Source: an uncultured cyanobacterium (GTDB lineage: Bacteria; Cyanobacteriota; Cyanobacteriia; Phormidesmidales; Phormidesmidaceae). Taken from it: a stretch of DNA of 64,000 nucleotides. The stretch is taken from positions 448,001-512,000 of the forward strand of contig CAWBZI010000002.1 of NCBI GenBank assembly GCA_963793265.1. The letters are read 5' to 3'. The position numbers and the translations under genes were made by a program. Below, piece by piece: positions 1 through 64,000 of this stretch (position 1 is the first letter of the stretch; each line of letters opens with the position of its first letter). The notes beneath the pieces were generated by a model. That model had not been told where the DNA came from. It ran no database searches and worked only from the letters and a program-made list of their open reading frames with translations.

Positions 1-935
1 AACTTTTAGGCCGATTAGAGATTACCGATGTGCCAGTCGGCATTGGCAGCGCGGTGCCCTTAGAAGGTAGCAACGCCTTCCCAGGCTTCATTCGCAACGA
101 TGCCGATAAGTTTTACGCGCCTTTTGTAAGCGTTCCATCGGCTATTCCAGATGTTGAATTCACAGCAGCAGCAGAGCTAATTGTTGAAACCGTCAACAGC
201 TCGCCCGATCCAGTCGCTATTTTCTCGGCAGGCTCCTTTACGAACCTGGCTCAGGCGCTACGAATCGATCCGTCTATTGTCGATAATATTGCTGTGCTGC
301 AAACAATGGGGGGCGCGGTTAACGTGCCCGGAAACTTAGCTGTTACAGACGAGCCGCCCTTTTCTACAAATAAGGTAGCTGAGTTTAATATTTGGACAGA
401 TCCGCTGGCAGCATCAGAAGTCTTTGCAGCAGGTAACGAGGGGCTCAACATTCAAATGATGCCATTAGACGGGACTAATCAAGTCGAGTTTACAAGAGAA
501 GACTATCAGGCATGGTTAGATACGGGCACTGTGGAAAGCGCAGTCGCGGCTGAGTTTTTAGACTTTTCGCTGGTGGTTGTAGGCAATGACGTTAACCCCA
601 ATCCGCTATGGGATATGGTGGCAGCGATCAACCTAGCTGAACCTGAATTCTCTCAGGAGGTGCCTTTGCATATTCAAGTAGATGTAGACTCAGCGCCCGG
701 CGACACCCAAGGACAAACCAGTGCGATCACTGGTCTACCTCCCAACACGCTCGTCTCGTTAGACTCTAGCTTCGATAACCTGCCTTTTAGCGCTAGCGAG
801 CTATTCTCTTTTTCTGAAGAATCGCCTCAACCTGTTCCAGAACCTGCTTCTTTTCTAGGATTGCTGTCGATTGGAATTTTAGGCGTATTGAAAAAACGGG
901 CAGGCGATCGCAAAGCTCTCTTTAAAAAAGGCTAA
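1..935 (+). CDS. Nucleoside hydrolase family protein with C-terminal PEP-CTERM sorting signal (5'-partial)
   Basis: Frame is open to the window edge (LLGRLEITDVPVGIG). Motifs GSFTNLA, MGGA..VPGN, AEFNIWTDP, PLD, LWD. C-terminus VPEPAS + hydrophobic stretch + KKR. Confidence 0.8.
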   Translation, partial: LLGRLEITDVPVGIGSAVPLEGSNAFPGFIRNDADKFYAPFVSVPSAIPDVEFTAAAELIVETVNSSPDPVAIFSAGSFTNLAQALRIDPSIVDNIAVLQTMGGAVNVPGNLAVTDEPPFSTNKVAEFNIWTDPLAASEVFAAGNEGLNIQMMPLDGTNQVEFTREDYQAWLDTGTVESAVAAEFLDFSLVVVGNDVNPNPLWDMVAAINLAEPEFSQEVPLHIQVDVDSAPGDTQGQTSAITGLPPNTLVSLDSSFDNLPFSASELFSFSEESPQPVPEPASFLGLLSIGILGVLKKRAGDRKALFKKG

Positions 936-1064
936 AGTCAATCTGCAGTAGATTGGGTCTACATCGCTCTTGCGATTTATGGTCTTCCTTCATGAGGCTG
1001 ATGAAACATAGCGCGACGTTTCTTACGGTGTAAACCGAACACTTAAAAGAGATTTATTTTTTAC

Positions 1065-1517
1065 ATGTCTAGCCCAACTTCAACCGAGCAAAAGCCCTTT
1101 CTAGAGAGAGTCGTTGAGAGAAGCCCTCTGCAAGATACCAATCAGGCCCAGGTAGCCGCTAAGATTGTGTTTCGTATTATGCGAGATCTGATGCCCACCG
1201 ATGAAATTGACACCATCGAGAAAGACCTTCAGGCCCAAGCCTCTGACGCGGAAACAGACATCGCCGATCTGTGGGAAGATCCTAACGTAATGGTCGGCTT
1301 TTTCAGCCGTATCAGCCCGCTGCGTCAGCTTTCTATCGGCTCAGACACATTTTTACTCAGGCTCAAGCAAGAAGGTCAGCTTCCTAAAGACGCCGATCCC
1401 AAAGCAGTAGCAAAAGCAATCTTCTCTGCCACTAAAGAAGATCTTCCCTCAGCGCGAAGCAACGAAATCTCTCAGTTCCTACCAGACGAAATTCGTCAGC
1501 TTTGGGAAACCGCGTAG
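1065..1517 (+). CDS. DUF2267 family protein
   Basis: FLERV...AVAKAIFSATKEDL...ISQFLPDEIRQLW pattern; paralog at 61946. Confidence 0.75.
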   Translation: MSSPTSTEQKPFLERVVERSPLQDTNQAQVAAKIVFRIMRDLMPTDEIDTIEKDLQAQASDAETDIADLWEDPNVMVGFFSRISPLRQLSIGSDTFLLRLKQEGQLPKDADPKAVAKAIFSATKEDLPSARSNEISQFLPDEIRQLWETA

Positions 1518-1546
1518 GTGAGAACGTTCACTGAATAGCTGAAGAG

Positions 1547-1577
1547 AAAGGACGCTTTGTTTTGAGGCGTCCTTTTT
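1547..1577. terminator. Likely bidirectional intrinsic terminator
   Basis: aaaggacgc...gcgtccttttt inverted repeat between convergent genes. Confidence 0.7.
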
Positions 1578-1585
1578 AACTCATC

Positions 1586-1882
1586 TTAAATTGGAATACA
1601 GCAGGGAATGACAATGCAACCACTTTGTCGCCGTAAATCTGCCTGTAAAGTAGATGCCGCCGTCTTGCAGGCTCTAAACTGCCGGGGAGCCATTTGCATG
1701 GTTGCTAGCAGGCTTTGCTGGCCCAACATTCGCTTTGCGTAGTCCGAGCAAGACTCTCCGTACAAAATTCTGTGTGGACAGTCAAATCCTTTGCGAGGCG
1801 AAAAGTGGCGCTGATAGGCGTTAATGCCAGCGATCGCACTCCGCCGCGCCAGTGAATCAAGAGTACGAGCTGACATGGACAA
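1586..1882 (-). CDS. YidD-like (membrane protein insertion efficiency factor / haemolytic domain) protein
   Basis: YQRHFSPRKGFDC...SCSDYA motif; Cys-rich tail. Confidence 0.7.
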   Translation of the reverse strand: MSMSARTLDSLARRSAIAGINAYQRHFSPRKGFDCPHRILYGESCSDYAKRMLGQQSLLATMQMAPRQFRACKTAASTLQADLRRQSGCIVIPCCIPI

Positions 1883-1979
1883 TTATCCTAAAAGAGAGGT
1901 TCAAGCTTGCCTATCTTTTATCTTGGATACAGCCGCCGTAACTCTACCCCAAGAGTGACTTCCTTTTTGCTGAGCATAG

Positions 1980-3527
1980 TCAATCATAGTCACCGCCCGA
2001 GCCATATTTCAGCGCATCTATCCTACGGTTTGCTTTGTATTGCTTTTTAGCAGAGCTTGCAGTAGATCTATCCACTGAGCTTTCAGCAGCATTAAGGGCG
2101 CTATAGCCGCCTAGCGTGATGAAGTGACGCATCCAGTCTGCGATCGCCCCCACTCCCACCTGCGGCAAAATACTCGCCACCAAAGCCGGATGCCGCGTAG
2201 ACGTTCTCAACATTGTCTTTGCCAGCGCGGGAAACTGCACAACGTCTTGTAAAAAGGGCTTTAGCACCTCATCACCTAAAGCCGACATATCATCAAAAAT
2301 CGTCGAAAGCACTTCATTAATCTTATTCGGCGGCAGCTTTTGATTCACGCCCACACTCATAGACTTTTGAAACAGCCACGTCACCGACAAATTAGGCTGA
2401 TACGGCTGAAGACCACTTAACGACTGACTATCCAGCAAATCGGCGCTTAAAGCCTCGTGAATGCCCTGGCTCAGCCGTTCTAAGTGGCGAACCATCGCCC
2501 CAAAGCCGCCAAAGCTCAGCGGTGACTGACTGCCGCTGCTATCGCCAACAGCCAGTGTACGGTTCCATGAATACTGTAAGGGGCTGTCTTTGTAGCAAGG
2601 GAAGAAGCCAAACAAAGCGCGAGCAAAGTCAAGCTGTTCGAGAGAAATATTTTGATATTCAGGCAAAAGAGAGAAATAGTCTTCAAAAAAACTTTCTAAG
2701 CTAGGCCGACTCGGATGGGCATCTAAGTAAGTAAACATGTATGTCGTGCGGCCATCGCGAGCTGGGAAAGCCTCCCAAAAATACTGACATTGATTTTGAA
2801 TCGGTGTAACCGAAGCGATCAAATCACCCGTCTCGTTGTTGTCATAACCCGTCGCACAGGTGCCTACGACTATACACACCGCATCCGGCTGCTCTCCTTT
2901 GCGAGCCTGCTGCACCATCGGAGAAAAATGACCCATCGCATCGACCAGCAGCCGGGCCGTGATGTCTTCTGAATTTTTAGCCTGAACATTGACGCCATTA
3001 GGGTGTACAACCGCCGACTCAAAAGGTGTATTCTCCAACAAAGCGCCGCCGCTGGCGAGAAACTTTTGCTTGAGCGTTTCGAGTAAATACTTCGGGTCTA
3101 CGCCAATATTGAGAACGTCGGTTACCCACAGCTCATTGCCACCGTTGAAAGTAATACGGGCTGGATTGTATTGGGACGCGATCGCCTCCTCCAACTCCGC
3201 TTCACTCAACAGTCCCAGTCTGACAAAACTCTCCAACTCCCGGCGCGAAATATTCCACTCCTGATCGCGCCCGCGCAGCTCACCTCGCTCTAACACAGCG
3301 ACCTTCCAACCTCTCTGTGCCAGAGCCGCACCCAGCAAAATGCCAAGCGTTCCCCCACAGATCACCACATCCCACGCCACCTCTGCCAAAGGGGCCCGCG
3401 ATTCAGTCACGACCACAGTCACCTGCCGACTTCCAGACTTATAGCTGTTCCACACCTCATCCGCTTTCTGAAGGCCAACAAACGGATTACCGGAAATATC
3501 AGAGAGAATTTGCTGTGTCTTGTTCAT
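1980..3527 (-). CDS. cruP: FAD-dependent oxidoreductase, CruA/CruP lycopene-cyclase family (CruP-like)
   Basis: DVVICGGTLG, GRDQEWNISR, QYFWEAFP, QSPLSFGGFG motifs; 515 aa. Confidence 0.65.
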   Translation of the reverse strand: MNKTQQILSDISGNPFVGLQKADEVWNSYKSGSRQVTVVVTESRAPLAEVAWDVVICGGTLGILLGAALAQRGWKVAVLERGELRGRDQEWNISRRELESFVRLGLLSEAELEEAIASQYNPARITFNGGNELWVTDVLNIGVDPKYLLETLKQKFLASGGALLENTPFESAVVHPNGVNVQAKNSEDITARLLVDAMGHFSPMVQQARKGEQPDAVCIVVGTCATGYDNNETGDLIASVTPIQNQCQYFWEAFPARDGRTTYMFTYLDAHPSRPSLESFFEDYFSLLPEYQNISLEQLDFARALFGFFPCYKDSPLQYSWNRTLAVGDSSGSQSPLSFGGFGAMVRHLERLSQGIHEALSADLLDSQSLSGLQPYQPNLSVTWLFQKSMSVGVNQKLPPNKINEVLSTIFDDMSALGDEVLKPFLQDVVQFPALAKTMLRTSTRHPALVASILPQVGVGAIADWMRHFITLGGYSALNAAESSVDRSTASSAKKQYKANRRIDALKYGSGGDYD

Positions 3528-3614
3528 GCACGAACCTTAGCTAGCCAGATTTGATCACTATCTTAAGTACTGTATGCTTTTGTGAGGCGACAAACTAAAA
3601 GGAGCTAAGCAAAC

Positions 3615-4700
3615 ATGGCGCAGATCGGAGTAGCCGTCGTTGGCACCGGGTTCGGGCAAAAGGTTCATATCCCTGGGCTACAGGCACATCACCGCACCGA
3701 GGTCGTCGCAGTATGGAACCGAGACTTAGCCAAGGCCCAAAAGGTCGCTGACGAGTGCAACATCAGCATGGCGTGCGATCGCCTCTCCGACATTCTCACC
3801 CACGACAGCATCCAAGCCGTCACCCTTGCCACACCGCCCTTTGCCCACTACGACATGGCCTGCGACATCATCAAAGCAGGCAAGCACCTTTTACTTGAAA
3901 AGCCCGTCACCCTCTCCGTAGACGAAGCCAAACACATTCAAGCCTTAGCCGCAGAAAACAACGTCATCGTCATTCCCGACTTTGAATTCCGCTATATCCC
4001 CGCCTGGCAGCACTTTGCCGACCTCCTCAATCAAGGCATCGTCGGCCAAAAGCGCCTGATCAAAATCGACTGGCTCGCCTCTAGCCGCGCCAACCCACAA
4101 AGAGCCTGGAACTGGTATGCGCAAAAGGAACTCGGCGGCGGCGCGCTCGGCTCTATCGGCTCCCACACCTTCGACTATGTAAACTGGCTTTTCGGCCCCG
4201 CCACTGGCATCAGCGCTACCTTAAGCACCTCCATCCCACAGCGCCCCGACCCAACAACAGGCGAAATGAAGCCCGTGGATTCTGACGATGTGTGCGCGAT
4301 CGCCCTCACCCTCGCAGACGGCACCCTCTGCCAAATCACGCTCAGCGCAGTCAGCTACGCCGGGCGCGGTCACTGGATAGAAGTGTACGGCGATAAAGGC
4401 ACGTTGGTGATCGGCAACCCTAGTCAAACAGACTATGTAAACGGCTTCAACGTTTTGTTTAGCGAACAGGGCGGTGACTTAAAAGAGATACCTACCCCAG
4501 AGCGTTTTGCGTTTCCCAAAGTGTATGCTGATGGGCGAATTGCACCATTTGTCCGAGTTGTTAACCATTGGGTGAACTGTATTGATTCGGGCCAGGTCAG
4601 CGCGCCCGGTATGGAAGAAGGCGTTTACTCTCAACTGCTGATGGACATGACCCACCTCTCCCATAGACAAAAGGCAAAGCTGGCCATTCCAAGACTTTAG
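3615..4700 (+). CDS. Gfo/Idh/MocA family oxidoreductase
   Basis: VVGTGFG, GKHLLLEKP, GGGALGSIGSH. Confidence 0.9.
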   Translation: MAQIGVAVVGTGFGQKVHIPGLQAHHRTEVVAVWNRDLAKAQKVADECNISMACDRLSDILTHDSIQAVTLATPPFAHYDMACDIIKAGKHLLLEKPVTLSVDEAKHIQALAAENNVIVIPDFEFRYIPAWQHFADLLNQGIVGQKRLIKIDWLASSRANPQRAWNWYAQKELGGGALGSIGSHTFDYVNWLFGPATGISATLSTSIPQRPDPTTGEMKPVDSDDVCAIALTLADGTLCQITLSAVSYAGRGHWIEVYGDKGTLVIGNPSQTDYVNGFNVLFSEQGGDLKEIPTPERFAFPKVYADGRIAPFVRVVNHWVNCIDSGQVSAPGMEEGVYSQLLMDMTHLSHRQKAKLAIPRL

Positions 4701-4795
4701 AGCGATCTCAATGAGAACATTTATCGCGCTGTAGGTAGAAGAGAATAAAAGCTGTTGGCGCTTAGGGTGATGAATATTCGCTCACCTCAAGACCT

Positions 4796-5269
4796 ATGAA
4801 CGTAACGACCCGACAGATTACCGTTGGCTTTAGAAGCTCTGAAGACTTAGTGAAAGCCGAGGCGGCTCTAGAGAGTCAGGGCGTTGCTGACTTTGAGACT
4901 GAAGCGCCTGTTACTTTGGGTAATAACGTGCCGCAAAAACGTAGACCTGACAGTCAATCGGGCTTGCCTTACGCAATTTCAGTCGGTGCACTTTCAGGCG
5001 CTTTGCTAGGTGCCTTTATTTCAACAATGGCGCTAAACGTACCGAATTTACCGTCAGTAGAAGGAAGTACAACAGAGATGTACGTGCTGGTGCCTTTGGG
5101 TGGGGCTTTGTTGGGCGCGATCGCTGCTGGTCTGATGGCGTTACTCTCAGGAGCCAATCCCGAAGATCCGGATTTTGCCTACTTCAAGCTCAGAGCAGAA
5201 GCAGACTCTGTTGAAAAAGCGCAGGCGATCACAGATACCCTGATAGAAGCAGGCGGTCGATTGCTGTAG
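4796..5269 (+). CDS. Hypothetical membrane protein (two Gly-rich TM helices)
   Basis: 157 aa ORF with two hydrophobic GxxxG segments. Confidence 0.6.
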   Translation: MNVTTRQITVGFRSSEDLVKAEAALESQGVADFETEAPVTLGNNVPQKRRPDSQSGLPYAISVGALSGALLGAFISTMALNVPNLPSVEGSTTEMYVLVPLGGALLGAIAAGLMALLSGANPEDPDFAYFKLRAEADSVEKAQAITDTLIEAGGRLL

Positions 5270-5407
5270 GCTTTTTCGTTCAACGCCTACGTCCTTAGTG
5301 ATACCTGTACTCTCTCTGTCTACGTCGAAAGAGAGATCAACAGTGCTGCAATGGCTTGCATAGCGTAAACGCTGGTAAGTTTGAGAAAATGTATTCCCTT
5401 TGTAAAA

Positions 5408-5713
5408 ATGGCATTATTCGGAAAATCGGACAAAAAAGACTACGAAGCAACGGCTGAAGCTCAGATGCAAAAGCTAGGAGCCCAAATTGATGAGCTACAG
5501 GCAAAAGCAGATGTAGCAAAAGCCGACGCAAAAATAAAATATCAAGAGCAAATCGACGCTTTGAAAGTTAAGCAGTCAGAGGCAAAAGTAAAATACGAAG
5601 AGCTAAAAGCCTCAGCCGGTAATGCTTGGGAAGAGATGAAATCAGGCGTCGATTCTGCTTGGCAGGAGCTACAGGTTGCATTTGATAAAGCTAAGTCCGA
5701 GCTAGACGCATAG
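5408..5713 (+). CDS. Small coiled-coil general-stress-type protein
   Basis: ATG at 5408; helical protein with AWEEMKSGVDSAWQEL motif. Confidence 0.65.
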   Translation: MALFGKSDKKDYEATAEAQMQKLGAQIDELQAKADVAKADAKIKYQEQIDALKVKQSEAKVKYEELKASAGNAWEEMKSGVDSAWQELQVAFDKAKSELDA

Positions 5714-5752
5714 CACTATACTGAAGCTATCGTTCATGGTTGGTAGCCGCAG

Positions 5753-6625
5753 ATGCGTTTTCTCAATCCGAAAACAGACTTTGCCTTCAAGAAGATCTTT
5801 GGCTCCGAGCAAAGCAAAGACATTTTGATCAGCTTCTTAAACGCCTTGGTTTACGAAGGGCAGCCAACCATTGAAGATTTGGCCATCATCGATCCCTATC
5901 AAGCGCCTCAGCTCAAAGGGATGAAAGATACTTTTCTAGATGTAAAAGCCAAACTAAGGAATAAAACAAACGTCATTATCGAAATGCAGGTGCTCAACGT
6001 TCTTGGCTTCGAGAAGCGAGTCCTTTACAACGCGGCAAAGTCATTCTCTATCCAGCTTGATAGAGGCTATGAATACGATCGTCTATATCCTGTTGTCGCC
6101 CTCACAATTACAGACTTTACTATGTTCGAAGATAGCGACGAGGTAATCTCTCGCTACGAAATGAAAGAAAAGGAGCGCCTGACCACCTATTCAAACGACA
6201 TAGAACTGGTATTTGTAGAGCTGCCTAAATTCAAAAAGTCATTAGATCAACTGACAAGCATTACCGATCGTTGGATTTACTTTTTACAGCAGGCCGCAGG
6301 TTTAGAGGTCATACCAGAAGACTGGGAAGATACGCCTGCACTCAATCATGCTTTTCAAATTGCTGAGCTAAGCAACTTGAGCAAAGAAGAGCTAGATATT
6401 TTCGAGCGCAAGCAAATGTACATTCAAGATAGCCGTAATGCTGTACGTAAAGGTGTTCAGGATGGTATCGAACAGGGAATTGAACAGGGAATTGAGCAGG
6501 GAATTGAGCAGGGTGAGCAGAAAAAGGCGGAGGCGATCGCCCGCGCGCTGCTAGACGTACTAGACGTAGAAACGATCAGTCAGAAAACAGGCTTAAGCGT
6601 TAGTGAAGTAGAGTCGCTCAGATAA
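5753..6625 (+). CDS. Rpn family recombination-promoting nuclease (PD-(D/E)xK)
   Basis: NPKTDFAFKKIFG, LDV...IIEMQ, FVELPKF, GIEQ repeats, C-terminal ISQKTGLS HTH. Confidence 0.9.
   Translation: MRFLNPKTDFAFKKIFGSEQSKDILISFLNALVYEGQPTIEDLAIIDPYQAPQLKGMKDTFLDVKAKLRNKTNVIIEMQVLNVLGFEKRVLYNAAKSFSIQLDRGYEYDRLYPVVALTITDFTMFEDSDEVISRYEMKEKERLTTYSNDIELVFVELPKFKKSLDQLTSITDRWIYFLQQAAGLEVIPEDWEDTPALNHAFQIAELSNLSKEELDIFERKQMYIQDSRNAVRKGVQDGIEQGIEQGIEQGIEQGEQKKAEAIARALLDVLDVETISQKTGLSVSEVESLR
6464..6511 (+). repeat. 12-bp tandem repeat x4 encoding GIEQ
   Basis: ggtatcgaacag ggaattgaacag ggaattgagcag ggaattgagcag. Confidence 0.9.
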
Positions 6626-6632
6626 TAAATAC

Positions 6633-6878
6633 TTAAATAGTCGATGGAGGCGGCACTTCCACGACAATTTCATCTACTCGCCAAGCGGCGTAAGCCAGCG
6701 CTTCTAAAATGTCAGTGTGATGTAGCGTAGGATACGCTGCTAAGACCTCTGTTATTTTGCTTCCAGACGCCATCAGCGTCAAAATGCTGCTCACCGTAAC
6801 ACGCGACCCACGAATACAGGGTCGTCCGTCCATCACATTCGGATCTGAAACAATGCGAGTAAATGGCTGCATAGGCAA
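6633..6878 (-). CDS. DUF433 family protein (antitoxin-like)
   Basis: RIVSDPNVMDGRPCIRGSRVTV...YPTL...DILEALAYAA. Confidence 0.85.
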   Translation of the reverse strand: MPMQPFTRIVSDPNVMDGRPCIRGSRVTVSSILTLMASGSKITEVLAAYPTLHHTDILEALAYAAWRVDEIVVEVPPPSTI

Positions 6879-6883
6879 TAGTT

Positions 6884-6912
6884 AACTCGCTTCCAACAAT
6901 AGAAAGCGAGTT
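6884..6912 (-). terminator. Hairpin downstream of ndhH
   Basis: aactcgctt...aagcgagtt inverted repeat. Confidence 0.45.
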
Positions 6913-6951
6913 TTTATACGTTCAAACTGTTTTATCTGGTATCTGCCCAGA

Positions 6952-8136
6952 CTATCTGTCTACAGAACCCATGATGATATCAACGCTACCGAGAATTGGC
7001 ATGATATCAGCGAGCTTTACGCCCTTAAGCAAGTTCGGCAAAATCTGTAGATTATTAAAGTCAGCCGCACGAATTTTCCATCGCCAGGGGAATACATTAT
7101 CTTCGCCAATAATGTAAATACCAACTTCGCCCTTACCCGTTTCTACCCGTACGTAGTGCTCACCTTCAGGAATTTTGAAGGTCGGCGCAATCTTCTTACC
7201 CGCAAACTGATAGTCAAAGCCATTCCATTCAGACTTCGGCCCTTCCATCATTCGCTTTGCTTCTAAGTTCTCAAAAGGCCCACCTGGCAGCTGCTTCATT
7301 GCCTGACGAATAATCTTCACCGACTCACGCATTTCATTAATACGCACGATGTAGCGAGCAAAGCAATCACCTTCAGTTGCCCACTGAACATCCCAGTCGA
7401 GTTCGTCATAGCGCTCGTAATGGTCTACCTTACGTAAGTCCCACTTCACGCCTGAAGCGCGGAGCATCGGGCCTGAGCAGCCCCAGCTAATCGCATCTTC
7501 GCGCGACATTGTGCCCACGCCTTCTACACGGCGACGGAAGATAGGGTTGTCGGTAATCAGCTTCTCGTACTCATCCACTTTGGGCATGAAGTAATCGCAA
7601 AAGTCTTCGCACTTGTCAATCCAGCCATAGGGAAGGTCAGCAGCAACCCCGCCAATGCGGAAATAGTTGTTATTGATCAAACGCGCACCGGAAGCGGCTT
7701 CCCACAGGTCATAAATCAGCTCGCGTTCGCGGAAAATGTAGAAAAAGGGTGTCGTCGCGCCGCAGTCGGCCATGAATGGGCCAAGCCAGAGGAGATGGTT
7801 GGCAATGCGGTTTAGCTCCAGCATAATCATGCGGATGTAGCTAGCGCGCTTAGGCACTTCGATGTCGGCAAGCTTCTCGGGCGCATTTACCGTAATCGCT
7901 TCGTTAAACATGCCAGCCGCATAGTCCCAGCGGCTCACGTAGGGCACAAACATCACGTTCGTACGGTTCTCGGCAATTTTTTCCATGCCACGATGCAGGT
8001 AGCCAATCACCGGCTCAACGTCGATTACGTCTTCCCCATCGAGGGTGACAATCAAACGAAGCACGCCATGCATCGATGGATGGTGCGGCCCCATGTTGAT
8101 TACCATGGGTTCGGTCTTGGTTTGCAGCGTAGCCAT
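6952..8136 (-). CDS. ndhH: NAD(P)H-quinone oxidoreductase subunit H
   Basis: [28 protein letters not shown]-terminal DIIMGSVDR; 394 aa. Confidence 0.98.
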
Positions 8137-8254
8137 ATTTACTTTAGGTTCCTGTGCAGCTTTCCTTTAAGGTCTTTATTGTCGTACGTTTACGCCTAAG
8201 TTTCAACGTTCAAAAGCCCCATTTGCCCTGATTATAGGGTACTGACTCAAAATT

Positions 8255-9139
8255 ATGTCTGAAGACAGAACTGACTTAAGTTTTTTTCACCTGCCTGTGC
8301 TCCCGGAGCAGGTAATAGACGGATTGCAGGTAAAAGCGGGTGGGCAATATTTAGACGCGACGGTGGGCGGAGCGGGGCATAGCCTGATGATTTTAGAGGC
8401 TGCGCCGGATATAGAGCTAGTGGCGCTCGATCAGGACTTGCAGGCGATCGCAGCCGCCAAACAACGACTGACCGACTACGGTAATCGCGTCACATTCCAT
8501 CACACTAACTTCGCCCAGTTCGATCCAAAAGAAACCCGGTTCGACGGCATTTTAGCCGACATCGGCGTCAGTTCCACCCAGCTCGATCAGGCCCAGCGAG
8601 GATTTAGCTTTCGGCAAGAGGCTCCTCTAGATATGCGAATGGACGACACCCAGGAACTCACGGCTGAGGAAATCGTGAACTATTGGGACGAAAAAACGAT
8701 CGCTGACCTGATCTATGAGTACGGGGAGGAGCGCCTGAGTCGGCGGATTGCGCGGCGAATTATTGAGAAGCGGCCTTTTAGCACGACGACAGAGCTGGCT
8801 TGGGAAGTAGCCGGAGCCTATCCAGCAAAAGCCCGACACGGACGAATTCATCCGGCAACGCGAACGTTTCAAGCGCTGCGGATTGCGGTGAATGGCGAAC
8901 TGAAGGTGTTAGAGAAATTTTTGGCGGCAGCGCCGAACTGGTTAAAGCCGGAAGGGCGGCTGGCGGTTATTAGCTTTCATAGCTTAGAAGATCGGATTGT
9001 GAAGTATGCCTATCGAGGGGACGAGCGGTTGCAGATTGTGACGAAGAAGCCGTTGGTGGCGACTAGAGAGGAGGTGCAGGAGAATAAGCGATCGCGCTCT
9101 GCCAAACTCAGAGTAGCCGCTAAACGGCCAGTCGAATAA
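8255..9139 (+). CDS. rsmH: 16S rRNA m4C1402 methyltransferase
   Basis: HLPVL, DATVGGAGHS, RGFSF..PLDMRM, HPATRTFQALRIAVN, SFHSLEDRIVK, RSRSAKLR. Confidence 0.97.
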   Translation: MSEDRTDLSFFHLPVLPEQVIDGLQVKAGGQYLDATVGGAGHSLMILEAAPDIELVALDQDLQAIAAAKQRLTDYGNRVTFHHTNFAQFDPKETRFDGILADIGVSSTQLDQAQRGFSFRQEAPLDMRMDDTQELTAEEIVNYWDEKTIADLIYEYGEERLSRRIARRIIEKRPFSTTTELAWEVAGAYPAKARHGRIHPATRTFQALRIAVNGELKVLEKFLAAAPNWLKPEGRLAVISFHSLEDRIVKYAYRGDERLQIVTKKPLVATREEVQENKRSRSAKLRVAAKRPVE

Positions 9140-9220
9140 TTGTGATGATAGAGATTGTTGCAATCACGATTTTCCGTTTAGTGGCACAATAAAGTGCTAA
9201 ACAATTTCTCTCCCTTTGCC

Positions 9221-10570
9221 ATGAGCGAATCTCGCCGCTACCACGTCACCACCTTCGGCTGCCAAATGAATAAAGCCGACTCCGAACGCATGGCAGGCAT
9301 CCTCGAAACTATGGGGATGCAGTGGGAGGCAGACCCGTTGCAGGCGGACGTGGTGCTGTACAACACCTGCACGATTCGCGATAGCGCCGAGCAAAAGGTG
9401 TATTCGTATCTGGGCAAGCAGGCCAAACGCAAGCGTAAAAATCCCAATCTCACCCTTGTCGTCGCAGGCTGCGTGGCTCAGCAAGAAGGCGAGCAGCTTT
9501 TGCGACGGGTGCCGGAGCTGGACTTGGTGATGGGGCCACAGTATGCCAATCAGCTAGAAAGTTTGCTCTTGCAGGTGGATCAGGGCAATCAGGTCGTCGC
9601 GACTGAGCCGGTTCATATTATGGAAGATATTACTAAGCCGCGGCGCGATAGCGAGGTTACCGCCTGGGTAAACGTGATCTACGGCTGTAATGAGCGCTGC
9701 ACCTACTGCGTTGTGCCGGGCGTGCGAGGGCTAGAGCAGTCACGGACGAAAGAGGCCATTCGCGCTGAGATGGTAGAGCTGGGGCAGCAGAGCTATACGG
9801 AGGTGACGCTGCTGGGGCAAAACATTGATGCGTATGGGCGCGATTTGCCCGGTATTACGCCTGAAGGCCGACGCGAAAATACGCTCACCGACCTGCTCTA
9901 TTACGTCCACGACGTGCCGGGCATTGAGCGAATTCGCTTTGCTACTAGCCATCCGCGCTACTTTACCGAGCGACTGGTAAAAGCCTGCGCCGAGTTGCCT
10001 AAGGTGTGCGAGCACTTTCATATTCCTTTTCAGTCGGGTAATAACGACGTGCTTAAGGCGATGGGCCGGGGCTACACGCGCGAGAAGTATCAGCGCATTA
10101 TCGACACGGTGCGCCGGTATGTACCCGATGCGTCGATTAGTGCTGATGTGATTGTGGCCTTTCCCGGTGAAACAGAGGCGCAGTTTCAAGACACGCTTTC
10201 GCTGATGGAAGAGATTGTGTTTGATATGGTGAATACGGCGGCTTATTCGCCTCGGCCAGGGACGCCTGCGGCTGAGTGGGCCGAGCAGCTAGACGAGCAG
10301 GTTAAGCAGGATAGGCTGCAGCGGATCAATCATTTGGTGAACTGGCAGGCTGAGGAGCGATCGCAAAGATACAAAGGTCGCGTTGAGAGAGTCCTAGTTG
10401 AAGCGGTTAATCCTAAAGACCCGACGCAGGTAATGGGCCGCACCCGAGGTAACCGGCTGACGTTCTTTAAAGGAGACATTAGCGAGCTGAAAGGGAAGAT
10501 TGTGCCAGTGACTATCAACGAGATTCGGGCCTTTAGCCTTACAGGCGAGGCTTGCTTGGTAACTGCCTAA
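9221..10570 (+). CDS. miaB: tRNA i6A37 methylthiotransferase
   Basis: [18 protein letters not shown], radical [13 protein letters not shown]-terminal TRAM domain. Confidence 0.97.
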
Positions 10571-10877
10571 TGACCGCACAGATTTTTCTCGATGAACTTC
10601 ACGGAATAAGCGCGCTAGGGTTTGTAGATCTAACTGTCATAAGCCTGCAAACGTTTTGCAGGCCAACCTTTTAGCAAATAGTCTTCTCGCAAGCAACCTC
10701 CGTAAATACTTCAAACACTTTGTATAAAAACAACAGATTTGCAACCGCTGTTTGTTGCTTTTTACTGTGTTCTTTTTGAGATAGTTTAGTCACTATTGCG
10801 GAGGCCGCAAGGCTGACCGCTAGGGAATCCTTAGCTTTAATACTACCTGAGCGCCCAACTGCGTTCTACTTTTGCTG

Positions 10878-12626
10878 ATGCCATCTCTTAAGCAGCCTGC
10901 AATAGACGCTCTGACTCTTTTAGAGAGCGGTATAGAACACTGGAATCACTGGCGGTTGAGCAATCCAGACGCGCCCTGCGATTTGTCTGGACTCAACCTC
11001 AGCCAGGGTTACTTTTTTGAAGGTGACTTTAGAGGCACAAATCTTAGAAACGCAGATCTCAGGAGAGCTTGCCTGATCGGCGCTGACCTGACGGGTGCTG
11101 ATTTGACGGGCGCTGACTTAACCGGCGCTTATTTAGGTGAGGCCAATCTGAATGGCGCTAATTTAAGTAACGCTAACCTCACGAAAGCTAGTCTCGACGG
11201 CGCTGACTTACGCAATGCCAATTTGTTTGGCACTCAATTTACCGATGCTGATATCCGCACAGCGCAGCTAACACAGACCGCAGATCCGCAGGCCGACATC
11301 GTGCTGAATCTGCTCAGCCAGCATTCGCAGCAGCCAGCCGTTCAACAGAATTTTCAAGAGACTATTCAAAAATATGTTGTGAAGGCCGCGCCGAGAGTCT
11401 CTACGGCAGCTAGTAGACAGTCACTTTTGCAGCAGATGAGAGTTCATCTAAAGTCTTTACCGACTGAGGGCGCAAACGCTGAAATGCTGCGACGCCAGGC
11501 AATTCGTCAGTCAGCAATGCCGCTTTCTGTAAAATCATCTCATTCAAAAAAACTATCTCGTTCGGCTGAAAAATGGGGCAGACGGCGCGCAGATGCTCAG
11601 CTTTCATCACAGATACGACGACAACTGAGGCAGCGACGATTCTGGATTCCGGCGGCTGCGGTGAGTCTATTTGTAGCGATTGGTTTGCCGGTTGCCCTAC
11701 TCAATCTCAACTCTCAGCAGGTCATCGCGCAATCAAGAGGGTCTGCGCCGCTAGCACTATCTAAATCGCTCACGGGCTCTAGTCAGGTTTGGGCGGTGGC
11801 GACTCAAGCGCGAGCAAACGGGGCGGCCTGGATAATTGGCGGCGGCGAAGATGGCCAAATTGAAATTTGGGACGGGCAGACGGGCGAACTGTTGCGATCG
11901 CTCTCTGGTCATAGTTCAGGTGTGCGATCGCTAGCCGTCTCAGCCTCCGGGCGCTGGCTCATCAGCGGCGGCAACGATGGCCTCAAAGCCTGGCTTTTAG
12001 AAACCGGCAAACTGGCCTACAGCATTCCCGACGCTCAGTCGCCCGTGTGGTCAGTCGCGATTAGCCCGGACGAGCGCACCTTTATCAGCAGCGACTACGA
12101 GGGCACGGTTACCGCCTGGAATTTAGCGGGTGGCGAGCAGCTCTATCGCATTGATAGCGATGCGCCCGTGTGGTCAGTGGCGATCGCTCCAGACGGTCAG
12201 TCTTTTGTAGGTGGCAGCAGCGATCGTGTCGTTCGCCAGTGGGACTTAGCCTCGGGCCAACTGCTCAAGGAATTTAAAGGTCATACAGACGCCGTTCGCA
12301 CCGTTGCGATTAGCCCAGATGGCCAAACGCTCGCTAGCGGCAGTTGGGATGAAACTATTAAGCTATGGAACTTAGCGGGCGGTAACTTGCAAACGACCTT
12401 GAGCGGACATGGCGATCGCATCATCAGCCTGGCTATCAGCCCAGACGGCCAAACCCTCGCCAGCGGCAGCAACGATAGCACCGTCAAGCTCTGGGATCTA
12501 CCCACACAGCAGCTCAGCAAAACCCTAGACGATCACACTAACTGGATTTTCGATGTTGCTTTCGACCCGCAAGGTCAAACTCTGGTCAGCGGCGGCAAAG
12601 ATAAAACTGTAAAAGTGTGGCAATAA
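10878..12626 (+). CDS. Pentapeptide-repeat + TM + WD40-repeat protein
   Basis: A(D/N)Lxx repeats at the N-terminus, one hydrophobic helix, about 7 GH...WD repeats. Confidence 0.9.
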   Translation: MPSLKQPAIDALTLLESGIEHWNHWRLSNPDAPCDLSGLNLSQGYFFEGDFRGTNLRNADLRRACLIGADLTGADLTGADLTGAYLGEANLNGANLSNANLTKASLDGADLRNANLFGTQFTDADIRTAQLTQTADPQADIVLNLLSQHSQQPAVQQNFQETIQKYVVKAAPRVSTAASRQSLLQQMRVHLKSLPTEGANAEMLRRQAIRQSAMPLSVKSSHSKKLSRSAEKWGRRRADAQLSSQIRRQLRQRRFWIPAAAVSLFVAIGLPVALLNLNSQQVIAQSRGSAPLALSKSLTGSSQVWAVATQARANGAAWIIGGGEDGQIEIWDGQTGELLRSLSGHSSGVRSLAVSASGRWLISGGNDGLKAWLLETGKLAYSIPDAQSPVWSVAISPDERTFISSDYEGTVTAWNLAGGEQLYRIDSDAPVWSVAIAPDGQSFVGGSSDRVVRQWDLASGQLLKEFKGHTDAVRTVAISPDGQTLASGSWDETIKLWNLAGGNLQTTLSGHGDRIISLAISPDGQTLASGSNDSTVKLWDLPTQQLSKTLDDHTNWIFDVAFDPQGQTLVSGGKDKTVKVWQ

Positions 12627-12743
12627 TCACACTATCAGTATGAATCTATAATCTTTTAGGCGTCCTCTCATAAAAGACTCAGGTCGGCGGCATACTCTTT
12701 GGATATGCGCTTTATAGGCGCGCAGCTATAAAGAGGAAAAGCG

Positions 12744-14171
12744 ATGTCAGTAGAATACGACCTGGTAGTTATTGGCGGTGGTTCAGCAGGCTTAGTCGCT
12801 GCCAGCGCAGGCGCTCAAATCAACGCCAGAGTGGCCCTCATTGAAAAGCATTTACTCGGCGGCGACTGCCTGCACTACGGCTGCGTCCCTAGCAAATCGC
12901 TGATCCACGCTGCGCAGATTGCCCACAATGTCAGAACCGCCTCACGCTTTGGCATCTACACCAGCGACCCCACCGTCAAGCTTGATGAAGCGATGGGCCA
13001 TGTGAAATCGGTGGTAGACACTATTCAGATTCATGACTCGGCTGAGCGATTCGAAAAGCTGGGCGTAGATGTAATCTTCGGGGCCGGTCAGTTTGTTGAT
13101 GAAAACACTTTTGAGGTGAATGGACGCCAGCTCAAGGCTCGGGCGTTTTTAATTGCCACGGGTTCAAGACCGACTGTGCCGCCAGTTGAGGGCCTTAGAG
13201 AAGCGGGCTTTTTGACGAATGAGCAGGTTTTTAGCGTTAAGGACAGGCCCGATGCATTAGCTGTGATTGGCGCTGGGCCGATTGGCTGTGAGCTGGGCCA
13301 GTCTTTTGCCAGATTGGGCTCAGAGGTGACGCTGCTGGCGAGCCGAGACATTATTATGCCGAAAGAAGATCCTGAAGCGGCGGCGGTGGTGCAGCAGAAG
13401 ATGCAGGATGAAGGCGTACGCATTCTGTGCAACACGCGCGCTAAAAAGGTGACCGTGGTTAACGGGAGAAAGCATATTTTTACCGGCACGGAGACGATTG
13501 TTGTCGATGAGATTTTGATTGCGACGGGCCGTACGCCTAATGTGGACTCGCTGAACTTAGAGGCGGCAGGCGTTGTGTTCGATAAGCAGGGCGTTAAGGT
13601 AGACGAGAAGCTGCGGACGAGCAATAAGCGAATCTATGGGGCGGGCGATGTGATTGGTGGCTATCAGTTTACGCACGTGGCGGGTGTTGAAGCGGGCGTT
13701 GCGATGCAGAATGCGCTGATATTCCCGACGAAAAAGATTGACTATCGGGTGATTCCCTGGGCGACGTTTACTGAGCCTGAGCTGGCGCGGGTGGGTTTGA
13801 CTGAGCGGCAGGCGCGCGATCGCTACGGCGATGATGTGTTTGTACTGCGCCAGGACTTTGACGGGGTAGATCGCGCCTTAGCAGAGGCGGCTGGCTATGG
13901 CTTTGCGAAGTTCATCACGAAGGGCAATGGTGAGATTTTGGGCGCTCATATTGTCGGCCCTCACGCGGGCGAGCTGATTCATGAGGCGGTGATTGCGATG
14001 AGTCAAAACCTGAAGGTGAGCGCGCTTCAGTGTATTCATGTGTATCCGACGCTGAGTGAAATTAGCCCGAAAACGGCGCTTCAGCTCACCAAGCAAAAGT
14101 ATGCGAAAAATACGCGCTTGCAGACTATCCTTAGAAAGTTCTTCAATTGGAGACGGTCTATTGCTGGCTAG
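12744..14171 (+). CDS. Class I pyridine nucleotide-disulfide oxidoreductase (MerA/LpdA-like)
   Basis: IGGGSAG, GGDCLHYGCVPSK redox disulfide, IGAGPIGCE, HVYPTLSE. Confidence 0.9.
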   Translation: MSVEYDLVVIGGGSAGLVAASAGAQINARVALIEKHLLGGDCLHYGCVPSKSLIHAAQIAHNVRTASRFGIYTSDPTVKLDEAMGHVKSVVDTIQIHDSAERFEKLGVDVIFGAGQFVDENTFEVNGRQLKARAFLIATGSRPTVPPVEGLREAGFLTNEQVFSVKDRPDALAVIGAGPIGCELGQSFARLGSEVTLLASRDIIMPKEDPEAAAVVQQKMQDEGVRILCNTRAKKVTVVNGRKHIFTGTETIVVDEILIATGRTPNVDSLNLEAAGVVFDKQGVKVDEKLRTSNKRIYGAGDVIGGYQFTHVAGVEAGVAMQNALIFPTKKIDYRVIPWATFTEPELARVGLTERQARDRYGDDVFVLRQDFDGVDRALAEAAGYGFAKFITKGNGEILGAHIVGPHAGELIHEAVIAMSQNLKVSALQCIHVYPTLSEISPKTALQLTKQKYAKNTRLQTILRKFFNWRRSIAG

Positions 14172-14177
14172 GGACTG

Positions 14178-15245
14178 ATGGATAGCGCTGATGATGCTCG
14201 TGGCTCGAATGATGATTTGACCGATCGCCTGTATGGCGCGTGGCAGCAGGCGATCGCAGCCGGTAAGCTAATTAATCGGTTTGAGGCGGCAGCAGATGAT
14301 GCGGAAGGGCGATGGGTGAAAGGGGATGCGATCGCCTTCGGCATCAAACGTGAGGGCAACAAAAATGTCTACTACGCTCAAAATCTCTCTCAAGCGCGAG
14401 AAATCAAAGGCGCTGTAGAAGAGAAACAGATCGACGAACTTGGCTTTATTTGCCAGTTCAACGGCTATCGGGCGCTGCGTCCGGGCGGTCAGCTCAAGCC
14501 TTTAGGCCGACAGCCAGATATTTCTGCTGACCCTGCTCGCTGTCATTTTGCCTGTCAAAACCGCGACAGCCCGCTAAGCCTACTCAGACGCAAACCCTTA
14601 CTTCAGGTGCCTTTACAGCATTTCACCTGGCACGCCTACTACAACGCTGCCCCGATAGATCCTGACGGTCATTTTTTATGGGTGCCTGCTTCAGGGTCAG
14701 CGCTGACTCATTTTCCGCAAAGGCTCTCTTTAGCGTTTTTAGAAGATGCTTTAAGCTTATTCAGGCGGTTTAGCCGTACTTTGTTGTTCTTTAATTCGCT
14801 GCATTCTGGGGCTTCGGTGAATCATATTCACTTTCAGGCGCTGAGCTATCAGCAGCCTTTGCCGGTAGAGAGTTGGCCAGTGGAAAAGGGCGATCGCGCT
14901 GACTATGCTCTATTAAAAGGCTATCCTGCGCGGCTAATGGTATTTACTCAGGAGACGGCTGCTGCTGCTATCTTCGCCTGGATTGACCAGTTTCAGCAGC
15001 AGGGCATTCCCTTTAACCTGATGATGGTCGGGTCGCGCATTATTTTGATTCCTAGAAACATTGAGCATGAGATAGTCTCGGAGTTTCCGGGTAATGCGAT
15101 CGCTGCTCTGGGCATGTGTGGCAAGATCATCACGGTTGATAGAACGGCTTACTTGAAGGCTGATAGGGAGAGAATTGAGAAAGCGTTTGGGAAGATGGTT
15201 TGTAGCCAAAACGTCCTTCTTACGACGAGAGGTCGCGGGCCATGA
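14178..15245 (+). CDS. HIT-superfamily nucleotide-sugar phosphorylase (GDPGP1/VTC2-like)
   Basis: YNAAPIDPDGHFLWVP and FFNSLHSGASVNHIHFQ (HxHxQ) motifs; starts 6 nt after the upstream stop. Confidence 0.65.
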   Translation: MDSADDARGSNDDLTDRLYGAWQQAIAAGKLINRFEAAADDAEGRWVKGDAIAFGIKREGNKNVYYAQNLSQAREIKGAVEEKQIDELGFICQFNGYRALRPGGQLKPLGRQPDISADPARCHFACQNRDSPLSLLRRKPLLQVPLQHFTWHAYYNAAPIDPDGHFLWVPASGSALTHFPQRLSLAFLEDALSLFRRFSRTLLFFNSLHSGASVNHIHFQALSYQQPLPVESWPVEKGDRADYALLKGYPARLMVFTQETAAAAIFAWIDQFQQQGIPFNLMMVGSRIILIPRNIEHEIVSEFPGNAIAALGMCGKIITVDRTAYLKADRERIEKAFGKMVCSQNVLLTTRGRGP

Positions 15246-15663
15246 ATTTGCAAACTGTTCCATAGAGCTTACCACTGAGCCCAGCGAGTTCATGTTCGAT
15301 GTCTTCTAGTCTACCAAGTTTGCTAGTCCACAATCCGCTCGGTAGCTGGCGCGCAATATGCTGTGGCTTCCCGTCTGAAGTGGCGTAAATCGCTAGCTTT
15401 TCAACATTTTCTTCTAGTTCTCCTGACTCGCACACTAAAAAACCTATTGTTTTATAAGCTTTTACGAAGGTTGTAACTGAGACTTCTCTCGGAACGCCTT
15501 CTGGCCAGTAATAATCGTCTTCTGGCAATGGTGACCACCATCGATCATCCTCTTGAATGGCCCACGCTAGGCAGTTGTAGTTTGGGGTATGTGGGCTAGT
15601 AATTTTATACTGAGTGGTTAATAGGTTCGGCCAATCTTGTTCTAGCTCAACATTGATATCCAT
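15220..15663 (-). CDS. Hypothetical protein with papain-like Cys/His signature
   Basis: YNCLAWA...QHIARQ...WTSKLG; overlaps the upstream gene by 17 nt. Confidence 0.65.
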   Translation of the reverse strand: MDINVELEQDWPNLLTTQYKITSPHTPNYNCLAWAIQEDDRWWSPLPEDDYYWPEGVPREVSVTTFVKAYKTIGFLVCESGELEENVEKLAIYATSDGKPQHIARQLPSGLWTSKLGRLEDIEHELAGLSGKLYGTVCKFMARDLSS

Positions 15664-16063
15664 GTTCTCTCCCCCATGCTAGCCAGGCTTCCGTCATCTT
15701 AGGTAGTCGGCCACGGTCGGCAGAAGGTATAGGACTTTCTCCTACAATGGAGCGCAGTGCCCAGAACCAATGATCAGGTTGTTCTTTGAGTTCTTGCAAA
15801 ATTAAGGGAATTGCCAAAGCGCCCATACCGATGATTTGCTGGTATGCCGTGTTTAGCACGATGTCGCTCATCAAAGATAGGTGCCTAGTTTCTTTTCGCC
15901 ATTGGTTTGCTAAAGATTGAAACTTTTGAATGTGGTCAGGTTCATTGACTTGGCTTGTGCTGAGGGCTAGAAGGCGTTCTTGAAAGAATTGGGTAGGATC
16001 TTGGCCGTTTTGTGTGATTGTCTGTATTATGTCGTCTGGAATGTCTAGGTTGATCTGGGCCAT
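15647..16063 (-). CDS. Hypothetical protein with RHH-like N-terminus
   Basis: MAQINLDIPDDI N-terminus; YQQIIGMG..PLILQEL..PDHWFWAL..WLAWG core. Confidence 0.65.
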   Translation of the reverse strand: MAQINLDIPDDIIQTITQNGQDPTQFFQERLLALSTSQVNEPDHIQKFQSLANQWRKETRHLSLMSDIVLNTAYQQIIGMGALAIPLILQELKEQPDHWFWALRSIVGESPIPSADRGRLPKMTEAWLAWGREHGYQC

Positions 16064-16125
16064 GATGTTTGGATGGATGCTATCCAAGCTGGAGAAGTGT
16101 CTAATATTTTAGCGGTTGTTGTGAT

Positions 16126-16265
16126 TTAGGTGGAAAGGCTGCTGATGGCGGAGGCGACTAGGGCTTCGGCAGTTTGCTGCTTTTTGCGGAGGGTGGTTCT
16201 AGGCGATCGCACAGTTTCCTGAGTTCATCGACTTTGGCAACGATGCGTTTCTGCTCGGCAAGCGT
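16126..16265 (-). pseudogene. hsdS: Type I RM specificity subunit (hsdS) 3' remnant, frameshifted
   Basis: Minus strand reads LAEQKRIVAKVDELRKLCDRLE, then after a frameshift TTLRKKQQTAEALVASAISSLST*. Confidence 0.8.
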
Positions 16266-16439
16266 GACAGTAGCACTAAAGACTTAGTAAAACTTCCATA
16301 TTCAGATTGGCTCCAACCTTATCAACTTGTTCGTTAAACAGGAAACTGCTGCAAACAAGGCTGTTCGGGCAGTACAAGGCATACAAATAATATACAACGG
16401 GGATGAAGAAGGTACTTGACTCGGCGTAGCTAGAGCAGG

Positions 16440-17525
16440 TCAGTGCCTTACCAGCGCCTTATTAAGGTCTTCAAGCCATGTTTCATTGAGCCGAAAGCGG
16501 ACTAAACGTGGCTCGGTTTCAACGGTAAAAAGTGTCTCTATGTAGCTAGTACGCTCGGGAGCAATATCATTTTCTCTTTCTCTAGATAGCAATCCTTGAT
16601 TCTTGTACAGTTCAAACAGTCTTTCAGGAATATCAAACGAAAATCTAAACTTAGATCTACTATCAGGATTAGACGACACGTACCAATTACTCTCCTCTCT
16701 AGAGATGCGTATTTCATACGGTTCAGTAGAGCACGCTATTTCTTGAAGATTTGTTCTCTCGTCCGGCACCAAAAAGATAGGAAATTGCTTGGATATCATC
16801 GCGACCACGGCATTGTCGATACGTTGGGTTTTGTCGCGTATATTAGAAATACTGCCTATAAGGCTATGCCGCGCTTCAGTGCTGATGGAGCGAGGTACTA
16901 TATTCTTGATTATTCTTGTCAAAAAAACCATATGCTCGAAGCTGGTATTCCTTCTAAAATCTTCTCTAACCAGCTTTCTGAACTCACTTAAATCGATAAT
17001 TATTTTATTGTCATATTCTGCTCCGAAAAAAGCTGCATCTAACTGTCTTATCTCTTCTAATACAGGTTGTATAAATTTTGACTTTCTCAATGAAATTAGA
17101 TAGACATCCTGGGCATAGGCGTATCTTTGAGCAGGCCCTGTATAACCTTCAGCAGAAAAGAGCGCATACTGATAATGATATCTAGCCCTAGCCGGAGCGC
17201 CATTTCTAGAAGTCCAATATTCTCCAACATCCTTCAAAACACCAATAGCATTACGTACAACTGGGAGCCCTACTGGTTTATTTAGGCACTTGGCTTCAAC
17301 CAAGAGTCGTTGAGGATTTGAGAAAGGATGTGACAAGGCAAAATCTGCGATTGCATCTATTTGATGAACTCCACCTCTTCCCAGCAGTTCTAAACCTGCT
17401 TTCCCTGCCTTAATAGTAGAATCGTTTTTATCTATTTTCTCAACAACACTATAACCTGAATCTCTGAGGAGATAAAGTACAACTTCTTCAAGTAACATTC
17501 CTTTGATTTGCCCAAGTGTTGCCAT
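16440..17525 (-). CDS. Solitary restriction endonuclease-like protein (Mrr-type PD-(D/E)xK)
   Basis: GMLLEE...HQIDAIAD...LLVEAKC...VGLPVVRNAIG; AT-rich, no HIP1 site seen. Confidence 0.7.
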   Translation of the reverse strand: MATLGQIKGMLLEEVVLYLLRDSGYSVVEKIDKNDSTIKAGKAGLELLGRGGVHQIDAIADFALSHPFSNPQRLLVEAKCLNKPVGLPVVRNAIGVLKDVGEYWTSRNGAPARARYHYQYALFSAEGYTGPAQRYAYAQDVYLISLRKSKFIQPVLEEIRQLDAAFFGAEYDNKIIIDLSEFRKLVREDFRRNTSFEHMVFLTRIIKNIVPRSISTEARHSLIGSISNIRDKTQRIDNAVVAMISKQFPIFLVPDERTNLQEIACSTEPYEIRISREESNWYVSSNPDSRSKFRFSFDIPERLFELYKNQGLLSRERENDIAPERTSYIETLFTVETEPRLVRFRLNETWLEDLNKALVRH

Positions 17526-17554
17526 ATTATTACCCGTACAAGAACAATTACCTA

Positions 17555-17968
17555 CTATAAAAGTACAGGAGTCCTGCACACTGAGATTGTGATGAAGCGT
17601 CTTTTCAATTCTTGTGGGGCAGTTGTGTATCGATTATCACTCCCAAATTCACGAATAATTTCAACTATCGCCTCTTTATTCGCATAGCCCTGCGCCTGTT
17701 GAATGCCAGCCTCTACGCTGTGACTATTGTCTTTTGCTTCAATCACCGCGATCACCTGATTCGTGTGATGAAACAGCACATAGTCAGCCCGCTTCCGCCG
17801 CTCCCACTCCGGCGTTTCGCCTCTTACAATCACCTGCCCGTCAGTAAAAGAATACTCTCGTCGAATCTGCGACTTCTTCCATCCTGCCTTGTGTAGTGCA
17901 GGCGTAATGTAGCGATCGCAAATATCAGATTCGCTCAGGTCTTTTTTCGTCGGGTCTTTTTTAGACAT
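17555..17968 (-). pseudogene. hsdR: Type I RM restriction subunit (EcoEI-like hsdR), internally deleted
   Basis: SESDICDRYITPAL..AGW..QIRREYSFTDG..ADYVL..IAVIEAK..GIQQAQGYA, then a C-terminal-like VEIIREFG; no helicase motifs. Confidence 0.85.
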
Positions 17969-18086
17969 ACATCCTAAACATAGAGCAGTCGATTTAGCGG
18001 CTACTCAAGTTAAGCACCACCAAATCACGACAGCATCGGCAATATACCGTGCGCCACAGTGCCTTTTGTAACAGCTACCAGCCCCC

Positions 18087-18581
18087 CTACCAACCCCAAG
18101 AGCCAGGGCCACCTTTAAAAGGGCCAACAATGTCTTTGGTGATCCACCCAGCATAAAAATTTCCAGCTTGGGGTTGTACCTTCTCACCGTCTACGTAGCA
18201 GGCATCCATAGGCCCAGGATAAAAGCCCACGTATCCTTCCAGGGCTTTGTAGGCAGGAGAGATATTTGGGTAGTACCAGGCGACATCTTTAACTAAGCGA
18301 TCACCCACCTGCAAAGTGTAGTAATAAGCCCGTCCTTTCCACTCACAGTAAGTAGAGTGATCGCTTGACAATAAACACTCCGCCTTAATATCGCCCGGTG
18401 GTATGTAGTAGTTAGGCGGATGGCTGGTTTCTAAAATCCGCATAGGGCGATGAGTATCGGCAATCACCTCGTCGTTGAAGATAATTCTAACGTGCTTGTT
18501 TACCTCCTCAGCTCGGGGAGGCCGAGGATAGTCCCACACAGATTCTTGATTAGGGCCGGGAGAAATAGGGTCAGGGCGCAT
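18087..18581 (-). CDS. DUF427 family protein
   Basis: ESVWDYPRPP, LETSHPP.YYIP, CEWKGRA, AWYYP. Confidence 0.9.
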   Translation of the reverse strand: MRPDPISPGPNQESVWDYPRPPRAEEVNKHVRIIFNDEVIADTHRPMRILETSHPPNYYIPPGDIKAECLLSSDHSTYCEWKGRAYYYTLQVGDRLVKDVAWYYPNISPAYKALEGYVGFYPGPMDACYVDGEKVQPQAGNFYAGWITKDIVGPFKGGPGSWGW

Positions 18582-18728
18582 AGGTCAAAAAAGAACTGAG
18601 AAATGGTTTTTGGGGCAGTCACTATGGCGACTGTGAGTTGGCTAGGGAGAGCGTAACTTGAGAATAGCGCTCTCAGTTTGTTTTGCGATCGCCTCCCTCT
18701 CCCAATCCGTCGTCATTGCCCTCATCTC

Positions 18729-19769
18729 TTAACTTCTCCAGCGCAACGTTTTCGCCTTAATCGGATTCACAAAAGGACGGTCTTCAGCTGCTGCTTGCGC
18801 CTGTTCTTTTTTCAGCCGGTAGTACCAGCGCGCCTGCGTATCCGCGTCGCCCACCAGCTTAGTAACAGGATTATCGTGCAGTCGGGAAGTCTGCTTTGCC
18901 AAGATAGTGCGGTCTTGAGCAAGAAAGCTGTGCATAAACCACAGAGCGACCGGCTTGAACAGAGGAAACCAGGGGAGGGTGGTGTATAAAAGCGTGGTTA
19001 CTTCGGTTTTGGTTTCTGAAATAGGTGTGATTGCCGTTAGGCTACAAACCGTGTGCTTGTTGGTTGCAATGTGCTCAATGCGAACGCCAGGGAGCTGAAA
19101 AGAGATTTCAATTTCTGGGTTAGAACCCACCAGGCGATAGAGCAGCGTTTCTTCTTCTAGCAGGTGCTTTTGCATGGTAAAGCCGAGGGCAGATGGCTCG
19201 AAGTGTTTGGTGACTTCTTGAAGGGCGGCAGGCGATCGCCACCACCAGGCCCGATGCACAAAAGCAATATGCGCCGGGTCAAGCAGGCCAATCACAGCAT
19301 GGTCAATATCACTCTCGTACTCCATAGAGTAAGCAGCCTGATAGGCACGGCTATCAAAAAAGGGCACCTGTGGAACCTCTTTTGGATCAGCCTGCTGATC
19401 GTGACTAGCCATGTAAATCCAAATATTGCCCTGCACCTCACTCACTGGATAGGACTTAGCCTTTATGCAGGTGGTATTGAATGTTTTTGAACTAGCCAGC
19501 GAGGGAATAGACGTGCACTGTCCAGTTTCGTCAAAAGTCCAGCCGTGAAAAGCGCACTCTATTTTATTGCCATCAAAGGTGCCTGCGCTCAGAGGAGCAG
19601 CCTGATGTGGGCAAATGTCTCGCAGCGCAAATACAGACCCCGATTGAGTGCGCCCGAAGAGAATGGGCTCGCTTAAAAGCGTTTTGACAATTGTTTGCCC
19701 GCGCTTAAGCTCATGACCCGGAAGCCCGTAGTACCAGACATCCTTTACAAATAAAGATTTTGCCGTCAT
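18729..19769 (-). CDS. Rieske non-heme iron oxygenase alpha subunit
   Basis: CPHQ...CAFHGW Rieske motif; DPAHIAFVH iron site. Confidence 0.9.
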   Translation of the reverse strand: MTAKSLFVKDVWYYGLPGHELKRGQTIVKTLLSEPILFGRTQSGSVFALRDICPHQAAPLSAGTFDGNKIECAFHGWTFDETGQCTSIPSLASSKTFNTTCIKAKSYPVSEVQGNIWIYMASHDQQADPKEVPQVPFFDSRAYQAAYSMEYESDIDHAVIGLLDPAHIAFVHRAWWWRSPAALQEVTKHFEPSALGFTMQKHLLEEETLLYRLVGSNPEIEISFQLPGVRIEHIATNKHTVCSLTAITPISETKTEVTTLLYTTLPWFPLFKPVALWFMHSFLAQDRTILAKQTSRLHDNPVTKLVGDADTQARWYYRLKKEQAQAAAEDRPFVNPIKAKTLRWRS

Positions 19770-19908
19770 GAATAGCCCTGCAGGTGTCTCAAAGAAAAGT
19801 GATACCAATAACGCAGGTGGTGTGTTTGCAGCACTGAACGTCACAGTGCTCGATCCTAGCATCAGAAACCAGCTATTTACATTTGGGCTAGCCAAACCTT
19901 ATAAAAGG

Positions 19909-20232
19909 CTAGCGGAGAACCCTATCAATCGTGTTAGGACGCTCATATAGGCTTCCTCTATTAGGTTCTGGCGGATCTGTTAAGCCAGAGCGCTTTAACA
20001 AAATGACGACTCCAATACCCAGAACGCCACCAAGCGCCAGCCCTGCAAGCAGCAACCCTATAATCATGTTTCGCAATCGTTTGATGTCGCGTTTGATATG
20101 AGGGGAAGGGCTGCTCGGAGAAGAACCATCTTGAAGGTCAGATAGCTCTATGCCACTGTCAGTTTCTCGCTCAATATCGTTGGCATCGGGCAAAGGGTTG
20201 CTCTGAGGATCGTGGAAAGGAGAATTTGTCAC
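19909..20232 (-). CDS. Hypothetical single-TM protein
   Basis: 107 aa with one long hydrophobic helix. Confidence 0.6.
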   Translation of the reverse strand: MTNSPFHDPQSNPLPDANDIERETDSGIELSDLQDGSSPSSPSPHIKRDIKRLRNMIIGLLLAGLALGGVLGIGVVILLKRSGLTDPPEPNRGSLYERPNTIDRVLR

Positions 20233-20325
20233 AGAGAGCAGCTCTTACGTAACGTATGGCAAATCATATATCACGATAGATAGCTTTGGTTCAACCGCCC
20301 ACAGATGCGTATCTATAAATAGTTG

Positions 20326-21866
20326 CTAGCCTCTGACAACTGTTACCTGACGATGCTTAGGCGTTTCAACAACTTCCACGGTCGTTCGATCTTCTATTGG
20401 CGGTAGCCCACTACGGCGATCGAAAATAACTAGCCAGCCGGAGGCTGTTCCTAACCGGCTTAAGTAAGCATCCAACTGCACTAGCCCGGCTGACAGTGGA
20501 TCAGGTCTGCTATCTCGCCATACCTTCAGCTCAATTCCTAAGGTGACTTGGCCGTAACGCAAGCACAGATCCATCCGCCCACTGCCGAGCGCATATTCTC
20601 TTTCTAGGGTACCGCTACCGTTTACAACGCGATGAAAGAATGCCATCAGCACCAGATGAGGAGCAATTTCGTGGTAGGAAGCACTCCGCATCAGCGGTTC
20701 TCCATGCTGCCGCCAGAACTGTAAGAAGGCTTCTAGCAGTGCTTGCATATTAAGTTCACCCGATGGCGTTAGCCAGGTAGGTGAAATCTGTGGCAAAGAG
20801 GCCATTGGTGGCAGAGCAAGCACTCTCGGTAAAACTTCTCGATAGATCGGGTTCGCGATCGCCAGTCCACCCGCCGGACTCATCACACACAGCCCCAAAT
20901 CCAGCACGAACTGAATTCTTCATTAGACACCTCGCCTAGCTCCTGGCCTGCCAGCATCGGCTCAATAATCGCCCTTACCCTATCCTCCCGTAATCGCTCT
21001 GCCAAACTATCAAGGTGAGTGTCTTGTCGATGAATGAGGATCTCTTTAGCCTGTTCTACATAATCTAAAGTCAGGGCAACTGACGGATTAGGCGCAAGGA
21101 CTTCTACCATTTGTCTCGCCAAAGCATTAACTAGCCAGGGCTGTCCTTGAGTCAACTCGAAGGCTCGTTGTATCGCTTCGGGCGTAAACACCTGGCCAGT
21201 ATCAGCCGTGTGCTGCCCATAGAGACTAGCTACTTCTGACTGAGTAAAATTCCGCAGCGTCAGCGATTCAACTTTGATATTAAACGGGCTAGCACTGCCG
21301 AGCCTACGGCTCCCGCCAGAGGCAACCTTATAGTCTCTTACATCCCGCAAACCGATCAGCGCCAGTGAATGAGGAAAGCCACGAGGGCGGCGAGGATAGC
21401 CATCTCGCAACTGGCGCAGCACAGACACCAGGGCTTCATCCTGCAAAGCATCAATTTCATCTATAAACAAAACGATGGGTCGAGAACATTGACCAGCCCA
21501 TTGCTTAAGCACCTGACCAATAGACACGTCGGCTGGCCAGTCGGGTGGGTGCAGCTCAGGCGGTAGCCAAAAAGTCGCAGCATCCGACCAGGCGCGCAGG
21601 ATTGCCGCCGCTGCCTTATCAGGAGACTGAGAGTAGGCAGCGCCTACCTCGGTTGATACCATTAGCGCCGCATATTTACCTTGAGCTGTCAGTTGTTGAG
21701 CTAGCGTCAGCATTGCCGTGGTTTTACCCGTTTGGCGAGGCGCATGAATCACAAAATACCCCTCCTGCTCAATGATTCGAGCGACGGAGGGCAAGCGCTC
21801 TAAGGAAGGCAGCATGTAGTGAACTTCAGGCTTGCAGGGGCCAGCCGTATTAAACCAACGAGTCAT
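20326..21866 (-). pseudogene. AAA ATPase + C-terminal PD-(D/E)xK nuclease, split by a 1-nt frameshift near 20915
   Basis: FNTAGPC, Walker A APRQTGKTT, Walker B LFIDEID; second frame REYALGSGRMDL..GIELK..QLDAYL. Confidence 0.8.
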
Positions 21867-22050
21867 AGGCTTATAGGTCAAATGGGCGAGCAGTATGCTA
21901 ATACCTCTGGAGTTTTACACATGAATCGTGCTGTAGAACTTAATCAAGGTATCGAATTAAGCTACGCGATCGCTCGTCCGACTTGAGAGATAATCGCTAA
22001 AAACTAAGCAGCTCAAGCAATTCACAATCCACCTTAGTTTGTAAACCCGT

Positions 22051-22079
22051 TTGCAATATTTCGTTACATATGTTATAGT
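22051..22079 (+). promoter_or_regulatory. Sigma70-type psbA promoter
   Basis: TTGCAA-17 nt-TATAGT with extended TG. Confidence 0.65.
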
Positions 22080-22163
22080 TGGTACATACCGACGAGCAAA
22101 AGCAATCATTTTTCGTTCTTGCTCTGTCATATACATATTCACTTTCACCCCCGCAATCATTCC

Positions 22164-23255
22164 ATGGTTTCTACAACTAACACTCTTCAGCGGAGCCAAA
22201 GCGCTTCTCTGTGGGAGCAGTTTTGTCAGTGGGTCACAAGCACCGAAAACCGCCTCTATGTTGGCTGGTTCGGCGTCTTGATGATTCCTACACTACTCGC
22301 TGCTACCGCATGTTTCGTAATCGCGTTCATCGCTGCGCCTCCTGTGGACATCGACGGCATCCGTGAGCCTGTTGCAGGTTCATTGATGTACGGCAACAAC
22401 ATCATCTCTGGTGCGGTTGTACCTTCATCTAACGCAATCGGCCTCCACTTCTACCCCATCTGGGAAGCAGCTTCTCTTGATGAGTGGCTCTACAACGGCG
22501 GCCCTTACCAGCTGGTCATCTTCCACTTCCTCATCGGCGTCTTCTGCTACATGGGTCGTGAGTGGGAGCTATCCTACCGCCTCGGTATGCGTCCTTGGAT
22601 CTGTGTTGCTTACTCTGCGCCAGTCGCAGCGGCAACGGCAGTGTTCTTGATCTACCCCTTGGGTCAAGGTTCATTCTCTGACGGGATGCCTTTGGGTATC
22701 TCGGGTACATTCAACTTCATGTTGGTGTTCCAAGCAGAGCACAACATCTTGATGCACCCCTTCCACATGTTGGGAGTAGCTGGTGTATTCGGTGGTTCAT
22801 TGTTCTCAGCAATGCACGGCTCACTCGTAACCTCTTCGTTGGTACGTGAGACGACAGAAACTGAGTCACAGAACTACGGCTACAAGTTTGGTCAAGAAGA
22901 AGAGACATACAACATCGTTGCAGCGCACGGCTACTTCGGTCGTCTAATCTTCCAGTACGCCTCGTTCAACAACAGCCGTAGCCTCCACTTCTTGTTGGGT
23001 GCATGGCCAGTAGTTGGCATCTGGTTTACCGCTTTGGGCATCAGCACGATGGCGTTCAACCTGAACGGGTTCAACTTCAACCAGTCGATCATCGACTCAC
23101 AGGGTCGCGTGATTGGTAGCTGGGCAGACGTTCTGAACCGTGCCAACTTGGGTATGGAAGTGATGCACGAGCGCAACGCTCACAACTTCCCACTCGACTT
23201 GGCTGCTGGCGAAGCTGCACCTGTCGCACTCACGGCTCCTTCAATCGCTGCCTAG
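22164..23255 (+). CDS. psbA: Photosystem II D1 protein, standard oxygen-evolving form with Glu130 (D1:2-type)
   Basis: [48 protein letters not shown] + 16-aa extension. Confidence 0.99.
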
Positions 23256-23296
23256 TCTTCGGACACTGCTTTGATTGAGACAACTGAATAGAAAGA

Positions 23297-23331
23297 AAGC
23301 CCTCTGTACAGCAATGTATAGAGGGCTTCTT
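23297..23331. terminator. psbA terminator
   Basis: aagccctctgtaca-gcaa-tgtatagagggctt hairpin. Confidence 0.85.
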
Positions 23332-23398
23332 ACTGTACTCTCAGTCCCTCAAGAGGTGCTTCCGGTACTGGAGTTTAGTAAGCCATGGACAACGGTTC

Positions 23399-25171
23399 TC
23401 ACAAGCCTCCTGCTTTCTGTAGCGCATTTATATCGTTATTTTGATATATCGGAATCCGAACGTTCGCGATCGCCTTATGTTTTTCGGGCTCATTAGGAAC
23501 CTTGCTCATCAAATCCGCGGCCTGACCCCACAAATCAGCAATCTTTATCCAATCGTCAGAAGTCTTCGCTTCCTGACTCCAGATTGCAGTTTGTTCCGCA
23601 ATCTGAACTGCCCGAAGATAGTCAGCAACAATCTTTTTTTTACTGGCATATCCTAAATTGCTTGTATACGTGGCTATTTTTCTGTCTACATCGAGATAGT
23701 TTGGATCAGTCGCGGGAATCTCTTTCAACGTATCAATAGCACCCTGCCAAAGTTTCTCAACCCGTTGACAATCTTCTGAAGAGATATCTACTGGCTTGAT
23801 CTCTTCGGCGATAGTTACTTTTCTACTAATAAGTTGAGATGCCGCAAGCCCCTGCCTCAAAGCGCTAGTGTATAGTAGCCGGTTTTTGTACTCTTCTATC
23901 TTTCGTTCTGCTTTCGGCGCTGAAGTGTTTTCAGGGATAGCCCTGTCTAACACCTTAATAGCCTCTTGCCAATTGTCACTCGCAAAATCTAAGTTCTCAC
24001 CAGATAATCCTTCCGTCTGAAGCTCATCTTTTGCGACTTTCTCAAGCCTGTCTGCCGCTACAAGTGCATCCCTGATGGTTTTATCTTCAGCGCTTAGATC
24101 ATAACCTTGGGCTGGATCAAGCTTACCGCCCTCAATGACATTGCCTTTACTTGAGTTGTTGGCAAAAGAGCGTTCGGAGCTGTTACTTAATAAGAACCCA
24201 TACATTCCGCCTAAAGCGATGACTAAGCATGTTCCCATTATTAAGATGAAAGGATATCGTTTTCTACTTTCGGACAGTGAGAGCAAAAGACTGTTGCTTG
24301 CTAATAGGCTTTTTTCTGTGCTTGGTGAATTTGTTACAACTGCTAGCGGTAGGTTTCGATCAAAGGGGTTTGTGCCGATGCTTGGATGCTGTTTGTGGTT
24401 AGTCGCTTTCTTCACATTCTCACGAACGTATTCAAACAGCTCTCCTACAGTGACAAAACCATTGTTATCTCTATCAGCTTCGCCTCTCAGTCCCTTTAGC
24501 AAGTAGTGGGTAAAGACACCATGTCCGCCTCCCCATTTTGCATCTTCAAAAGAGACTTCGTGAGCTTCTGCTGAAGTTAGCAAGGCTGTGCCGCCTCGGG
24601 CAGTGCTAATTTCCTTTAAGTAGCGATTAATGAGGGCTGCACTTTCCTCAATTCCCCGGCTTCGCATGCCACCACCGATGGCTGCACTATGGCAAGTGTC
24701 AGCTAAGATGATGACTTTTTCTGAGAGTAAAGTATCTTTCAGAGCACGGTTGATGTCTCCAACCGGGAGCGCGGTGCCAGCAATATCTTTCGGATTGGTA
24801 TCATGGGTAAGGAGATAGACATTTTCTGGGCGCTCTGGGTCGGGTGCGCCGTGGCAGGCAAAGTAAATGAGCACTAGATCTTCTCGGGCGGGCTTTTTTA
24901 GGAACGCACGTAAGGCTTGAATGACGTTAGCTGTAGTAGCAGACTTATTGGTAAGTTTGCAAACAAAATCTTTTTGAAAATGGCCTCCGCGAGGTGTGAG
25001 CAGCAGTTGATATAGTTCTTCAGCATCGCGATCGGCATATCTCAGATTAAGGCTGGCAACCTGATATTTCGAGATACCGACAATAATTGCCCACCGATTA
25101 AATTTTTCTGGCTCAGAAGGCAGCGCTGACTCTATCAGCGCAATGTCGCGGGAGGAAGAGTGTTCAGACAT
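23399..25171 (-). CDS. Caspase-family (peptidase C14) protein with TM helix and helical C-terminal domain
   Basis: AIIVGISKY, LRYADRDA, FACHG and ADTCHS dyad, HGVFTHYLLKGL; TM FILIMGTCLVIALGGMYGFLL. Confidence 0.88.
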   Translation of the reverse strand: MSEHSSSRDIALIESALPSEPEKFNRWAIIVGISKYQVASLNLRYADRDAEELYQLLLTPRGGHFQKDFVCKLTNKSATTANVIQALRAFLKKPAREDLVLIYFACHGAPDPERPENVYLLTHDTNPKDIAGTALPVGDINRALKDTLLSEKVIILADTCHSAAIGGGMRSRGIEESAALINRYLKEISTARGGTALLTSAEAHEVSFEDAKWGGGHGVFTHYLLKGLRGEADRDNNGFVTVGELFEYVRENVKKATNHKQHPSIGTNPFDRNLPLAVVTNSPSTEKSLLASNSLLLSLSESRKRYPFILIMGTCLVIALGGMYGFLLSNSSERSFANNSSKGNVIEGGKLDPAQGYDLSAEDKTIRDALVAADRLEKVAKDELQTEGLSGENLDFASDNWQEAIKVLDRAIPENTSAPKAERKIEEYKNRLLYTSALRQGLAASQLISRKVTIAEEIKPVDISSEDCQRVEKLWQGAIDTLKEIPATDPNYLDVDRKIATYTSNLGYASKKKIVADYLRAVQIAEQTAIWSQEAKTSDDWIKIADLWGQAADLMSKVPNEPEKHKAIANVRIPIYQNNDINALQKAGGL

Positions 25172-25293
25172 GGTTCTGCCTTAGTCTAACTTCGTCACTA
25201 GCTTAAACTGCTCTGAACGTGTAAAAATGTAAGAAATTCTGTGGAAAACTGATATCTTCATATCTCTTGTGTCCATACGCTAGGAGCAATGAC

Positions 25294-26196
25294 ATGGCTT
25301 TCCCCCTCCAAGAACGATACGTCAACCTTCTTACAGACTTCGGTTTTAAGCGCGTATTTGGAGAGGAACCAAACAAGCAACTGCTGATTAACTTTCTCAA
25401 CACGCTCCTACCCGCTCACCACCAAATTCAAACGCTGTCCTACAAAACTACCGAAAACCTCGGCATCACGCCATTAGACCGCAAAGCTATCTTTGACATC
25501 TATTGCCAGGGGCAAAACGGCGATCGCTTCATCGTAGAGCTTCAAAAAGCCAAGCAAAACTTCTTCAAAGACAGGAGCGTCTTTTACGCCAGCTTCCCCA
25601 TTCAAGAGCAAGCCCTTAGAGGCGAATGGAACTTTAAGCTCGCGCCCGTTTACTCCATCGGCATTCTCGACTTTGTATTCGATGACCATCAGCACGAAGA
25701 CACTATTGTCCATACCGTAAAGCTCAAAGATCAGAACTGTCAGGTTTTCTACGACAAGCTGACCTTTATTTACGTCGAGCTGCCAAAATTTGACAAAACG
25801 CTAGAGCAGCTCACTTCACAGCAAGACAAGTGGCTATATCTATTCAGGCATCTACCCGAGCTAGACGATTTGCCTCGTCCCTTCCAAGATTCGGTTTTTC
25901 TACAGCTCTTTGAAATTGCCGAGATCGCCAAGCTCTCTCGCATCGAGCAAGACAATTATCAGAACAGTCTAAAATACTACCGCGACATGAATAACGTGAT
26001 TGATACTGCTCGCATGGAAGGAGAAGCGATGGGTATCGAGCAAGGCATTGAGCAAGGTATTGAGCAGGGCCGCAAGCTAGAGAAAATTGCGATCGCCCGC
26101 ACTCTCCTCAGCAGCCTCCCTGTAGAAGCCATCAGCCAAACAACCGGCCTAACCATCGATGAGGTTGAGCAATTGAGCCGCAGTTCTGAAAATTAG
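25294..26196 (+). CDS. Rpn family recombination-promoting nuclease (second copy)
   Basis: TDFGFKRVFG, FDIYC..FIVELQ, YVELPKF, GIEQ x3, ISQTTGL. Confidence 0.9.
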   Translation: MAFPLQERYVNLLTDFGFKRVFGEEPNKQLLINFLNTLLPAHHQIQTLSYKTTENLGITPLDRKAIFDIYCQGQNGDRFIVELQKAKQNFFKDRSVFYASFPIQEQALRGEWNFKLAPVYSIGILDFVFDDHQHEDTIVHTVKLKDQNCQVFYDKLTFIYVELPKFDKTLEQLTSQQDKWLYLFRHLPELDDLPRPFQDSVFLQLFEIAEIAKLSRIEQDNYQNSLKYYRDMNNVIDTARMEGEAMGIEQGIEQGIEQGRKLEKIAIARTLLSSLPVEAISQTTGLTIDEVEQLSRSSEN

Positions 26197-27128
26197 GGCT
26201 TCGGTGTAACAACGTACTTTGACAAATCTGAGCCTGCGGGCAACGGCTCTAGCTCGCCTCGATTCTCAAGCACCTGATAGATGAATGAGGCCGTTTCGCC
26301 TCGGGTGATGGGTTGATTGGGATTCAGCAGGTTAGGATCTGGGTAGTTGACGATTAGGCCCGATTCGGTTGCGATCGCCACTTCATCACGCGCATACTCA
26401 GGAATCTGGTCGGCATCATCATAATATTCACTCAAATCCAAGGGCACCTGAGCGCCCGCGTCTGGATTAGTGCCATCGGCTTGAGCACTCGGCGGCGCAG
26501 CCTGAGCGGGAGAGGCCGCTTGAGCAGACGGCGCAAATAGCTGCATTACCGTGGTTGCAGCTAGTGGAAACATCAATGGATTAGATGCTTTTTGTCGTCG
26601 AACCGGCTGCACAGGCTCGGCGGCAGCGGGCACGGCTACGACAGTGGGCGCATTCGCCAATAGCTGCTCAGAGCCTAGCCCTTCGACTAAAGCAACAATG
26701 GCATTAGCTCGGGTGATATCTGTTTTGGGCGCAAACTGATCGGGCGCTGGCGTACCTAGAAAGCCGCCTTCGTATGCTTCTTCAATCGCATCGTTGGCCC
26801 AGTAGCCTTCGGGCACGTCTTCAAAGGTACTCGCCTGCGGAATAGCCTTGACGGGTTCAGCATCAAAAGCCTGTCGAATAACGGCCGCGTATTCGTCACG
26901 ATCAATGGCCTGCTGGGGTCGAAAAGTACCGTCGGGATAGCCGGTGAGAATGTCGGCCTCGCTGAGCTGCATGATGTAGGGTTGAGCCCAGTAGTCAGTA
27001 GGCACGTCAGGGTAGGTCGTTTGGGCCTCTGCGGAGAGCAGTAGGGCACCGGGGAGGAGGGCGATCGCACCTATCCCGGCAATTGCAGCCACCACTTTCT
27101 GGGTAGACCAGTCCTGTTCTGACATCAT
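26193..27128 (-). CDS. S-layer homology (SLH) domain protein
   Basis: Signal-like N-terminus; YPDVPTDYWA, GYPDGTFRPQQAIDR, FEDVPEGYWA, PITRGE. Confidence 0.9.
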   Translation of the reverse strand: MMSEQDWSTQKVVAAIAGIGAIALLPGALLLSAEAQTTYPDVPTDYWAQPYIMQLSEADILTGYPDGTFRPQQAIDRDEYAAVIRQAFDAEPVKAIPQASTFEDVPEGYWANDAIEEAYEGGFLGTPAPDQFAPKTDITRANAIVALVEGLGSEQLLANAPTVVAVPAAAEPVQPVRRQKASNPLMFPLAATTVMQLFAPSAQAASPAQAAPPSAQADGTNPDAGAQVPLDLSEYYDDADQIPEYARDEVAIATESGLIVNYPDPNLLNPNQPITRGETASFIYQVLENRGELEPLPAGSDLSKYVVTPKP

Positions 27129-27353
27129 AATTTTTATTCCTTTAACTGTTAACCGACAATCTATTTACAACAGAAGCTAGCGCTATATTGGTTCAGTTTC
27201 ATCACTCTATAGAAAGGCATATCAACAATATGAAGTGTATATTTGTAAAAAGTTTTTAAAAGATCAACAGCTTATTCCAAAAGGCAGACTTCTACACGCT
27301 ATTGAGCACATTAGAGTTGAGCGCATAAGGTCAAAACGCAAAAGGATACCCGT

Positions 27354-27977
27354 ATGTCATACGCTGAAGGGTCGCGATCGCCCCTACCAACAATCTCTGA
27401 GCCCGCTGTCTCTCCGGCGGCAGTGCCGGTTGCCGAGTATCATGACCGCGTTCGCTGGGGGCCAATTTTAGCCGGGCTGATGATCGCTACCGTGTCGCAG
27501 CTTATGCTGAGCGCTTTGGGCGCTGTAATTGGCCTAGCGGCAGTTGGCAGCGCTGATGCATCGACAGCCGGGACGCTGGCGGCTGTTTGGGCAATCTTCA
27601 GTCTGTTGCTTTCCCTATTTTTGGGCGGCTGGATGATGGCCAGAACGTGCGGCCCTATGCGCAAAAAATCTGCTCTGCTGAATGGAACAATATTGTGGGC
27701 AGCGATGCTAGCGCTCGGCGTTTGGCTATTAACGAGCGGCATTTCTGGAACTGTGGGCTTAGCAGCGACAACTGCGGGTTCGGCAGCCGGTGCGATCGCC
27801 CAAACCGTTGACGGAAGCGACCTGCCAGATTCCGCTGCGGCTTTACCCGATGCTCAAGCCGCACAGCAGTATGCAGCAAACGCCGGTAGAGCGGGTCTAA
27901 CCTTCTTATTTGGCTCTCTGTTGAGCTGGGCATCGACGTTAATAGGCTCTGTGGTTGGTGCAAAAGCGCCTCAATAG
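27354..27977 (+). CDS. Hypothetical multi-pass membrane protein (general-stress type)
   Basis: DRVRWGPILAG motif; four TM helices. Confidence 0.7.
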   Translation: MSYAEGSRSPLPTISEPAVSPAAVPVAEYHDRVRWGPILAGLMIATVSQLMLSALGAVIGLAAVGSADASTAGTLAAVWAIFSLLLSLFLGGWMMARTCGPMRKKSALLNGTILWAAMLALGVWLLTSGISGTVGLAATTAGSAAGAIAQTVDGSDLPDSAAALPDAQAAQQYAANAGRAGLTFLFGSLLSWASTLIGSVVGAKAPQ

Positions 27978-28044
27978 CCAAAATTCCAGCGTTCTTATCC
28001 GTCCGTCCTTATCTGTCCATTTATGATGATTTCATGTCAAATAA

Positions 28045-28073
28045 TTGACACCGCTTAACCGTAACGATACGCT
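28045..28073 (+). promoter_or_regulatory. Sigma70-type promoter of structured leader, copy 1
   Basis: TTGACA-17 nt-TACGCT. Confidence 0.65.
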
Positions 28074-28079
28074 AGTTTT

Positions 28080-28275
28080 CATAGCTGTTATTAGCACTCA
28101 TCTGATACGTAACAGCTAAACCGCCCCGAAAAATTAGCCGCTGACGATGACTGCTCGAACAGTCACCGCCAGCTCGCCCTCAGACCGATCCAACCGGTCA
28201 GCGGGTTGTGGCGATTATGCCACAACCACCCTGACTTATGGCAAGTTGCGGGTGGCTTTTTTTTCGAGCGGCTTT
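28080..28275 (+). ncRNA. Putative structured leader RNA/attenuator, copy 1
   Basis: Five hairpins plus a long-range helix; same architecture with covariation at 44358-44552. Confidence 0.6.
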
Positions 28276-28666
28276 CTTAAACCCCTCATTGGAGAGCCCC
28301 TTGAAATCCATAATTCTCTTGACTGGCCGGCCTTCTAAAGGTCAGCCACAGCCTCTAGCACCCACTCAACAAACTATCTCCGAAAATCTCAACCCGCTCC
28401 CGCAGCTCACCACCTCCGGCACCCCGCAAAAGAAATCCGTTCGCCATATTCTGCTAGGCGAACCCGACGCCATCCGCCAAACCATTCACTTGTTGCATAC
28501 GCTGCACTACACCGAAACCATCTTGTGGAGCCCCGTTTTGACCATTGAAGAGCCATTGATAATGACGCCAATAGATACTTGCAATACAACCAGTCTGAGC
28601 CTTTTAATCGCTACAGAAAATCCAAAGAAAGCTAGAAACAACTGCAACAGCAGCGGCGTACCCTAA
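28238..28666 (+). CDS. Small hypothetical protein, paralog of 44588-44833 (start uncertain)
   Basis: VRHILLGEPDAIRQTIHLLHTLHYTETILWS aligns with VTHTIRGTLRAVQATIHTLFRLNYAEPNDWS. Confidence 0.55.
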   Translation: MASCGWLFFRAAFLNPSLESPLKSIILLTGRPSKGQPQPLAPTQQTISENLNPLPQLTTSGTPQKKSVRHILLGEPDAIRQTIHLLHTLHYTETILWSPVLTIEEPLIMTPIDTCNTTSLSLLIATENPKKARNNCNSSGVP

Positions 28667-28765
28667 AAAAACTCAACGTAAACCCAACTATTGATAAAAA
28701 TGCGAGATAGCGTAAAGCCGTCCATGAGCTTTGGCCTAATGTCTTTTGACTGTTTTTACTTAATT

Positions 28766-28799
28766 AAAAAGGCAACCGTAACTGATTACGGTTGCCTTT
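28766..28799. terminator. Intrinsic terminator (U-tract on minus strand)
   Basis: aaaaaggcaaccgtaa-ctga-ttacggttgccttt. Confidence 0.85.
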
Positions 28800-28860
28800 G
28801 CATGAGACGGATGCGCTATGCGGATACGCTGCTCTTTTATACTGATTGTTCTCTTTTGCG

Positions 28861-29160
28861 TTAGAACATGTAGCGCTTCTCTAACCAGCTCCGCAGTTCT
28901 GTTTCTGAGGCATTGCGAATGATTTTGTCAGAGGCTCTATCATTCGCATTCCAAATAGTTTGACCGCTGGCATCCTGAGTACTCCAAATATAGGGATCAG
29001 AGGAGCCGCAGAGCTGATAGGCTAACGTCTGTAGCAGCGTGTTGAGTCGAGATTTTAAGCTCCTCTGCGTCGAAATAGGAGAATTGGTTGAGTGGAAAGG
29101 CCAGAAAGCGCTATAGCTTGCTTGACGATTTGAGGGGTAGTAAGCACAGTTGTTGATCAT
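28861..29160 (-). CDS. Conserved-type cyanobacterial hypothetical protein
   Basis: AGGAG upstream of ATG; PYIWSTQDASGQTIWNAND...SETELRSWLEKRY. Confidence 0.65.
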   Translation of the reverse strand: MINNCAYYPSNRQASYSAFWPFHSTNSPISTQRSLKSRLNTLLQTLAYQLCGSSDPYIWSTQDASGQTIWNANDRASDKIIRNASETELRSWLEKRYMF

Positions 29161-29338
29161 AAAAGAATCTCCTTCTTGACTAAGAGAATAGATATTTTCT
29201 ATTTCTTTGGAACATCTATATAGTAAGAAAACGTAGCGAATGATACCAAAAGTAGATCGCATCTTTTGCATGAGCAAGTAGCATGAAAAGACCACCCCTC
29301 GGACAGATTGAACGGCTGATGGTTCTAATTCACTGCCT

Positions 29339-30424
29339 TTATTGAACCCGCACAACCTCAAGATTTCGTTGAGCCAAAGTCTCTTCAAATAGCTCAGTCG
29401 ATAGCGATTGTTCTACCGGCCAAATTCCCGGTTTTGTCAGCCGACCTGAGAGAATAAGCTGCGCGATCGCCCCTGTCCCACTGCCTGCACAGTACGCCGT
29501 ATCCTCATGATCTAGCGTAGAAATATAACTCGCAGGCTTACCATCTTTCTCCCCTTCAATCAGCATTCGCATCGCAATTCCAACCCCCGTACGCGGGTCA
29601 GTCACCTCAGTCATGCGATAGCTAATTTTCGCCAGCGCCTCTATCACCTTAGGACTATTCAAAAAGCCCCTCGGCGCACGAGCCATCAGCCAGGTGAGGC
29701 GATTGTAATAGTCAGGCACAGAGCCAAACTTTGTCACAATCGTTTTCAGCTCAGGAAACGTATCGGCCACCGTTAGCGCCTCAATCGTGTTGAACCAATA
29801 CACGCCACCCTTGCCATAGCGCGGAAACTCAATCACTTCTCTTTCGCTATAGGGTGCGATCGCCCGCCACTTTCCCTTAATCTTCGACATAAACGGCGTT
29901 TGCAATTCAATAAACGTCGTCCGCATCACCGTCACACCCGCCCCACCTGAGCCCGCCACCAAATAGCTCAGGTGCACCTTTTCAGCTTTGTCTAGCTGCT
30001 CAATTCCCTGGCGCACCATACTCCCCGAGATTCCAGGAAAAATGCCCGTCGCCACAATCGCCGTCACGCCTGCATCCTGCGCCTTTTGCCGGTACGTTAG
30101 CGCCTTGTTCACATAGTCGGGGCTATCGGCCACATCCACATAGGGTTTGCCCTGTTCAATGCAGCTCAGCAGCACGTGATGATTGCGGCTGCGGAAAGGC
30201 CCAGCGCAGTGAATGATTAAATCGTATGGCGCGATCGCCGCTACCACTGCCGCCTCATCCGTCAAATCCAAAGGCCGATAAGACTGCCGCTCAGAAAGAT
30301 CGAACGCCGCCGCCGCCATCCTGCCGGTCACCGTCACCTCAGCGTCCGTATGCCTCAGCACATCAGCCGCCACGCTCCGACCAATCCGACCATTGCCGCC
30401 AATCACCAAAACCTGCTGCACCAT
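29339..30424 (-). CDS. Saccharopine dehydrogenase-like NAD(P)-binding oxidoreductase
   Basis: VIGGNGRIG, IHCAGPF, YVDVAD, TGIFPGIS. Confidence 0.88.
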   Translation of the reverse strand: MVQQVLVIGGNGRIGRSVAADVLRHTDAEVTVTGRMAAAAFDLSERQSYRPLDLTDEAAVVAAIAPYDLIIHCAGPFRSRNHHVLLSCIEQGKPYVDVADSPDYVNKALTYRQKAQDAGVTAIVATGIFPGISGSMVRQGIEQLDKAEKVHLSYLVAGSGGAGVTVMRTTFIELQTPFMSKIKGKWRAIAPYSEREVIEFPRYGKGGVYWFNTIEALTVADTFPELKTIVTKFGSVPDYYNRLTWLMARAPRGFLNSPKVIEALAKISYRMTEVTDPRTGVGIAMRMLIEGEKDGKPASYISTLDHEDTAYCAGSGTGAIAQLILSGRLTKPGIWPVEQSLSTELFEETLAQRNLEVVRVQ

Positions 30425-30451
30425 CTCACCCAACCTCAACCGATATTTCTG

Positions 30452-30480
30452 CGGAGGGCGCAAAGCCTTGCGCCCCTACA
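30452..30480 (-). repeat. GTAG-type REP-like palindrome, copy 1
   Basis: Reverse complement tgtaggggcgcaaggctttgcgccctccg; near-identical copy at 41435. Confidence 0.7.
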
Positions 30481-30509
30481 CATCAACCCTACCGATGCAG
30501 GCTGGCTGC

Positions 30510-30947
30510 TCACATCCCCAAATCGGCTAAAATATCTTCCGCGTGCGTCTCAGTATTGATGCTGTCGTACACCTTCTTAATCACGCCCTTTCCGTCTATT
30601 ACAAAAGTCACACGCTTAGACTTACCGCTACCCTCTACTTCATAAGCCTGAGAAATAGTGCCCTCATCATCAACAATCAAAGGAAATGGCAGATCGAACT
30701 TCTCTTTGAACGCCTGGTGAGAAGCCTCATCGTCATGGCTTACGCCCAAAACAACAATATCTTTGCCGCCATAGGCTTCATAAGAATCGCGAAAGCTGCA
30801 AGCCTGCTTAGTACAGCCCGGCGTGTCGTCTTTAGGATAAAAGTAGAGGACAATCGTCTTGCCCTCAAAATCCGATAGTGATACGGAATTGCCCGCATCG
30901 TCTTTAGCCGTAAAGTTAGGGGCCGTAATACCTGCTGAAAGCGCCAT
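30510..30947 (-). CDS. Peroxiredoxin Q / BCP
   Basis: LYFYPKDDTPGCTKQACSFRD. Confidence 0.95.
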   Translation of the reverse strand: MALSAGITAPNFTAKDDAGNSVSLSDFEGKTIVLYFYPKDDTPGCTKQACSFRDSYEAYGGKDIVVLGVSHDDEASHQAFKEKFDLPFPLIVDDEGTISQAYEVEGSGKSKRVTFVIDGKGVIKKVYDSINTETHAEDILADLGM

Positions 30948-31161
30948 GAACAATTCTCCTAGTAGGGTCTATAAATCTGGATAACGCCAGATTTGAATGG
31001 GCCTCAGTGATTCTATCAAGACACCGCACCTAAGTGGCACATTCTATCGCGCTGGAATAAGACACTCTGTAGCTTTGGAGGTGTATAGCTCATCCCGACG
31101 AAAGGTAACATAGGAACTCTAGCGCTTTATCACCCCTCCATATCTCCGTCCTTAGCCGCTT

Positions 31162-31821
31162 ATGCGCTTTGAAACCCAACGGCTGATACTTCGGCCTTGG
31201 CAACCTAGTCAAGATGCCCGCCATGCGATGGATATCTATGGCGATAGTCAGGTGATGAAATGGATTGATGCTACCGCGATAGATACTTCGCTGCGGCAGG
31301 TGCAGGGGCGATTACAGCGGTATGTAGATAGCCCTAGTGACAAGATCATAGGGAGCTGGGCTGTAGAGCAAAAAGACATTGGTCGTGTCATTGGTCATGT
31401 GCTATTGATGCCGCTGCCTGACTTAGAAAATACGCGCCCAAAGCCAAACGAGTGGGCCGATATTAGAAGTAAGCGCGCTGAGCATATTGAAATTCAATAC
31501 CTAGACGGAATGCCGACTCACTACGTTGAAATTGGCTGGCACTTTCGCCCGGCTAGCTGGGGATTTGGCTATGCCACTGAGGCTGCAAAACGAGTTTGCC
31601 AGGTTGCCTTTGAGCAGCTAGCGCTATCGGTGCTGCTGGCGGTGACAGACCCGAAGAATGTGCGATCGCAGGCCGTCATGCACCGTCTAGGCATGATTCC
31701 CGACGGGCTCACCACTCGCTACTACGGCGGACAACCGTTACTTTTGTACAAACTCTATCCCGTTAAAACGCAGGCAATAGGCGAAATACGGCCTGCTACC
31801 GCCAAATTTCGTTCAAACTAA
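31162..31821 (+). CDS. GNAT family (RimJ/RimL-type) acetyltransferase
   Basis: ETQRLILRPW, EIGWHF..WGFGYATEAA, NVRSQAVMHRLGM. Confidence 0.9.
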   Translation: MRFETQRLILRPWQPSQDARHAMDIYGDSQVMKWIDATAIDTSLRQVQGRLQRYVDSPSDKIIGSWAVEQKDIGRVIGHVLLMPLPDLENTRPKPNEWADIRSKRAEHIEIQYLDGMPTHYVEIGWHFRPASWGFGYATEAAKRVCQVAFEQLALSVLLAVTDPKNVRSQAVMHRLGMIPDGLTTRYYGGQPLLLYKLYPVKTQAIGEIRPATAKFRSN

Positions 31822-31913
31822 CAGCAGGGCAACTATAATTTGTGCGCAGCTTTGCAGAACTTTTGGAATTACCTCTGATAGGTGTGTATACATGACGTTT
31901 CAAAGGGAACCAC

Positions 31914-32618
31914 ATGGTACAAAGCAAGCGTGCATCGATCGTTATGGGTCAACGAACCCGCCCTCAGCGTATGGATAGCTCAAACCCAAACCCAGAGCAT
32001 CTAAAACAGTTGGTCAGAGATACCTGCCAGCACCCCAAAGGTAGCCCTCAACGACAAAGAGGGCTCACTCGGCTTATCCGCGAAATCACAATTCAGCTAT
32101 GGCATACCTCCGATGCCTACTACCCAGATGCCCTACAGCAAACCTGGATCTACTTTTGCAAAAATCTCTGTGAAGCCACAACGGGCAGGGCTTATGACTG
32201 TGAAATAGCAACCCCGGTTACCTGGCTCAACGCCTACCTCAAGCGGCGATTACAAGACTTCAAGATTGCTGAAAATCGCGATCGCTACCAAACAGTATCC
32301 AGAGCTAGTCTCACGTTCACCAGCGAAGACGGCCCCATCGATCCGATTGACCAGCTCAGAGCCCCACCGGATATTCCCCCCTGGCTAGAGCAGGTTTACG
32401 ATTGGGTCGAGAAGAGTGAAGAACTCGAAACCATCCACATCGCTAAGCACCCCACCGTCACCGCCAAAGTCTTAATTCTTAAGCGCCTACCGCCCGAAAC
32501 GCCCTGGAAAACGCTTTCGGCAGAGTACGGCATTTCGATCGGCACGCTCAGCAGCTTTTACCAGCGGCAGTGCCTCTCAAAACTCAGAGAATACGGCAAG
32601 TCTCAAGGCTATCTATAG
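31914..32618 (+). CDS. Cyanobacterial sigma-70-like factor
   Basis: YPDALQQTWIYFCKNL, TWLNAYLKRRLQD, C-terminal HTH WKTLSAEYGISIGTLSSFYQRQC; precedes DUF1822. Confidence 0.65.
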   Translation: MVQSKRASIVMGQRTRPQRMDSSNPNPEHLKQLVRDTCQHPKGSPQRQRGLTRLIREITIQLWHTSDAYYPDALQQTWIYFCKNLCEATTGRAYDCEIATPVTWLNAYLKRRLQDFKIAENRDRYQTVSRASLTFTSEDGPIDPIDQLRAPPDIPPWLEQVYDWVEKSEELETIHIAKHPTVTAKVLILKRLPPETPWKTLSAEYGISIGTLSSFYQRQCLSKLREYGKSQGYL

Positions 32619-32708
32619 CTGTTCTCCACTCATATTTTTAGCGACATCTTCTTAAAAGCACCTCTTATTCCTCACACATCGGCTCTTGAATAGAGCTATT
32701 GGAACGTC

Positions 32709-33695
32709 ATGACGAACAACCTCTCTCAAGCAGCTAATCATCTCGGCAGCATCACGCTGCCGCTCACCACAGAATTTAAGCAAATTGCTCAATCGTTTGC
32801 CCAGCAGTGCCCTTTTGCTGAGAAAGTGCCGCAAATTCGGCGCAATACGCTAGCAGTATGCGCAGTAAATGCCTACCTACAGCTCATAGAAATTGATACG
32901 GACATCACCGCAGGCGATAGCTGGCATCCGATGATGCAGATGATGGGCGATGTGGCTGATTTGAAGGTGATCGATGCGGGCACGCTCTCATGTCGCCCGC
33001 TATTGCCTAATGAAGACACTTGCTATGTGCCGCCCGAAGATTGGAGCGATCGCACTGGCTACGTGGCCGTCGTGATTGATGAAAACGCGAGCCAGGCAAC
33101 GCTGTTGGGATTTACGAAGACGGTGGGAGAAGTAGAGCAGGTCGCGTTAGATACGTTTGAGCCCATAGAGACGCTGATTGATCGGGTGCATCGGGTGAAG
33201 GCGATCGCACAATCTCTCAATCAGGCCAAAACCGCTATCACCCAGTTCAGCGAGTGGACGCAGGGCGTAATATCAAGCACTTGGCAAGCCGTCGATACGT
33301 TTGTAAATCCAATGGGGCCCGAGTTTGCCGTTCGTGGAGAAGTAAGCGAGGTGGCTAAGGCAGTTGATACCGTTGATATCAGCCGCGCTCAGCTCGTTGA
33401 TTTGGGCACACAGTTTGGAGAATCAGTTCAAGTTGCCTTAGTCGTTCATCTCAGGCAGATATCGGCAGGCCAAAGCGAGATTTTGCTTCAGGTGAAGCCC
33501 CTCAACGAGACGCCTTTGCTACCTAAGAGCATTTCTCTATCCGTCTTTGATGAAAACGATGACTTGTTTAGAAGCACTACTTCAAGAGCGCTAGACAACT
33601 GTATTCAGCTACAAATCAGTGGCGAAGCGGGCGAAACCTTTAGTGTTCAAGTCAGTAAAGGTGAAAAGACTTTCACAGAGCGTTTTATGATTTAA
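32709..33695 (+). CDS. DUF1822 family protein
   Basis: NTLAVCAVNAYL, ADL, CRP, VPPEDWSDRTGYVAV, ATLLGF; C-terminal IQLQISGEAGETFSVQV. Confidence 0.85.
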   Translation: MTNNLSQAANHLGSITLPLTTEFKQIAQSFAQQCPFAEKVPQIRRNTLAVCAVNAYLQLIEIDTDITAGDSWHPMMQMMGDVADLKVIDAGTLSCRPLLPNEDTCYVPPEDWSDRTGYVAVVIDENASQATLLGFTKTVGEVEQVALDTFEPIETLIDRVHRVKAIAQSLNQAKTAITQFSEWTQGVISSTWQAVDTFVNPMGPEFAVRGEVSEVAKAVDTVDISRAQLVDLGTQFGESVQVALVVHLRQISAGQSEILLQVKPLNETPLLPKSISLSVFDENDDLFRSTTSRALDNCIQLQISGEAGETFSVQVSKGEKTFTERFMI

Positions 33696-33725
33696 CCAGA
33701 CATAAAGCTCCCAGGTAACCGCTCA

Positions 33726-34949
33726 GTGAACAAGCGCATTGTTATCAAAATTGGCCCCGGTAATATCAACACTGGATACGTGGCCTCGGTGCAAATTGGC
33801 AACGAAGGCGGTATGCCACACGCTGAAACGCAGGCGAGCTTGCCCCCAGCCCCCGATCTCGAAAAGATCTATCAGCAGTGGCAGCGCGCCTACTTGCAGT
33901 TGAGCCTGCCTTACCGGCTTGGGGCCTGTGACGGACAAACTAACGTATCGCAGGTGTTGGATGTAGAGTGGTGCCGAACCTTGAGCCGTCAGCTATGCGA
34001 TCGCGTCCACGACTGGCTGGTCTGCGACGAATTTCGTCCCATTCGCGAAAAGCTCCTAGAGCAGCTAAACCCCCAAGACAACACCCGCATCCTGCTACAA
34101 ACCCACGATCTGCTGCTCCAGCGCATTCCCTGGTACGAACTCGACTTTTTTCAGCGCTACCGCCAGGCCGAAGTTAGCATCTGCACCCCCGACTACCAGC
34201 AGGTCAACTACGTCGGCACCCGATCAGAGAAAGTGCGCGTGCTAGCCGTACTTGGCAACACCAAAGGGCTAGACACTCAAATCGATCAGACGCTTTTGAA
34301 GCAGCTCCCCAACGCCGACATTCAGTTTTTGCAAGAGCCGAGTCGCGAAGCTTTCAATGCTAGCCTTTGGGATGCTAGAGGCTGGGATATTTTATTTTTT
34401 GCAGGCCACAGCAGCAGCATAGAATGCAATCCCGACGAGGACGATAAGTCAGCAGCCGGTAGCGGTGAAATATCGCTGAGCGAAACCGAAAAGCTGACGA
34501 TCCCTCAGCTCAAACACGCCCTGAAAAAAGCCATTGACCGGGGCCTCAATACCGCTATTTTCAACTCTTGCGACGGCCTAGGCTTAGCCGCTGATTTGGC
34601 CGAACTACACATTCCGCAGGTGCTCGTCATGCGTGAGCCCGTACCCGATCAGGTCGCCCACGCCTTCCTTCAGGGCTTTCTAGAATCTTTCGCCACGGGC
34701 ACTCACTTCTACCTCGCCGTCCGCGAAGCCCGCGAAAAAATGCAGCCCCTAGAAGCCCGCTACCCCTGCGCCACCTGGCTCCCCGTAATTGTGCAAAACC
34801 CCGCCGAAACGCCGCCAACCTGGCTCTCACTGCAAGGCGACACCTCAGCTTACGCGCCTGGCTTTGACACCGAGGAACTTGATAGAACGGAATTAGTCAC
34901 CTTAGCCAAACGTTTACTCAAGATTCTTTCAAAGCAGCGGTCTGAGTAA
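33726..34949 (+). CDS. CHAT domain (caspase-like) protein
   Basis: LPPAP, LQRIPW, WDILFFAGHS, AIFNSCDGLGLA, MREPVPD, WLPVIVQN. Confidence 0.88.
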   Translation: MNKRIVIKIGPGNINTGYVASVQIGNEGGMPHAETQASLPPAPDLEKIYQQWQRAYLQLSLPYRLGACDGQTNVSQVLDVEWCRTLSRQLCDRVHDWLVCDEFRPIREKLLEQLNPQDNTRILLQTHDLLLQRIPWYELDFFQRYRQAEVSICTPDYQQVNYVGTRSEKVRVLAVLGNTKGLDTQIDQTLLKQLPNADIQFLQEPSREAFNASLWDARGWDILFFAGHSSSIECNPDEDDKSAAGSGEISLSETEKLTIPQLKHALKKAIDRGLNTAIFNSCDGLGLAADLAELHIPQVLVMREPVPDQVAHAFLQGFLESFATGTHFYLAVREAREKMQPLEARYPCATWLPVIVQNPAETPPTWLSLQGDTSAYAPGFDTEELDRTELVTLAKRLLKILSKQRSE

Positions 34950-35001
34950 GCTCATTCTGACTTCCTGCGACACCTCAACGACTTTGTTCCTTTTTTTGTC
35001 T

Positions 35002-35883
35002 ATGAAAGCTCCCTTTTTTACCTCTATACTCTCAGCCGTCGCGCTCCTAAGTGCTACCGATCTTGCCCTTGCGCAACAGCTGCCCAATCTCCCCATTCAG
35101 CTCAATCTAGACGATCTCGCCCCCGCACAATACCAAGGCAGCAGGCAAGAAAGCTGCGCTACCTATGACTTTCCGCTAACGGCACTGACCTATAGCACGG
35201 CCAACGGCACGACCGATGTGTCTGTAGGCTCATTGACGGTGCAGGCTCAGCCCCGGCTGTGGTTTTATCTACCAACTGACTCTGAAGAGATGAACGCTGT
35301 GATCGCTATCAAAAACACTCGCAATGAACTGCTATATGAAGGTCAGCTCAACGGTGAAACAGAAAGCGATGGCATTGTGAGTGTGCCGCTGCCAGTTGAG
35401 CTAAGCGCAGGCGATCCCTATCAATGGGTTTTAACAGTTGAGTGCGATGAAAATGATTCGGTTACGGTGGATGGCTGGATAGGTAGGGCACCGATTTCGC
35501 CAGCAACAGCAGGTGTGTTTGCAGGGGTGGGCGATCGCAACCGAGCCGCCCTCTATGCCAACGAGGGCTTTTTACAAGACGCGCTCAGCGAACTGGCGCT
35601 ACTACGACTTGCAGATAAAGCAGATGAAGACTTAGCAGAAGACTGGATTGGCTTCTTAAGCGATCTGGGACTGGCCGATCTTACCGCTGCGCCCTTACTA
35701 GACTGCTGCGAAATCGCGGATGCTCGCACTTTACCCGAAGAAGAAATAGACGAGCCCGAGACTTCTGAGCCTGAGGTGTCTGAGCCCGAAGTTTCTGAAC
35801 CGATAGAAGATTCGGTTGAACCTGAAGAGGCAGAAGAACCAGATACTAGAACGCCGTTACAGCGAGCGCGGGATAACGGATGA
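35002..35883 (+). CDS. DUF928 family exported protein
   Basis: Signal peptide; LTAL, PRLWFYLP, GIVSV, YQWVL, VDGWI, LYANEGFLQDAL, PLLDCC; acidic EPEVS tail. Confidence 0.85.
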   Translation: MKAPFFTSILSAVALLSATDLALAQQLPNLPIQLNLDDLAPAQYQGSRQESCATYDFPLTALTYSTANGTTDVSVGSLTVQAQPRLWFYLPTDSEEMNAVIAIKNTRNELLYEGQLNGETESDGIVSVPLPVELSAGDPYQWVLTVECDENDSVTVDGWIGRAPISPATAGVFAGVGDRNRAALYANEGFLQDALSELALLRLADKADEDLAEDWIGFLSDLGLADLTAAPLLDCCEIADARTLPEEEIDEPETSEPEVSEPEVSEPIEDSVEPEEAEEPDTRTPLQRARDNG

Positions 35884-35961
35884 GCCTGAGCCCGCAAACG
35901 TCTTGCAGAATTAATCAGACTAGGCCCGATAGGTAGATATACAGCGTTCCAAAGAGAGAAC

Positions 35962-36516
35962 ATGAAACCTGATAAATCTACCCCCGATTTCAGCATCCTA
36001 CGCGCCGCTATAGAAGGACTGCAAGACGGCTTTATTATTGCCAGCCAAACTGGCCTCATTGAAAAAATCAACGCGCCCGCCCAGCGAATCTGCGAGCTGC
36101 TCAAAGCTTCCGACACGCTACCTGTAGAAATTTGGCGCGTTTGCCAGGCTGCTCTCAAAAACCAGGACGTGCTTTCGTTTCAAAGAATTGGCCTTGATGC
36201 TGAAATCATTTTGCCTGAGCTAGGCAGCGTTCGCATTCGGGTAAAAAATATTCAGCTCGCCCAAGTGCCGCACTTATTGATTGTTTTAGAAGACCGGCAG
36301 CAAACCATCCGTAACAAAGCTCTCTCCGATGCCGCTCTGTTTGGTCTTACTGAGCGTGAAACCGAAGTGTGGCAGCTACGATTGCGCGGCGCTGACTATA
36401 ACGAAATTTCTACGACGCTTTGGATTAGCGCCAACACCGTTAAGAAGCACGTAAAAAACATTCTTGCCAAACAACGAAGCCACCAGGACGACACAGCGTA
36501 CGACCTGATGGCTTGA
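35962..36516 (+). CDS. LuxR-family HTH regulator with PAS-like N-terminus
   Basis: GLTERETEV...EISTTLWISANTVKKHVKNILAK. Confidence 0.9.
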   Translation: MKPDKSTPDFSILRAAIEGLQDGFIIASQTGLIEKINAPAQRICELLKASDTLPVEIWRVCQAALKNQDVLSFQRIGLDAEIILPELGSVRIRVKNIQLAQVPHLLIVLEDRQQTIRNKALSDAALFGLTERETEVWQLRLRGADYNEISTTLWISANTVKKHVKNILAKQRSHQDDTAYDLMA

Positions 36517-36558
36517 AATCATAAGGATTAGCGGCTGGGGCTCAGTCCATTCTGCAAT

Positions 36559-38163
36559 TTACTGCGCGATCGCTGGAACCTCAGACACCTTAGCCCCTGC
36601 AACCGGCATCTGCTCATGACCCAGCTCAGCAGCAATCTCCGCATTCCGAATCAAAACCGAGCGCTGCAATAAAGGCGTCCGCGCAACCGAGCTATTGGCG
36701 AGCTGAAGCAAAGGATTTGCCGCCACACCTGCAAGTGCAGTCACCGTCACCGCCAAAATCAAGCTCACCTGCAAAGGCCGCATTCCTGGCAAAGTCCAAT
36801 CGTTAACCGTGTAGGCTCTAACCTCATCAGACATTTCCTGCGGCTCTTTGACCACCATCATCTTCACCACACGAATGTAGTAGTAAATAGAGATCACACT
36901 GGTGATAAGTCCGACAAGGACTAGCGTGTAGGCACCCGCCTGCCAGCCCGCCCAGAAGATGTAGATTTTTCCGAAGAAGCCTGCCAGCGGTGGAATGCCA
37001 CCCAAAGACAGCAGGCAAAGGCTTAAGCACAGCGTCAGCAGCGGGTCTTTTTGGTAGAGGCCACTGTAGGCACTAATTTGATCGGTACCCGTACGCAGCG
37101 AGAACAGAATCACGCAGGTAAAGGCTCCCAGGTTCATAAATAAATAGATGAACAGGTAGAACACCAGGCTCGAGTAGCCCGCGTCCGTACCAATGATAAA
37201 GCCAATCATTACAATCCCAGCCTGACCAATCGAAGAGTAGGCCAGCAGACGCTTCATGCTCGTTTGAGCCAGCGCCACTACGTTCCCTAAAATCATGCTG
37301 AGAATAGCCAGCGCTGCAAAGACAAACCGCCACTGAGCAGACACCATCGGAAAGGCCGTGAGTAATAGGCGAATGGCCAGTGCAAAACCGGCTGTTTTAG
37401 AACCGACTGAGAGAAAAGCTACGACAGGTGTAGGAGAGCCTTCGTAAACGTCCGGCGTCCACTGGTGAAAGGGCACCGCCGCAACTTTGAAGGCGATCCC
37501 AGCAATGACAAATACCAGGGCAATAATCAACCCAATCGGCGCGGTTTCATTGGCCGCTGCGATCTGAGTCGCAATTAGGCTCAGGTTCGTTTCACCGCCT
37601 GATAGGCCGTACAGCAGCGACATGCCGTAAAGGAAAATGGCCGCACTCGCTGCGCCAATCAGCAAATATTTCAGCGCCGCCTCGTTAGAGCGCGGGTCGC
37701 GTTTCATGTAGCCCGTCAATAAATAAGACGAAATACTTAAGGTTTCTAGAGAGACAAAGACGGTGACTAGCTCGTCAGCACCTGAAAGGAACATCCCGCC
37801 AAGAGTTGCGGTGAGCAGGATGGCTAAAAACTCTGCCAGCGCGGTGCCTGAGCGTTCTACGTAGCGGATGCACATTGGCACGGTAACGGCTGCCGAGAGG
37901 GCAATAATGCCGCGGAAAACAATGCTTAAATCGTCTCCATTGAATGCGCCCAAAAAGGCAATCGGTTCGGCGGCTCCCCATTGAAAATAGAGGCCAACCA
38001 CTGCGGTTAAAAGACCTGCGATCGCCACATAAGGCAACCACTTCGTAACTGCCCTACCGCCCACAATGTCGGTAATAAGGATTGCCATGATCGTGACTAT
38101 CACAATCCCTTCTGGCAAAATGATGCCCGCATTTAACTGAGCGGCAATATTGGCAAAGTCCAT
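36559..38163 (-). CDS. ndhB: NAD(P)H-quinone oxidoreductase subunit 2 (B)
   Basis: [52 protein letters not shown]. Confidence 0.98.
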
Positions 38164-38618
38164 CGACTACGGCCCAATAAAGGAGCCTGATAAGGTTTTC
38201 CACTTGAAAGCTTACCGTGTATTTTCCGATAATCCCACCGCCGCCGAGAATAAGTTGATAATTTAGGCCAGAATTTAGCCCAGAGGGATCGGTTGGATCG
38301 GCGATCGCGCCAAAAACTTAATAGACAGATCTTCCCGAAGAGCGCTACAACGAAAACACGCTATTCGACTTATAAAGATCGACATGGGTTTGCCATAGGT
38401 TTACAAGAGGGGGTAGACGGAAAGGCCCCTTTTGATCTATCGCTATAAATAGAGGCAACTTGATATGAGTGGTCTAGCCCCTGCCCTTCCTATCTATTTT
38501 GTTAGAGAGGATTAGCTATCAAGACGTAGCTTTCAGGTACGCATCTTGGGAACGCTTCATATCAACCTCATGAAGCATCGCTTTCTTATTAACCCCCGCT
38601 AAAAAAGCACAGGTCGTA

Positions 38619-41366
38619 ATGTCTACGCTCGTCATTGTTGAGTCACCCACCAAAGCCAAAACCATTCGCAACTTCCTGCCAAAAGGCTATCGGGTAGAGG
38701 CTTCGATGGGCCATATTCGCGATTTGCCTAAGTCGGCCAAGGAGATTCCGGCCAAGGTGAAAAAAGAAAAGTGGGCTCAAATTGGCGTGAACACAGAGGC
38801 CGATTTTGAGCCTTTGTATGTGATCCCTGCGGATAAAAAGAAGGTTGTTAAAACCCTCAAAGATGCCCTAAAAGAAGCCGATGAGCTGGTACTAGCGACT
38901 GACGAAGACCGCGAAGGTGAAAGCATTAGCTGGCACCTGATGGAGGTGCTTAAGCCTAAGGTGCCAACGAAGCGAATGGTGTTTCATGAAATTACCAAGG
39001 AAGCCATTCAAGAAGCCCTTTCTAACTGCCGCACCATCGACGACAAGCTGGTTCATGCTCAAGAAACGCGCCGCATTTTAGACCGGCTCGTGGGCTACAC
39101 CGTCTCGCCTTTGCTATGGAAAAAGATTGCGTTTGGCCTCTCTGCGGGTCGCGTGCAGTCGGTATCCGTTCGCCTGCTCGTTGAACGCGAGCGGGCTAGA
39201 CGCGCGTTCCGCCGAGGGTCTTACTGGGATCTCAAGGCAGCTTTGCTCAAGTCTGCGGACAAGGATAAAAGTCCTTTTGATGCCAAGCTGGTTTCAGTCG
39301 GCGGCACCCGCGTAGCTAACGGCAGCGACTTTGACGAATCCACTGGCCAGGTGAAAGCAGGCCGCAACGTACTGCTCCTCAATGAGCAAGAGGCTCAGGC
39401 GCTACGAGTCCGCTTAGAGTCTAGCGCTTGGAGCGTTGCCAATTTAGAAGAGAGGCCTAATACGCGCAAACCTGCCCCGCCGTTTACCACCTCCACGCTT
39501 CAGCAGGAGGCTAACCGTAAGCTCGGACTTTCAGCTCGCGATACGATGCGAACGGCGCAAGGGCTGTATGAGAAAGGTTTTATTACCTATATGAGAACGG
39601 ATTCGACGAGTTTATCGAAGCAGGCGATCGCGGCAGCTAGAAGCTGTGTTGAAACCAAATACGGCAAAGACTACCTCAGCCCAAAACCCCGCCAGTTCTC
39701 AGCTAAGAGCAAAGGTGCCCAAGAGGCCCACGAAGCCATTCGCCCGTCTGGTGAAGTGTTCCGCACACCTCAAGATACGCCTTTAAAAGAACGTGAGCTA
39801 AAGCTATACGATCTGATTTGGAAGCGCACGGTCGCCACGCAAATGGCAGAAGCGCGTCAGACCAATATCACCGTTCAAATTGAAGCAGACGATGCCATTT
39901 TCAAAGCGACCGGCAAACGCATCGATTTTCCTGGATTCTTCCGCGCCTATGTAGAAGGTTCAGATAATCCTGATGCTGCCATTGAGAACCAAGAGATCGT
40001 GCTGCCTGCGATGAAGCAAGGCGATTCTCTAGACTGTTCGAGCTTAGAAGCGATTGGTCATGAAACCCAGCCACCGGCTCGCTACACAGAAGCCAGCCTA
40101 GTTAAGACACTTGAGAAAGAAGGCATTGGCCGCCCGAGTACCTATGCAACCGTGATTAGTACGGTTGTCACTCGCCGCTATGCCGAACTGATCAACAACA
40201 GCCTTGTGCCAACGTTCACAGCATTCGCAGTCACTGAGCTGTTAGAGAAGAACTTCCCTGATCTTGTAGATGTCCACTTTACGGCGAACATGGAGCAAAC
40301 GTTAGACGAGATCTCTACGGGTAGTGAAGAATGGCTACCGTATCTGAAGAAGTTTTATAACGGAGAAAAGGGTCTGGCTGGGCAGGTAGAACAGCGCCAG
40401 GACAACATCGATCCAACAGAAGCGCGGACGGTTGATCTTGATGATTTGATGGCTAAAGTACGCATCGGTAAATATGGCGCGTATGTAGAGCTAGAGAAAG
40501 ACGAAGAAACTGTTAGAGCCTCGATTCCTGACGGCGTTAGCCCGGCTGATTTAGACGACGAGCAGGTGGAAGTTCTGCTGAAGCAAAAGACAGAGGGGCC
40601 AGAGAAAATTGGGCTTCATCCTGAAACGGGCGAGCCAATGTATATGCTGATTGGTCGCTTTGGCCCGTACGTGCAGCTTGGCGATGTCACGGAAGAAAAC
40701 AAAAAGCCTAAGCGCACCTCTTTGCCTAAAGGCGTAAAAGCTGAAGATGTCGATCAGGAGATGGCGGTTGCGCTACTTTCTCTACCTCGTTTGCTAGGCG
40801 TTCATCCTGAAACGGGCAACAATATCAAGGCGAACTTAGGCCGCTTTGGCCCGTACGTTGTGCATACCAAAGGTAGAGAAGACGGTAAAGACGACTACCG
40901 CTCAATTAAGGGCGACGATGACATGCTGACTATTCAGCTTGATCGGGCCTTGGAGATGTTAGCGCAGCCTAAAGCTGGTCGTGGGCGGAAGGCAGCGACG
41001 CCTATTCATGAAATTGGTAAGCATCCGGCTGATGAGGAGCCTATCAACGTGTATGACGGGCCTTATGGGCCTTACATTAAGCATGGCAAGGTGAATGCGT
41101 CGGTGCCTGAGGGTAAGAAGCCTGAAGAGGTGACCGTAGAGGAGGCGGTTGCACTGCTCGAAGAGAAGGGTGGTGCGGTGAAGAAGAAGAAGACAACTAA
41201 GAAGAAAACGACTGCGAAGAAGAGTACGGCTAAAAAAGGAACGACTAAGACAGCGGCGGCGAAGAAGAGAACGGCGAAGACGACGACTGCGAAGAAGGCA
41301 ACAACGGCGAAGAAAGGAACGACGGCGAAGAAGAAGACTAAAGCGGCTAGTGAGGTAGGAGAATAG
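38619..41366 (+). CDS. topA: DNA topoisomerase I
   Basis: [45 protein letters not shown]; Topo_C repeats; Lys-rich tail. Confidence 0.98.
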
Positions 41367-41434
41367 ATTTTAGACGTTCGGATTGATATCAGTCGGAGAA
41401 CCTTATGCAGGAGCGTATATGTAGGGTTTAGAGT

Positions 41435-41463
41435 CGGAGGGTGTAAAGCCTTACGCCCCTACA
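41435..41463 (-). repeat. GTAG-type REP-like palindrome, copy 2
   Basis: cggagggtgtaaagccttacgcccctaca. Confidence 0.7.
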
Positions 41464-41510
41464 GGAGGCTGGATATGAGCATGATTTGTTCAACTTAAGG
41501 GCTCACAGCT

Positions 41511-42251
41511 ATGGCTATGCAACTTGATCAGGTTGTTCCTTTTGGGCGCTCTTTGGATGAGTACGTCAGGATGTTTTCGCTGAGCGATCGCAATCTAAAA
41601 TCATCCATACTAAGCGTCGCTGACGGCCCTGCTAGCTTCAACGCTGAAGGCACTGCCAAAGGCTACAGCATTCAGTCTGTTGATCCACTGTACGAATTTG
41701 AAGGCGATGAAATCAAAAAGCGCTTTTATGCCGTACGAGACAACATCATTCAGCAAATACGCGACACTCAAAACGACTGGGTGTGGAACTTTCACGACTC
41801 ACCAGACACCTTGAGCCAAACGAGAACAAACGTTACCGAACGCTTTGCGGCTGATTACGCGCTAGGTAAGCAGCAAGGTCGCTACATCACAGGCCAACTA
41901 CCGAACCTTAGCATTGCTGATAATGCGTTCGATCTGGGCCTTTGTTCGCACTTCCTATTTCTATACTCTCAGCAGTTCAATACGGCCTTTCATATCGCCG
42001 CCATTGATGAAATGCTGAGAGTCTGTAAAGAAGTCAGGATTTTTCCACTGCTGACATTAATGGGCAAAACCTCACCACACCTTGAGCCTGTTGTGAGTCA
42101 TTTAGAGAAAAAGGGCTACTCTGAACGGAAACAAGCAGACGAAGGGACGCGATCTTTTTGGATTATTGAAACGGTAGACTACGAGCTGCAAAAAGGCGGG
42201 AATAAGATGCTGAGAATTGTGACGAATGCTGACAGACCTTCGAGCGATTAA
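41511..42251 (+). CDS. SAM-dependent methyltransferase-like protein
   Basis: GRSLDEYVRMF, DGPASFNAE, FDLGLCSHFLFLY, EVRIFPL. Confidence 0.8.
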   Translation: MAMQLDQVVPFGRSLDEYVRMFSLSDRNLKSSILSVADGPASFNAEGTAKGYSIQSVDPLYEFEGDEIKKRFYAVRDNIIQQIRDTQNDWVWNFHDSPDTLSQTRTNVTERFAADYALGKQQGRYITGQLPNLSIADNAFDLGLCSHFLFLYSQQFNTAFHIAAIDEMLRVCKEVRIFPLLTLMGKTSPHLEPVVSHLEKKGYSERKQADEGTRSFWIIETVDYELQKGGNKMLRIVTNADRPSSD

Positions 42252-42267
42252 AAAGTTAGCGATCGCG

Positions 42268-42714
42268 CTATTTCTGAATGAGGACAGCTCCGGCAAGCAT
42301 CATTAGCGTTCCTAAGAGGCGAGATCCGTTGGGAGAAATTTGCTCAACGCCAAACGCGCCCGTAGAATCTAAAACTAGCGACATGATTACCTGCCCAGCG
42401 ATGACCAAAGAAAAAACAGAAGCGACTCCTAGCTTTGGAATAGCCACGAGTGACGACACTAAGTAGTAGGCCGCAAAAACACCGCCTAACCATGCCCAAG
42501 TTGGGACGGCATTAAACGCAGGTAGCGACCCTCGCTCAACAGTGCCGCTAGCCCAAAGTAACAGAAGTGAAAACAGGCTGACGCTCAGCGACACAATGGT
42601 TGTAAGGATCGGAGAATCCGTTGAGAGCCGAAGACGAGCGTTCCAAGTAATTTGAACAGCTAGACCTGCTCCGCCCAGCGCGACCAAAAAAAGAAGAAAC
42701 AATCGGTTGAGCAT
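42268..42714 (-). CDS. DMT family (YdcZ/DUF606-like) transporter
   Basis: NARL, WAWLGG, PKLG, AGQVIMSLVLD. Confidence 0.85.
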   Translation of the reverse strand: MLNRLFLLFLVALGGAGLAVQITWNARLRLSTDSPILTTIVSLSVSLFSLLLLWASGTVERGSLPAFNAVPTWAWLGGVFAAYYLVSSLVAIPKLGVASVFSLVIAGQVIMSLVLDSTGAFGVEQISPNGSRLLGTLMMLAGAVLIQK

Positions 42715-42805
42715 GAATATGGCCGAGTAATTTGTGCGCTGATATCGTCACACAGTCTACAGTTATACAGGCGCACAAACATAGGTGTAAGTAAAGGCAG
42801 AGGCC

Positions 42806-43984
42806 ATGGAACCGAAAAGCTACCAGGAATACGTTGTCGGTGTGATGACGATGGACGTGGAGGGCAAAAACTCTGAGCGCTTTCTTGACTATGTGACTAA
42901 AGCTATCGGCAATTTTGAGCTTGCGCTTAAAGAATCGCTCTGTGTTCGTGTAGAGATGCTTTCTTTTGAAGGGCCACATCTAATGCCAACCGCCGGAGCC
43001 TATGCGCCGCTCGATTTCTTGCACATCGGCATGACCGAAAAGATAGAGCGGGGCGTGCACTTTTTGCTTATTATCACCGAAGTTGACTTATCAGCAGCTT
43101 CGTTCAGCTCTACGCTAGCACTACCTAGCCAGCTTACGAATGTTGGCATTATCTCAACAAAACGCCTCAACCCTACGTTTTGGGGCGGCTCGGAAGATAA
43201 GCCGCTGACTGTACGTCGTTTAGAAACGCTGCTGCTCCGTACGTTTAGCTGCCTGCTAAATCTCTCTTATTCTAAACATCCGCAAAACATCATGTATGAC
43301 TTTGTAGCGGTAGAAGATCTTGCCCAGATGGTTCACTTTACAGACCGTCAGCGCCAGCAGATGCAGCGCGCGCTGCCTCGGGAGGCTCACGAAAGAACGA
43401 GTCGGCGGAATCGATGGCGGTTTGTTCTGGCTACTTTGTTTAGAGACCAAAAGAGTATTGCGATCGCTGTTATCCGAGCCAATCCTTTTCGCCTGCTCAC
43501 CCGCCTGCCGACGATGATTACCGCAGCGCTCTCCACTATTATCTTTTTATTTTTTACCCCTGATATGTGGGACGTTGCCAGCACAGTTGAACTCTATCAG
43601 CTCATTGTATTTTCTATCATTGCGATCGCTGCTGCCACCGCTGCGCTATACCGGGCCTTTGCCTTTGGCGACATTCTTAGCCGCCGCCGAATGCTAGCAG
43701 AATCAACCGTTGTGACAAGTGCGGCCACGATTGTAAGCCTGCTGCTCACGATGTCTCTACTGTTTACCATTTTCATGAGCTTCCTCTACTTAGGCACCGT
43801 TACTATTTTTCCGCGCAAGCTCATGGAAACCTGGCCCACGGTAGATCCTGCGGTACGCACTATAGATCATATAAAGCTGAGCATATTTGTAGCGGCTTTG
43901 GGAGTACTAGCCGGTTCTCTCGGCGGGCGAGCCGATAGTAATGGGCTCATACGCGGCGTTCTTTTTGTTGATGAAGAGACGTAG
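42806..43984 (+). CDS. Hypothetical protein: metzincin-like soluble domain + multi-TM C-terminus
   Basis: LLLRTFSCLLNLSYSKHPQNIMY segment; four hydrophobic helices at the C-terminus. Confidence 0.6.
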   Translation: MEPKSYQEYVVGVMTMDVEGKNSERFLDYVTKAIGNFELALKESLCVRVEMLSFEGPHLMPTAGAYAPLDFLHIGMTEKIERGVHFLLIITEVDLSAASFSSTLALPSQLTNVGIISTKRLNPTFWGGSEDKPLTVRRLETLLLRTFSCLLNLSYSKHPQNIMYDFVAVEDLAQMVHFTDRQRQQMQRALPREAHERTSRRNRWRFVLATLFRDQKSIAIAVIRANPFRLLTRLPTMITAALSTIIFLFFTPDMWDVASTVELYQLIVFSIIAIAAATAALYRAFAFGDILSRRRMLAESTVVTSAATIVSLLLTMSLLFTIFMSFLYLGTVTIFPRKLMETWPTVDPAVRTIDHIKLSIFVAALGVLAGSLGGRADSNGLIRGVLFVDEET

Positions 43985-44322
43985 TATTTTTTAACGAAAC
44001 CGTCGGGAAATTCGCCGCTCAGTTTCCGATATTACAATAAGGGTTTGCAGCAAACGAGATTCGACATTTCCGAAAGGCTGCTCGCAAACTCTCAGCGGAA
44101 CTTCGGAAACTCACCGAGGTGTGTGCATTTGAATAACATACCGTTTGTAGTTGCGCTATTTGTAGTTGTGCTCACAATGGTGCATAGCAGTGCTATGCAC
44201 TTGCATTTATCGGCGGTGTTGACGTAGAGGTTTGACACTACTGTGCCCTAGTACGTGGTCATCGCCAAGCGCTCAGCCTACCCTAACCTTCAAGCCTGCC
44301 TCAGCGTTCCATCACATTCCAC

Positions 44323-44351
44323 TTGACGGCAGCAGAAAATCAGATTATCGT
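44323..44351 (+). promoter_or_regulatory. Sigma70-type promoter of structured leader, copy 2
   Basis: TTGACG-17 nt-TATCGT. Confidence 0.6.
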
Positions 44352-44357
44352 CAGTTC

Positions 44358-44552
44358 TAAGCTGTGATGCCTATCACAGTCGTTCTCACCAGAACTCGAT
44401 TTCACTCAGCACTATCGATAGGTGCGGCAAACACCTACCGATAGCTAACCCCCGGACTACCAGTCAGTCTCGGCGGCTAGAGTCACTTTACTCTAGCCAC
44501 CCCGATTTGCACTACATTTTCGCGGGGTGGCTTAGTTTAGTGGAGTTCTGGT
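44358..44552 (+). ncRNA. Putative structured leader RNA/attenuator, copy 2
   Basis: Same hairpin order as 28080-28275 with compensatory changes. Confidence 0.6.
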
Positions 44553-44587
44553 TTCCTACCCAACCCAACATCTGGAAACCAGAAACA

Positions 44588-44833
44588 ATGCTCATTTCAT
44601 CTAGTCCAGACGCCTTCGCGTCCACCGTTCCCCCTGTCGGCAATTCCTCATTCCGCCCAGAAGACAGCCCTGAAGTCACTCACACCATACGCGGCACCCT
44701 TCGCGCCGTCCAAGCCACTATCCACACCCTATTCAGGCTCAACTACGCCGAGCCCAACGACTGGAGCAAACCCATCCCCACCGGACGAAATAACGAAGTC
44801 ATGGTCGTGTTGACCCGGCGCGTTAGAGGGTAG
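44588..44833 (+). CDS. Small hypothetical protein (frame open back to 44507)
   Basis: HTIRGTLRAVQATIHTLFRLNYAEPNDWSKPIPTG..EVMVVLTR. Confidence 0.65.
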   Translation: MLISSSPDAFASTVPPVGNSSFRPEDSPEVTHTIRGTLRAVQATIHTLFRLNYAEPNDWSKPIPTGRNNEVMVVLTRRVRG

Positions 44834-44921
44834 AAGCAAATAAAAAACCAAAACACCCCACAAACCCGCACAATGAAGAGTTCGTCCTCCGAACCCTTGG
44901 AAATTGTCCGGCTGTTTGTTT

Positions 44922-45779
44922 ATGCTACTCGTCAGAAAAAAGATTGATTACGTTTTAATTGTTGGAGTTTTGCTAATTTTCGCGGCTGATGTCGCCGTAT
45001 TTTGCAAGAGTTCTTCACTCCTCGGCCCGCTTGCATGGGCCATCTTCAGCCTCAACATCAAAGGCTGGATTTGCGCCTGGAACCACCACCATCAGCACTG
45101 TAGCTTTTTCCCCCGGCTAAGCTGGGCCAATCGCGCCATCGAGCTAATTATGGGGCTACATACCGGCATCGTCGGTGAAGCCTGGGTTTTGCACCATACG
45201 CTCGGCCATCACCTCAACTACTTAGATCAGGCCAAAGACGAATCTGCCTGGCAAAACAGCCATGGGCAGACGATGACAAGGCTGATATACACGCTAAAAG
45301 TAACGCTGCTCGCCTATCCCCTAGCGCTAAAAGTCGGCAAGCGCCATCCCAAAATCAGGCAGCGGCTATTGCAGAACATCATCATGACATCACTGGTGCT
45401 GAGCCTGCTGCTGTGGATAAACTGGGCAAACGCACTGATTATCTTTGTGTTGCCGATGCTGTTTCTGTTGTTCATGACGGTGTATGTCACCTACGACCAT
45501 CACGCCGGACTAGATAGTGAAAACCTCTACGAAGCAACCTACAACGTCACCGATCGCTGGTACAACTTCTTCACCTGCAATCTGGGCTACCACACCGCGC
45601 ACCATCTCCAATATGGCCGTCACTGGAGCGAGCTGCCCCAGCTACACGAAGAGATTAAAGACAAAATTCCGCCAGCGCTATATTTAGAGGCAGATTTTCC
45701 CTTTTCGCTGATGACCAAAGTAGAGAATGTGCTGGCGCAGCAGCGGCTAAGACTTCGCACCCGCCAAAGCCGTTCGTAG
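44922..45779 (+). CDS. Membrane fatty-acid desaturase family protein
   Basis: His boxes HHHQH, HHTLGHH, YHTAHH. Confidence 0.85.
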   Translation: MLLVRKKIDYVLIVGVLLIFAADVAVFCKSSSLLGPLAWAIFSLNIKGWICAWNHHHQHCSFFPRLSWANRAIELIMGLHTGIVGEAWVLHHTLGHHLNYLDQAKDESAWQNSHGQTMTRLIYTLKVTLLAYPLALKVGKRHPKIRQRLLQNIIMTSLVLSLLLWINWANALIIFVLPMLFLLFMTVYVTYDHHAGLDSENLYEATYNVTDRWYNFFTCNLGYHTAHHLQYGRHWSELPQLHEEIKDKIPPALYLEADFPFSLMTKVENVLAQQRLRLRTRQSRS

Positions 45780-45819
45780 ATTGCCATCGTGCTCATCTAG
45801 CGCGTTAATAGATGCACTT

Positions 45820-45858
45820 AATAAACCTATTTTGGGATAATCCGAAAATAGGTTTATT
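45820..45858. promoter_or_regulatory. Double operator (C-box-like) upstream of the controller gene
   Basis: aataaacctattttgggat-a-atccgaaaataggtttatt, a 19-bp inverted repeat with one mismatch. Confidence 0.7.
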
Positions 45859-45891
45859 TTATTTGAGCAAATACTGTGCTGAGAAAGCACG

Positions 45892-46155
45892 ATGAAGTCT
45901 ATTTTTAGTCTGGAACATAGTGCATTTCGTAAGTGCATGGTCATAGCCCGAAAGGAAGCTAATTTGACCCAGGCAGCGCTCGCTAGTGCGATTAAAAAGC
46001 CTCAGTCTTTCGTTGCGAAATATGAAAACGGCGAAAGAAGACTAGATGTGATCGAATTTATCGTTATTACTCACGCAATCGGCGTAGATCCTTGTGAAAT
46101 TGTACGAAAAGTCGAGCAGTCTCTTCGTACCACATCCGGCGAAGGAGAGATGTGA
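45892..46155 (+). CDS. XRE-family HTH, RM controller (C) protein-like
   Basis: ARKEANLTQAALA..KPQSFVAKYENGERRLDVIEF; overlaps the next gene (GTGA). Confidence 0.85.
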   Translation: MKSIFSLEHSAFRKCMVIARKEANLTQAALASAIKKPQSFVAKYENGERRLDVIEFIVITHAIGVDPCEIVRKVEQSLRTTSGEGEM

Positions 46156-47069
46156 ACACACCAGAAGTCATCAGGCTAGCAACTCAATACTTAAACGATT
46201 TATCTGGTCATACGTTCGACGTATTGAGTATTTCTAAACCCATTTCCCCCAATGCCGCCGTTAACCTCGCCAAAGTAATTTCTAAGCTGTCACCCCTGCT
46301 AGGAAACTTGATTGAATTTAACACGGTTGAATTTCTAAATCAGCAAGAAATATTTACGCCTTTCGGGGAATGGAGAAGGCAGGATCCTGGATTTCCAGAT
46401 GCCGTGTTCATCGGCAACGTGCAACCTACACCAGGGTTAGAAATAAAAGCGTGGTTCCCATTGGCTACTGAAATAACAGCCCGCTTCAAAGATAGTCAGA
46501 ATCACTTTCAATTCGATCAAACATACGTTGTACTGCTAGCTTGGTTGCCTGAAGCCGTAATCTATAAAAGGCCCAAAATCCTGGATGTGTGCGTCGTGTC
46601 TGGTCACTCAATAGCAAAAGCAAGAGATGATCACTACCACAATCCCCCTGATTATCTGGTGCTTGAACCAGAGGACACAACCCAGAGAACGCAAAACTTA
46701 CAGCAAACAAATACCAGCGGACATAAGTTTCAAGGAACAAATAAGGAATTTTTAGAGGCTAATAGAATAGTTGAATCTTGGGGCAGCGACGGAAAAGCTT
46801 ATAAGCCCACACGAGAGTACCAAGAACGCTTACGAGAACTTATCACTCGCTTCAGGTACAGATTAGACACTAATTTCGCAAAGATGGACAGAATCAAGCA
46901 TCCAGAAATTGAAACCTTCAAAAGGCGCGTCTCTAGAACAGAGTTTTCTGGCTTAGAAGTTAGAGAATGGAGAAAACTTTTAGCAAGCCGACAGGATGAT
47001 TTAATCAAATCCGCACTGAGAGAACATCTCAAAATCAGAGAAGAGAGCGTTGATGAGCTACTTGATTAA
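46152..47069 (+). CDS. Putative type II restriction endonuclease
   Basis: GNLIE...QDPGFPD...LEIKAW (PD-ExK); between a controller and a DNA MTase. Confidence 0.7.
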   Translation: MNTPEVIRLATQYLNDLSGHTFDVLSISKPISPNAAVNLAKVISKLSPLLGNLIEFNTVEFLNQQEIFTPFGEWRRQDPGFPDAVFIGNVQPTPGLEIKAWFPLATEITARFKDSQNHFQFDQTYVVLLAWLPEAVIYKRPKILDVCVVSGHSIAKARDDHYHNPPDYLVLEPEDTTQRTQNLQQTNTSGHKFQGTNKEFLEANRIVESWGSDGKAYKPTREYQERLRELITRFRYRLDTNFAKMDRIKHPEIETFKRRVSRTEFSGLEVREWRKLLASRQDDLIKSALREHLKIREESVDELLD

Positions 47070-48123
47070 ACCTCTTAACGCCATAATAGAAGTAGGTTTC
47101 GTCGATTTCACAGGCATAAGCTTTGCGGTTGAGCATATTAGCCGCCAAAGAAGCACTAAAAAGCCCACCAAATGGCTCCCAAACAACGTCTTGGTCACTG
47201 CTCGACGCCTCAATGATCAGTTTCATCAAATCAAGCGGCTTTTGGTTTAGATGAACTGCCTTACCCTCAACAGATTTGATTCGTTCGTCGCTGCGTAAAG
47301 CGGATCGATCCCAGACGTTGGTAAAGCCATGCGGACAATCAAACTTAGAGCGCATCTTTCCCCACTCTTCACCCGTCAATGGCCGCTCACCATCTACAGA
47401 AAAGTAAGGTTTGCTATCTGGTTTGCCATGCTCGTTCGCATAGGCAACTAATCTCTCGAACATTTCAATGGGCGGAAAATACCACAGATGCCCTTGAGTA
47501 AAATACTTCCTCGTTGCGGCATCTGCTACACCACAAGCCAAATTAGCTCTACATAAAGGCAAACCTGATCTTAACCATTCCTTTCGCAGCCATTCCTTAA
47601 GCATCAGGCCATCAAGCTTGACTTCTCTGACATATTGAACGCAAACCTCGGTAACGACTGGGAAGCGCCTTATTTTCTTTGTATTGACATTGCCCGCAAT
47701 ATGGCCTTTTCCCTTATTCCATATATTGCAGTTGACATAGCGCCAACCAAATTTCTCAAGTATTGGATGAACTGTAGCCCACCCGATCTCCGAATTCCAA
47801 AACCAAAGCGTTGTAGCAGGCAGTGCAAATCTCGACCAAGATTCTATGTGAGGCTCGTACCACTCAGGCAGGTCAAAATGATCTGACGTATCACCTTCAA
47901 ACCCCAGAATGCCATATCCACCGTCTGAGACTATTACCGTAGGCCGTTCCCAAAATTTATAGTGCTCAATGCTATCGCCCAAACTCAAGCTAACGTTGCT
48001 GTTATCCCAAGCAGAAAAAGCAAGCTCTTTATTAAGACAGACAGATTTACCACGTCCAACTGTACTTGTTGCTTTATTCTTTTTTGCCTTCGATAGGCTA
48101 TGGGAAGGCTTAAGCAAACTCAT
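47035..48123 (-). CDS. Amino (N4-C/N6-A) DNA methyltransferase, beta class
   Basis: GDS, IVSDGGYG (motif IV variant), IWNK, HLNQKPLDLM, VWEPFGG (motif I), CEID. Confidence 0.88.
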   Translation of the reverse strand: MSLLKPSHSLSKAKKNKATSTVGRGKSVCLNKELAFSAWDNSNVSLSLGDSIEHYKFWERPTVIVSDGGYGILGFEGDTSDHFDLPEWYEPHIESWSRFALPATTLWFWNSEIGWATVHPILEKFGWRYVNCNIWNKGKGHIAGNVNTKKIRRFPVVTEVCVQYVREVKLDGLMLKEWLRKEWLRSGLPLCRANLACGVADAATRKYFTQGHLWYFPPIEMFERLVAYANEHGKPDSKPYFSVDGERPLTGEEWGKMRSKFDCPHGFTNVWDRSALRSDERIKSVEGKAVHLNQKPLDLMKLIIEASSSDQDVVWEPFGGLFSASLAANMLNRKAYACEIDETYFYYGVKRFNQVAHQRSLL

Positions 48124-48170
48124 GTACTCTTCCTTTTATTTTTCAAGCATATATGTAAGTGCCTGCATCT

Positions 48171-48187
48171 TATCCTATTTTGGGATA
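48171..48187. promoter_or_regulatory. Single operator (C-box-like) upstream of the methyltransferase
   Basis: tatcctattttgggata; the 14-mer cctattttgggata is identical to 45826-45839. Confidence 0.7.
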
Positions 48188-48224
48188 TTTCATTTTTACG
48201 TAAGCTACATGGCGGCTATTGAGC

Positions 48225-49136
48225 TTATTTCGATTCACCAGCGCTTGCCAGAGCCAATCGCAGATTTCCATCGTGCTTAGCCAAAACGTCCTCAGCCGTA
48301 GCTTTGCTAAGACCGGCTAAGTGCATCACCAGCGCAACTTTTACCTGTAGGTCGCTTTTGTCTAGCAGTGAACCTGCGGCCTCACGATCTAGCTCGGTGA
48401 GATCGCAAAGGATGCGGATGGCGCGATCGCGTAACTTCGTATTCGTCACCGCCACATCCACCATCCGATTCCCATACACCTTCCCCAGCTTCACCATCAC
48501 CCCAGTAGACAAAATATTCAGCGCCAGCTTCGTCACCGTCCCCGCCTTCAGCCGCGTCGAACCCGCCAGCACCTCCGGCCCCACAATCAGCCGAATATCC
48601 ACATCCACATCCGCACCCACCTGATCGGCAGGCACACAGGCAATAAAAACCGTCCCGGCCCCACACTGCTTTGCCGCCTTCAGCGCCCCGTGCACATAGG
48701 GCGTCGTGCCGCCCGCCGTAATGCCAACGACCACATCGCGCCGGGTAATTTTATGATCAAAAATCGCCTCCGCACCGCTATCAGCCTCATCTTCTAAAGC
48801 CTCAGAGCTACGCAACAAAGCCGCCGCCCCACCTGCCAAAATGCCTTGCACCATCTCAGGCGGCGTACAAAAAGTAGGCGGGCACTCAGCCGCATCAAGC
48901 ACACCTAAGCGCCCGCTCGTGCCTGCCCCGATATAAAAGAGGCGTCCGCCTTCTCGCATAGAGGCGGCGGCTAGGTTAATAGCCTGGGCGAGATGGGTGC
49001 GGGCATGGGCGATCGCATCCACCGTCCGCTGATCTTCTTTATTAAACACATCCACCATTTCCAAGGTAGATAGCTCATCCAAATTTTGGCTATTAGGATT
49101 GTTTTGCTCCGTCAGCAGATGCCCGCGATTTTTCAT
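48225..49136 (-). CDS. murQ: N-acetylmuramic acid 6-phosphate etherase
   Basis: GAGTSGRLGVLDAAECPPTF, GPEVLAGSTRLKAGT, GKVYGNRMVDV. Confidence 0.97.
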   Translation of the reverse strand: MKNRGHLLTEQNNPNSQNLDELSTLEMVDVFNKEDQRTVDAIAHARTHLAQAINLAAASMREGGRLFYIGAGTSGRLGVLDAAECPPTFCTPPEMVQGILAGGAAALLRSSEALEDEADSGAEAIFDHKITRRDVVVGITAGGTTPYVHGALKAAKQCGAGTVFIACVPADQVGADVDVDIRLIVGPEVLAGSTRLKAGTVTKLALNILSTGVMVKLGKVYGNRMVDVAVTNTKLRDRAIRILCDLTELDREAAGSLLDKSDLQVKVALVMHLAGLSKATAEDVLAKHDGNLRLALASAGESK

Positions 49137-49142
49137 AAGTAA

Positions 49143-49520
49143 TTACAGTAGGTTTTCCAACTGGCGACGAATGCGATCCATCTCATCATCAGCCGCCGTA
49201 TCTTTAGCGTCTTTCTCACCGGGTTTCGCCTCGGGGCTCCACGTCGTTTCTTCTACCATGTTTTCAACCGGCGTCACGAGCTGCCCTTCAGGAATAAAAA
49301 CCGGCTCGTAGCCAGCATCCGCACAAATCTCCTCAATCTCTTCTCGATCAATCGACTCAATCGTGGGTGTCGGGCTATCTTGCGCCTCCAGCAAAATGCC
49401 AAAGCGAATCGCGTCATCCTCCGACTCGAACATAAGCACCTGCTGCTGATCGCCAATGCGAATCGAATGAATCCCCTCGTTATCGGTACCCACATTAAAC
49501 AAAACAACGTAGACAGACAT
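49143..49520 (-). CDS. DUF3110 family protein
   Basis: VYVVLFNVGTDNEGIHS, VLMFESEDDA, LLEAQD, RIRRQLENLL. Confidence 0.85.
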   Translation of the reverse strand: MSVYVVLFNVGTDNEGIHSIRIGDQQQVLMFESEDDAIRFGILLEAQDSPTPTIESIDREEIEEICADAGYEPVFIPEGQLVTPVENMVEETTWSPEAKPGEKDAKDTAADDEMDRIRRQLENLL

Positions 49521-49672
49521 CAGCACTAACTTAAATATGAAGTCATGACATTTTAGAGGATATAAGCGCCGATTACTCACGCCCGTTGAACGCATGTTCC
49601 GCTTGGGCGAGCTTCTGTAATAATGGGAAGGTTTTCACGAACTGTATCTGGCACTTACCCACCAGCGCTCCT

Positions 49673-51820
49673 ATGGCTACGTTTTTATTAGAAGTCGGTA
49701 CCGAAGAACTCCCGGCAAGCTTTGTCAGTGCGGCGCTGGCCCAGTGGCGCGAAAAGCTGCCCGCAGCGCTAGAAGAGAACTTCTTAAAGAACGATGGCAT
49801 CAAACTTTACGGTACGCCGCGCCGCCTAGCCGTGTTGATTAGTGGCCTACCTGAGCGCCAGCCCGACCGTGAGGAAGAGGCTAAGGGGCCACCGGCTAAG
49901 GCGGCTTTTAAAGATGGTAAGCCGACGAAAGCAGCAACCGGGTTTGCCGCGTCTAGAGGCGTAAGCATCGAAGATTTGGAAGTTCGCGATACGGGCAAAG
50001 GCGAGTTTATTTTTGTGCAGCAAAAGATTCCAGGGCGGGCGACTGCTGAGCTATTGCAGGAAATGGTACCGGATTGGATTTTGGGGCTAGAAGGTGATCG
50101 CTTTATGCGCTGGGGCGATGGCGAGCTAAAGTTTCCCCGGCCTATTCGCTGGCTGGTCACGCTGCTAGATAGTGAGCTGCTGCCGGTGACGATTGAGAAT
50201 GGATCTGAGGTATGCCAGAGCGATCGCACCTCCGAAGGCCACCGCGTTTTACATCCCGAACCCATCAGTCTCACTCAAGCTGACGACTACGTATCAGCAC
50301 TCGAAAAAGCCTACGTCAGCGTCGATCCTGCTAAGCGTCGTGAAACCATTTTGCAGCAGGTCGCCAGGGTCGCTAAATCTGTGAAAGGTCACGCGGTTGT
50401 TGATGAAGATCTGCTGTCAGAAGTGATAGATCTGGTGGAATGGCCCACGGCTATTGTCGGCAAGTTTGACGACGAGTTTTTAGCGCTGCCTGCTCAGGTC
50501 ACGATTACTGAACTGGAAAGCCACCAGCGCTACTTTTCAGTGCGACCTTCAGCCGACTCAGATCAGCTACTGCCCTACTTTATTACCGTCTCTAACGGCG
50601 ATCCAGCTAAGTCTGAGCTGATTACGCAAGGCAATGAGCGCGTAATTAGAGCCCGACTTTCTGACGGTAAATTCTTTTATGAGGCCGACCGCAAGCAGCC
50701 CCTTTCAGACTACGTGCCGCAGCTTGAAACGGTGACTTTTGAAGCAGAACTGGGCTCAGTTTTAGATAAGGTAAACCGCGTTATTCAGGTAGCCGATCTC
50801 CTCAGTGACCAGCTCGGGCTTAGCGCTGAGCAAAAGCAGCAGGCGGCTCGGGCGGCGAAGCTGTGTAAGGCTGACTTGGTGACGAAGATGGTGAATGAGT
50901 TTCCTGAGCTTCAGGGCTACATTGGGCAAAAGTACGCGATCGCCTCTCAAGAGCCCACCGCCGTAGCCGACGCCATCTACGAACACTATCTCCCCAAAGG
51001 CGCGGGCGACACCCTCCCCCAAACCCGCATCGGTCAGGTCGTCGGCATCGCAGACCGACTCGACACCCTAGTCGGCATCTTCAGCATCGGCAAGCTCCCC
51101 AAAGGCTCCTCCGATCCCTTCGCCCTACGCCGCGCGGCCAACGCCATCGTCAGCATTGTTTGGGTTGCGGGGCTGGATTTGAACTTGCAGCAGGCTATTA
51201 CGCAAATCGTCGAAAGCTTCGCTGCTAGCCGCACAGGTGTAAAAGTGAGTGAGCTAACCGCCCAGCTTACAGACTTCTTTCAGCAGCGAGTTCGTACCCT
51301 TTTGCAAGACGGGCAAAGCATTGATTACGACCTGGTGAATGCCGTTTTTAGTGAAGACGAAGACTATCAGGCACGGGCGCTGATGGATTTGTTGGATGTA
51401 CGCGATCGCGCCACCTTCCTTCAAACCATCCGCAACGACGGACGCCTCGCCACCGTCTACGAAACCGTCAACCGCGCCTCCAAACTCGCCACCAAAGGCG
51501 ATCTCTCCACCGAACCACTCGATCCCAAAGGTCTTGTCGATCCCAACCTTTTCGAGCAGCCCTCCGAGCAAGCCTTTTACGACAGCCTGACTCAGCTTGT
51601 GCCCCAAACCCAATCAGCCCAGGCCGAAAGAGACTACAGCAAACTCATCGCCGGACTCGAACAAATCGTCCCCACCGTCACCGCCTTCTTTGACGGTGAC
51701 ACCAGCGTCATGGTCATGGCCGAAAATCCTGACATTCGCCAAAACCGCTTAAACCTGATTAGCCTGCTCCGCAACCATGCCCGCGTCCTCGCTGACTTCA
51801 GCGAAATCGTCAAAAGCTAG
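49673..51820 (+). CDS. glyS: Glycine-tRNA ligase beta subunit
   Basis: [55 protein letters not shown]. Confidence 0.97.
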
Positions 51821-51950
51821 CCCCGAATAACTGCTTACATACCTTACTTATGCAGATCTATAAATAGGCACAAAAACTAGGCACAAAGTCTTGTACAATC
51901 GCGGCTTAGTATACGTGCGAGTGTACTTCTCTCATCCGGTTAAAGCCTCT

Positions 51951-53300
51951 ATGAAAACAGCACACGTCATTGGCCTCGGTCGTTCTGGAATTGCCGCCGC
52001 TCGCGTTTTGGCCCGTCAGGGATGGCAGGTCGTCCTCAGCGACAGAGGCACCGCCGAACGCCACAAACGTGATGCTGAAGCGCTTACCCATGAAGGCATT
52101 ACCGTAAAGCTCAACCATTCTTTTGAGCCTGAGCCCGGCCTAGACTTACTGGTCGTGAGTCCTGGTGTCCCTTGGGATGCGCCCGCTCTGAAGAAAGCCC
52201 GTGAGATAGGAATTGAGACGATTGGCGAAATGGAATTGGCCTGGCGATCGCTACAAAACTGCCCCTGGCTCGGCATCACTGGCACCAACGGCAAAACCAC
52301 CACCACCGCCCTTGTCGCCGCCATCTTCAAAGCTGCCGGGCTCAACGCTCCCGCCTGTGGCAACATCGGCTACGCGGCCTGCGAGCTTGCCCTCACTGAG
52401 CCCCCCGACTGGGTAATCGCAGAACTCAGCAGCTACCAGATAGAAGCCGCCCCCACCCTCGCGCCCACCATTGGCCTGTGGACAACCTTCACCCCCGACC
52501 ACCTCAGCCGCCACAAAACGGTCGAGAACTACTACAAAATAAAAGCTTCTTTGCTGGCCAACTCTAAGGAAAAAGTCATCAACGGCGACGATCCTTGCCT
52601 GCTCAGCAAAGCCTCAGAGCGCGATCCCGACAGCCATTGGACAAGCGTAAAAGGCAAAGAAGAGATCGCGCCTTTGCATACCGACACCTATATCGAAGAC
52701 GGTTGGGTTATTCACAAAGGTGAGAAAATTGTTGAGACAAAAGCGCTGCGGATGGTGGGTGCTCACAACCAGCAAAATATGCTGTTGGCCGTTGCGGCGG
52801 CAAAGTTAGCGGGGATAGAAACGGAGGCGATCGCCCAAGGCATTTCCACCTTCCCTGGCGTCTCCCACCGCCTAGAACACATCTGCACCTGGCGCGGCGT
52901 AGACTTTATCAACGACAGCAAAGCCACCAACTACGACGCGGCTGAAGTTGGCCTACGTTCGGTCACTGGCCCTGCCATCCTCATCGCAGGCGGAGCCCCC
53001 AAAGACGGCGACGACACCGCCTGGATTAAACAAATCCAGGCAAAAGCTGCCACCGTTCTACTCGTAGGAGATGCCGCAGAACCTTTCGCCAAACGTCTCA
53101 AAGAATGCGCCTATCCTCACTACGAGATTGTTGAAACCATCGACCGCGCCGTCGCTAGAAGCGCAGAGATTAGCAAACAAAAGCCGATTAAAACTGTTCT
53201 CCTTTCCCCCGCCTGTGCCAGCTTCGATCAGTACGCCAACTTTGAAGTACGCGGCGATGATTTCCGACAGGTGTGTACAAAGTATCTAGGTGAGCTGTAA
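51951..53300 (+). CDS. murD: UDP-MurNAc-L-Ala--D-Glu ligase
   Basis: [46 protein letters not shown]. Confidence 0.97.
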
Positions 53301-53307
53301 AAGAAAA

Positions 53308-54426
53308 CTATGTCCAGTAGAGTATTTCTGCATTAGGAAACGTTTGCGCTATCTTCTCTTCAAAAAACTCTCGTAGTGACTGAGTAGTGGGTTTGTCATA
53401 GACGTACTTGATACCACCAAACTTGTTTCGCTTCGTAGATCGCGATTCCATGCCCATATCCAATTTGCTTTTTGGATACCACTCGTTCAAAACCTTTTTG
53501 GATTTAGAGGTATAGCGATGGCTAATCAGTTCAAAGGTAAGATCGCACTCGAAGTCCAAAGCGGCTGCGAGCTGATCGAACAGAGCATCGTAGTGGCTTT
53601 GCCAGTCTGTAAAGGCCATAATTGGCGCAATCACTAGGCCGATAGTATAGCCACCGCCCCCTCTTTCTTTGGGTAGGGCGAGCTGTCTGAGCGCGGCGAT
53701 GCGATCGCTCACCTTTGCCGTCCCCCCTTCAAACCCCTGCGCCACCGGATCAGCATTCACACTCGCCCGACACCGCGTATGCCCGTTATGCTCAATCTCT
53801 AGTAAAGGCTGCACGTTATCAAACTTAGATACCCACCGCAATCGCTTATCAGGCTGCTGACCAAAGTAACGAATGCACTCACCCAGGCTCCCGGTTAAGT
53901 GCTCCAAGCTCAATGGATCGGTATAGCAGCTCACCTCGAAGCTAGTCGTTTCTGTGTCTGAACTATAGTTAGCCGTATTCTCTAAGATCTCCAGCAAGTT
54001 CGCAAATACTCGAATTACTGGTGGCCCAGACAAGCTGCTTGCCAAATAACAATACTGACAGTGAGCCGGACACCCTTCTGCCAAATGAAACTGCCAGTCC
54101 GCAGACGGCGGAATTGGCTGAAGCTTAAACGCACTCGGCGGCGCAGTCACCACCGCCATTGTCTGCTTAGCCTTCGCATAAGTCTCTCTTTCTGTCTCAC
54201 CTCTCAGGCCCACCACCCTATTGTTCTTTAGCTCAACAATCGGCAGTCCCATATCGCTAATCCGTTGATATATTTGCTGGCCCCAGGGTTCTTCTAGTGC
54301 CGCTGGGGTGAACATGACTTGCTTAGGCATCCACAAGCGGGTAGCCGATTGAGGTGGAGATTGAGGCGTTTTGACTGAGTTTTTGACTGGGGTAGGGGAG
54401 AGGGCTGGCATGGGCGATTGCGTCAA
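53308..54426 (-). CDS. Spore photoproduct lyase family radical SAM protein
   Basis: GCPAHCQYCYL, FEVSCYTDP, KRNKFGGIKYVY, ILYWT. Confidence 0.85.
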   Translation of the reverse strand: MTQSPMPALSPTPVKNSVKTPQSPPQSATRLWMPKQVMFTPAALEEPWGQQIYQRISDMGLPIVELKNNRVVGLRGETERETYAKAKQTMAVVTAPPSAFKLQPIPPSADWQFHLAEGCPAHCQYCYLASSLSGPPVIRVFANLLEILENTANYSSDTETTSFEVSCYTDPLSLEHLTGSLGECIRYFGQQPDKRLRWVSKFDNVQPLLEIEHNGHTRCRASVNADPVAQGFEGGTAKVSDRIAALRQLALPKERGGGGYTIGLVIAPIMAFTDWQSHYDALFDQLAAALDFECDLTFELISHRYTSKSKKVLNEWYPKSKLDMGMESRSTKRNKFGGIKYVYDKPTTQSLREFFEEKIAQTFPNAEILYWT

Positions 54427-54829
54427 CAGTATGCGTCAACAGTACAGGTAATTTTTATCAGCGTTATATACATATAGTTTGACAAAAAAACGCAGAGACA
54501 GTACCGCTCTCAGGTACGGTTTTACGACCTCAAAAGCTGTTCCTTTCGATACCTTCTGCCTGTAGCAAAGACTGTTAGCAAAGGTTGCGGGCAAAGACCG
54601 CCTACAAAGGAAGCGCCGTAAAAAATATAACCGTGAAACACTTTGACGCCGTAAATTTTTTGACGGCAAAGCAAAAGCTACCGTGAAGAAATCAAAAATA
54701 CTTACATAAAGCATTCTTGTTGAATTAAACTACTGAAGCCTTCAAAAGGCCATATTAAAGTCGCTTTTGCGCAATTTCGAGGGCTACGCCCTACATCGTC
54801 ATCTGCATCCAGCAGGCTTATTTTGCGGC

Positions 54830-56272
54830 ATGGACTTCAAGCACCATATATTTATCAGCTATAGACACATCGATGACAAACCTTATCCAGCGGGCTCTAT
54901 CGGTTGGGTATCAAAGTTTCATCACATATTAGAAACTGCTTTAGCTGTCCGCAGAGGAGAAGAGCAGCGCTTGTGGCGAGATGTCACGAGGATGAAAGGT
55001 AACGAAAACCTAAGTGAAACGCTATTCGACACGCTCTCAGAGAGTGCTTTGCTAGTCTCTATTGTGTCACCGTCTTACTTAAAGTCTCAGTGGTGTTCGC
55101 GAGAACTCCGTCATTTTTGCCAGGAGGCCGAAAAAACAGGCGGGCTCGGCGTCGGTGAGCATGGATCTAGACTGTTTAAAGTTGATAAAGAGCACATACC
55201 GCTAGATCAGTGCCCTCCAGAGTTTCAAACATCACTTGGCTATCGGTTCTATGAGTTTGACGAGGCACAGTATCCCAAGGCGCTCGATCAGCCTTCTGAA
55301 AAAGTGGTAGGCGAGAAGTATATGGCTGTTATAGAAAGGCTTGCCAGAGAGATATGCGAGACGTTAGATACTTTAGAGACATCTTCTGAAGAAAGCCCTC
55401 AGCCGTCTAAAAAGCTCATCTATCTCTCAGAAACTACCGATGATCTGAGAGAGATCAGAGAGAGTATTCGTCAGAGCTTAGAAATGGACGGGCATCGGGT
55501 ATTGCCGTCGCAAATGCTGCCGCCAGAGGCAGACTTCTCTGAGAAAGTATTAGAGAATATGTCGCAGTGCGAGATGTCTATTCATTTGGTTAGTCCGAGT
55601 GCCCATCGTACTCAAGAGTTCCGTCAAAAGCTGATGGCGGCTAAAACTCAAGAGCAGATCAACATCTCTAGTCAGTGTGTTGAGAATAAACAGAGCTTGA
55701 CTCGCATATTTTGGATGCCACCGACCGAAACAGCAGATAGCTCAGACCCGTTTATCCGATCCATTCAAAGCGAGCCTAACTTTTTGAGTATGCCGGTTGA
55801 GTCATTAAAAACAACCATTCAAGATCAGCTACAGCAGCAAAGGGCGATCGCACTTGCGCCTGTAGGTAACGGGTCTAGCAAAGTATATCTTGACTGCGAT
55901 GAGGATGATTTTTTATATGCAGACGATATTGAGCCTATATACGACTGGCTCAGAAAGCGTTTTGATGAGGTTGTTTTGCCAGAACACGGTATGCACAATC
56001 TGAGCAGCTCAGAGGCCAGATTAAAGCAGTGCGAGGCTGTCTTGATTTACTACGGGCGCGCGCGCGATTTTTGGTTTGAAAGGCGGATATGCGCGCTGCA
56101 AAAAGCGCTTAGAAACGATCGCCCGCAGCCATTGCGAGCCAAGGCTATCTATGTGTCAAGACCAAACACGCCGAAAAAACAAAACCTCAACTTAAACATT
56201 CCTGTGATTAACGGAATAAGAGAATTTAGCGCCGAGATTCTCAATGTTTTTTCAGAGCAACTGGAGGCATAA
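54830..56272 (+). CDS. TIR-domain protein with two further TIR-like Rossmann modules
   Basis: IFISYRH..WV..LWRD..SPSYLKSQWCSRE; IYLSETTDDL..SIHLV; VYLDCD..CEAVLIYYG..W. Confidence 0.85.
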   Translation: MDFKHHIFISYRHIDDKPYPAGSIGWVSKFHHILETALAVRRGEEQRLWRDVTRMKGNENLSETLFDTLSESALLVSIVSPSYLKSQWCSRELRHFCQEAEKTGGLGVGEHGSRLFKVDKEHIPLDQCPPEFQTSLGYRFYEFDEAQYPKALDQPSEKVVGEKYMAVIERLAREICETLDTLETSSEESPQPSKKLIYLSETTDDLREIRESIRQSLEMDGHRVLPSQMLPPEADFSEKVLENMSQCEMSIHLVSPSAHRTQEFRQKLMAAKTQEQINISSQCVENKQSLTRIFWMPPTETADSSDPFIRSIQSEPNFLSMPVESLKTTIQDQLQQQRAIALAPVGNGSSKVYLDCDEDDFLYADDIEPIYDWLRKRFDEVVLPEHGMHNLSSSEARLKQCEAVLIYYGRARDFWFERRICALQKALRNDRPQPLRAKAIYVSRPNTPKKQNLNLNIPVINGIREFSAEILNVFSEQLEA

Positions 56273-56275
56273 ACA

Positions 56276-59200
56276 GTGCAGCTATTGATTAAGCCTTCTA
56301 CTCGAACCAATCCTTTCCCCGGTCTGCGCCCCTTTTTATTAGGCGAAGAAGATCTGTTCTTTGGGCGCGAAGGACAGTCAGATCAGCTATTAGAAAGACT
56401 CTACAGCGAGCGTTTTTTAGCAATCGTAGGAGCCTCTGGTAGCGGTAAGTCTTCTTTGGTACGCGCAGGTCTTTTGCCATCGCTCTATAGCGGTCTTTTT
56501 GTTTCGGCAAACGAAGCATGGCGCGGTGTGGCCAGCTCTAAGTGGAAAATTGCCATATTTAGACCCGGCAATGACCCAATTGAAAATTTGGCAGAGGCGC
56601 TCAATCGGCCTGAGGTGTTTGGGCGATCGCCTGACGAAAAAGATGCCAGCATTTATGCAGCGCTCAATAAAATCACGCTGAAGCGAGGGCACTTAGGCTT
56701 AGTAGAAGTCGCGCAGCAGGCTCGGATGGTAGAAAAAGAGAGTCTGTTAGTCGTGGTCGATCAGTTTGAAGAGCTGTTTCGGTTTAAGCAGAGCGCGCAG
56801 TCTCTAGAAGCTGAAGACAAAGCCGCTGCTTTTGTGAAACTTTTGCTGTCGGCTGTTAAACAAAGGGATGTGCCCATTTTTGTGGTGCTGACGATGAGAT
56901 CGGATTTTATTGGAGACTGCGCTCAGTTTCGCGATTTGCCAGAGGCGCTCAACGATAGCCAGTATTTGGTTCCGCGTCTGACGCGATCGCAGCTAAAAGA
57001 TGCCATTCAAGGGCCAGTAGCGGTTGCCAACGGCGAGATTACGCCTCAGCTCGTCAACCGATTGCTGAACGATGCCGGAGAAGATCCCGATCAGCTTCCT
57101 ATTTTGCAGCACGCGCTGATGCGAACGTGGGAATACGCATCAACTTCACAAGGGCCGCTCGATATGGCTCACTATGAGGCCATTGGCGGTGCTCGGGAGG
57201 CGCTTTCTCGCCATGCCGATCAAATTTATCGCAAGCTACCTGATGAGCGATCGCGCCAACTCGCCCAAAACATATTCAAAGCCATCACCGACCGAGGCCC
57301 TGACAACCGCGAAATTCGCCGCCCGCTAAAGCTCAAGCAAATCTGTGAAGTCACTGGCGCTAGTCCCAAAGAGGCCATTACTGTTATCAATGCTTTTAGC
57401 GGCCCCCAATGCTCTTTTTTAACGCCGCCTGCGGCCACCCCAAAAAAGGGAGATAGCGTTATTGATATCTCTCATGAGAGCCTCATGCGCAACTGGCAGC
57501 AGCTCAAAGCGTGGATAGATGAAGAAGCCTCATCGGCTAATATATACCGGAGACTCGCCCAAACAGCGGCGCTTCAGGCAAACCAAAAAGCGGAATACTA
57601 TCGCGGCCCTGAGCTATCTATTGCCCTAGAATGGCTAGAAAAGCAGCAGCCCAGCCAGCAATGGGCACAGCGATATGCGCCAAACTTTGAGCAGTCTAAA
57701 GCATTCTTAAAAGAGAGTGAGAAAGCTGAGCTGAAATTTAAGCAGGCTGAAAAACGAAAGCTTCAGGCGAGCGTAGTTTTTGGCTTATCGTTTCTTATTC
57801 TAAGCGTTTTTCTAGGCTGGTCGGTAAGAGAACAAAAGCGAATCAACCGCCAGGTAGAAAACGCCGAGATAGCGGCCACTGCCGAAAAGCTCATCGTGCA
57901 GTCAAACCAGATTAGAACAACTCAGCCAAACCTGCGTCCAACGGCTGCATTACTGGCCGTAGAGGCGTTTAATCAGCTTCAATCCGTCAAAGAATCGACC
58001 GTTGAAGCGAAGGGAAACCTACAGCGCAGCATCCTTCAGCTACCCCAGGCCATCTATCGTTCACAAGACACCAACACTCACGCCTTTAGCCCCAACAATC
58101 GATACATCGCCACAGGGGGCTCTAATGGAAAGGTTAGCCTCATCGATACCACTAGCCAAAAGCTAGTCTCTACGGCTAGCCATGACTACTCCGTTTCAAA
58201 GGTTATCTTTAGCAGCGACAGTCAGTATCTTGCAACGCTTGGCAGCGACCATCAAGCTAAGCTAATCGACGTTAAAAAGAGAGAAGAAATCGCAGAAGTG
58301 GAGCACTCAGATCCCATTTTTGACATTAGCTTTAGCAATAATGGTCAGTATCTATCAACGCGCAGTAAAGACGGCATAGCAAAGGTAATAGATACCCAAA
58401 CAGGCGATTTGATTACGACTATCTATCACGATGCCCCTACCGGATCGAACTACTTCAGCAGCGACAGCAACACCCTCATCACAACTAGCGGCGATGGCGC
58501 TGTGAGAATGGTCAATTTGAAAACCAAAGTCGTTACTAATATTGCTGAGTACAGTGACGACCAGATAAACGTTGTATTTAGTAGCGATAGTAAATACGTT
58601 GCACTCTACCCGACTAAAGAGAGTAAAGAGATCGAGATCATTTCAACTGAGACAGGCGAGAATATTAAAACGCTCAGCTATGAGGAAGAGATAGAAGGAC
58701 TAATATCTAAGGTCATTTTCAGTCCTAGCAGTGCCTATTTAGCAGTCGGTACCAGTGAAGGCGCTTTAGAAATATTCGATCTAACAACCAAAACAGTGGT
58801 ATCGACAGCCGAGTATCAAGGGCGTATTACAGAGCTTGCCTTCGATGTAGAGGGAAACCGCTTGGCCGTATCAATGAGCGGTAGCGAAGACTCAATAGAC
58901 ATTATTGACTTAGCCACTAAAAAGACCATTCATGAACTAGAGACTTATAATGATGCGACAACCCTAAGCTTTAGTGCTGACGGTAAATATTTGATTGCAC
59001 AGAGCTACTACGAAATAGAGATATTTGATTTAGAAAAAGATGCGTTAGTCAATGACATCTATCACTCTGGTGGCATCGGGAACGTCGCAATTAGCCCGGA
59101 CGAGCAGTACGTAGCCACCTATGACAACAGCGGCGTAGTCAGAATCATCAAGCTCAGCGTAGGTGAGATTTCGTCCTTGTTTCAGCATAGCGGAATTGAT

Positions 59201-61792
59201 GGGTTTTCCTTTAGCGATAGCAGCGAGTACTTAGCGACAAGAGGCTCAGATAAAACCGCAAAAGTTATCGAAGTTGAAACAGGCAAAATTATCTCTTCTA
59301 TTGAACATGAGTCTGCGATTTCTGAGATGTCTTTTAGCAAGAACAGTCGATACTTTGCTACAAACGATCTTTCAGGTGCGTTTAAGTCTATTGAAATAGA
59401 CAACCAAAAATCGTCGCAATCGCAGTTTAGATACAAAAACTCTCAAATTGATAGGTCTTTTGACGAAGATAAAAAGAGAATGGCTTTGGCGCTAGATCAA
59501 ACCAACGTTAAAGTGATTGATGCTGCTTCAGGTGAAGTTTTAGTGACTAGCACCAGCGACGCATCGATAGAGAACATTAGCTTTAGCGATAGTGGCCGTT
59601 ACTTGGCCACTCGTGATACCGGGTATTCTGTAAAGATTGTGGATGTGGAGACAAGAGAAGAAATCTCTGATATTGATCATGACTTTAGAGTAAAAGGATT
59701 AGCTATTAGCAACGATGAAAAATATATTGCGACTGGAACAGGTGACGGATTTTTAAGAATTATAGATCTCTCGACAGGAGATCTGATTGAACAGCTTGAA
59801 ATTCCTGATGATGATTGGACGTATCAATTCACCGGAGACGGACAGTATATTTTAACGAGAACGCCACGAGGAAAAATCAGAGGCATTCGAGCCTCAACAG
59901 GCGAGCAAATTTACGCTATTGATAGTAGCGATGATGAAGAAGGTGAGAGCGATCAGGGGTCGTGGAATATGAAAGTGAGCGAAAACGGCAAGTTTTTTGT
60001 GATGTCGAACGCTCAGAGTCCCAACGTGAAGGTATACAAGACTGAGACTGGCGAGATGGTTAGAGAGCTTGAGCATGGCGACTATGTTAAGTATGTAACC
60101 TTTAGCGAAAATAGCGAGCACTTGCTCTCTCGTAGTATTGATAATGTCATTAGAGTCTCTAACACTACAAATGCAGACGAGACAGCCCCTATTAAAGTGC
60201 AGACGAAAAACTCTATCCAATGGACGAAATTTAGCGAAGATAGTAAAGCATTAGCCTACTACACCATTGATGGAGAGGTCGGCATTATCTCTACCGAGAC
60301 AGAACAAACCGTTTCACTCGATCATGATTCTTCGGTTAACTTTCTCAGCTTTAGTGAAGACAGCAAGTATATGGCTACAGGGAGTGCAGATAAAACGGCC
60401 AAGCTAGTAGAAGTTGCTACTGGTGAGGTGGTTAAAACAATTGAATCAAACGGCTCCGTTGCTAGCGTAGTGTTTAGCGAAAACAGTCAATATATAGCTG
60501 CTGTTAGTAACGACAGAACGGCGCAAGTCGTTGATGTGTCAACGGGTGAGGTCGTTGGATTTGTTGAGCACAGCTCTGAAATTATGGGCGTTGCATTTAG
60601 CCCCGACAGCAGGATCTTTGCCACCTACGGTAAAGACAGAGTGGCTCAACTTATTCAGACAGACGGCGAGCAGCCGATTAATAGCATTGCGCATGAGGAC
60701 GATATTACAGGCATAGCGTTTAGCGAAGATAGCCAGTATGTCGCAACGGGTAGTGCTAATGGCGTCGTGAAGCTGCTGAAAGCAGATACAGGCGAAGAGA
60801 TTACGGTGATTGCGCACGAAAATGCTATTAACTTTCTTACGTTTAACCATAGTTCTAATACTTTGATCACCTCTAGCGTTGATGCGTCGCTGTATGTTAC
60901 GGAGATATCTGATACGGATTTTGAGGTGCAAGATGTGTGCGATCGCCTGGATGAAAACCTGTCGGTCAGCACGTGGAAAAAGTATATGGGAACCCCGCTC
61001 GAAGACTACACGCTCACCTGCGAAAACGCGCCTGTTGACATCAGCCTGCTTACAGAAGCAGGCAGCTTGGTAGAAAGAGAAAAAGAAAAAGAAGCCCAGT
61101 CGCTGCTCAAACGTATCCAAAAAATTGCGCCCAAAACCGACCTGTATCCGCACAGCTTAGATGTAGAAACTGAAATAGACTTTGTTATTGACGTTTGGAA
61201 AGTCAATCGACTCATTAAAGATGGCACCCAAGCAGCTCAGAGTAAAAAGATAGAGAAGGCTGCTGAAAGCTTCAAAGCCGCGCAAAACGTTATTCCGGGC
61301 GTCGATTTGAACACCGCTACTTTTTCTGTAGATACCGATCCAGAAGAGATTGCTAAATCCATAGCGGCTCGGTCGATCATCAAAGAAAAAACGTTAGACA
61401 GTAGCTCAAATCCAAGCGTTAGCCGAATTCAAGGAATTCTCGCTAACTATCAAAGGGCAAAAGAGCTTGACCCAGATGCCGATATATCGTCTTCTCAATG
61501 GGATCGCATCTGCTGGCTAGGCAGTCTTAATCGCGTTTATGAAGAGGTTATGACTGCTTGCGATCGCGCTATCAGTCAAGAGCCCGATTACATTGGCTGG
61601 CGCGATAGCAGAGGAATTGCGCGCGCCCTAAAAGGCGACAGGGCAGGCGCTATTGAAGACTTTCAAGCCTACATCAATTGGAATGGAAGCCCGCCCCGTC
61701 GAAAAGAGCAAAGACAGCAGTGGGTGAGTCGCCTTCAGAATGGAGAAAACCCTTTTACTGAAGCCTTACTCAAAGAACTTCGAGAAGAATAA
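56276..61792 (+). CDS. STAND (nSTAND1-like) NTPase + TM + beta-propeller repeats + TPR
   Basis: NPFPGLRPF..FFGRE, Walker A GASGSGKSS, LVVVDQFEELF, TMRSDF, LPILQHAL, HESL..W; TM near 57775-57825; about 23 WD40-like repeats; DSRGIARA TPR. Confidence 0.9.
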   Translation: MQLLIKPSTRTNPFPGLRPFLLGEEDLFFGREGQSDQLLERLYSERFLAIVGASGSGKSSLVRAGLLPSLYSGLFVSANEAWRGVASSKWKIAIFRPGNDPIENLAEALNRPEVFGRSPDEKDASIYAALNKITLKRGHLGLVEVAQQARMVEKESLLVVVDQFEELFRFKQSAQSLEAEDKAAAFVKLLLSAVKQRDVPIFVVLTMRSDFIGDCAQFRDLPEALNDSQYLVPRLTRSQLKDAIQGPVAVANGEITPQLVNRLLNDAGEDPDQLPILQHALMRTWEYASTSQGPLDMAHYEAIGGAREALSRHADQIYRKLPDERSRQLAQNIFKAITDRGPDNREIRRPLKLKQICEVTGASPKEAITVINAFSGPQCSFLTPPAATPKKGDSVIDISHESLMRNWQQLKAWIDEEASSANIYRRLAQTAALQANQKAEYYRGPELSIALEWLEKQQPSQQWAQRYAPNFEQSKAFLKESEKAELKFKQAEKRKLQASVVFGLSFLILSVFLGWSVREQKRINRQVENAEIAATAEKLIVQSNQIRTTQPNLRPTAALLAVEAFNQLQSVKESTVEAKGNLQRSILQLPQAIYRSQDTNTHAFSPNNRYIATGGSNGKVSLIDTTSQKLVSTASHDYSVSKVIFSSDSQYLATLGSDHQAKLIDVKKREEIAEVEHSDPIFDISFSNNGQYLSTRSKDGIAKVIDTQTGDLITTIYHDAPTGSNYFSSDSNTLITTSGDGAVRMVNLKTKVVTNIAEYSDDQINVVFSSDSKYVALYPTKESKEIEIISTETGENIKTLSYEEEIEGLISKVIFSPSSAYLAVGTSEGALEIFDLTTKTVVSTAEYQGRITELAFDVEGNRLAVSMSGSEDSIDIIDLATKKTIHELETYNDATTLSFSADGKYLIAQSYYEIEIFDLEKDALVNDIYHSGGIGNVAISPDEQYVATYDNSGVVRIIKLSVGEISSLFQHSGIDGFSFSDSSEYLATRGSDKTAKVIEVETGKIISSIEHESAISEMSFSKNSRYFATNDLSGAFKSIEIDNQKSSQSQFRYKNSQIDRSFDEDKKRMALALDQTNVKVIDAASGEVLVTSTSDASIENISFSDSGRYLATRDTGYSVKIVDVETREEISDIDHDFRVKGLAISNDEKYIATGTGDGFLRIIDLSTGDLIEQLEIPDDDWTYQFTGDGQYILTRTPRGKIRGIRASTGEQIYAIDSSDDEEGESDQGSWNMKVSENGKFFVMSNAQSPNVKVYKTETGEMVRELEHGDYVKYVTFSENSEHLLSRSIDNVIRVSNTTNADETAPIKVQTKNSIQWTKFSEDSKALAYYTIDGEVGIISTETEQTVSLDHDSSVNFLSFSEDSKYMATGSADKTAKLVEVATGEVVKTIESNGSVASVVFSENSQYIAAVSNDRTAQVVDVSTGEVVGFVEHSSEIMGVAFSPDSRIFATYGKDRVAQLIQTDGEQPINSIAHEDDITGIAFSEDSQYVATGSANGVVKLLKADTGEEITVIAHENAINFLTFNHSSNTLITSSVDASLYVTEISDTDFEVQDVCDRLDENLSVSTWKKYMGTPLEDYTLTCENAPVDISLLTEAGSLVEREKEKEAQSLLKRIQKIAPKTDLYPHSLDVETEIDFVIDVWKVNRLIKDGTQAAQSKKIEKAAESFKAAQNVIPGVDLNTATFSVDTDPEEIAKSIAARSIIKEKTLDSSSNPSVSRIQGILANYQRAKELDPDADISSSQWDRICWLGSLNRVYEEVMTACDRAISQEPDYIGWRDSRGIARALKGDRAGAIEDFQAYINWNGSPPRRKEQRQQWVSRLQNGENPFTEALLKELREE

Positions 61793-61945
61793 CTACGCCT
61801 TCAGGTGCGGTTCGACGAGCCTAAAACTAATCTCTTCTATTCTTCCTAATTAGGGATGAAGGATGCCTTCGAACTATTAACCATAGTAAGACAGCCACAA
61901 ACAAGCAGGTCGTATTTTGTCACGGCAAACCTTTTAGGAGAATAA

Positions 61946-62332
61946 ATGCAATACAGCGAAATCATTAAGAACGTTCAAGCCGCCGCGAAAGTGGACGATA
62001 AAGCGGCAGCAGAGAAAGCAATTCAGGCCACGCTAGAAACGCTCAAACAGAGAATTATCGGGGATGAAGCTGAGAACTTGGCCGCTCAGCTTCCTGAAGA
62101 GATTGGTCAGCACTTACGCGGGCGAGCGGGCGAAAATGGCGATCACTTTCCCCTCAAGGAGTTCTATCAAAAAGTCAGTCAAATCGAAGGTGTTGATCTA
62201 GAAACAGCAGCAACCCACGTTCAGGGCGTTTTCTCTGCGCTCGGCTCAGCCGTTACCTCAGGAGAGTTTTCAGATATCAAAAATGACCTATCAGACGACT
62301 ACGCAGAACTCTTTCCTGCTAATGCCTCTTAA
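61946..62332 (+). CDS. DUF2267 family protein
   Basis: AGGAG RBS; ATLETL..EAENLAAQLPEE..VFSAL. Confidence 0.85.
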   Translation: MQYSEIIKNVQAAAKVDDKAAAEKAIQATLETLKQRIIGDEAENLAAQLPEEIGQHLRGRAGENGDHFPLKEFYQKVSQIEGVDLETAATHVQGVFSALGSAVTSGEFSDIKNDLSDDYAELFPANAS

Positions 62333-62355
62333 CAGAGCCATCTAACCAACTGGTT

Positions 62356-62781
62356 TTAAAGCGGGGGAGGGTGTTCGCTTGAGCTGTACAAAATTTTGCG
62401 GAGATTCAAGAGCCCAAGGCGATTAAGCTCTAGCTTTTTAACGGTAGCCCGGCCAATGGCTGTTAAACCTACTATTTCCGTAAAACCTTCACTCCAGGCA
62501 AAATGATCGCTCCATCGGTGAGAGCGAGGATTGTAAAGTGAGACTATAGTTTGAGTAACTGGATCGACAGCATGAATATTGACGTATTTTCTGTTGTTGC
62601 AGCCCTGGCATGCAAAAGCTAGGTTTGAAAGCACATTCTGGCCCGCTTTTGCTTTTGGAATAATGTGGTCAACAGAAAACGAATCCGTAGAGAATGCTTC
62701 TTGAGAGCAACAGTATTCACAGCAAAATTTCGCCCTCTGTGCGACTTTTTCTTTGAGCTTTAAAGGAACTCTCTTACCCAC
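62356..62781 (-). CDS. HNH endonuclease
   Basis: CCEYC, VDHIIP, NLAFACQGCNNRK, YNPR..WSDHF, GRATV..LELN. Confidence 0.92.
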   Translation of the reverse strand: MGKRVPLKLKEKVAQRAKFCCEYCCSQEAFSTDSFSVDHIIPKAKAGQNVLSNLAFACQGCNNRKYVNIHAVDPVTQTIVSLYNPRSHRWSDHFAWSEGFTEIVGLTAIGRATVKKLELNRLGLLNLRKILYSSSEHPPPL

Positions 62782-63193
62782 TATGGGTTCGAGGTTGTAG
62801 CTCTAGCTCTTCAATAATTTGTTTCACAGATGTATTGCGGAGCTTAGCTAACTCAGATACCGCAGTAAGCCTTGTCACGTTAGCCGCTTCCACTTGATCT
62901 GAAAAAGCTATTAGTGCTTTATGATCTTCTGCCGTCAGCGTTTCGTCTTCACGTTTTTTCATGAGTGCATAGTAACGCTGCCAATCAATTGCATCTACGC
63001 TGTGATTGACTACTTGGATCAAATTAGTCTCCGCTACTGAAAGACTATGTTCTGTCGCTCCTTTGATTTTATTAGAAGCTAGCACTTCTTGAATAAGCTG
63101 CGCTACGTAAACGTCAGGAGATAGCCCCGCTGCTTGCGCTGCCTGCTTTAATTGCTGTTCAGTTTCGGGCGGTATTTGAATAGTCAGAGCCAT
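62774..63193 (-). CDS. Hypothetical antitoxin-like protein with RHH-like N-terminus
   Basis: MALTIQIPPETEQQLKQAAQAAGLSPDVYV; overlaps the HNH gene by 8 nt. Confidence 0.7.
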   Translation of the reverse strand: MALTIQIPPETEQQLKQAAQAAGLSPDVYVAQLIQEVLASNKIKGATEHSLSVAETNLIQVVNHSVDAIDWQRYYALMKKREDETLTAEDHKALIAFSDQVEAANVTRLTAVSELAKLRNTSVKQIIEELELQPRTHSG

Positions 63194-63207
63194 TACACAA
63201 TCCTTTA

Positions 63208-64000
63208 CTAAACGGTCATCGTGTCCAAAACTCGATTCAGCTTTCCGCTCTTATAGCCTTCCAAATCCAAAGTTACATAGGTAAAGCCAAAACCTTGAAA
63301 GGCTTCTACTAAAGCTGGTAAATCGACTTTGCTGACAAATCCTGTAATTTCTTCAGGCATTAGCTCAATTTTTGCCGTTTCTCCATCTGAGCGCACACGC
63401 AAATTTCGATAGCCCAAGTCACGCATGTAGCGCTCAGCGCGGCCTACTCTATGCAGCTTTTCGGTAGTGATCAGCTCGCCGTATGGGAAGCGAGAGCTAA
63501 GGCAGGGCTGAGAAGGCTTGTCCCACCAAGGGAGGCCAAGCGATTTGGAGAGTTCGCGCACCTCTAGCTTGGTGATGCCGACTTCTGCTAGGGGCGATCG
63601 CACCCCTCTTTCTTTAGCCGCCGCAATCCCAGGCCGATAGTCTTGCAAATCATCCGCATTGAGCCCGTCTACCACATACTCATAGCCCAGCTCATCAGCT
63701 AGCGGGCGTAGGGTATCGTGCAGTTCACTTTTGCAAAAGTAGCAGCGATTCACCGGATTAGAGGTGTACTGCTCATTGTCCATTTCGTGCGTTTCGACCA
63801 CCTTATGCGCAATGCCCATCTCTGCGGCCTGAGACTTGGCATCGTCAAAATCTTCAGGCATTAAGGAAGGTGAATTAGCTGTCACCGCAAGAGATTTTGA
63901 ACCCAGGATGTCAAAGGCAACTTTCGCGACTAGCGTACTGTCAATCCCACCCGAATAGGCAACGAGGGCACGATCCATTTCGCGAAAAATAGTTTGGAGC
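63208..64000 (-). CDS. larE: ATP-dependent sacrificial sulfur transferase LarE-like (TIGR00268), 5'-partial
   Basis: PP-loop AYSGGIDS, NRCYFCK, DYRPG, PCLSSRFPYG; frame open to the window edge. Confidence 0.85.
   Translation of the reverse strand, partial: LQTIFREMDRALVAYSGGIDSTLVAKVAFDILGSKSLAVTANSPSLMPEDFDDAKSQAAEMGIAHKVVETHEMDNEQYTSNPVNRCYFCKSELHDTLRPLADELGYEYVVDGLNADDLQDYRPGIAAAKERGVRSPLAEVGITKLEVRELSKSLGLPWWDKPSQPCLSSRFPYGELITTEKLHRVGRAERYMRDLGYRNLRVRSDGETAKIELMPEEITGFVSKVDLPALVEAFQGFGFTYVTLDLEGYKSGKLNRVLDTMTV

Follow-up and report, generated by a model that had tools for sequence, protein, structure and literature searches.

P4 CI and P1 C4 RNAs are same-strand products, cut out of the very transcript whose repeats they pair with. 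They resemble the cassette described here in having a structured leader and conditional termination ahead of small genes. For plasmid rep control, the account in PMC5703833 describes pT181 RNAI, pIP501 RNAIII, and pSK41 RNAI as two-hairpin countertranscripts of ~80 nt with a promoter mid-leader and a pre-emptor, all features that we predict here. Binding induces a terminator in pT181 and pIP501, and an RBS-sequestering hairpin ~100 nt downstream in pSK41 (PMC5703833). The AapA/IsoA systems of H. pylori, as covered in PMC5416894, occupy several chromosomal loci (six) and combine a cis-antisense RNA of two hairpins that covers the 5' leader (here predicted), loop-loop kissing that gives cognate specificity, and a full-length mRNA in which the RBS is masked; AapA itself, a membrane peptide of 30 aa, needs 3' trimming for its activation. 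Ldr/Rdl and Ibs/Sib of E. coli are described in PMC4147584 as hydrophobic toxins of at most ~35 aa in four to five copies, and no sequence relation to the cassette was detected. Very few toxin modules under antisense control are known from cyanobacteria. As predicted for the cassette, the type I candidates MsoT1/MsoA1 (PMC12390103) and Ncl1450/Ncr1470 (bioRxiv 10.64898/2025.12.20.695498) pair a cyanobacterial small protein with a cis-antisense RNA, but the proteins of both are membrane proteins and MsoA1 binds a 3' end; the Microcystis screen deliberately excluded cytosolic toxins.

The window analyzed here, a 64,000-nt stretch from an uncultured cyanobacterium (Phormidesmidaceae; GCA_963793265.1, contig CAWBZI010000002.1, positions 448,001-512,000, forward strand), contains two loci for which the first-pass annotation had proposed a shared ordered architecture. 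Every element it listed was found in place, but its "two copies" are part of a set of 24 dispersed through this genome. Each is a cassette of ~550 bases with a promoter, a structured leader, and a gene for a protein of 80-120 aa. All 23 leaders in this genome stand ahead of a small-protein ORF, and the sole leaderless ORF has lost its 5' end. A single peptide pattern recovered 515 loci of the protein family, which was present in 32/101 genomes sampled from the class. Relatives had 0-75 cassette copies per genome, with dozens in many filamentous cyanobacteria, and decayed copies were present. An Rfam search of the window returned no match at E ≤ 1, in line with the first-pass annotation, which did not recognize the leader as a named Rfam family, and a literature search found no published description. 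The cassette differs from AapA/IsoA in its soluble β-α-β-β domain protein of 80-120 aa, its up to 75 copies, and a predicted antisense RNA that stops ~80-110 nt before the start codon and would work by refolding. Unlike pT181, pIP501, and pSK41 it has no Rep gene or origin, and its copies are dispersed among chromosomal neighbors; a search of the plasmid collection did not turn up the leader.

Table 1 Features of the two cassette copies in the window (copy 1, 28045-28666, subfamily A; copy 2, 44323-44833, subfamily B). Letters c to f are the hairpin labels of the first-pass annotation.
Copy	Feature	Position	Strand	Detail
1	Sense promoter	28045..28073	+	-35 TTGACA 28045, 17-nt spacer, -10 TACGCT 28068; predicted start ~28080
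1	P0, 5' hairpin of sense transcript	28082..28118	+	Fold; G.U 118 vs A.C 25 across leaders
1	P1 5' strand	28121..28139	+	28118-28139 pairs with 28254-28275 (-20.2 kcal/mol)
1	P2 target hairpin (c)	28140..28173	+	Hypervariable loop ~28154-28159; A.C pairs read G.U on minus strand
1	J2/3 linker, pre-emptor-like	28172..28179	+	Alternative partner of P5 3' arm; duplex -13.5 kcal/mol
1	P3 target hairpin (d), variable loop	28177..28205	+	Strand-asymmetry counts
1	Predicted antisense RNA, ~79 nt, two hairpins and U-tract	28129..28207	-	Predicted from sequence
1	P4 hairpin (e)	28204..28227	+	Fold; arms pair 9/9
1	Predicted antisense promoter	28214..28244	-	Extended -10 TGnCATAAT (hexamer 28219-28214), -35 TTGCCA 28244-28239
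1	P5 hairpin (f) then T8, predicted conditional terminator	28224..28264	+	Fold
1	Switch strand X and P6 hairpin	28258..28306	+	P6 predicted to mask GGAG at 28291 and start codon
1	Small-protein ORF	28301..28666	+	TTG start 28301 behind GGAG
2	Sense promoter	44323..44351	+	TTGACG 44323, 17 nt, TATCGT 44346; predicted start ~44358
2	P0 hairpin	44362..44379	+	Fold; sequence also TGTGA-N6-TCACA
2	P1 5' strand	44388..44411	+	44388-44397 pairs 10/10 with 44543-44552
2	P2 target hairpin	44408..44446	+	Hypervariable loop 44425-44431
2	J2/3 linker and P3 hairpin	44444..44474	+	P3 loop ~44459-44465
2	Predicted antisense RNA	44405..44478	-	First base = A of AGCC; no U-tract, 3' end uncertain
2	P4 hairpin	44475..44498	+	Fold; arms pair 9/9
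2	Predicted antisense promoter	44485..44512	-	-10 TAAAGT 44490-44485, -35-like GTGCAA 44512-44507, 16-nt spacer
2	P5 hairpin	44495..44532	+	No U-tract
2	Switch strand X and P6	44543..44584	+	X (44543-44556) pairs either P1 or RBS arm 44574-44584 (P6, 11 bp)
2	Intact 81-aa small-protein gene	44588..44833	+	Disordered N-terminus, then β-α-β-β domain (model)

Both sense promoters named in the first-pass annotation are present, that of copy 2 picked up by a consensus scan and that of copy 1 missed by it; the copy 1 promoter is kept in the 12 subfamily A copies and its type occurs in 73/94 leaders. The long-range helix proposed for each copy and the full pairing of hairpin e in both were confirmed (Table 1). 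Neither leader was matched in stability by any of 200 shuffles (folding z-scores -7.13 for copy 1 and -7.53 for copy 2), and copy 1 folds into a four-way junction. P0 is a sense-strand helix because G.U pairs far exceed A.C pairs in it across leaders. The inverted repeat in the P0 of copy 2 is perfect in only 10/29 subfamily B leaders. The small proteins had been called paralogous, and homology was indeed found, but copy 1 diverges after ~28569, where its last β-strand is missing and unrelated sequence takes its place. The earlier observation that both frames run back into hairpin f reading GWL proved incidental, as these are open in only 3/24 copies; the real starts are the TTG of copy 1 and an ATG at 44588 behind GGAA in copy 2.

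Base-pair counts separate the hairpins by strand. Tallied on the sense strand as A.C:G.U, a measure that favors neither strand, the 96 leaders gave 190:19 for P2, 136:20 for P3, 12:41 for P4, and 34:108 for P5, and 65 held-out new leaders gave 122:6, 93:11, 8:51, and 22:89. RNA energies gave a greater asymmetry (-8.3/-4.4 kcal/mol) than DNA energies did (-2.9/-1.1 kcal/mol), and 16/17 antisense pairs had compensatory changes. Hairpins c and d were correctly located by the first-pass annotation, though not on their better-folding strand: the sequences of P2 and P3 are suited to folding on the minus strand, and the A.C "mismatches" are the clue that was missed. The P4 loop contains a -10 box for the minus strand, placed 6-8 nt ahead of an AGCC whose pairing partner is the P4 base, in 91/96 leaders (shuffles: mean 30, max 43), at fixed spacing in 63/65 held-out leaders (shuffles: mean 7.6, max 19), and in 30/30 leaders from four other genomes. 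This test is partly inflated, since the P4 loop is AT-rich and semi-palindromic and the sense strand also passes in 69/96 leaders. The antisense -35 is weak with a 16-19 nt spacer, the 19 nt of copy 1 being long. An A-run supplying an antisense U-tract was found in only 36/94 leaders, among them copy 1, where it lies at 28129-28133 in the P1 5' strand with a minus-strand terminator match.

The strand asymmetry and the -10 box together therefore predict a two-hairpin cis-antisense RNA of ~80 nt, which is very probably made and represses its leader. The antisense-controlled module with a switch before the small protein that had been suggested earlier is thus supported by the asymmetry, the antisense promoter, covariation, and alternative pairings, and the cis-antisense RNA found in type I toxin-antitoxin systems has its counterpart here, as a prediction from the first three.

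Strand X has two competing partners. Its pairing with P1 beat shuffled sequence in 77/80 leaders, its pairing with the RBS arm (P6) did so in 79/80, and the two overlap in 78/80. The duplex of J2/3 with the P5 3' arm averaged -11.3 kcal/mol across the family vs -9.2 for shuffles. With the antisense target computationally blocked, pairing of the P5 base rose from 0.00 to 0.49 in copy 1 and from 0.02 to 0.95 in copy 2, while the cost of opening the RBS rose from 6.0 to 8.9 and from 5.7 to 9.2 kcal/mol, respectively. The mean RBS-opening cost was 6.7 kcal/mol (89 leaders), so that the hidden RBS of type I systems is found here too. The computed shift to a terminator or RBS hairpin is clear in both window copies and partial family-wide: P5 already formed without antisense in 29/60 U-rich leaders, and blocking raised the RBS cost by > 1 kcal/mol in only 39/89.

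The loops are hypervariable. In close pairs of copies, which are incompletely independent, the P2 loop differed at 89/153 positions (58%) vs 126/559 fourfold sites (22.5%; Fisher p 2e-16), and the P3 loop at 32%, modestly above neutral. Loop pairs were distinct in 23/23 copies in this genome and in 22/22, 11/11, 8/8, 8/8, 8/8, and 8/9 in others. Complements of the loops on the same strand showed no excess (4 and 13 of 96 vs ~12.5 with loops swapped between copies), and the predicted regulator is on the opposite strand, so the likeness to P4 CI and P1 c4 seen by the first-pass annotation was not supported; with no internal target repeats found and no Rfam match in the window, the evidence speaks against an immunity RNA of that type. 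In IS110-type bridge RNAs, variable loops match donor or target DNA. Here loop 6-mers matched their own flanks in 4 and 6 of 94 cases vs ~10 swapped, which speaks against that identity too.

The modeled α/β protein is soluble, and Pfam, NCBIfam, and PHROG held no family for it, nor was there a fold match. Comparison with transposase folds gave best Z-scores of 5.2 (rmsd 4.1, 60 aligned) and 5.6 (rmsd 3.1, 87 aligned), from generic ferredoxin-like halves. There is no invariant catalytic residue in the family. Type I systems usually, though not obligatorily, have a small hydrophobic membrane toxin; here a transmembrane helix was indicated (KD19 ≥ 1.6) in only 6/269 homologues.

Common neighbors of the copies were HigBA, PIN, Fic, and restriction genes. 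Uma2 genes lay within 1.5 kb of 6/24 copies vs 0.52 expected, a family picked after the neighbors had been seen. An HTH or RHH repressor gene stood directly upstream at 25/44 leaderless loci. In other genomes the same leader preceded unrelated cargo genes, including one for an HTH_36 protein whose similarity to replication initiators of phages is weak (Pfam E 2.9e-5; PHROG E 0.0044), and in this other-cargo set P4 folded better on the antisense strand in 28/30. Breakpoints in 24 close pairs were ragged, without fixed ends, terminal repeats, or target duplication, which speaks against an insertion sequence or MITE.

We propose that every copy works as a cassette on its own, with a pair of convergent promoters. 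The one on the sense strand would give a leader of ~220 nt plus the ORF, and the minus-strand promoter, with its -10 box in the P4 loop, an antisense RNA of ~80 nt with hairpins P3' and P2' that would recognize its own leader through loop-loop kissing. Binding would mask the J2/3 pre-emptor, the P4 base, and part of the P1 5' strand, so that the leader would leave the long-range P1 state for P5 and P6; P5 would act as a terminator where a U-tract is present (copy 1), P6 would sequester the ribosome-binding site, and cleavage of the duplex by RNase III is also likely. Because loops differ between copies, each would be silenced by itself only. Gene transfer and recombination, either illegitimate or at short homologies, probably spread the copies, without a fixed-end transposase.

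What was computed here (the cassette's anatomy, its asymmetry between strands, conserved promoters, alternative pairings, and hypervariable loops) is best read as belonging to a selfish, probably addictive antisense-locked cassette, a reading to which we give an even chance; copy-specific loops would have been selected because the cassette is selfish. Its likeliest form, with chances just as balanced, is an addiction module whose protein is harmful once the private antisense RNA is lost. The lack of any toxin-like feature in the protein counts against addiction, and attenuation by itself cannot cause post-segregational killing. Under the same antisense control the cargo could instead aid establishment or spread, copy-number control of the plasmid type having been reused as an "arrival switch" in which a copy with new loops escapes the resident antisense RNAs and releases a burst of an anti-defense, recombination, or replication helper. 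We consider this rather unlikely. The layout shared with pT181, pIP501, and pSK41 (PMC5703833), the exchange of cargo including the HTH_36 protein, the spread from 0 to 75 copies among relatives, and leaderless homologues on plasmids (13 records) and beside ParG/RHH, integrase, and RecD2 genes all favor it, but a mobility protein acting in trans would not select private loops in each single copy, the copies lack defined ends, the leader was not found on plasmids, and the gene was absent from the phages and viral contigs searched.

A host-beneficial, stress-responsive family, in which a tunable or short-lived antisense RNA senses arrest of transcription and the loops drift freely as changes are mirrored automatically, would explain why the protein is under purifying selection (differences of 7% in amino acids vs 22.5% at fourfold sites). 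It would also suit a related cassette whose ORF is deeply covered in contigs of four soil/biocrust RNA libraries, against an upstream flank at ~10-fold depth, although such coverage fits an inert mRNA pool and an expressed harmless gene equally. This reading is made improbable by a scattered distribution (from 0 to 44 copies in a single genus), by a lack of conserved synteny (the gene upstream of copy 2 has 11 orthologues without the cassette), by decayed copies, and by a P2 loop that outpaces neutral sites. P1 and P6 exclude each other, much as helices do in a translational ON switch, and this and the four-way junction of copy 1 would suit a purely cis-acting device (riboswitch-like or bound by the small protein) or a P4 CI/P1 C4-type RNA processed out of the sense leader, either one working without an RNA from the opposite strand; hairpins designed for the minus strand, loops hypervariable unlike a conserved aptamer, the missing same-strand targets, and the fixed register of the minus-strand -10 box render this very unlikely. 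It is scarcely credible that P2 and P3 are bottom-strand ssDNA hairpins (attC-like or HUH transposase ends) with loops as recombination or guide sequences: their folding is strand-specific and their occurrence dispersed and multicopy, but they are internal to ragged ends, the asymmetry is much smaller with DNA energies, the loops do not match their own flanks, and HIP1 was not enriched at cassette ends (8/48 vs 11 expected).

Returning to the selfish cassette, its fullest version is one we hold tentatively, at somewhat less than an even chance: a portable lock-and-key cassette based on antisense RNA, which probably arose from the copy-number control of a plasmid or phage and is now a selfish chromosomal element in filamentous cyanobacteria that reaches 20-75 copies per genome because a loop code of its own comes with every new copy (a natural set of dozens of RNA switches, orthogonal to one another and under diversifying selection), and that captures varied cargo. 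The main cargo would be a new class of soluble RNA-controlled toxin or a mobility helper, which could alternatively be placed under an HTH repressor that has an operator of its own. Known chromosomal type I repeats number four to six, several-fold fewer than the copies reached here, and with dozens of copies living side by side, each with different kissing loops, the evolution of RNA-RNA specificity, as in plasmid incompatibility and cognate antitoxins, becomes testable within one genome. The cassettes may yield orthogonal riboregulators for cyanobacterial engineering, and the swapping of cargo by the leader hints at more undescribed effector proteins.

A profile search of the source genome, an uncultured Phormidesmidaceae (G000), recovered 24 copies of the cassette, 12 resembling copy 1 (subfamily A) and 12 resembling copy 2 (subfamily B), so the two copies claimed in the first-pass annotation both exist as members of a larger set. 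All of the leader elements it listed were found where it placed them, and both window leaders were strongly structured relative to shuffles (z of -7.13 for copy 1 and -7.53 for copy 2). No Rfam match reached E ≤ 1 across the window, as expected from its remark that the leader belongs to no named Rfam family, and ARAGORN found nothing. Alignment of sequence upstream of homologues, which it had suggested, placed one leader core in 97 of the 144 gene loci examined. The small-protein frame that it read back into the leader as GWL is open in only 3/24 copies, and a GWL leader peptide was rejected. Below, the leader hairpins and helices are numbered P0 to P6 from 5' to 3', with P1 the long-range helix and P6 the RBS-hiding hairpin.

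Features of the window, the source genome and related loci.
Feature	Location	Observation
Copy 1, start	window 28301	TTG; ORF broken at about 28569
Copy 2, start	window 44588	ATG
Region in place of the copy 1 3' end	window 28570-28800	Unique sequence; stop-interrupted remnant frame and inverted repeat (28768-28799)
Genes close to copy 2	window 45892-48123	HTH gene, 305-aa gene of no assigned function, convergent N6/N4 methylase; probable type II restriction-modification locus including a controller protein
Long ORF	window 56276-61792	1838 aa
Gene fragments and one 5'-truncated copy	G000:C5:175451-175522; C6:588582-588710; C7:323263-323418; C4:698547-698765	
Repeats 3' of the stop codon, locus L012	G000:C5:176950-177140	Imperfect ~22-nt tandem repeats
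Natural tandem fusions of two small domains	G229:C1:248290-248793; G212:C117:4360-4857	Also protein P0126
Leader directly before a 213-aa protein	L265:1686-2324 (G221:C3)	PD-(D/E)XK-like motif by eye; beside an mnmE/trmE-like gene

Because an A.C opposition becomes a G.U pair when the complementary strand is read, pairs could be counted in a strand-neutral way. Across 96 distinct leaders, sense-strand A.C:G.U counts were 190:19 in P2 and 136:20 in P3, and 12:41 in P4 and 34:108 in P5. P2 folded better as antisense in 94/96 leaders and P3 in 89/96. The pattern recurred in a held-out set of 80 further loci (70 with a full leader, 65 of them new), with 122:6 for P2, 93:11 for P3, 8:51 for P4, and 22:89 for P5 in the 65 new leaders. 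P0 was a sense helix (25:118); a CRP box at P0 was disfavoured, as its changes were of the G.U type and the box was perfect in only 10/29. On the minus strand the P4 loop reads as a -10 box whose end lies 6-8 nt ahead of an AGCC that complements the P4 base. This register was satisfied in 91/96 leaders (shuffles mean 30, maximum 43), 63/65 held-out leaders (shuffles mean 7.6, maximum 19), and 30/30 leaders from four other genomes. The P5 loop contains a -35-like word, spaced 16-19 nt from the -10 box. The sense strand also passed in 69/96 leaders because the P4 loop is AT-rich and near-palindromic. The antisense consensus comprised two hairpins with compensatory changes in 16/17 pairs (45 of 97 leaders used). 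Its copy 1 version ends with a U-tract, which a terminator scan called on the minus strand; only 36/94 leaders had such a U-tract. The YUNR motif was enriched in antisense P3 loops (63/167, shuffled maximum 45) and showed no enrichment in antisense P2 loops (35, shuffled maximum 37). The leader very probably contains an antisense RNA gene that controls the cassette.

The sense leader also has alternative pairings. The strand 3' of P5 pairs with the P1 5' strand better than shuffled sequence in 77/80 leaders and with the RBS arm of P6 in 79/80, and the two uses overlap in 78/80. Without antisense RNA, the linker between P2 and P3 and the P4 base would compete for the arms of P5. In equilibrium models of folding, which omit co-transcriptional kinetics, forcing the antisense target to be unpaired raised P5-base pairing in both window copies (copy 1, 0.00 to 0.49; copy 2, 0.02 to 0.95). 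Across the family, mean pairing rose from 0.47 to 0.89 in 60 U-rich leaders, 29 of which already formed P5 without antisense, and from 0.31 to 0.79 in 35 others. The modelled cost of opening the RBS rose from 6.0 to 8.9 kcal/mol (copy 1) and from 5.7 to 9.2 kcal/mol (copy 2), and across 89 leaders it increased by >1 kcal/mol in 39 and fell by >1 in 3. Copy 1, with T8 behind P5, resembles pT181/pIP501 attenuation, and copy 2 resembles RBS burial in pSK41, both as outlined in PMC5703833. Seven loci (L031, L100-L102, L105, L106, L110) carry ~100 nt extra between P5 and the RBS and retain the switch core.

The P2 and P3 loops differed among otherwise similar leaders. In 22 close pairs, picked at ≤6% difference outside these loops so that low values there are by construction, 58% of P2-loop positions and 32% of P3-loop positions differed. 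As an unconditioned control, ORF fourfold sites differed at 126/559 (22.5%) and amino acids at 7% in 24 pairs, at least one of them misaligned; the P2 loop (89/153) exceeded the fourfold control at p = 2e-16, although pairs are not fully independent. Loop pairs were distinct in 23/23 leaders of G000, 22/22 examined in genome G169, 11/11 in another genome, 8/8 in three genomes, and 8/9 in G047, where the one identical pair arose by recent duplication (1/25 fourfold sites differ). C4/CI RNAs such as P4 CI and P1 C4 have targets in the same transcript, and the loops of bridge RNAs guide to DNA. Neither the transcript nor the flanks of a cassette matched its own loops, which removes both the C4/CI-type and the bridge-RNA-type readings. 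The earlier proposal of a switch or antisense-controlled module is supported by strand asymmetry, the minus-strand -10 box, covariation, and alternative pairings; its likeness to P4 CI and P1 c4 is not supported.

The small protein is not a membrane peptide; AlphaFold predicted a confident beta-alpha-beta-beta core preceded by a disordered N-terminus. Searches of Pfam, NCBIfam, PHROGs, and PADLOC gave no significant match, and a wide alignment had no invariant residue. Every cluster returned by an Atlas search was hypothetical and cyanobacterial; one bore the automatic name 'peptide ABC transporter substrate-binding protein', which Pfam did not support. Fold searches with the monomer and the natural tandem fusion P0126 gave only generic matches, which are not proof of a new fold, and we therefore assign no function. 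The tandem fusions hint that the protein may act as a dimer. In G000, 23/23 leaders precede a small-protein ORF, and the single leaderless ORF lacks its 5' end. Overall, 47 loci lacked the core; L021, a fragment in L037, and L038 were set aside as uninformative, and in 25 of the remaining 44 the adjacent upstream gene encoded an HTH or RHH protein (17 divergent HTH, 5 tandem HTH, 3 RHH/ParG). By eye, short inverted repeats that varied in sequence lay between the repressor and the small-protein gene. None of the seed HTH/RHH proteins occurred upstream of leader-bearing loci. With a leader or an HTH/RHH gene upstream of most, the gene usually has a negative regulator of its own, either an RNA or a protein. 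At nine leaderless loci (L065, L076, L077, L081-L083, L151, L154, L156) the gene and a repressor of one Xre family are divergently oriented, and the short inverted repeats vary from locus to locus, suggesting diversified repressor-operator pairs. Other leaderless homologues (L056-L059, L062, L070), among them L056 and L057 on named Nostocales plasmids, carry one hairpin 5' of the RBS; its arms contain HIP1, and its loop resembles the subfamily A P5 loop.

Similarity between copies begins 5-25 nt 5' of the -35 box and ends at or soon past the stop codon, and flanks were unrelated even among four B copies with leaders 92-94% identical. Breakpoints were ragged in 24 close pairs, and no terminal repeat or target duplication was found. 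HIP1 was not enriched at cassette ends (8/48 flanks vs 11 expected), and HIP1-defined ends were rejected. The gene upstream of copy 2 has eleven orthologues without a cassette within 1.5 kb; no clean empty site was found among these relatives, which are ~80% identical and lose synteny downstream of that conserved gene. Gene fragments and a 5'-truncated copy in G000 indicate that cassettes decay. Neighbours were mixed housekeeping genes and Uma2, PIN, HigBA, Fic, and restriction genes; Uma2, picked after the neighbours were inspected, lay within 1.5 kb of 6/24 copies (0.52 expected). Named homologues were cyanobacterial, mostly Phormidesmis and Leptolyngbyaceae. The gene was found in 16/18 genomes of the genus (0-44 matches per genome) and 21/151 of the phylum, and the leader covariance model matched 32/101 genomes of the class. 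One 5.3-Mb genome, G264, had 75 small-protein matches. Phage and viral collections yielded no copy of the gene, and a plasmid collection no leader; thirteen plasmid records contained the gene, and the five inspected all lacked the leader.

The leader is portable, with swappable cargo. Among the best 30 leader matches across genomes, 24 precede the small-protein gene, while G229 had 57 leader matches vs 10 gene matches. For 30 leaders of G229, G212, G221, and G032, with the ORF chosen by us, the cargo was the small-protein gene in 3, a family of 115-210 aa in 8, a 72-aa family in 7, HTH_36 in 3, and a 213-aa protein in 1; 8 were left unassigned. The HTH_36 cargo has weak likeness to phage replication initiators, and the 213-aa protein had no Pfam or PHROG match. 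In G229 and G212 (L266, L272-L294) the leader stands before three unrelated cargo families: ~125 aa with an Xis-like winged-helix-like N-terminus by eye, a 72-aa helical family, and the HTH_36 protein. RNA evidence was limited to L128, a related cassette in G167, and came from contigs of other organisms. In contigs from four RNA libraries of soil or biocrust, which give no strand, ends or level, summed depths on that cassette were ~10^2-10^5 vs ~10 on the upstream flank, inflated by multicopy summing and possibly DNA. Run X16 peaked over the P2-P3/P0 interval (~9000 vs 100-500 on the ORF), but runs X1 and X2 were deeper on the ORF, so the peak is at most a weak hint.

Private loops would be selected only if each copy gains by being deaf to the antisense RNAs of the others. 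An addiction module would gain in this way, because identical loops would let one duplicate rescue the other, and we give addiction through a private antisense RNA about an even chance. Private loops would likewise benefit an incoming copy that needs an expression burst to establish, and this reading, in which the cassette serves establishment or spread, is possible though doubtful. A benefit to the host is improbable, and the remaining readings together are slightly more so.

The nearest working model is AapA/IsoA, with six loci whose cognate specificity is determined by the sequence of the loops, as outlined in PMC5416894. The cassette cargo is unlike the usual type I peptides as PMC4147584 outlines them, and the two published cyanobacterial candidates are membrane proteins (PMC12390103; bioRxiv 10.64898/2025.12.20.695498); PMC5415839 gives only general context. 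A literature search found no account of the cassette, though these genes or RNAs could appear in supplements or subscription journals, which lay outside its coverage. The cassettes are a real, apparently undescribed family that puts known regulatory logic to use on an unusual scale, with cargo that can be swapped.

What the first reader, a model, noticed from the sequence alone, without database searches (positions are those of the whole stretch)
48380..52880. Strand composition flips from G-rich to C-rich at HIP1 (GCGATCGC) sites, irrespective of gene direction
Seen in sequence, by hand counts over 40 nt each side (G/C upstream -> G/C downstream on the + strand): site 48423, 14/9 -> 5/15; site 49009, 19/6 -> 3/15 (both in minus-strand murQ); site 51402, 14/7 -> 7/18 (glyS); site 52244, 14/4 -> 9/15; site 52827, 18/7 -> 6/19 (murD). 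The same look recurs at 3775, 30231, 33997 and 50936. Because HIP1 is palindromic, each strand is G-rich 5' of the site and C-rich 3' of it, in the middle of conserved genes. Established: HIP1 is a methylated, over-represented cyanobacterial octamer of unresolved function. Inference: HIP1 sites seed a strand-asymmetric mutation or repair process (nicking, then resection and resynthesis) that leaves a local skew footprint. Caveat: I picked the sites by eye, so selection bias is possible, and I cannot check the literature.
Basis: partly seen in the sequence, partly recalled or inferred. Interest (0 to 1): 0.75.

Follow-up and report, generated by a model that had tools for sequence, protein, structure and literature searches.

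The report
One-way mutation footprint at HIP1
In this cyanobacterium and most relatives tested, each DNA strand is G-rich just before and C-rich just after the abundant palindrome GCGATCGC (HIP1), a footprint that comes and goes with the site between species and likely marks a one-way nick-and-resynthesis step starting at this long-unexplained word.

Summary
Confirmed, and not selection by eye. 5,945 of 6,888 HIP1 sites in the genome show the G-to-C flip (random positions: 3,108 of 6,888). Fourfold-site skew is about +0.6/-0.6 at the site edge on both gene strands. It decays over about 60 bp, with a tail near 1 kb. Control palindromes are flat. The skew follows the site: 0.35 where only this genome has HIP1, 0.00-0.05 in orthologous DNA lacking it. 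With codon frame matched, G exceeds C in 72 of 74 HIP1-rich cyanobacterial genomes. In a relative pair, C>T, A>G and C>G/C>A rates rise 1.2-1.5x on the strand running into HIP1, reverse rates fall slightly, and total divergence is flat. That argues against purely protective repair. There is no hairpin complementarity. One genome with the alternative palindrome GGGATCCC shows a reversed gradient, and three others show none. Best reading (inferred): HIP1 is nicked or cut and one strand is removed 5'->3', exposing the other. Geometry-driven mismatch repair is the main rival. No enzyme was identified. I found no paper describing it, but this scan reported the same footprint six times before, twice on this genome.

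The parts
48423..48430 (.). HIP1 site in murQ; third-position G/C 11/8 in the 100 bp before, 0/24 in the 100 bp after
49009..49016 (.). HIP1 site in murQ; third-position G/C 17/5 before, 3/14 after
50220..50227 (.).
50936..50943 (.). HIP1 site in glyS; third-position G/C 21/4 before, 3/23 after
51402..51409 (.). HIP1 site in glyS; third-position G/C 11/7 before, 0/26 after
52244..52251 (.). HIP1 site in murD; third-position G/C 11/7 before, 2/23 after
52827..52834 (.). HIP1 site in murD; third-position G/C 17/3 before, 1/25 after
48323..52934 (.). Flanking gradients, about 100-150 bp each side of each site, plus a weak tail: G/T-rich on the strand running into the site, C/A-rich on the strand running out; a sawtooth between neighbouring sites
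48225..49136 (-). murQ, N-acetylmuramic acid 6-phosphate etherase (host gene; carries the footprint in its silent sites)
   Evidence: TIGR00274 421.5 bits, cut-off 302; ORF
49673..51820 (+). glyS, glycine-tRNA ligase beta subunit (host gene)
   Evidence: TIGR00211 831 bits, cut-off 300
51951..53300 (+). murD (host gene)
   Evidence: TIGR01087 409.8 bits, cut-off 212

Best explanation
HIP1 sites carry a strand-specific substitution bias that makes the strand running into the site G/T-rich and the strand running out C/A-rich, likely because HIP1 is nicked or cut and the outgoing strand is removed 5'->3' and resynthesised, leaving the incoming strand as an exposed template. Shown: the gradient, its dependence on the exact octamer, its gain and loss with the site, and raised C>T, A>G and C>G/C>A rates on the incoming strand. 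Inferred: the nick or cut, the direction of strand removal, gaps of mostly under about 100 nt with rarer ones near 1 kb, damage to or miscopying of the exposed strand, and a role for the methylated C. The biological setting (repair, recombination between chromosome copies, or uptake of DNA) is open.
For: Fourfold skew is +0.60/-0.62 (plus genes) and +0.58/-0.59 (minus genes) at 3-10 bp. The two-exponential fit gives 62 and 63 bp plus 0.9-1.5 kb tails. Both transitions are polarised at two-fold sites. Second codon positions are barely affected, and 309 wholly non-coding sites still give 0.129. The skew follows the site: G000-only sites give 0.352 and 0.363 in G000 against 0.049 and -0.003 in G009 and G007 (58 and 38 sites with >=2 mismatches); relative-only sites give 0.234 and 0.286 there against 0.075 and 0.054 in G000; shared sites are strongest (0.44-0.47). 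Rates in G007/G009 (274 kb aligned), near (3-40 bp) against the same-direction rate far away: favoured transitions 1.23-1.31x, C>G+C>A 1.5x, rising toward the site. Total fourfold divergence is 0.52 near and 0.48-0.51 far. Polarity and spectrum (C>N, A>G on the strand 5' of the site) match resected flanks of human meiotic breaks (PMC7615360, passages). C>T is boosted after T at two-fold sites (1.0-1.1 logit against 0.5-0.8). GTGATCGC, the product expected from deamination of 5mC at position 2, is the only one-mismatch variant above expectation (O/E 2.08) and keeps a symmetric skew of 0.28/0.26. The polarity is reversed round GGGATCCC in G214, so direction is set by the machinery and not by palindromy.
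Against: No nuclease, nick or gap was observed. MutH and NucS were not found, and the CGATCG methylase was not identified among the C5 methylase hits. Reverse rates also fall near the site (0.76-0.95x same-direction; T>C 0.71-0.86 of a symmetric baseline), which damage alone does not predict. A>G is at least as polarised as C>T, whereas spontaneous deamination of single strands should favour C>T (own knowledge). The enzymes invoked for C>G and A>G at human breaks (REV1, Pol eta) are eukaryotic. Fourfold rates assume a reversible, stationary model at about 0.5 substitutions per site. The polarised trio G243/G083/G235 was underpowered: near A>G 85 against T>C 60, but C>T and G>A rates equal. Non-coding skew is about a third of fourfold skew, unexplained. 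Two very HIP1-dense genomes show almost none at -22 (G029 1.02, G046 1.03).
Confidence: 0.5

Rival explanations
1. HIP1-directed mismatch repair with strand choice fixed by geometry (a variant of Elhai's G-meC model). A nick opposite the methylated GC and one-way excision always keep the incoming strand, whichever strand is new. G:T, T:G and G:G mismatches are then resolved in its favour, so its errors are fixed and those of the outgoing strand are erased.
For: Favoured rates go up and reverse rates down with total divergence about flat. The order of shifts, G over C 1.0 > G over A 0.67 > T over C 0.45 > T over A 0.1, fits better recognition of G-containing than C-containing mismatches (own knowledge of MutS). 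Two MutS-domain genes are present. Elhai's model has the G-meC strand kept and the opposite strand nicked (PMC4390886 section 3.4).
Against: The fall in reverse rates is only 1-2 SE per class when compared like with like. Half-sites [ACT]CGATCGC, which the model says should work from one strand, give only -0.036 (se 0.027) left and +0.065 (0.026) right, against 0.38-0.40 for HIP1. The A>G shift is weakest or near-weakest before C, while E. coli replication errors peak at 5'NAC3' (10.1101/346874, abstract). The main decay of about 60 bp is far shorter than the 1,000 nt Elhai assumes. No MutH or NucS found.
Confidence: 0.25
2. The footprint comes from natural transformation. Donor DNA is cut or engaged at methylated HIP1, and single strands with their 3' end at HIP1 enter and replace the resident strand, carrying single-strand damage next to the site.
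For: Methylated HIP1 raised transformation of PCC 7002 up to 130-fold, also when non-homologous (10.1101/2024.09.10.611283, parts 2-3 read). HIP1 abundance tracks type IV pilus genes and RadC (PMC13756078). The polarity fits 3'-ended strands.
Against: Ends of identical tracts between G243 and G083 are not enriched at HIP1 (8.8% within 30 bp against 9.0% of all SNPs; 68 tracts; a weak test). A decay of 60 bp is short for transforming fragments. Repair against the donor strand would predict the opposite polarity (inference). Deleting addAB did not remove the HIP1 benefit.
Confidence: 0.13
3. Selection for polar G-rich/C-rich flanks (hairpin or cruciform, DNA shape, or a translocase-guiding signal) rather than a substitution bias.
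For: HIP1 itself is strongly conserved (301 of 368 aligned sites shared; PMC5861425 passages). Elhai reports G/C extensions at +/-1-2 in several genomes. Non-coding skew is weaker.
Against: No mirror complementarity at offsets 4-40 (0.2553 against 0.2565, sd 0.0009). No flank motif beyond base composition except neighbouring HIP1 words and a mild TC loss. All eight fourfold codon families and both two-fold classes shift. The decay is smooth with no helical period by eye. The gradient is reversed in G214.
Confidence: 0.06
4. Ordinary protective, methyl-directed repair that works only 3' of HIP1 on the new strand, so errors there are removed while the other side keeps the background rate.
For: Gives the right polarity (inference), and reverse rates are somewhat lower near the site.
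Against: Favoured rates rise by 23-37% against the 300-600 bp bin and total divergence does not drop. One small within-gene comparison (>600 bp, fourfold) gave only 1.09 (se 0.15).
Confidence: 0.05
5. Artefact of codon frame, amino-acid context, gene direction, or HIP1 arising at pre-existing switch points.
For: A single-offset survey at -21 was in fact confounded by codon frame.
Against: The effect is strongest at fourfold sites, equal on both gene strands and absent at control palindromes. At the frame-matched offset it is absent in 6 of 6 HIP1-poor genomes (0.85-1.06). It is absent from orthologous DNA lacking the site.
Confidence: 0.01

Closest known systems
HIP1 of cyanobacteria (Elhai 2015 PMC4390886; Xu et al. 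2018 PMC5861425; Rodriguez-Cruz et al. 2026 PMC13756078)
   Same: The same octamer, about 1.2 per kb, conserved between relatives; the G/C extension at +/-1-2 reported by Elhai is the innermost part of this gradient.
   Different: None of the three describes a flanking strand gradient: term searches gave 'skew' 0, 0 and 2 (unrelated) and 'asymmetr' 0 in each.
Elhai's hypothetical G-meC-directed mismatch repair
   Same: A nick directed by methylated HIP1, with the strand bearing the G-meC kept; my inferred geometry fits it.
   Different: It predicts reach of about 1,000 nt, lower error rates and active 7-mer half-sites. Here the main range is about 60 bp, total divergence is flat and half-sites are nearly silent. 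It makes no prediction of polarity.
Strand-asymmetric mutagenesis in resected flanks of human meiotic breaks (Hinch et al. 2023, PMC7615360)
   Same: Mirror-image C>N and A>N excess on the strand 5' of the site; same polarity.
   Different: Eukaryotic, SPO11/PRDM9-dependent, 1-2 kb with off-centre peaks. Here it is bacterial, anchored on an 8-bp word about 6,900 times per genome, peaks at the site edge, and A>C and A>T are not raised.
Dam/MutH methyl-directed mismatch repair of E. coli
   Same: A methylated palindrome containing GATC, with MutS present.
   Different: MutH not found; plain GATC sites carry no such skew here (-0.02); E. coli repair is bidirectional (recalled).
Replication-linked GC skew (origin/terminus switch) and Chi-directed 3' overhang formation
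   Same: G/T against C/A asymmetry switching sign at a point (HIP1 looks like a mini-terminus, G214's GGGATCCC like a mini-origin); Chi also yields a 3' single strand ending at the site (recalled).
   Different: The scale is 100 bp rather than Mb, it repeats at every site, and the word is palindromic where Chi is not.

Membership tests
HIP1 element | GCGATCGC strongly over-represented, about 1 per kb | tested here: met
   6,888 sites in 5.68 Mb; O/E 15.9 against a third-order model; 65 against 1.59 in the window
HIP1 element | Sites conserved between relatives beyond silent-site background | tested here: met
   301 of 368 aligned sites shared at about 0.5 fourfold substitutions per site; no control-motif comparison was run
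HIP1 element | 5mC at CGATCG by a DmtC-type methylase | tested here: inconclusive
   Eight C5-methylase matches; the one tested matched 20 of 80 genomes, so orthology is not shown; excess of GTGATCGC (O/E 2.08) is indirect support
Dam/MutH mismatch repair | MutS present | tested here: met
   Two PF00488 matches; MutL not searched
Dam/MutH mismatch repair | MutH nicking enzyme | tested here: not met
   PF02976 not found in the 99%-complete genome
Dam/MutH mismatch repair | Lowers substitution rate near the signal | tested here: not met
   Total fourfold divergence 0.52 near against 0.48-0.51 far
NucS/EndoMS repair | NucS gene | tested here: not met
   PF01939 not found
Elhai G-meC-directed repair | 7-mer half-sites direct repair from one strand | tested here: inconclusive
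   Left -0.036 (0.027), right +0.065 (0.026), 311 sites: predicted side, about one sixth of the HIP1 size
Elhai G-meC-directed repair | A G-meC-specific nicking enzyme | not testable with these tools
   No candidate is known
Resection/single-strand mutagenesis footprint | C>N and A>N raised on the strand 5' of the site, mirror image beyond it | tested here: met
   C>T, A>G, C>G and C>A raised; A>C and A>T not
Resection/single-strand mutagenesis footprint | Reverse changes unchanged | tested here: inconclusive
   0.76-0.95x, 1-2 SE each, against the 300-600 bp bin
Resection/single-strand mutagenesis footprint | A physical break or gap at the site | not testable with these tools
   Needs nick or single-strand mapping
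Chi-like recombination hotspot | Non-palindromic polar word | tested here: not met
   HIP1 is palindromic and acts equally on both sides (0.378/0.404)
Chi-like recombination hotspot | Exchange tracts end at the site | tested here: inconclusive
   No enrichment among 68 tracts, but many are probably just conserved genes

The most novel reading that the evidence does not exclude
Cyanobacteria have an undescribed site-specific nicking and one-way strand-replacement pathway that uses methylated HIP1, and in one lineage GGGATCCC with the opposite direction, as its entry point thousands of times per genome. It both maintains the word and rewrites silent sites in a sawtooth, and it is the same step that makes HIP1 boost natural transformation.
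Probability: 0.35. Interest if true: 0.92.

Novelty: new variant of a known kind. Interest (0 to 1): 0.78.

Why it matters
HIP1's function has been open for over 30 years. The footprint shows that something acts on DNA at these sites with a direction and a range (about 60 bp, tail near 1 kb). It gives a quantitative readout that can be scored in any genome or mutation-accumulation line. That makes the repair, recombination and transformation models directly testable. Lineages with strong, weak and reversed footprints allow a comparative hunt for the enzyme. It also means that silent-site composition and codon-usage estimates in cyanobacteria depend on distance to the nearest HIP1: fourfold G runs from about 0.45 to 0.11 across a site.

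Tried and rejected
1. Survey at offset -21 over 251 genomes: discarded because codon frame gives G>C even in HIP1-poor genomes. Redone at the frame-matched offset -22 on 80 genomes that I picked from those 251 (mostly one per genus; 74 HIP1-rich, 6 poor).
2. Hairpin or quasi-palindrome model: rejected.
3. Hidden flank motif: none. Known RNA family in the window: none at gathering score.
4. NucS, suggested by the mismatch order: not found. MutH: not found.
5. Identifying the CGATCG methylase: one candidate tested, inconclusive.
6. Polarised spectrum in trio G243/G083/G235: weak skew in that genus and too few changes. A second trio (genus of G039) was looked up but not fetched.
7. GGGATCCC test on genus g28: wrong genomes, the word is rare there.
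8. A degenerate pattern over 45 HIP1-poor genomes gave ratios near 1 except G214 (0.83). It is too diluted to test CAGGCCTG.
9. Recombination-tract ends at HIP1: no enrichment, weak test.
10. The control-palindrome half crashed; the frame argument rests on the HIP1-poor genomes instead.
11. Sequencing reads were not used (too little sequence per call for a spectrum).
12. Supplements of the papers were not read and could mention flank composition.
Full report
OBSERVATION. The stretch holds murQ (minus strand), glyS and murD (plus strand) and seven HIP1 sites. All hand counts are exact. In the window 56 of 65 sites flip from G-rich to C-rich. In the whole genome (5.68 Mb, 7 contigs) 5,945 of 6,888 do, against 3,108 of 6,888 random positions. 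All seven contigs agree (oriented skew 0.12-0.15). Among isolated sites HIP1 has D = 8.38 (n = 4,057, z = 66). The 98 control palindromes with at least 30 sites average -0.25 (sd 0.89, max 2.10); rarer ones were left out of that summary. GATC outside CGATCG, GCGC, GGCC, GCWGC, GCSGC, CCGG and similar words are at 0 to -0.02.

ANATOMY. I used my own gene calls (4,730 genes, 85% coding). Fourfold-site GC skew is +0.60/-0.62 at 3-10 bp in plus-strand genes and +0.58/-0.59 in minus-strand genes, about 0.45 at 20 bp and 0.2-0.28 at 75-100 bp. Second positions barely move. Non-coding DNA shows 0.12-0.16 at 10-20 bp, and 309 wholly non-coding sites give 0.129. A two-exponential fit gives 62 and 63 bp on the two sides plus tails of 0.9-1.5 kb, and a power law fits nearly as well. 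Between neighbours the skew forms a sawtooth, for example -0.54 to +0.53 across gaps of 150-300 bp. On the strand running into the site, T gains over C and G over A at two-fold sites, and all eight fourfold families shift. The logit shifts are G over C 1.0, G over A 0.67, G over T 0.55, T over C 0.45, A over C 0.33 and T over A 0.1. T over C is strongest after T at two-fold sites, and G over A is weakest or near-weakest before C.

WHAT THE SIGNAL IS. The full octamer is needed. Of the 12 one-mismatch variants only GTGATCGC is above expectation (O/E 2.08) and clearly skewed (0.28 left, 0.26 right). That is what a decayed site formed by deamination of 5mC at position 2 would look like (inference). 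GAGATCGC and GCAATCGC are weakly skewed. Half-sites that keep CGATCG give -0.036 (0.027) and +0.065 (0.026), and CGATCG with neither flank gives 0.007. The 5mC position is established in Synechocystis 6803 (PMC6105098, passages), not in this strain.

DIRECTION OF CAUSE. In DNA aligned to two congeners, isolated sites present only in G000 have third-position skew 0.352 and 0.363 in G000 but 0.049 and -0.003 in the orthologous DNA of G009 and G007 (58 and 38 sites with at least two mismatches; all such sites: 0.055 and 0.026, n = 64 and 46). Sites present only in the relative give 0.234 and 0.286 there and 0.075 and 0.054 in G000. Shared sites are strongest (0.44-0.47). So the footprint builds where the site is and fades where it is not. 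Bases at -k and +k are not complementary beyond chance for k = 4-40 (0.2553 against 0.2565), which removes hairpin models.

BREADTH. My first survey (offset -21, 251 genomes) was confounded by codon frame and is discarded. At the frame-matched offset -22, on 80 genomes that I chose from those 251, G/C exceeds 1 in 72 of 74 HIP1-rich genomes. z exceeds 3 in 57, none is below -2, the median is 1.18 and the range 0.94-1.81; 27 of 30 families have a genome with z > 3. G000 is second strongest (1.58). Six HIP1-poor genomes give 0.85-1.06. Kin are not independent, so these are descriptions and not a test. Against a universal rule, two of the densest genomes are almost flat (G029 1.02, G046 1.03). 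For the alternative word GGGATCCC, three rich genomes are flat at -22 (G027 2,452/2,377; G054 2,306/2,303; G189 2,822/2,818), as is the sparse G261 (371/387). G214 is reversed (1,822/2,559). In 100 kb of G214, 120 of 139 sites flip the other way, third-position skew runs from -0.46 at 3-10 bp to -0.10 at 200-400 bp on both gene strands with T/A reversed too, and 143 control palindromes are flat.

RATES. In G007/G009 (274 kb aligned; 301 of 368 HIP1 shared) total fourfold divergence is 0.52 (0.03) at 3-40 bp, 0.55 at 40-120, 0.51 at 150-400 and 0.48 beyond 400. Compared like with like, favoured transitions rise toward the site: 1.27-1.31x at two-fold and 1.23-1.30x at fourfold sites, and C>G+C>A 1.5x. 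Reverse changes are 0.81-0.95x, each within 1-2 SE of 1. Restricting to 119 of 241 genes with both near and far positions gives 1.32-1.37 and 0.76-0.95 against the 300-600 bp bin; against the small >600 bp bin the fourfold rise was only 1.09 (0.15). Two-fold estimates need stationarity, and fourfold estimates also need reversibility. A>C, A>T, T>A and T>G do not clearly change. The polarised trio in a weak-footprint genus gave A>G 85 against T>C 60 near the site but equal C>T and G>A rates, which is underpowered. The rise in favoured rates is therefore the firm part and the fall in reverse rates is suggestive.

MECHANISM. A nick on the strand leaving the site followed by 5'->3' removal, or a cut followed by resection, leaves the incoming strand single-stranded and used as template. 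At human meiotic breaks that geometry gives C>N and A>N on the strand 5' of the break (PMC7615360, passages), the same polarity and largely the same classes as here. I commit to this at 0.5. The nick, the enzyme and the setting are inferred. Mismatch repair that always keeps the incoming strand (0.25) explains the lowered reverse rates and the mismatch order. It fits Elhai's proposal that the G-meC strand is kept (PMC4390886, section 3.4 first part). But half-sites are nearly silent, the range is short, the context differs from E. coli replication errors (10.1101/346874, abstract), and neither MutH nor NucS was found although MutS was. Transformation (0.13) has experimental links: methylated HIP1 raises transformation up to 130-fold (10.1101/2024.09.10.611283, parts 2-3 of 4), and pilus genes and RadC track HIP1 (PMC13756078, parts 1-3 of 6). 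But tract ends were not enriched at HIP1. Selection on flanks (0.06), purely protective repair (0.05) and artefact (0.01) fit poorly.

KNOWN OR NEW. Searches of the held library: HIP1+cyanobacteria+GCGATCGC (18 papers), HIP1+cyanobacteria+skew (6), strand asymmetry+palindrome+mutation+methylated+cyanobacteria (0), HIP1+slr0214+mismatch repair (4), uptake sequences+flanking+GC skew+natural transformation+single-stranded (0) and HIP1+GGGATCCC+methyltransferase (4). None listed describes the gradient. Term searches inside the three main HIP1 papers found no relevant 'skew' or 'asymmetr'; Elhai reports only 1-2 base G/C extensions (section 2.4). Most subscription papers and all supplements were not seen. 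This scan's notes hold six earlier reports of the same footprint, two on this genome; they are not independent evidence. A word search for the reversed GGGATCCC case found none. One note led me to the meiotic-break paper, which moved single-strand exposure ahead of mismatch repair in my ranking.

VERDICT. Real, large, site-dependent and spread across the class. It works like a resection or gap footprint and is not shown to be a member of any named repair system. New variant of a known kind; interest 0.78.

Noticed in passing
G214 (L187-L191); whole-genome counts: The alternative palindrome GGGATCCC carries a gradient of opposite sign (C/A-rich before, G/T-rich after; 120 of 139 sites), longer-ranged than in G000, and NGGATCCC variants share it. 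Three other GGGATCCC-rich genomes of the same family are flat at -22.
   Followed up: partly
G029, G046, G153, G231, G031: HIP1-bearing genomes, two of them among the densest, with almost no skew at -22 (0.94-1.04); footprint strength does not follow site density.
   Followed up: no
genus g40 (G243, G083, G235): The footprint is weak (fourfold 0.1) but flatter and longer-ranged than in G000.
   Followed up: partly
G000 genome-wide: GGWCC is almost absent (O/E 0.03), which suggests an active restriction system for that word (inference).
   Followed up: no
G000 genome-wide, offsets 1-3 from HIP1: Bases at +/-1 to 3 are less complementary than shuffled pairs (0.193 against 0.267 at +/-1). This may be a codon-frame effect or avoidance of longer palindromes.
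   Followed up: no
window 43630-48422: A 4.8-kb stretch without HIP1, holding an ORF with a weak adenine-methylase match at 47035-48123; possibly acquired DNA.
   Followed up: no
window 54767-61792: A 501-aa ORF with a weak TIR-like FxsC N-terminal match, followed directly by a 1,838-aa ORF with a weak beta-propeller repeat match (both below cut-off); may be a signalling or defence pair.
   Followed up: no
window 53308-54426 (minus): Spore-photoproduct-lyase-like protein (333.8 bits, cut-off 400) convergent with murD.
   Followed up: no
G000 genome-wide: The extra loss of C after T on the incoming strand (TC 0.89 of expectation; two-fold shift 1.0-1.1) is unexplained; UV lesions or a deaminase are candidates.
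   Followed up: partly

Follow-up and report, generated by a model that had tools for sequence, protein, structure and literature searches.

In the window that we analysed, a stretch of 64,000 nucleotides, two adjacent genes encode what we propose to be a conserved mobile module: a membrane STAND receptor would sense a signal outside the cytoplasm and cluster a separate TIR protein, leading to NAD+ cleavage and to arrest or death of the cell. We put the chances of this reading at about even. Gene A (54830..56272) codes for a cytoplasmic protein of three modules and 480 aa, and gene B (56276..61792) for an effector-less nSTAND1 NTPase continued by a transmembrane helix, a WD40 region and a helical tail, 1838 aa in all. 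Both genes, the spacer between them and all features within them are on the + strand. Judging from its sequence, the pair is likely a form of bacterial innate immunity that looks outward from the cell.

The open reading frame of gene A covers 54767-56272, with the conserved start at the ATG at 54830. From its translation, Pfam, family alignments and a structure model (pLDDT 76.8), we delimited a TIR domain, a Glu-less DUF4062/NIR-like domain and a flavodoxin-like C-terminal module. Module 1 (residues 1-188; 54830..55393) is identified as a TIR domain by Pfam and by fold comparison. TIR_2 matches residues 7-100 (2e-14), scoring 54.6 bits where the cutoff is 28, and the family is found in 69/69 relatives. 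Its fold is closest to the TIR domains of SPARTA and of plant TNLs (Z 12.5-13.2), namely SPARTA 8qlo_A (Z 13.2, rmsd 2.6, 136 aa), RPP1 7crc_A (Z 13.2) and RUN1 (Z 12.5).

The initial annotation had singled out a glutamate in a WCSRE motif of this domain, and the alignment of relatives bears it out: E92 (codon 55103..55105), the predicted TIR catalytic residue, is present in all 69 relatives, as is C89, while W88 is kept in 68. In the structure model E92 stands at the start of the helix 87-102, which follows the strand 74-79. We take it to be the equivalent of SARM1 E642 and RUN1 E100.

Module 2 (residues 192-345; 55403..55864) was assigned by hhalign and by fold. Pfam DUF4062 reaches 19.1 bits in this copy, under the cutoff of 24.7; it is matched at E<=0.001 in 35 of the 69 relatives, and hhalign aligns the module with four real DUF4062 domains over 124 columns (93.5%, E 2.3e-7). 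The best fold matches are DNPH1 (Z 12.4), the SPARTA TIR (12.1) and the CMP N-glycosidase BcmB (11.9). In the available parts of two recent reports, DUF4062 domains are described as Glu-dependent NADases acting in defence (10.64898/2026.05.01.722283; 10.64898/2026.09.04.749371). Module 2 is homologous, across the whole domain, to the DUF4062/NIR NADases of defence covered by three preprints of 2026 (Swarozyc, Avs2-NIR, Vulcan, Vesta and Evangelion), and it has in common with NIR the fold relatives reported for the latter: CMP N-glycosidase, NDT and the SPARTA TIR. What differs is the glutamate, essential in the NIR enzymes. Its column, in the S-x-T-E-x-E-[YF] region, holds R265 in this copy, and among the 69 relatives Q (44), Y (7), a gap (7), E (4) or F (4). 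Because this essential residue is replaced, module 2 is likely a pseudo-enzyme that serves as an adaptor or regulator. Protein A is thus predicted to contain one active site, at E92 of its TIR domain, not three.

Module 3 (residues 348-480; 55871..56269), defined by the structure model and by profile search, is flavodoxin-like and a candidate docking piece. No Pfam, NCBIfam or PADLOC model matches it. It is modelled with a pLDDT of 90.7 and a pTM of 0.87, and the top fold match is the RRS1 TIR (Z 11.2), followed by a receiver domain (10.8) and TIR-STING (10.6); Foldseek against the PDB returned nothing at E<=0.001, and the ESM Atlas solely clusters named 'hypothetical protein'. Residues D360 and W415 are invariant in the alignment of relatives. 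The two modules that the initial annotation had placed behind the TIR domain are genuine alpha/beta domains in the structure model. Its description of A as a triple TIR fold stands for modules 1 and 2; module 3 is compatible with it, TIR and receiver domains being tied there. An internal-repeat test with hhalign paired the modules in register (E 0.002 for modules 1 and 2, 0.018 for 2 and 3, 0.36 for 1 and 3), a similarity too weak to call a triplication within A.

A profile search with module 3 retrieved 2,652 representative proteins, and among the matches listed the module is C-terminal in 148/150. The core of TIR, DUF4062 and module 3 carries various N-terminal additions: kinase, cyclase, CHAT, EAD1 and extra TIRs. 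We also compared the distance matrices of the modules with that of the NTPase. Raw correlations were r 0.78-0.84 for all three modules of A, as shared ancestry predicts, with partial r of 0.01 for module 3 and 0.53 for the TIR module; module 3 shows no particular co-variation with the NTPase, and the mirror-tree is uninformative as evidence of docking.

The locus is accessory and inserted. An insertion of ~8.9 kb specific to this strain (54352..63226, no strand assigned) comprises genes A and B, a DUF2267 gene, an HNH nuclease gene and a 139-aa ORF. In a genome of the same genus, glyS, murD, SPL and the NAD synthase gene are contiguous, with ~195 bp at the insertion site. Homologues of A occur in 3/401 sampled genomes of the phylum, and the other two matches have the same pair between different flanks. 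No conserved third gene was seen beside the pair in the loci examined. A scan for promoters and terminators gave nothing usable, promoter-like sites being fewer than in shuffled sequence. Among the public runs that contain the sequence, none is listed as RNA.

The antiphage role considered in the initial annotation gained no backing from defence models. PADLOC reports no defence system over the pair. On A it finds weak ThsB-like matches (best E 3.1e-5, 21 bits); on B, HEAT-ARM_XIII matches a portion of the WD40 region (E 6.8e-23), the P-loop draws matches to mad3 and mad8, and no Avs-type STAND model applies. Around related loci, 8/93 neighbouring ORFs match PADLOC models at E<=1e-10, a raw count without background control that cannot be read as enrichment, and most of these eight matches arise from kinase, helicase, TPR or cyclase domains of a generic kind.

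Such neighbourhoods, not clearly rich in defence genes, also fit a pair devoted to non-lethal signalling across the envelope, which we regard as possible though rather improbable. The STAND protein would then report an envelope or contact cue, with the TIR domain serving as a scaffold or as the source of a nucleotide signal. The ligand of the Glu-less NIR-like domain would be a nucleotide or a partner, and the cells would adapt instead of dying. Among the proteins scanned, the TIR/DUF4062/module-3 core is joined to a Ser/Thr kinase in 7/44 and to an adenylate/guanylate cyclase in 3/44; these relatives point to signalling and speak against a killing output. Among the partner STANDs, one has a GAF-cyclase tail and two have a PAS tail. 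Against this, the TIR glutamate is strictly kept in the 69 relatives, the pair is patchy across the 401 genomes and lies here in a strain-specific insertion, and the loci examined offer no conserved third gene that would read a signal.

Gene B begins with a GTG. Its NTPase module (residues 13-433; 56312..57574) belongs to nSTAND1, PF20703, scoring 333.9 bits where 27.1 is the cutoff (2.6e-99). Position 1 of the profile falls on residue 13, which upholds the proposal that B opens at its NTPase, free of an N-terminal effector; nSTAND1 likewise starts at residue 7-21 in 52/52 partners. B contains a single P-loop. Its NTPase module shows an invariant N-terminal NPFPGLRPF, a Walker A motif GASGSGKSS (52-60) and a Walker B motif DQFEE (162-166); GxxGxGKS and DQFEE do not vary across 48 aligned sequences. 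The module shares 44-65% identity with A-linked NTPases of other phyla, compared with 26-29% with the CHAT- or caspase-fused paralogues of the same genome: the A-linked NTPases form a dedicated clade. The other nSTAND1 genes of this genome have classical fused CHAT or caspase heads.

Past the NTPase, a single transmembrane helix is predicted by the Kyte-Doolittle scale at residues about 498-517 (57767..57826), with a 19-mer score of 2.11. It has an equivalent in 52/58 partners, ~50 aa after the NTPase and with a score of at least 1.6, so that the one membrane helix noticed at the outset proves to be a family trait. Lysines and arginines are more numerous on its N-terminal side in 50 of these 52 proteins (family means 5.96 and 2.33). 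Our topology call for B, a cytoplasmic NTPase and an extracytoplasmic sensor, is a prediction made from these family-wide charges and not from those of this copy, which are nearly balanced, about 5 vs 4. The conserved helix and the positive-inside bias fit the arrangement first suggested, with the NTPase inside and the sensor outside. This would require a WD40 region of ~1,300 aa to be exported through a signal-anchor, a point that counts against it.

The putative sensor, predicted to be extracytoplasmic, is a WD40 beta-propeller region at residues about 590-1567 (58043..60976), where WD40 and many propeller families match over ~980 aa. Its GC content is 0.41-0.45, vs ~0.51 for the genome. At the DNA level we found no tandem repeats in this region, therefore no sign of recent repeat turnover. 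The C-terminal region of ~270 aa (60977..61789) matches no family at 1e-6; its TPR-like signal is weak (TPR_9, E 6.9e-6, 26.4 bits for a cutoff of 35). Of the propeller and TPR repeats originally read behind the helix, the propeller is thus well founded and the TPR part stays below threshold. In partners the sensor tail is WD40 in 32/48, and TPR, SPFH, DUF4231, RDD, PAS, cyclase or nothing in the rest.

In known proteins, PF00400-type WD40 repeats mostly reside in the cytoplasm. The helix of B might accordingly do no more than tether or oligomerise the protein, leaving the WD40 sensor in the cytoplasm to see phage proteins as Avs and bNACHT do. The nearly balanced charges of this copy would suit such a layout, as would the one fused relative, P0113, which has no helix. 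We nevertheless consider it unlikely: a helix of ~20 residues recurs at the same place in 52/58 partners, its positive charge lies on the N-terminal side in nearly all of them, and a helix of this length should not be able to bring the chain back to the side it came from. Moreover, the four helix-less partners bear PAS, GAF-cyclase or TIR+CHASE2 tails, PAS and GAF being typically cytoplasmic.

An outside sensor such as the one predicted for B also occurs among TIR-ParA systems. As described in the accessible part of the source (10.64898/2026.10.19.760177), TIR-ParA and A-B are both dyads whose upstream gene encodes a conventional TIR domain with an intact NAD+ site, followed by one or more inactive TIR-like domains; the downstream NTPase gene of TIR-ParA may carry nSTAND1, or be a type-II single-pass, 'receptor-like' protein with a variable sensor outside. 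Extra effectors are placed N-terminal to the constant TIR in TIR-ParA and in relatives of A-B alike. NCBIfam FxsC_Nterm (NF040588) moreover covers residues 6-178 of A (E 2.3e-15). Could the pair be a TIR-ParA apoptosis system of FxsC/FxsT type, working as that source proposes? We find this very improbable. The defining ParA NTPase is absent: no ParA domain was found in A or B, and B and the first 460 aa of 52 partners match nSTAND1 and AAA_16 only. The FxsC_Nterm match, at 57 bits, is far under its cutoff of 130. The sole ParA-less variants named in the accessible part of 10.64898/2026.10.19.760177 fuse TIR to STAND, whereas A and B are unfused. By the same portion of that source, A-B also differs from TIR-ParA in its Glu-less DUF4062/NIR-like middle domain and in that the STAND protein is itself the membrane receptor.

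The separation of the two genes is a stable feature. The stop of A and the GTG of B are 3 nt apart, as noted from the start, and this spacer (56273..56275), read directly from the sequence, would favour translational coupling. Of 51 related pairs, 19 have a gap of -4, 17 of +2 and 5 of +3; altogether 43 fall at -4 or +1 to +3, and 50 within -38 to +14. A six-frame search of the loci with at least 300 nt downstream (n=70) found nSTAND1 downstream on the same strand in 69, across several phyla, which secures the conservation of the gene pair. In 62 of those loci it is directly adjacent, and an ORF-based look adds L078; of the downstream ORFs, 52/59 open with nSTAND1 at profile position 1. The taxa are Cyanobacteria, Acidobacteriota, Verrucomicrobiae, Gemmatimonadales, Burkholderiales, Nitrosomonas and Leptonemataceae.

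The chance that one TIR-STAND gene was merely broken in two by an assembly or sequencing error is negligible: P0113, in which module 3 ends at 494 and nSTAND1 starts at 501, is the one fused relative, a Rosetta stone for the pair, set against 62-63 directly adjacent split pairs in many assemblies, public-run contigs that cross the junction without indels, and a search of longer proteins that found no fused form (weak evidence, as P0113 came to light in a later profile search). One of the public contigs covers 55600-57000 gap-free, with 7 substitutions; these contigs possibly derive from the sample of origin. The stop at 56272, which the initial annotation had named as a possible error in its refuting conditions, is none.

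Several known systems resemble the pair. The nSTAND1 counter-invader systems (PMC8195603), as presented in the available part of that paper, share with B the NTPase family PF20703 and the logic of effector, STAND and repeat sensor, and with A-B a bias towards multicellular or filamentous bacteria. Unlike them, A-B has its effector on a separate protein and no common EAD adaptor on the partners, and that part of PMC8195603 makes no mention of a transmembrane helix after nSTAND1 or of an outside sensor. No EAD family was detected in A or B with Pfam at E<=0.1; one distant relative, P0084, has EAD1. In Thoeris, the ThsB models match A weakly, with the best E at 3.1e-5, and the island holds no ThsA-like gene.

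Avs and other bacterial NLR-like STANDs, as well as the plant TNLs RPP1 and ROQ1, are expected to unite their TIR domains by oligomerisation and so to activate NAD+ cleavage, as we propose for A-B. Unlike in Avs and plant TNLs, the effector of A-B is unfused, the sensor is predicted outside the cytoplasm and no PADLOC Avs model applies; unlike in Avs and bNACHT, no effector is fused to the N-terminus of B, where nSTAND1 already begins at residue 13. In manner of working only, the predicted arrangement resembles that of animal Toll-like receptors and their TIR adaptors, where a single-pass receptor exposes its repeat sensor on the outside and engages a separate TIR protein in the cytoplasm. The inner domain of B is however a STAND ATPase and not a TIR, and no homology of the receptors is implied. 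A literature search found no paper describing the A-B dyad; bioRxiv supplementary tables, which were outside its scope, may list it.

Returning to our preferred reading, we propose the following course of events. The effector-less nSTAND1 ATPase would cross the inner membrane a single time and expose its WD40 sensor on the outer side. Binding of an extracytoplasmic ligand would lead to ATP-dependent oligomerisation of B. The constant C-terminal half of protein A, made up of the dead NIR domain and module 3, would dock at the N-terminal face of the NTPase, and the oligomer of B would then bring TIR domains together, by analogy with plant TNLs, SARM1 and Avs-type STANDs. Depletion of NAD+ would be the output, leading to growth arrest or cell death, and the biological role would presumably lie in conflict or defence.

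Tentatively, the pair may be seen as a bacterial transmembrane NLR: an outside ligand would be recognised by a swappable propeller and the signal relayed through the membrane to a detachable TIR NADase, held by a domesticated, dead NADase domain and a docking module. The >2,600 protein clusters of that module would then be a plug-in family linking one and the same receptor with kinases, cyclases, caspase-like proteases or TIRs. If true, prokaryotes would have their own version of the 'receptor plus TIR adaptor' scheme of Toll signalling.

Known bacterial NLR-like sensors such as Avs and bNACHT detect phage proteins inside the cell and have their effector fused. If B indeed detects its ligand outside and relies for its action on a separately encoded TIR protein, STAND immunity would reach the envelope, where possible cues are phage adsorption, cell-wall damage and contact with other cells. 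Should module 2 be an adaptor, the recently discovered NADase domain DUF4062/NIR would have been redeployed in a catalytically dead form. Module 3 is common yet unnamed, and defining it would annotate many 'hypothetical' proteins. Altogether, the pair would offer a tractable two-protein system for the passage of a signal across a membrane into a STAND switch.

Gene A, which encodes a 480-aa protein of three modules, occupies 54830-56272 of the forward strand within an ORF of 54767-56272: the ATG at 54830 (MDFKHHIFISY...) is its conserved start, common to all relatives. Gene B (56276-61792, same strand), coding for an nSTAND1 protein of 1838 aa, opens with a GTG three bases downstream of the TAA stop of A, as the initial annotation had it. 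The stop at 56272 is no error: the split pair recurs across assemblies, and contigs from public runs cross the junction free of indels. One of them covers 55600-57000 with seven substitutions and no gaps; a second (56003-56439) is identical to the window. Since these runs possibly include the window's own sample of origin, the pairing across assemblies is the stronger argument.

An A homologue occurs in 3 of 401 sampled genomes of the same phylum, the window's included, and in both others an nSTAND1-TM-WD40 gene lies immediately downstream amid unrelated flanks. A word-indexed search for relatives of A returned just 25 protein clusters; a pattern scan, covering one genome for each species, located 569 stretches encoding them. 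The best 76 loci of the 569 come, by their record titles, from Cyanobacteria, Acidobacteriota, Verrucomicrobiae, Gemmatimonadales, Burkholderiales, Nitrosomonas, Leptonemataceae and others, and were searched in all six frames with an HMM built from the nSTAND1 partners. Leaving out 6 loci that end less than 300 nt downstream, nSTAND1 directly adjoins the A-type gene in 62 of the 70 judged, in several phyla: the proposed coupling of the two genes is indeed conserved. The partner stands further downstream in six loci (among them L078, adjacent by the downstream-ORF scan) and upstream on the same strand in L086; L069, where A itself is truncated, has no nSTAND1 in six frames. In another of the six, at L032:9485-10798, a transposase fragment (DDE_Tnp_ISAZ013) sits between the two genes of an otherwise intact pair.

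Of 51 pairs, 19 are spaced by -4 nt, 17 by +2 and 5 by +3, as is typical of translational coupling. Because A-linked NTPases keep 44-65% identity to B across phyla, against just 26-29% for nSTAND1 paralogues of the window's own genome with fused CHAT or caspase heads, the NTPase travelling with A is a distinct clade.

Fused A-B forms were sought among longer proteins, and none was found. A profile of module 3 (the C-terminal module of A), run against 1.84 billion representative proteins, gave one A-nSTAND1 fusion among its top 150 matches: P0113 (1880 aa), with TIR at 39-102, module 3 at 361-494, nSTAND1 at 501-916 and a C-terminal CHAT. Here a linker of about eight residues runs from the end of the A part into the start of the NTPase, and this Rosetta-stone protein supports a functional coupling of A and B. 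One fused form thus exists, but homologues are split in the great run of loci: the split state is the rule, not an error. P0113 lacks the hydrophobic helix described below, and its C-terminal domain is a CHAT protease.

Modelled with AlphaFold2 on 24 relatives (pLDDT 76.8), protein A consists of three separate beta-alpha-beta modules, residues 1-188, 192-345 and 348-480. Module 1 carries TIR_2 of Pfam at residues 7-100 (E 2e-14, 54.6 bits, cutoff 28); the FxsC TIR-like N-terminus of NCBIfam matches residues 6-178 below threshold (E 2.3e-15, 57 bits against 130), and PADLOC yields, for protein A, weak ThsB-like matches and nothing else. By structure superposition the model of module 1 resembles catalytic TIR domains: SPARTA TIR-APAZ (8qlo_A; Z 13.2, rmsd 2.6, 136 residues), RPP1 (Z 13.2) and RUN1 (Z 12.5). 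The glutamate noticed in its WCSRE motif, E92, is invariant in an alignment of 69 full-length A relatives from many phyla, as is C89; W88 is kept in 68 of the 69.

Module 2 has a sub-threshold Pfam match to DUF4062 at 197-254 (19.1 bits against 24.7). Its profile, compared by hhalign with four genuine cyanobacterial DUF4062 proteins, aligns over 124 columns, the whole domain (93.5% probability, E 2.3e-7). The fold matches are DNPH1 (Z 12.4), SPARTA TIR (12.1), CMP N-glycosidase BcmB (11.9), nucleoside 2-deoxyribosyltransferase (11.5) and SARM1 TIR (10.7), the same relatives that a 2026 preprint gives for DUF4062/NIR domains (10.64898/2026.09.04.749371). Genuine DUF4062 sequences have the motif S-[YI]-T-[EQ]-x-E-[YF]..A. 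Its second Glu corresponds to the residue reported as essential in KpSwz (E97), PsAvs2 (E108), Vulcan (E98), Vesta (E103) and Eva01 (E87, followed by Y88). That column holds R265 in the window copy and, across the 69 relatives, Gln in 44, Tyr in 7, Phe in 4, a gap in 7 and Glu in only 4. With this glutamate replaced, module 2 is a DUF4062/NIR-like domain minus its catalytic residue. Protein A is predicted to have a single active site, not three.

Module 3, folded alone on the 69 relatives (pLDDT 90.7, pTM 0.87), is predicted to be a five-stranded flavodoxin-like domain. Its top fold match, the RRS1 TIR (Z 11.2), is effectively tied with receiver domains (10.8), a B12-binding domain (10.7) and TIR-STING (10.6), and Foldseek returns no match at E<=0.001. 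The initial annotation's triple TIR fold thus holds for modules 1 and 2, whereas module 3 is only compatible with it. No Pfam, NCBIfam or PADLOC model matches the latter, and in the ESM Atlas it is found only in 'hypothetical protein' clusters. The family counts 2,652 representatives at E<=0.001 (379 at E<=1e-30); in 148 of the 150 matches listed, the module lies at most 19 residues from the C-terminus. Going by this architecture and the P0113 fusion, the part of A that would engage the NTPase is its constant C-terminal half (the dead NIR domain and module 3); when distance matrices were compared, module 3 did not co-vary specially with B.

In protein B, the nSTAND1 profile (PF20703) aligns from its first position with residues 13-433 (E 2.6e-99); B thus has no N-terminal effector, as first proposed. 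Likewise, 52 of 59 downstream ORFs (150 aa or longer, with starts between -60 and +400 nt from the A-type gene) open with nSTAND1 from profile position 1, at residues 7-21. Walker A (GASGSGKSS), Walker B (DQFEE) and the NPF.G.R.F motif at the extreme N-terminus are invariant in 48 aligned partners. WD40 and beta-propeller families span residues ~590-1567, bearing out the predicted propeller, but the predicted TPR is sub-threshold: in the last 280 residues no family reaches 1e-6, and TPR_9 scores 26.4 bits against 35. At window 58000-60500, the WD40 region, GC falls to 0.41-0.45, against 0.49-0.52 in the NTPase region and ~0.51 genome-wide; DNA-level tandem repeats were looked for in the propeller region and none was found. 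The sensor part of B may have a history different from the remainder of the gene.

The sole strongly hydrophobic stretch of B, residues 498-517 (KD 2.11), is the predicted transmembrane helix behind the NTPase, and it recurs in partners. Among the 58 partners that extend 120 residues or more past the NTPase, 52 have a hydrophobic window (19 residues, KD>=1.6), nearly always ~50 residues beyond it. By the positive-inside rule, the more positive flank of a helix stays cytoplasmic. K+R in the 15-residue flanks average 5.96 on the N side against 2.33 on the C side, and the N side is the richer in 50 of the 52, which would place the NTPase, as predicted, in the cytoplasm and the sensor outside. This call is one for the family, since the flanks of the window copy are near-balanced (about 5 against 4).

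Sensor tails vary: among 48 complete partners, 32 have WD40, two TPR, two PAS and seven no family, with SPFH, DUF4231, RDD, GAF-cyclase and TIR plus CHASE2 once each. Propellers are replaced by SPFH/Band-7 at L054:10848-11612, by GAF plus adenylate/guanylate cyclase at L078:11008-12414, and by TIR_2 plus CHASE2 at L015:3518-5719, which would place a second TIR on the receptor itself. The helix-less partners carry PAS (L076, L088), GAF plus cyclase (L078) or TIR plus CHASE2 (L015), the pattern expected if the helix sets the location of the sensor.

The window's genome has at least five further nSTAND1 genes with fused N-terminal heads (contig C2:144642-148613 and 151287-155870; C1:1495599-1498460; C6:564007-568443 and 451533-456500); the two heads scanned proved to be CHAT and caspase. 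The same single helix directly follows the NTPase in four of the five, and C6:451533-456500 has none. In this genome, nSTAND1 proteins that span the membrane may be the norm, and the layout may be a general nSTAND1 trait; the accessible portions of the papers defining nSTAND1 make no mention of it. Another paralogue runs over two overlapping frames (C1:985890-987509 and 987497-989266; profile 1-248, then 246-377), which may reflect a programmed shift or decay into a frameshifted pseudogene.

The pair's upstream neighbours have housekeeping roles (glyS, a Mur ligase gene, an SPL-like radical-SAM gene); downstream follow a DUF2267 gene, an HNH nuclease gene, a 139-aa ORF and an NAD-synthase-like gene. 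A same-genus genome (SPL 90% identical) has glyS, murD, SPL and NAD synthase contiguous, with ~195 bp in place of window 54352-63226; the pair therefore lies within a strain-specific insertion of ~8.9 kb. In the same insertion, at 62356-63193 (-), the HNH gene is overlapped over 8 nt by the upstream 139-aa ORF, of no known family. The HNH protein is similar to PtuB of Septu (E 7.6e-14), and no PtuA is present. PADLOC matches at E<=1e-10 occur in 8 of 93 ORFs flanking related loci; mostly generic (kinase, helicase, TPR, cyclase or ATPase domains) and counted with no background control, they speak neither for nor against defence. Elsewhere in the window, an N6/N4 DNA methylase gene (47035-48123, -) converges on and overlaps a 305-aa ORF (46152-47069, +) with no Pfam match; the methylase could be an orphan, or what is left of a restriction-modification system.

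Among known systems, Avs is ruled out, B having no fused effector and no Avs model match in PADLOC; so are Thoeris, the ThsB-like matches of A being weak, and, by Pfam scan of A and B, an EAD-linked system. The closest description in the accessible published text is that of TIR-ParA apoptosis systems, in an October 2026 preprint: an active FxsC-type TIR upstream, often followed by an inactive TIR, and a downstream ParA that can be grafted onto nSTAND1 or can serve, on the cytoplasmic side, as head of a type-II single-pass receptor (10.64898/2026.10.19.760177). The logic, as far as that text goes, is common to both. However, our pair is missing the defining ParA, its TIR is far under the FxsC cutoff (57 against 130 bits), and it uses a dead DUF4062/NIR domain. 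The literature searched on nSTAND1, DUF4062 and FxsC, the preprint's supplementary tables lying outside it, holds no paper describing the dyad.

A non-lethal signalling role of the pair is the main rival reading, suggested by relatives that bear kinase and cyclase domains. The 44 module 3 proteins picked by length for Pfam scan add to the TIR/DUF4062/module-3 core a Ser/Thr kinase in seven, adenylate/guanylate cyclase in three, CHAT in one (P0028), EAD1 in one (P0084) and extra TIR domains in three (P0037, P0087, P0100). The best-supported reading runs in four steps from membrane receptor to NAD+ cleavage. B would span the inner membrane and expose its propellers on the outer side, as its hydrophobic stretch and the family's flank charges suggest; ligand binding would free the STAND switch; ATP-dependent oligomerisation inside would gather several copies of A; and their TIR domains, joined in composite active sites, would cleave NAD+ and so bring on growth arrest or death. 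The last three steps follow the established behaviour of STAND NTPases and of TIR NADases in plant TNLs, SARM1, SPARTA and Avs-type proteins.

The pair is a real, conserved and mobile two-gene module, apparently a new variant of TIR-plus-STAND conflict systems. It combines a predicted transmembrane STAND receptor, a predicted detachable TIR effector and a candidate pseudo-NADase adaptor with a C-terminal module that is very common yet unnamed.
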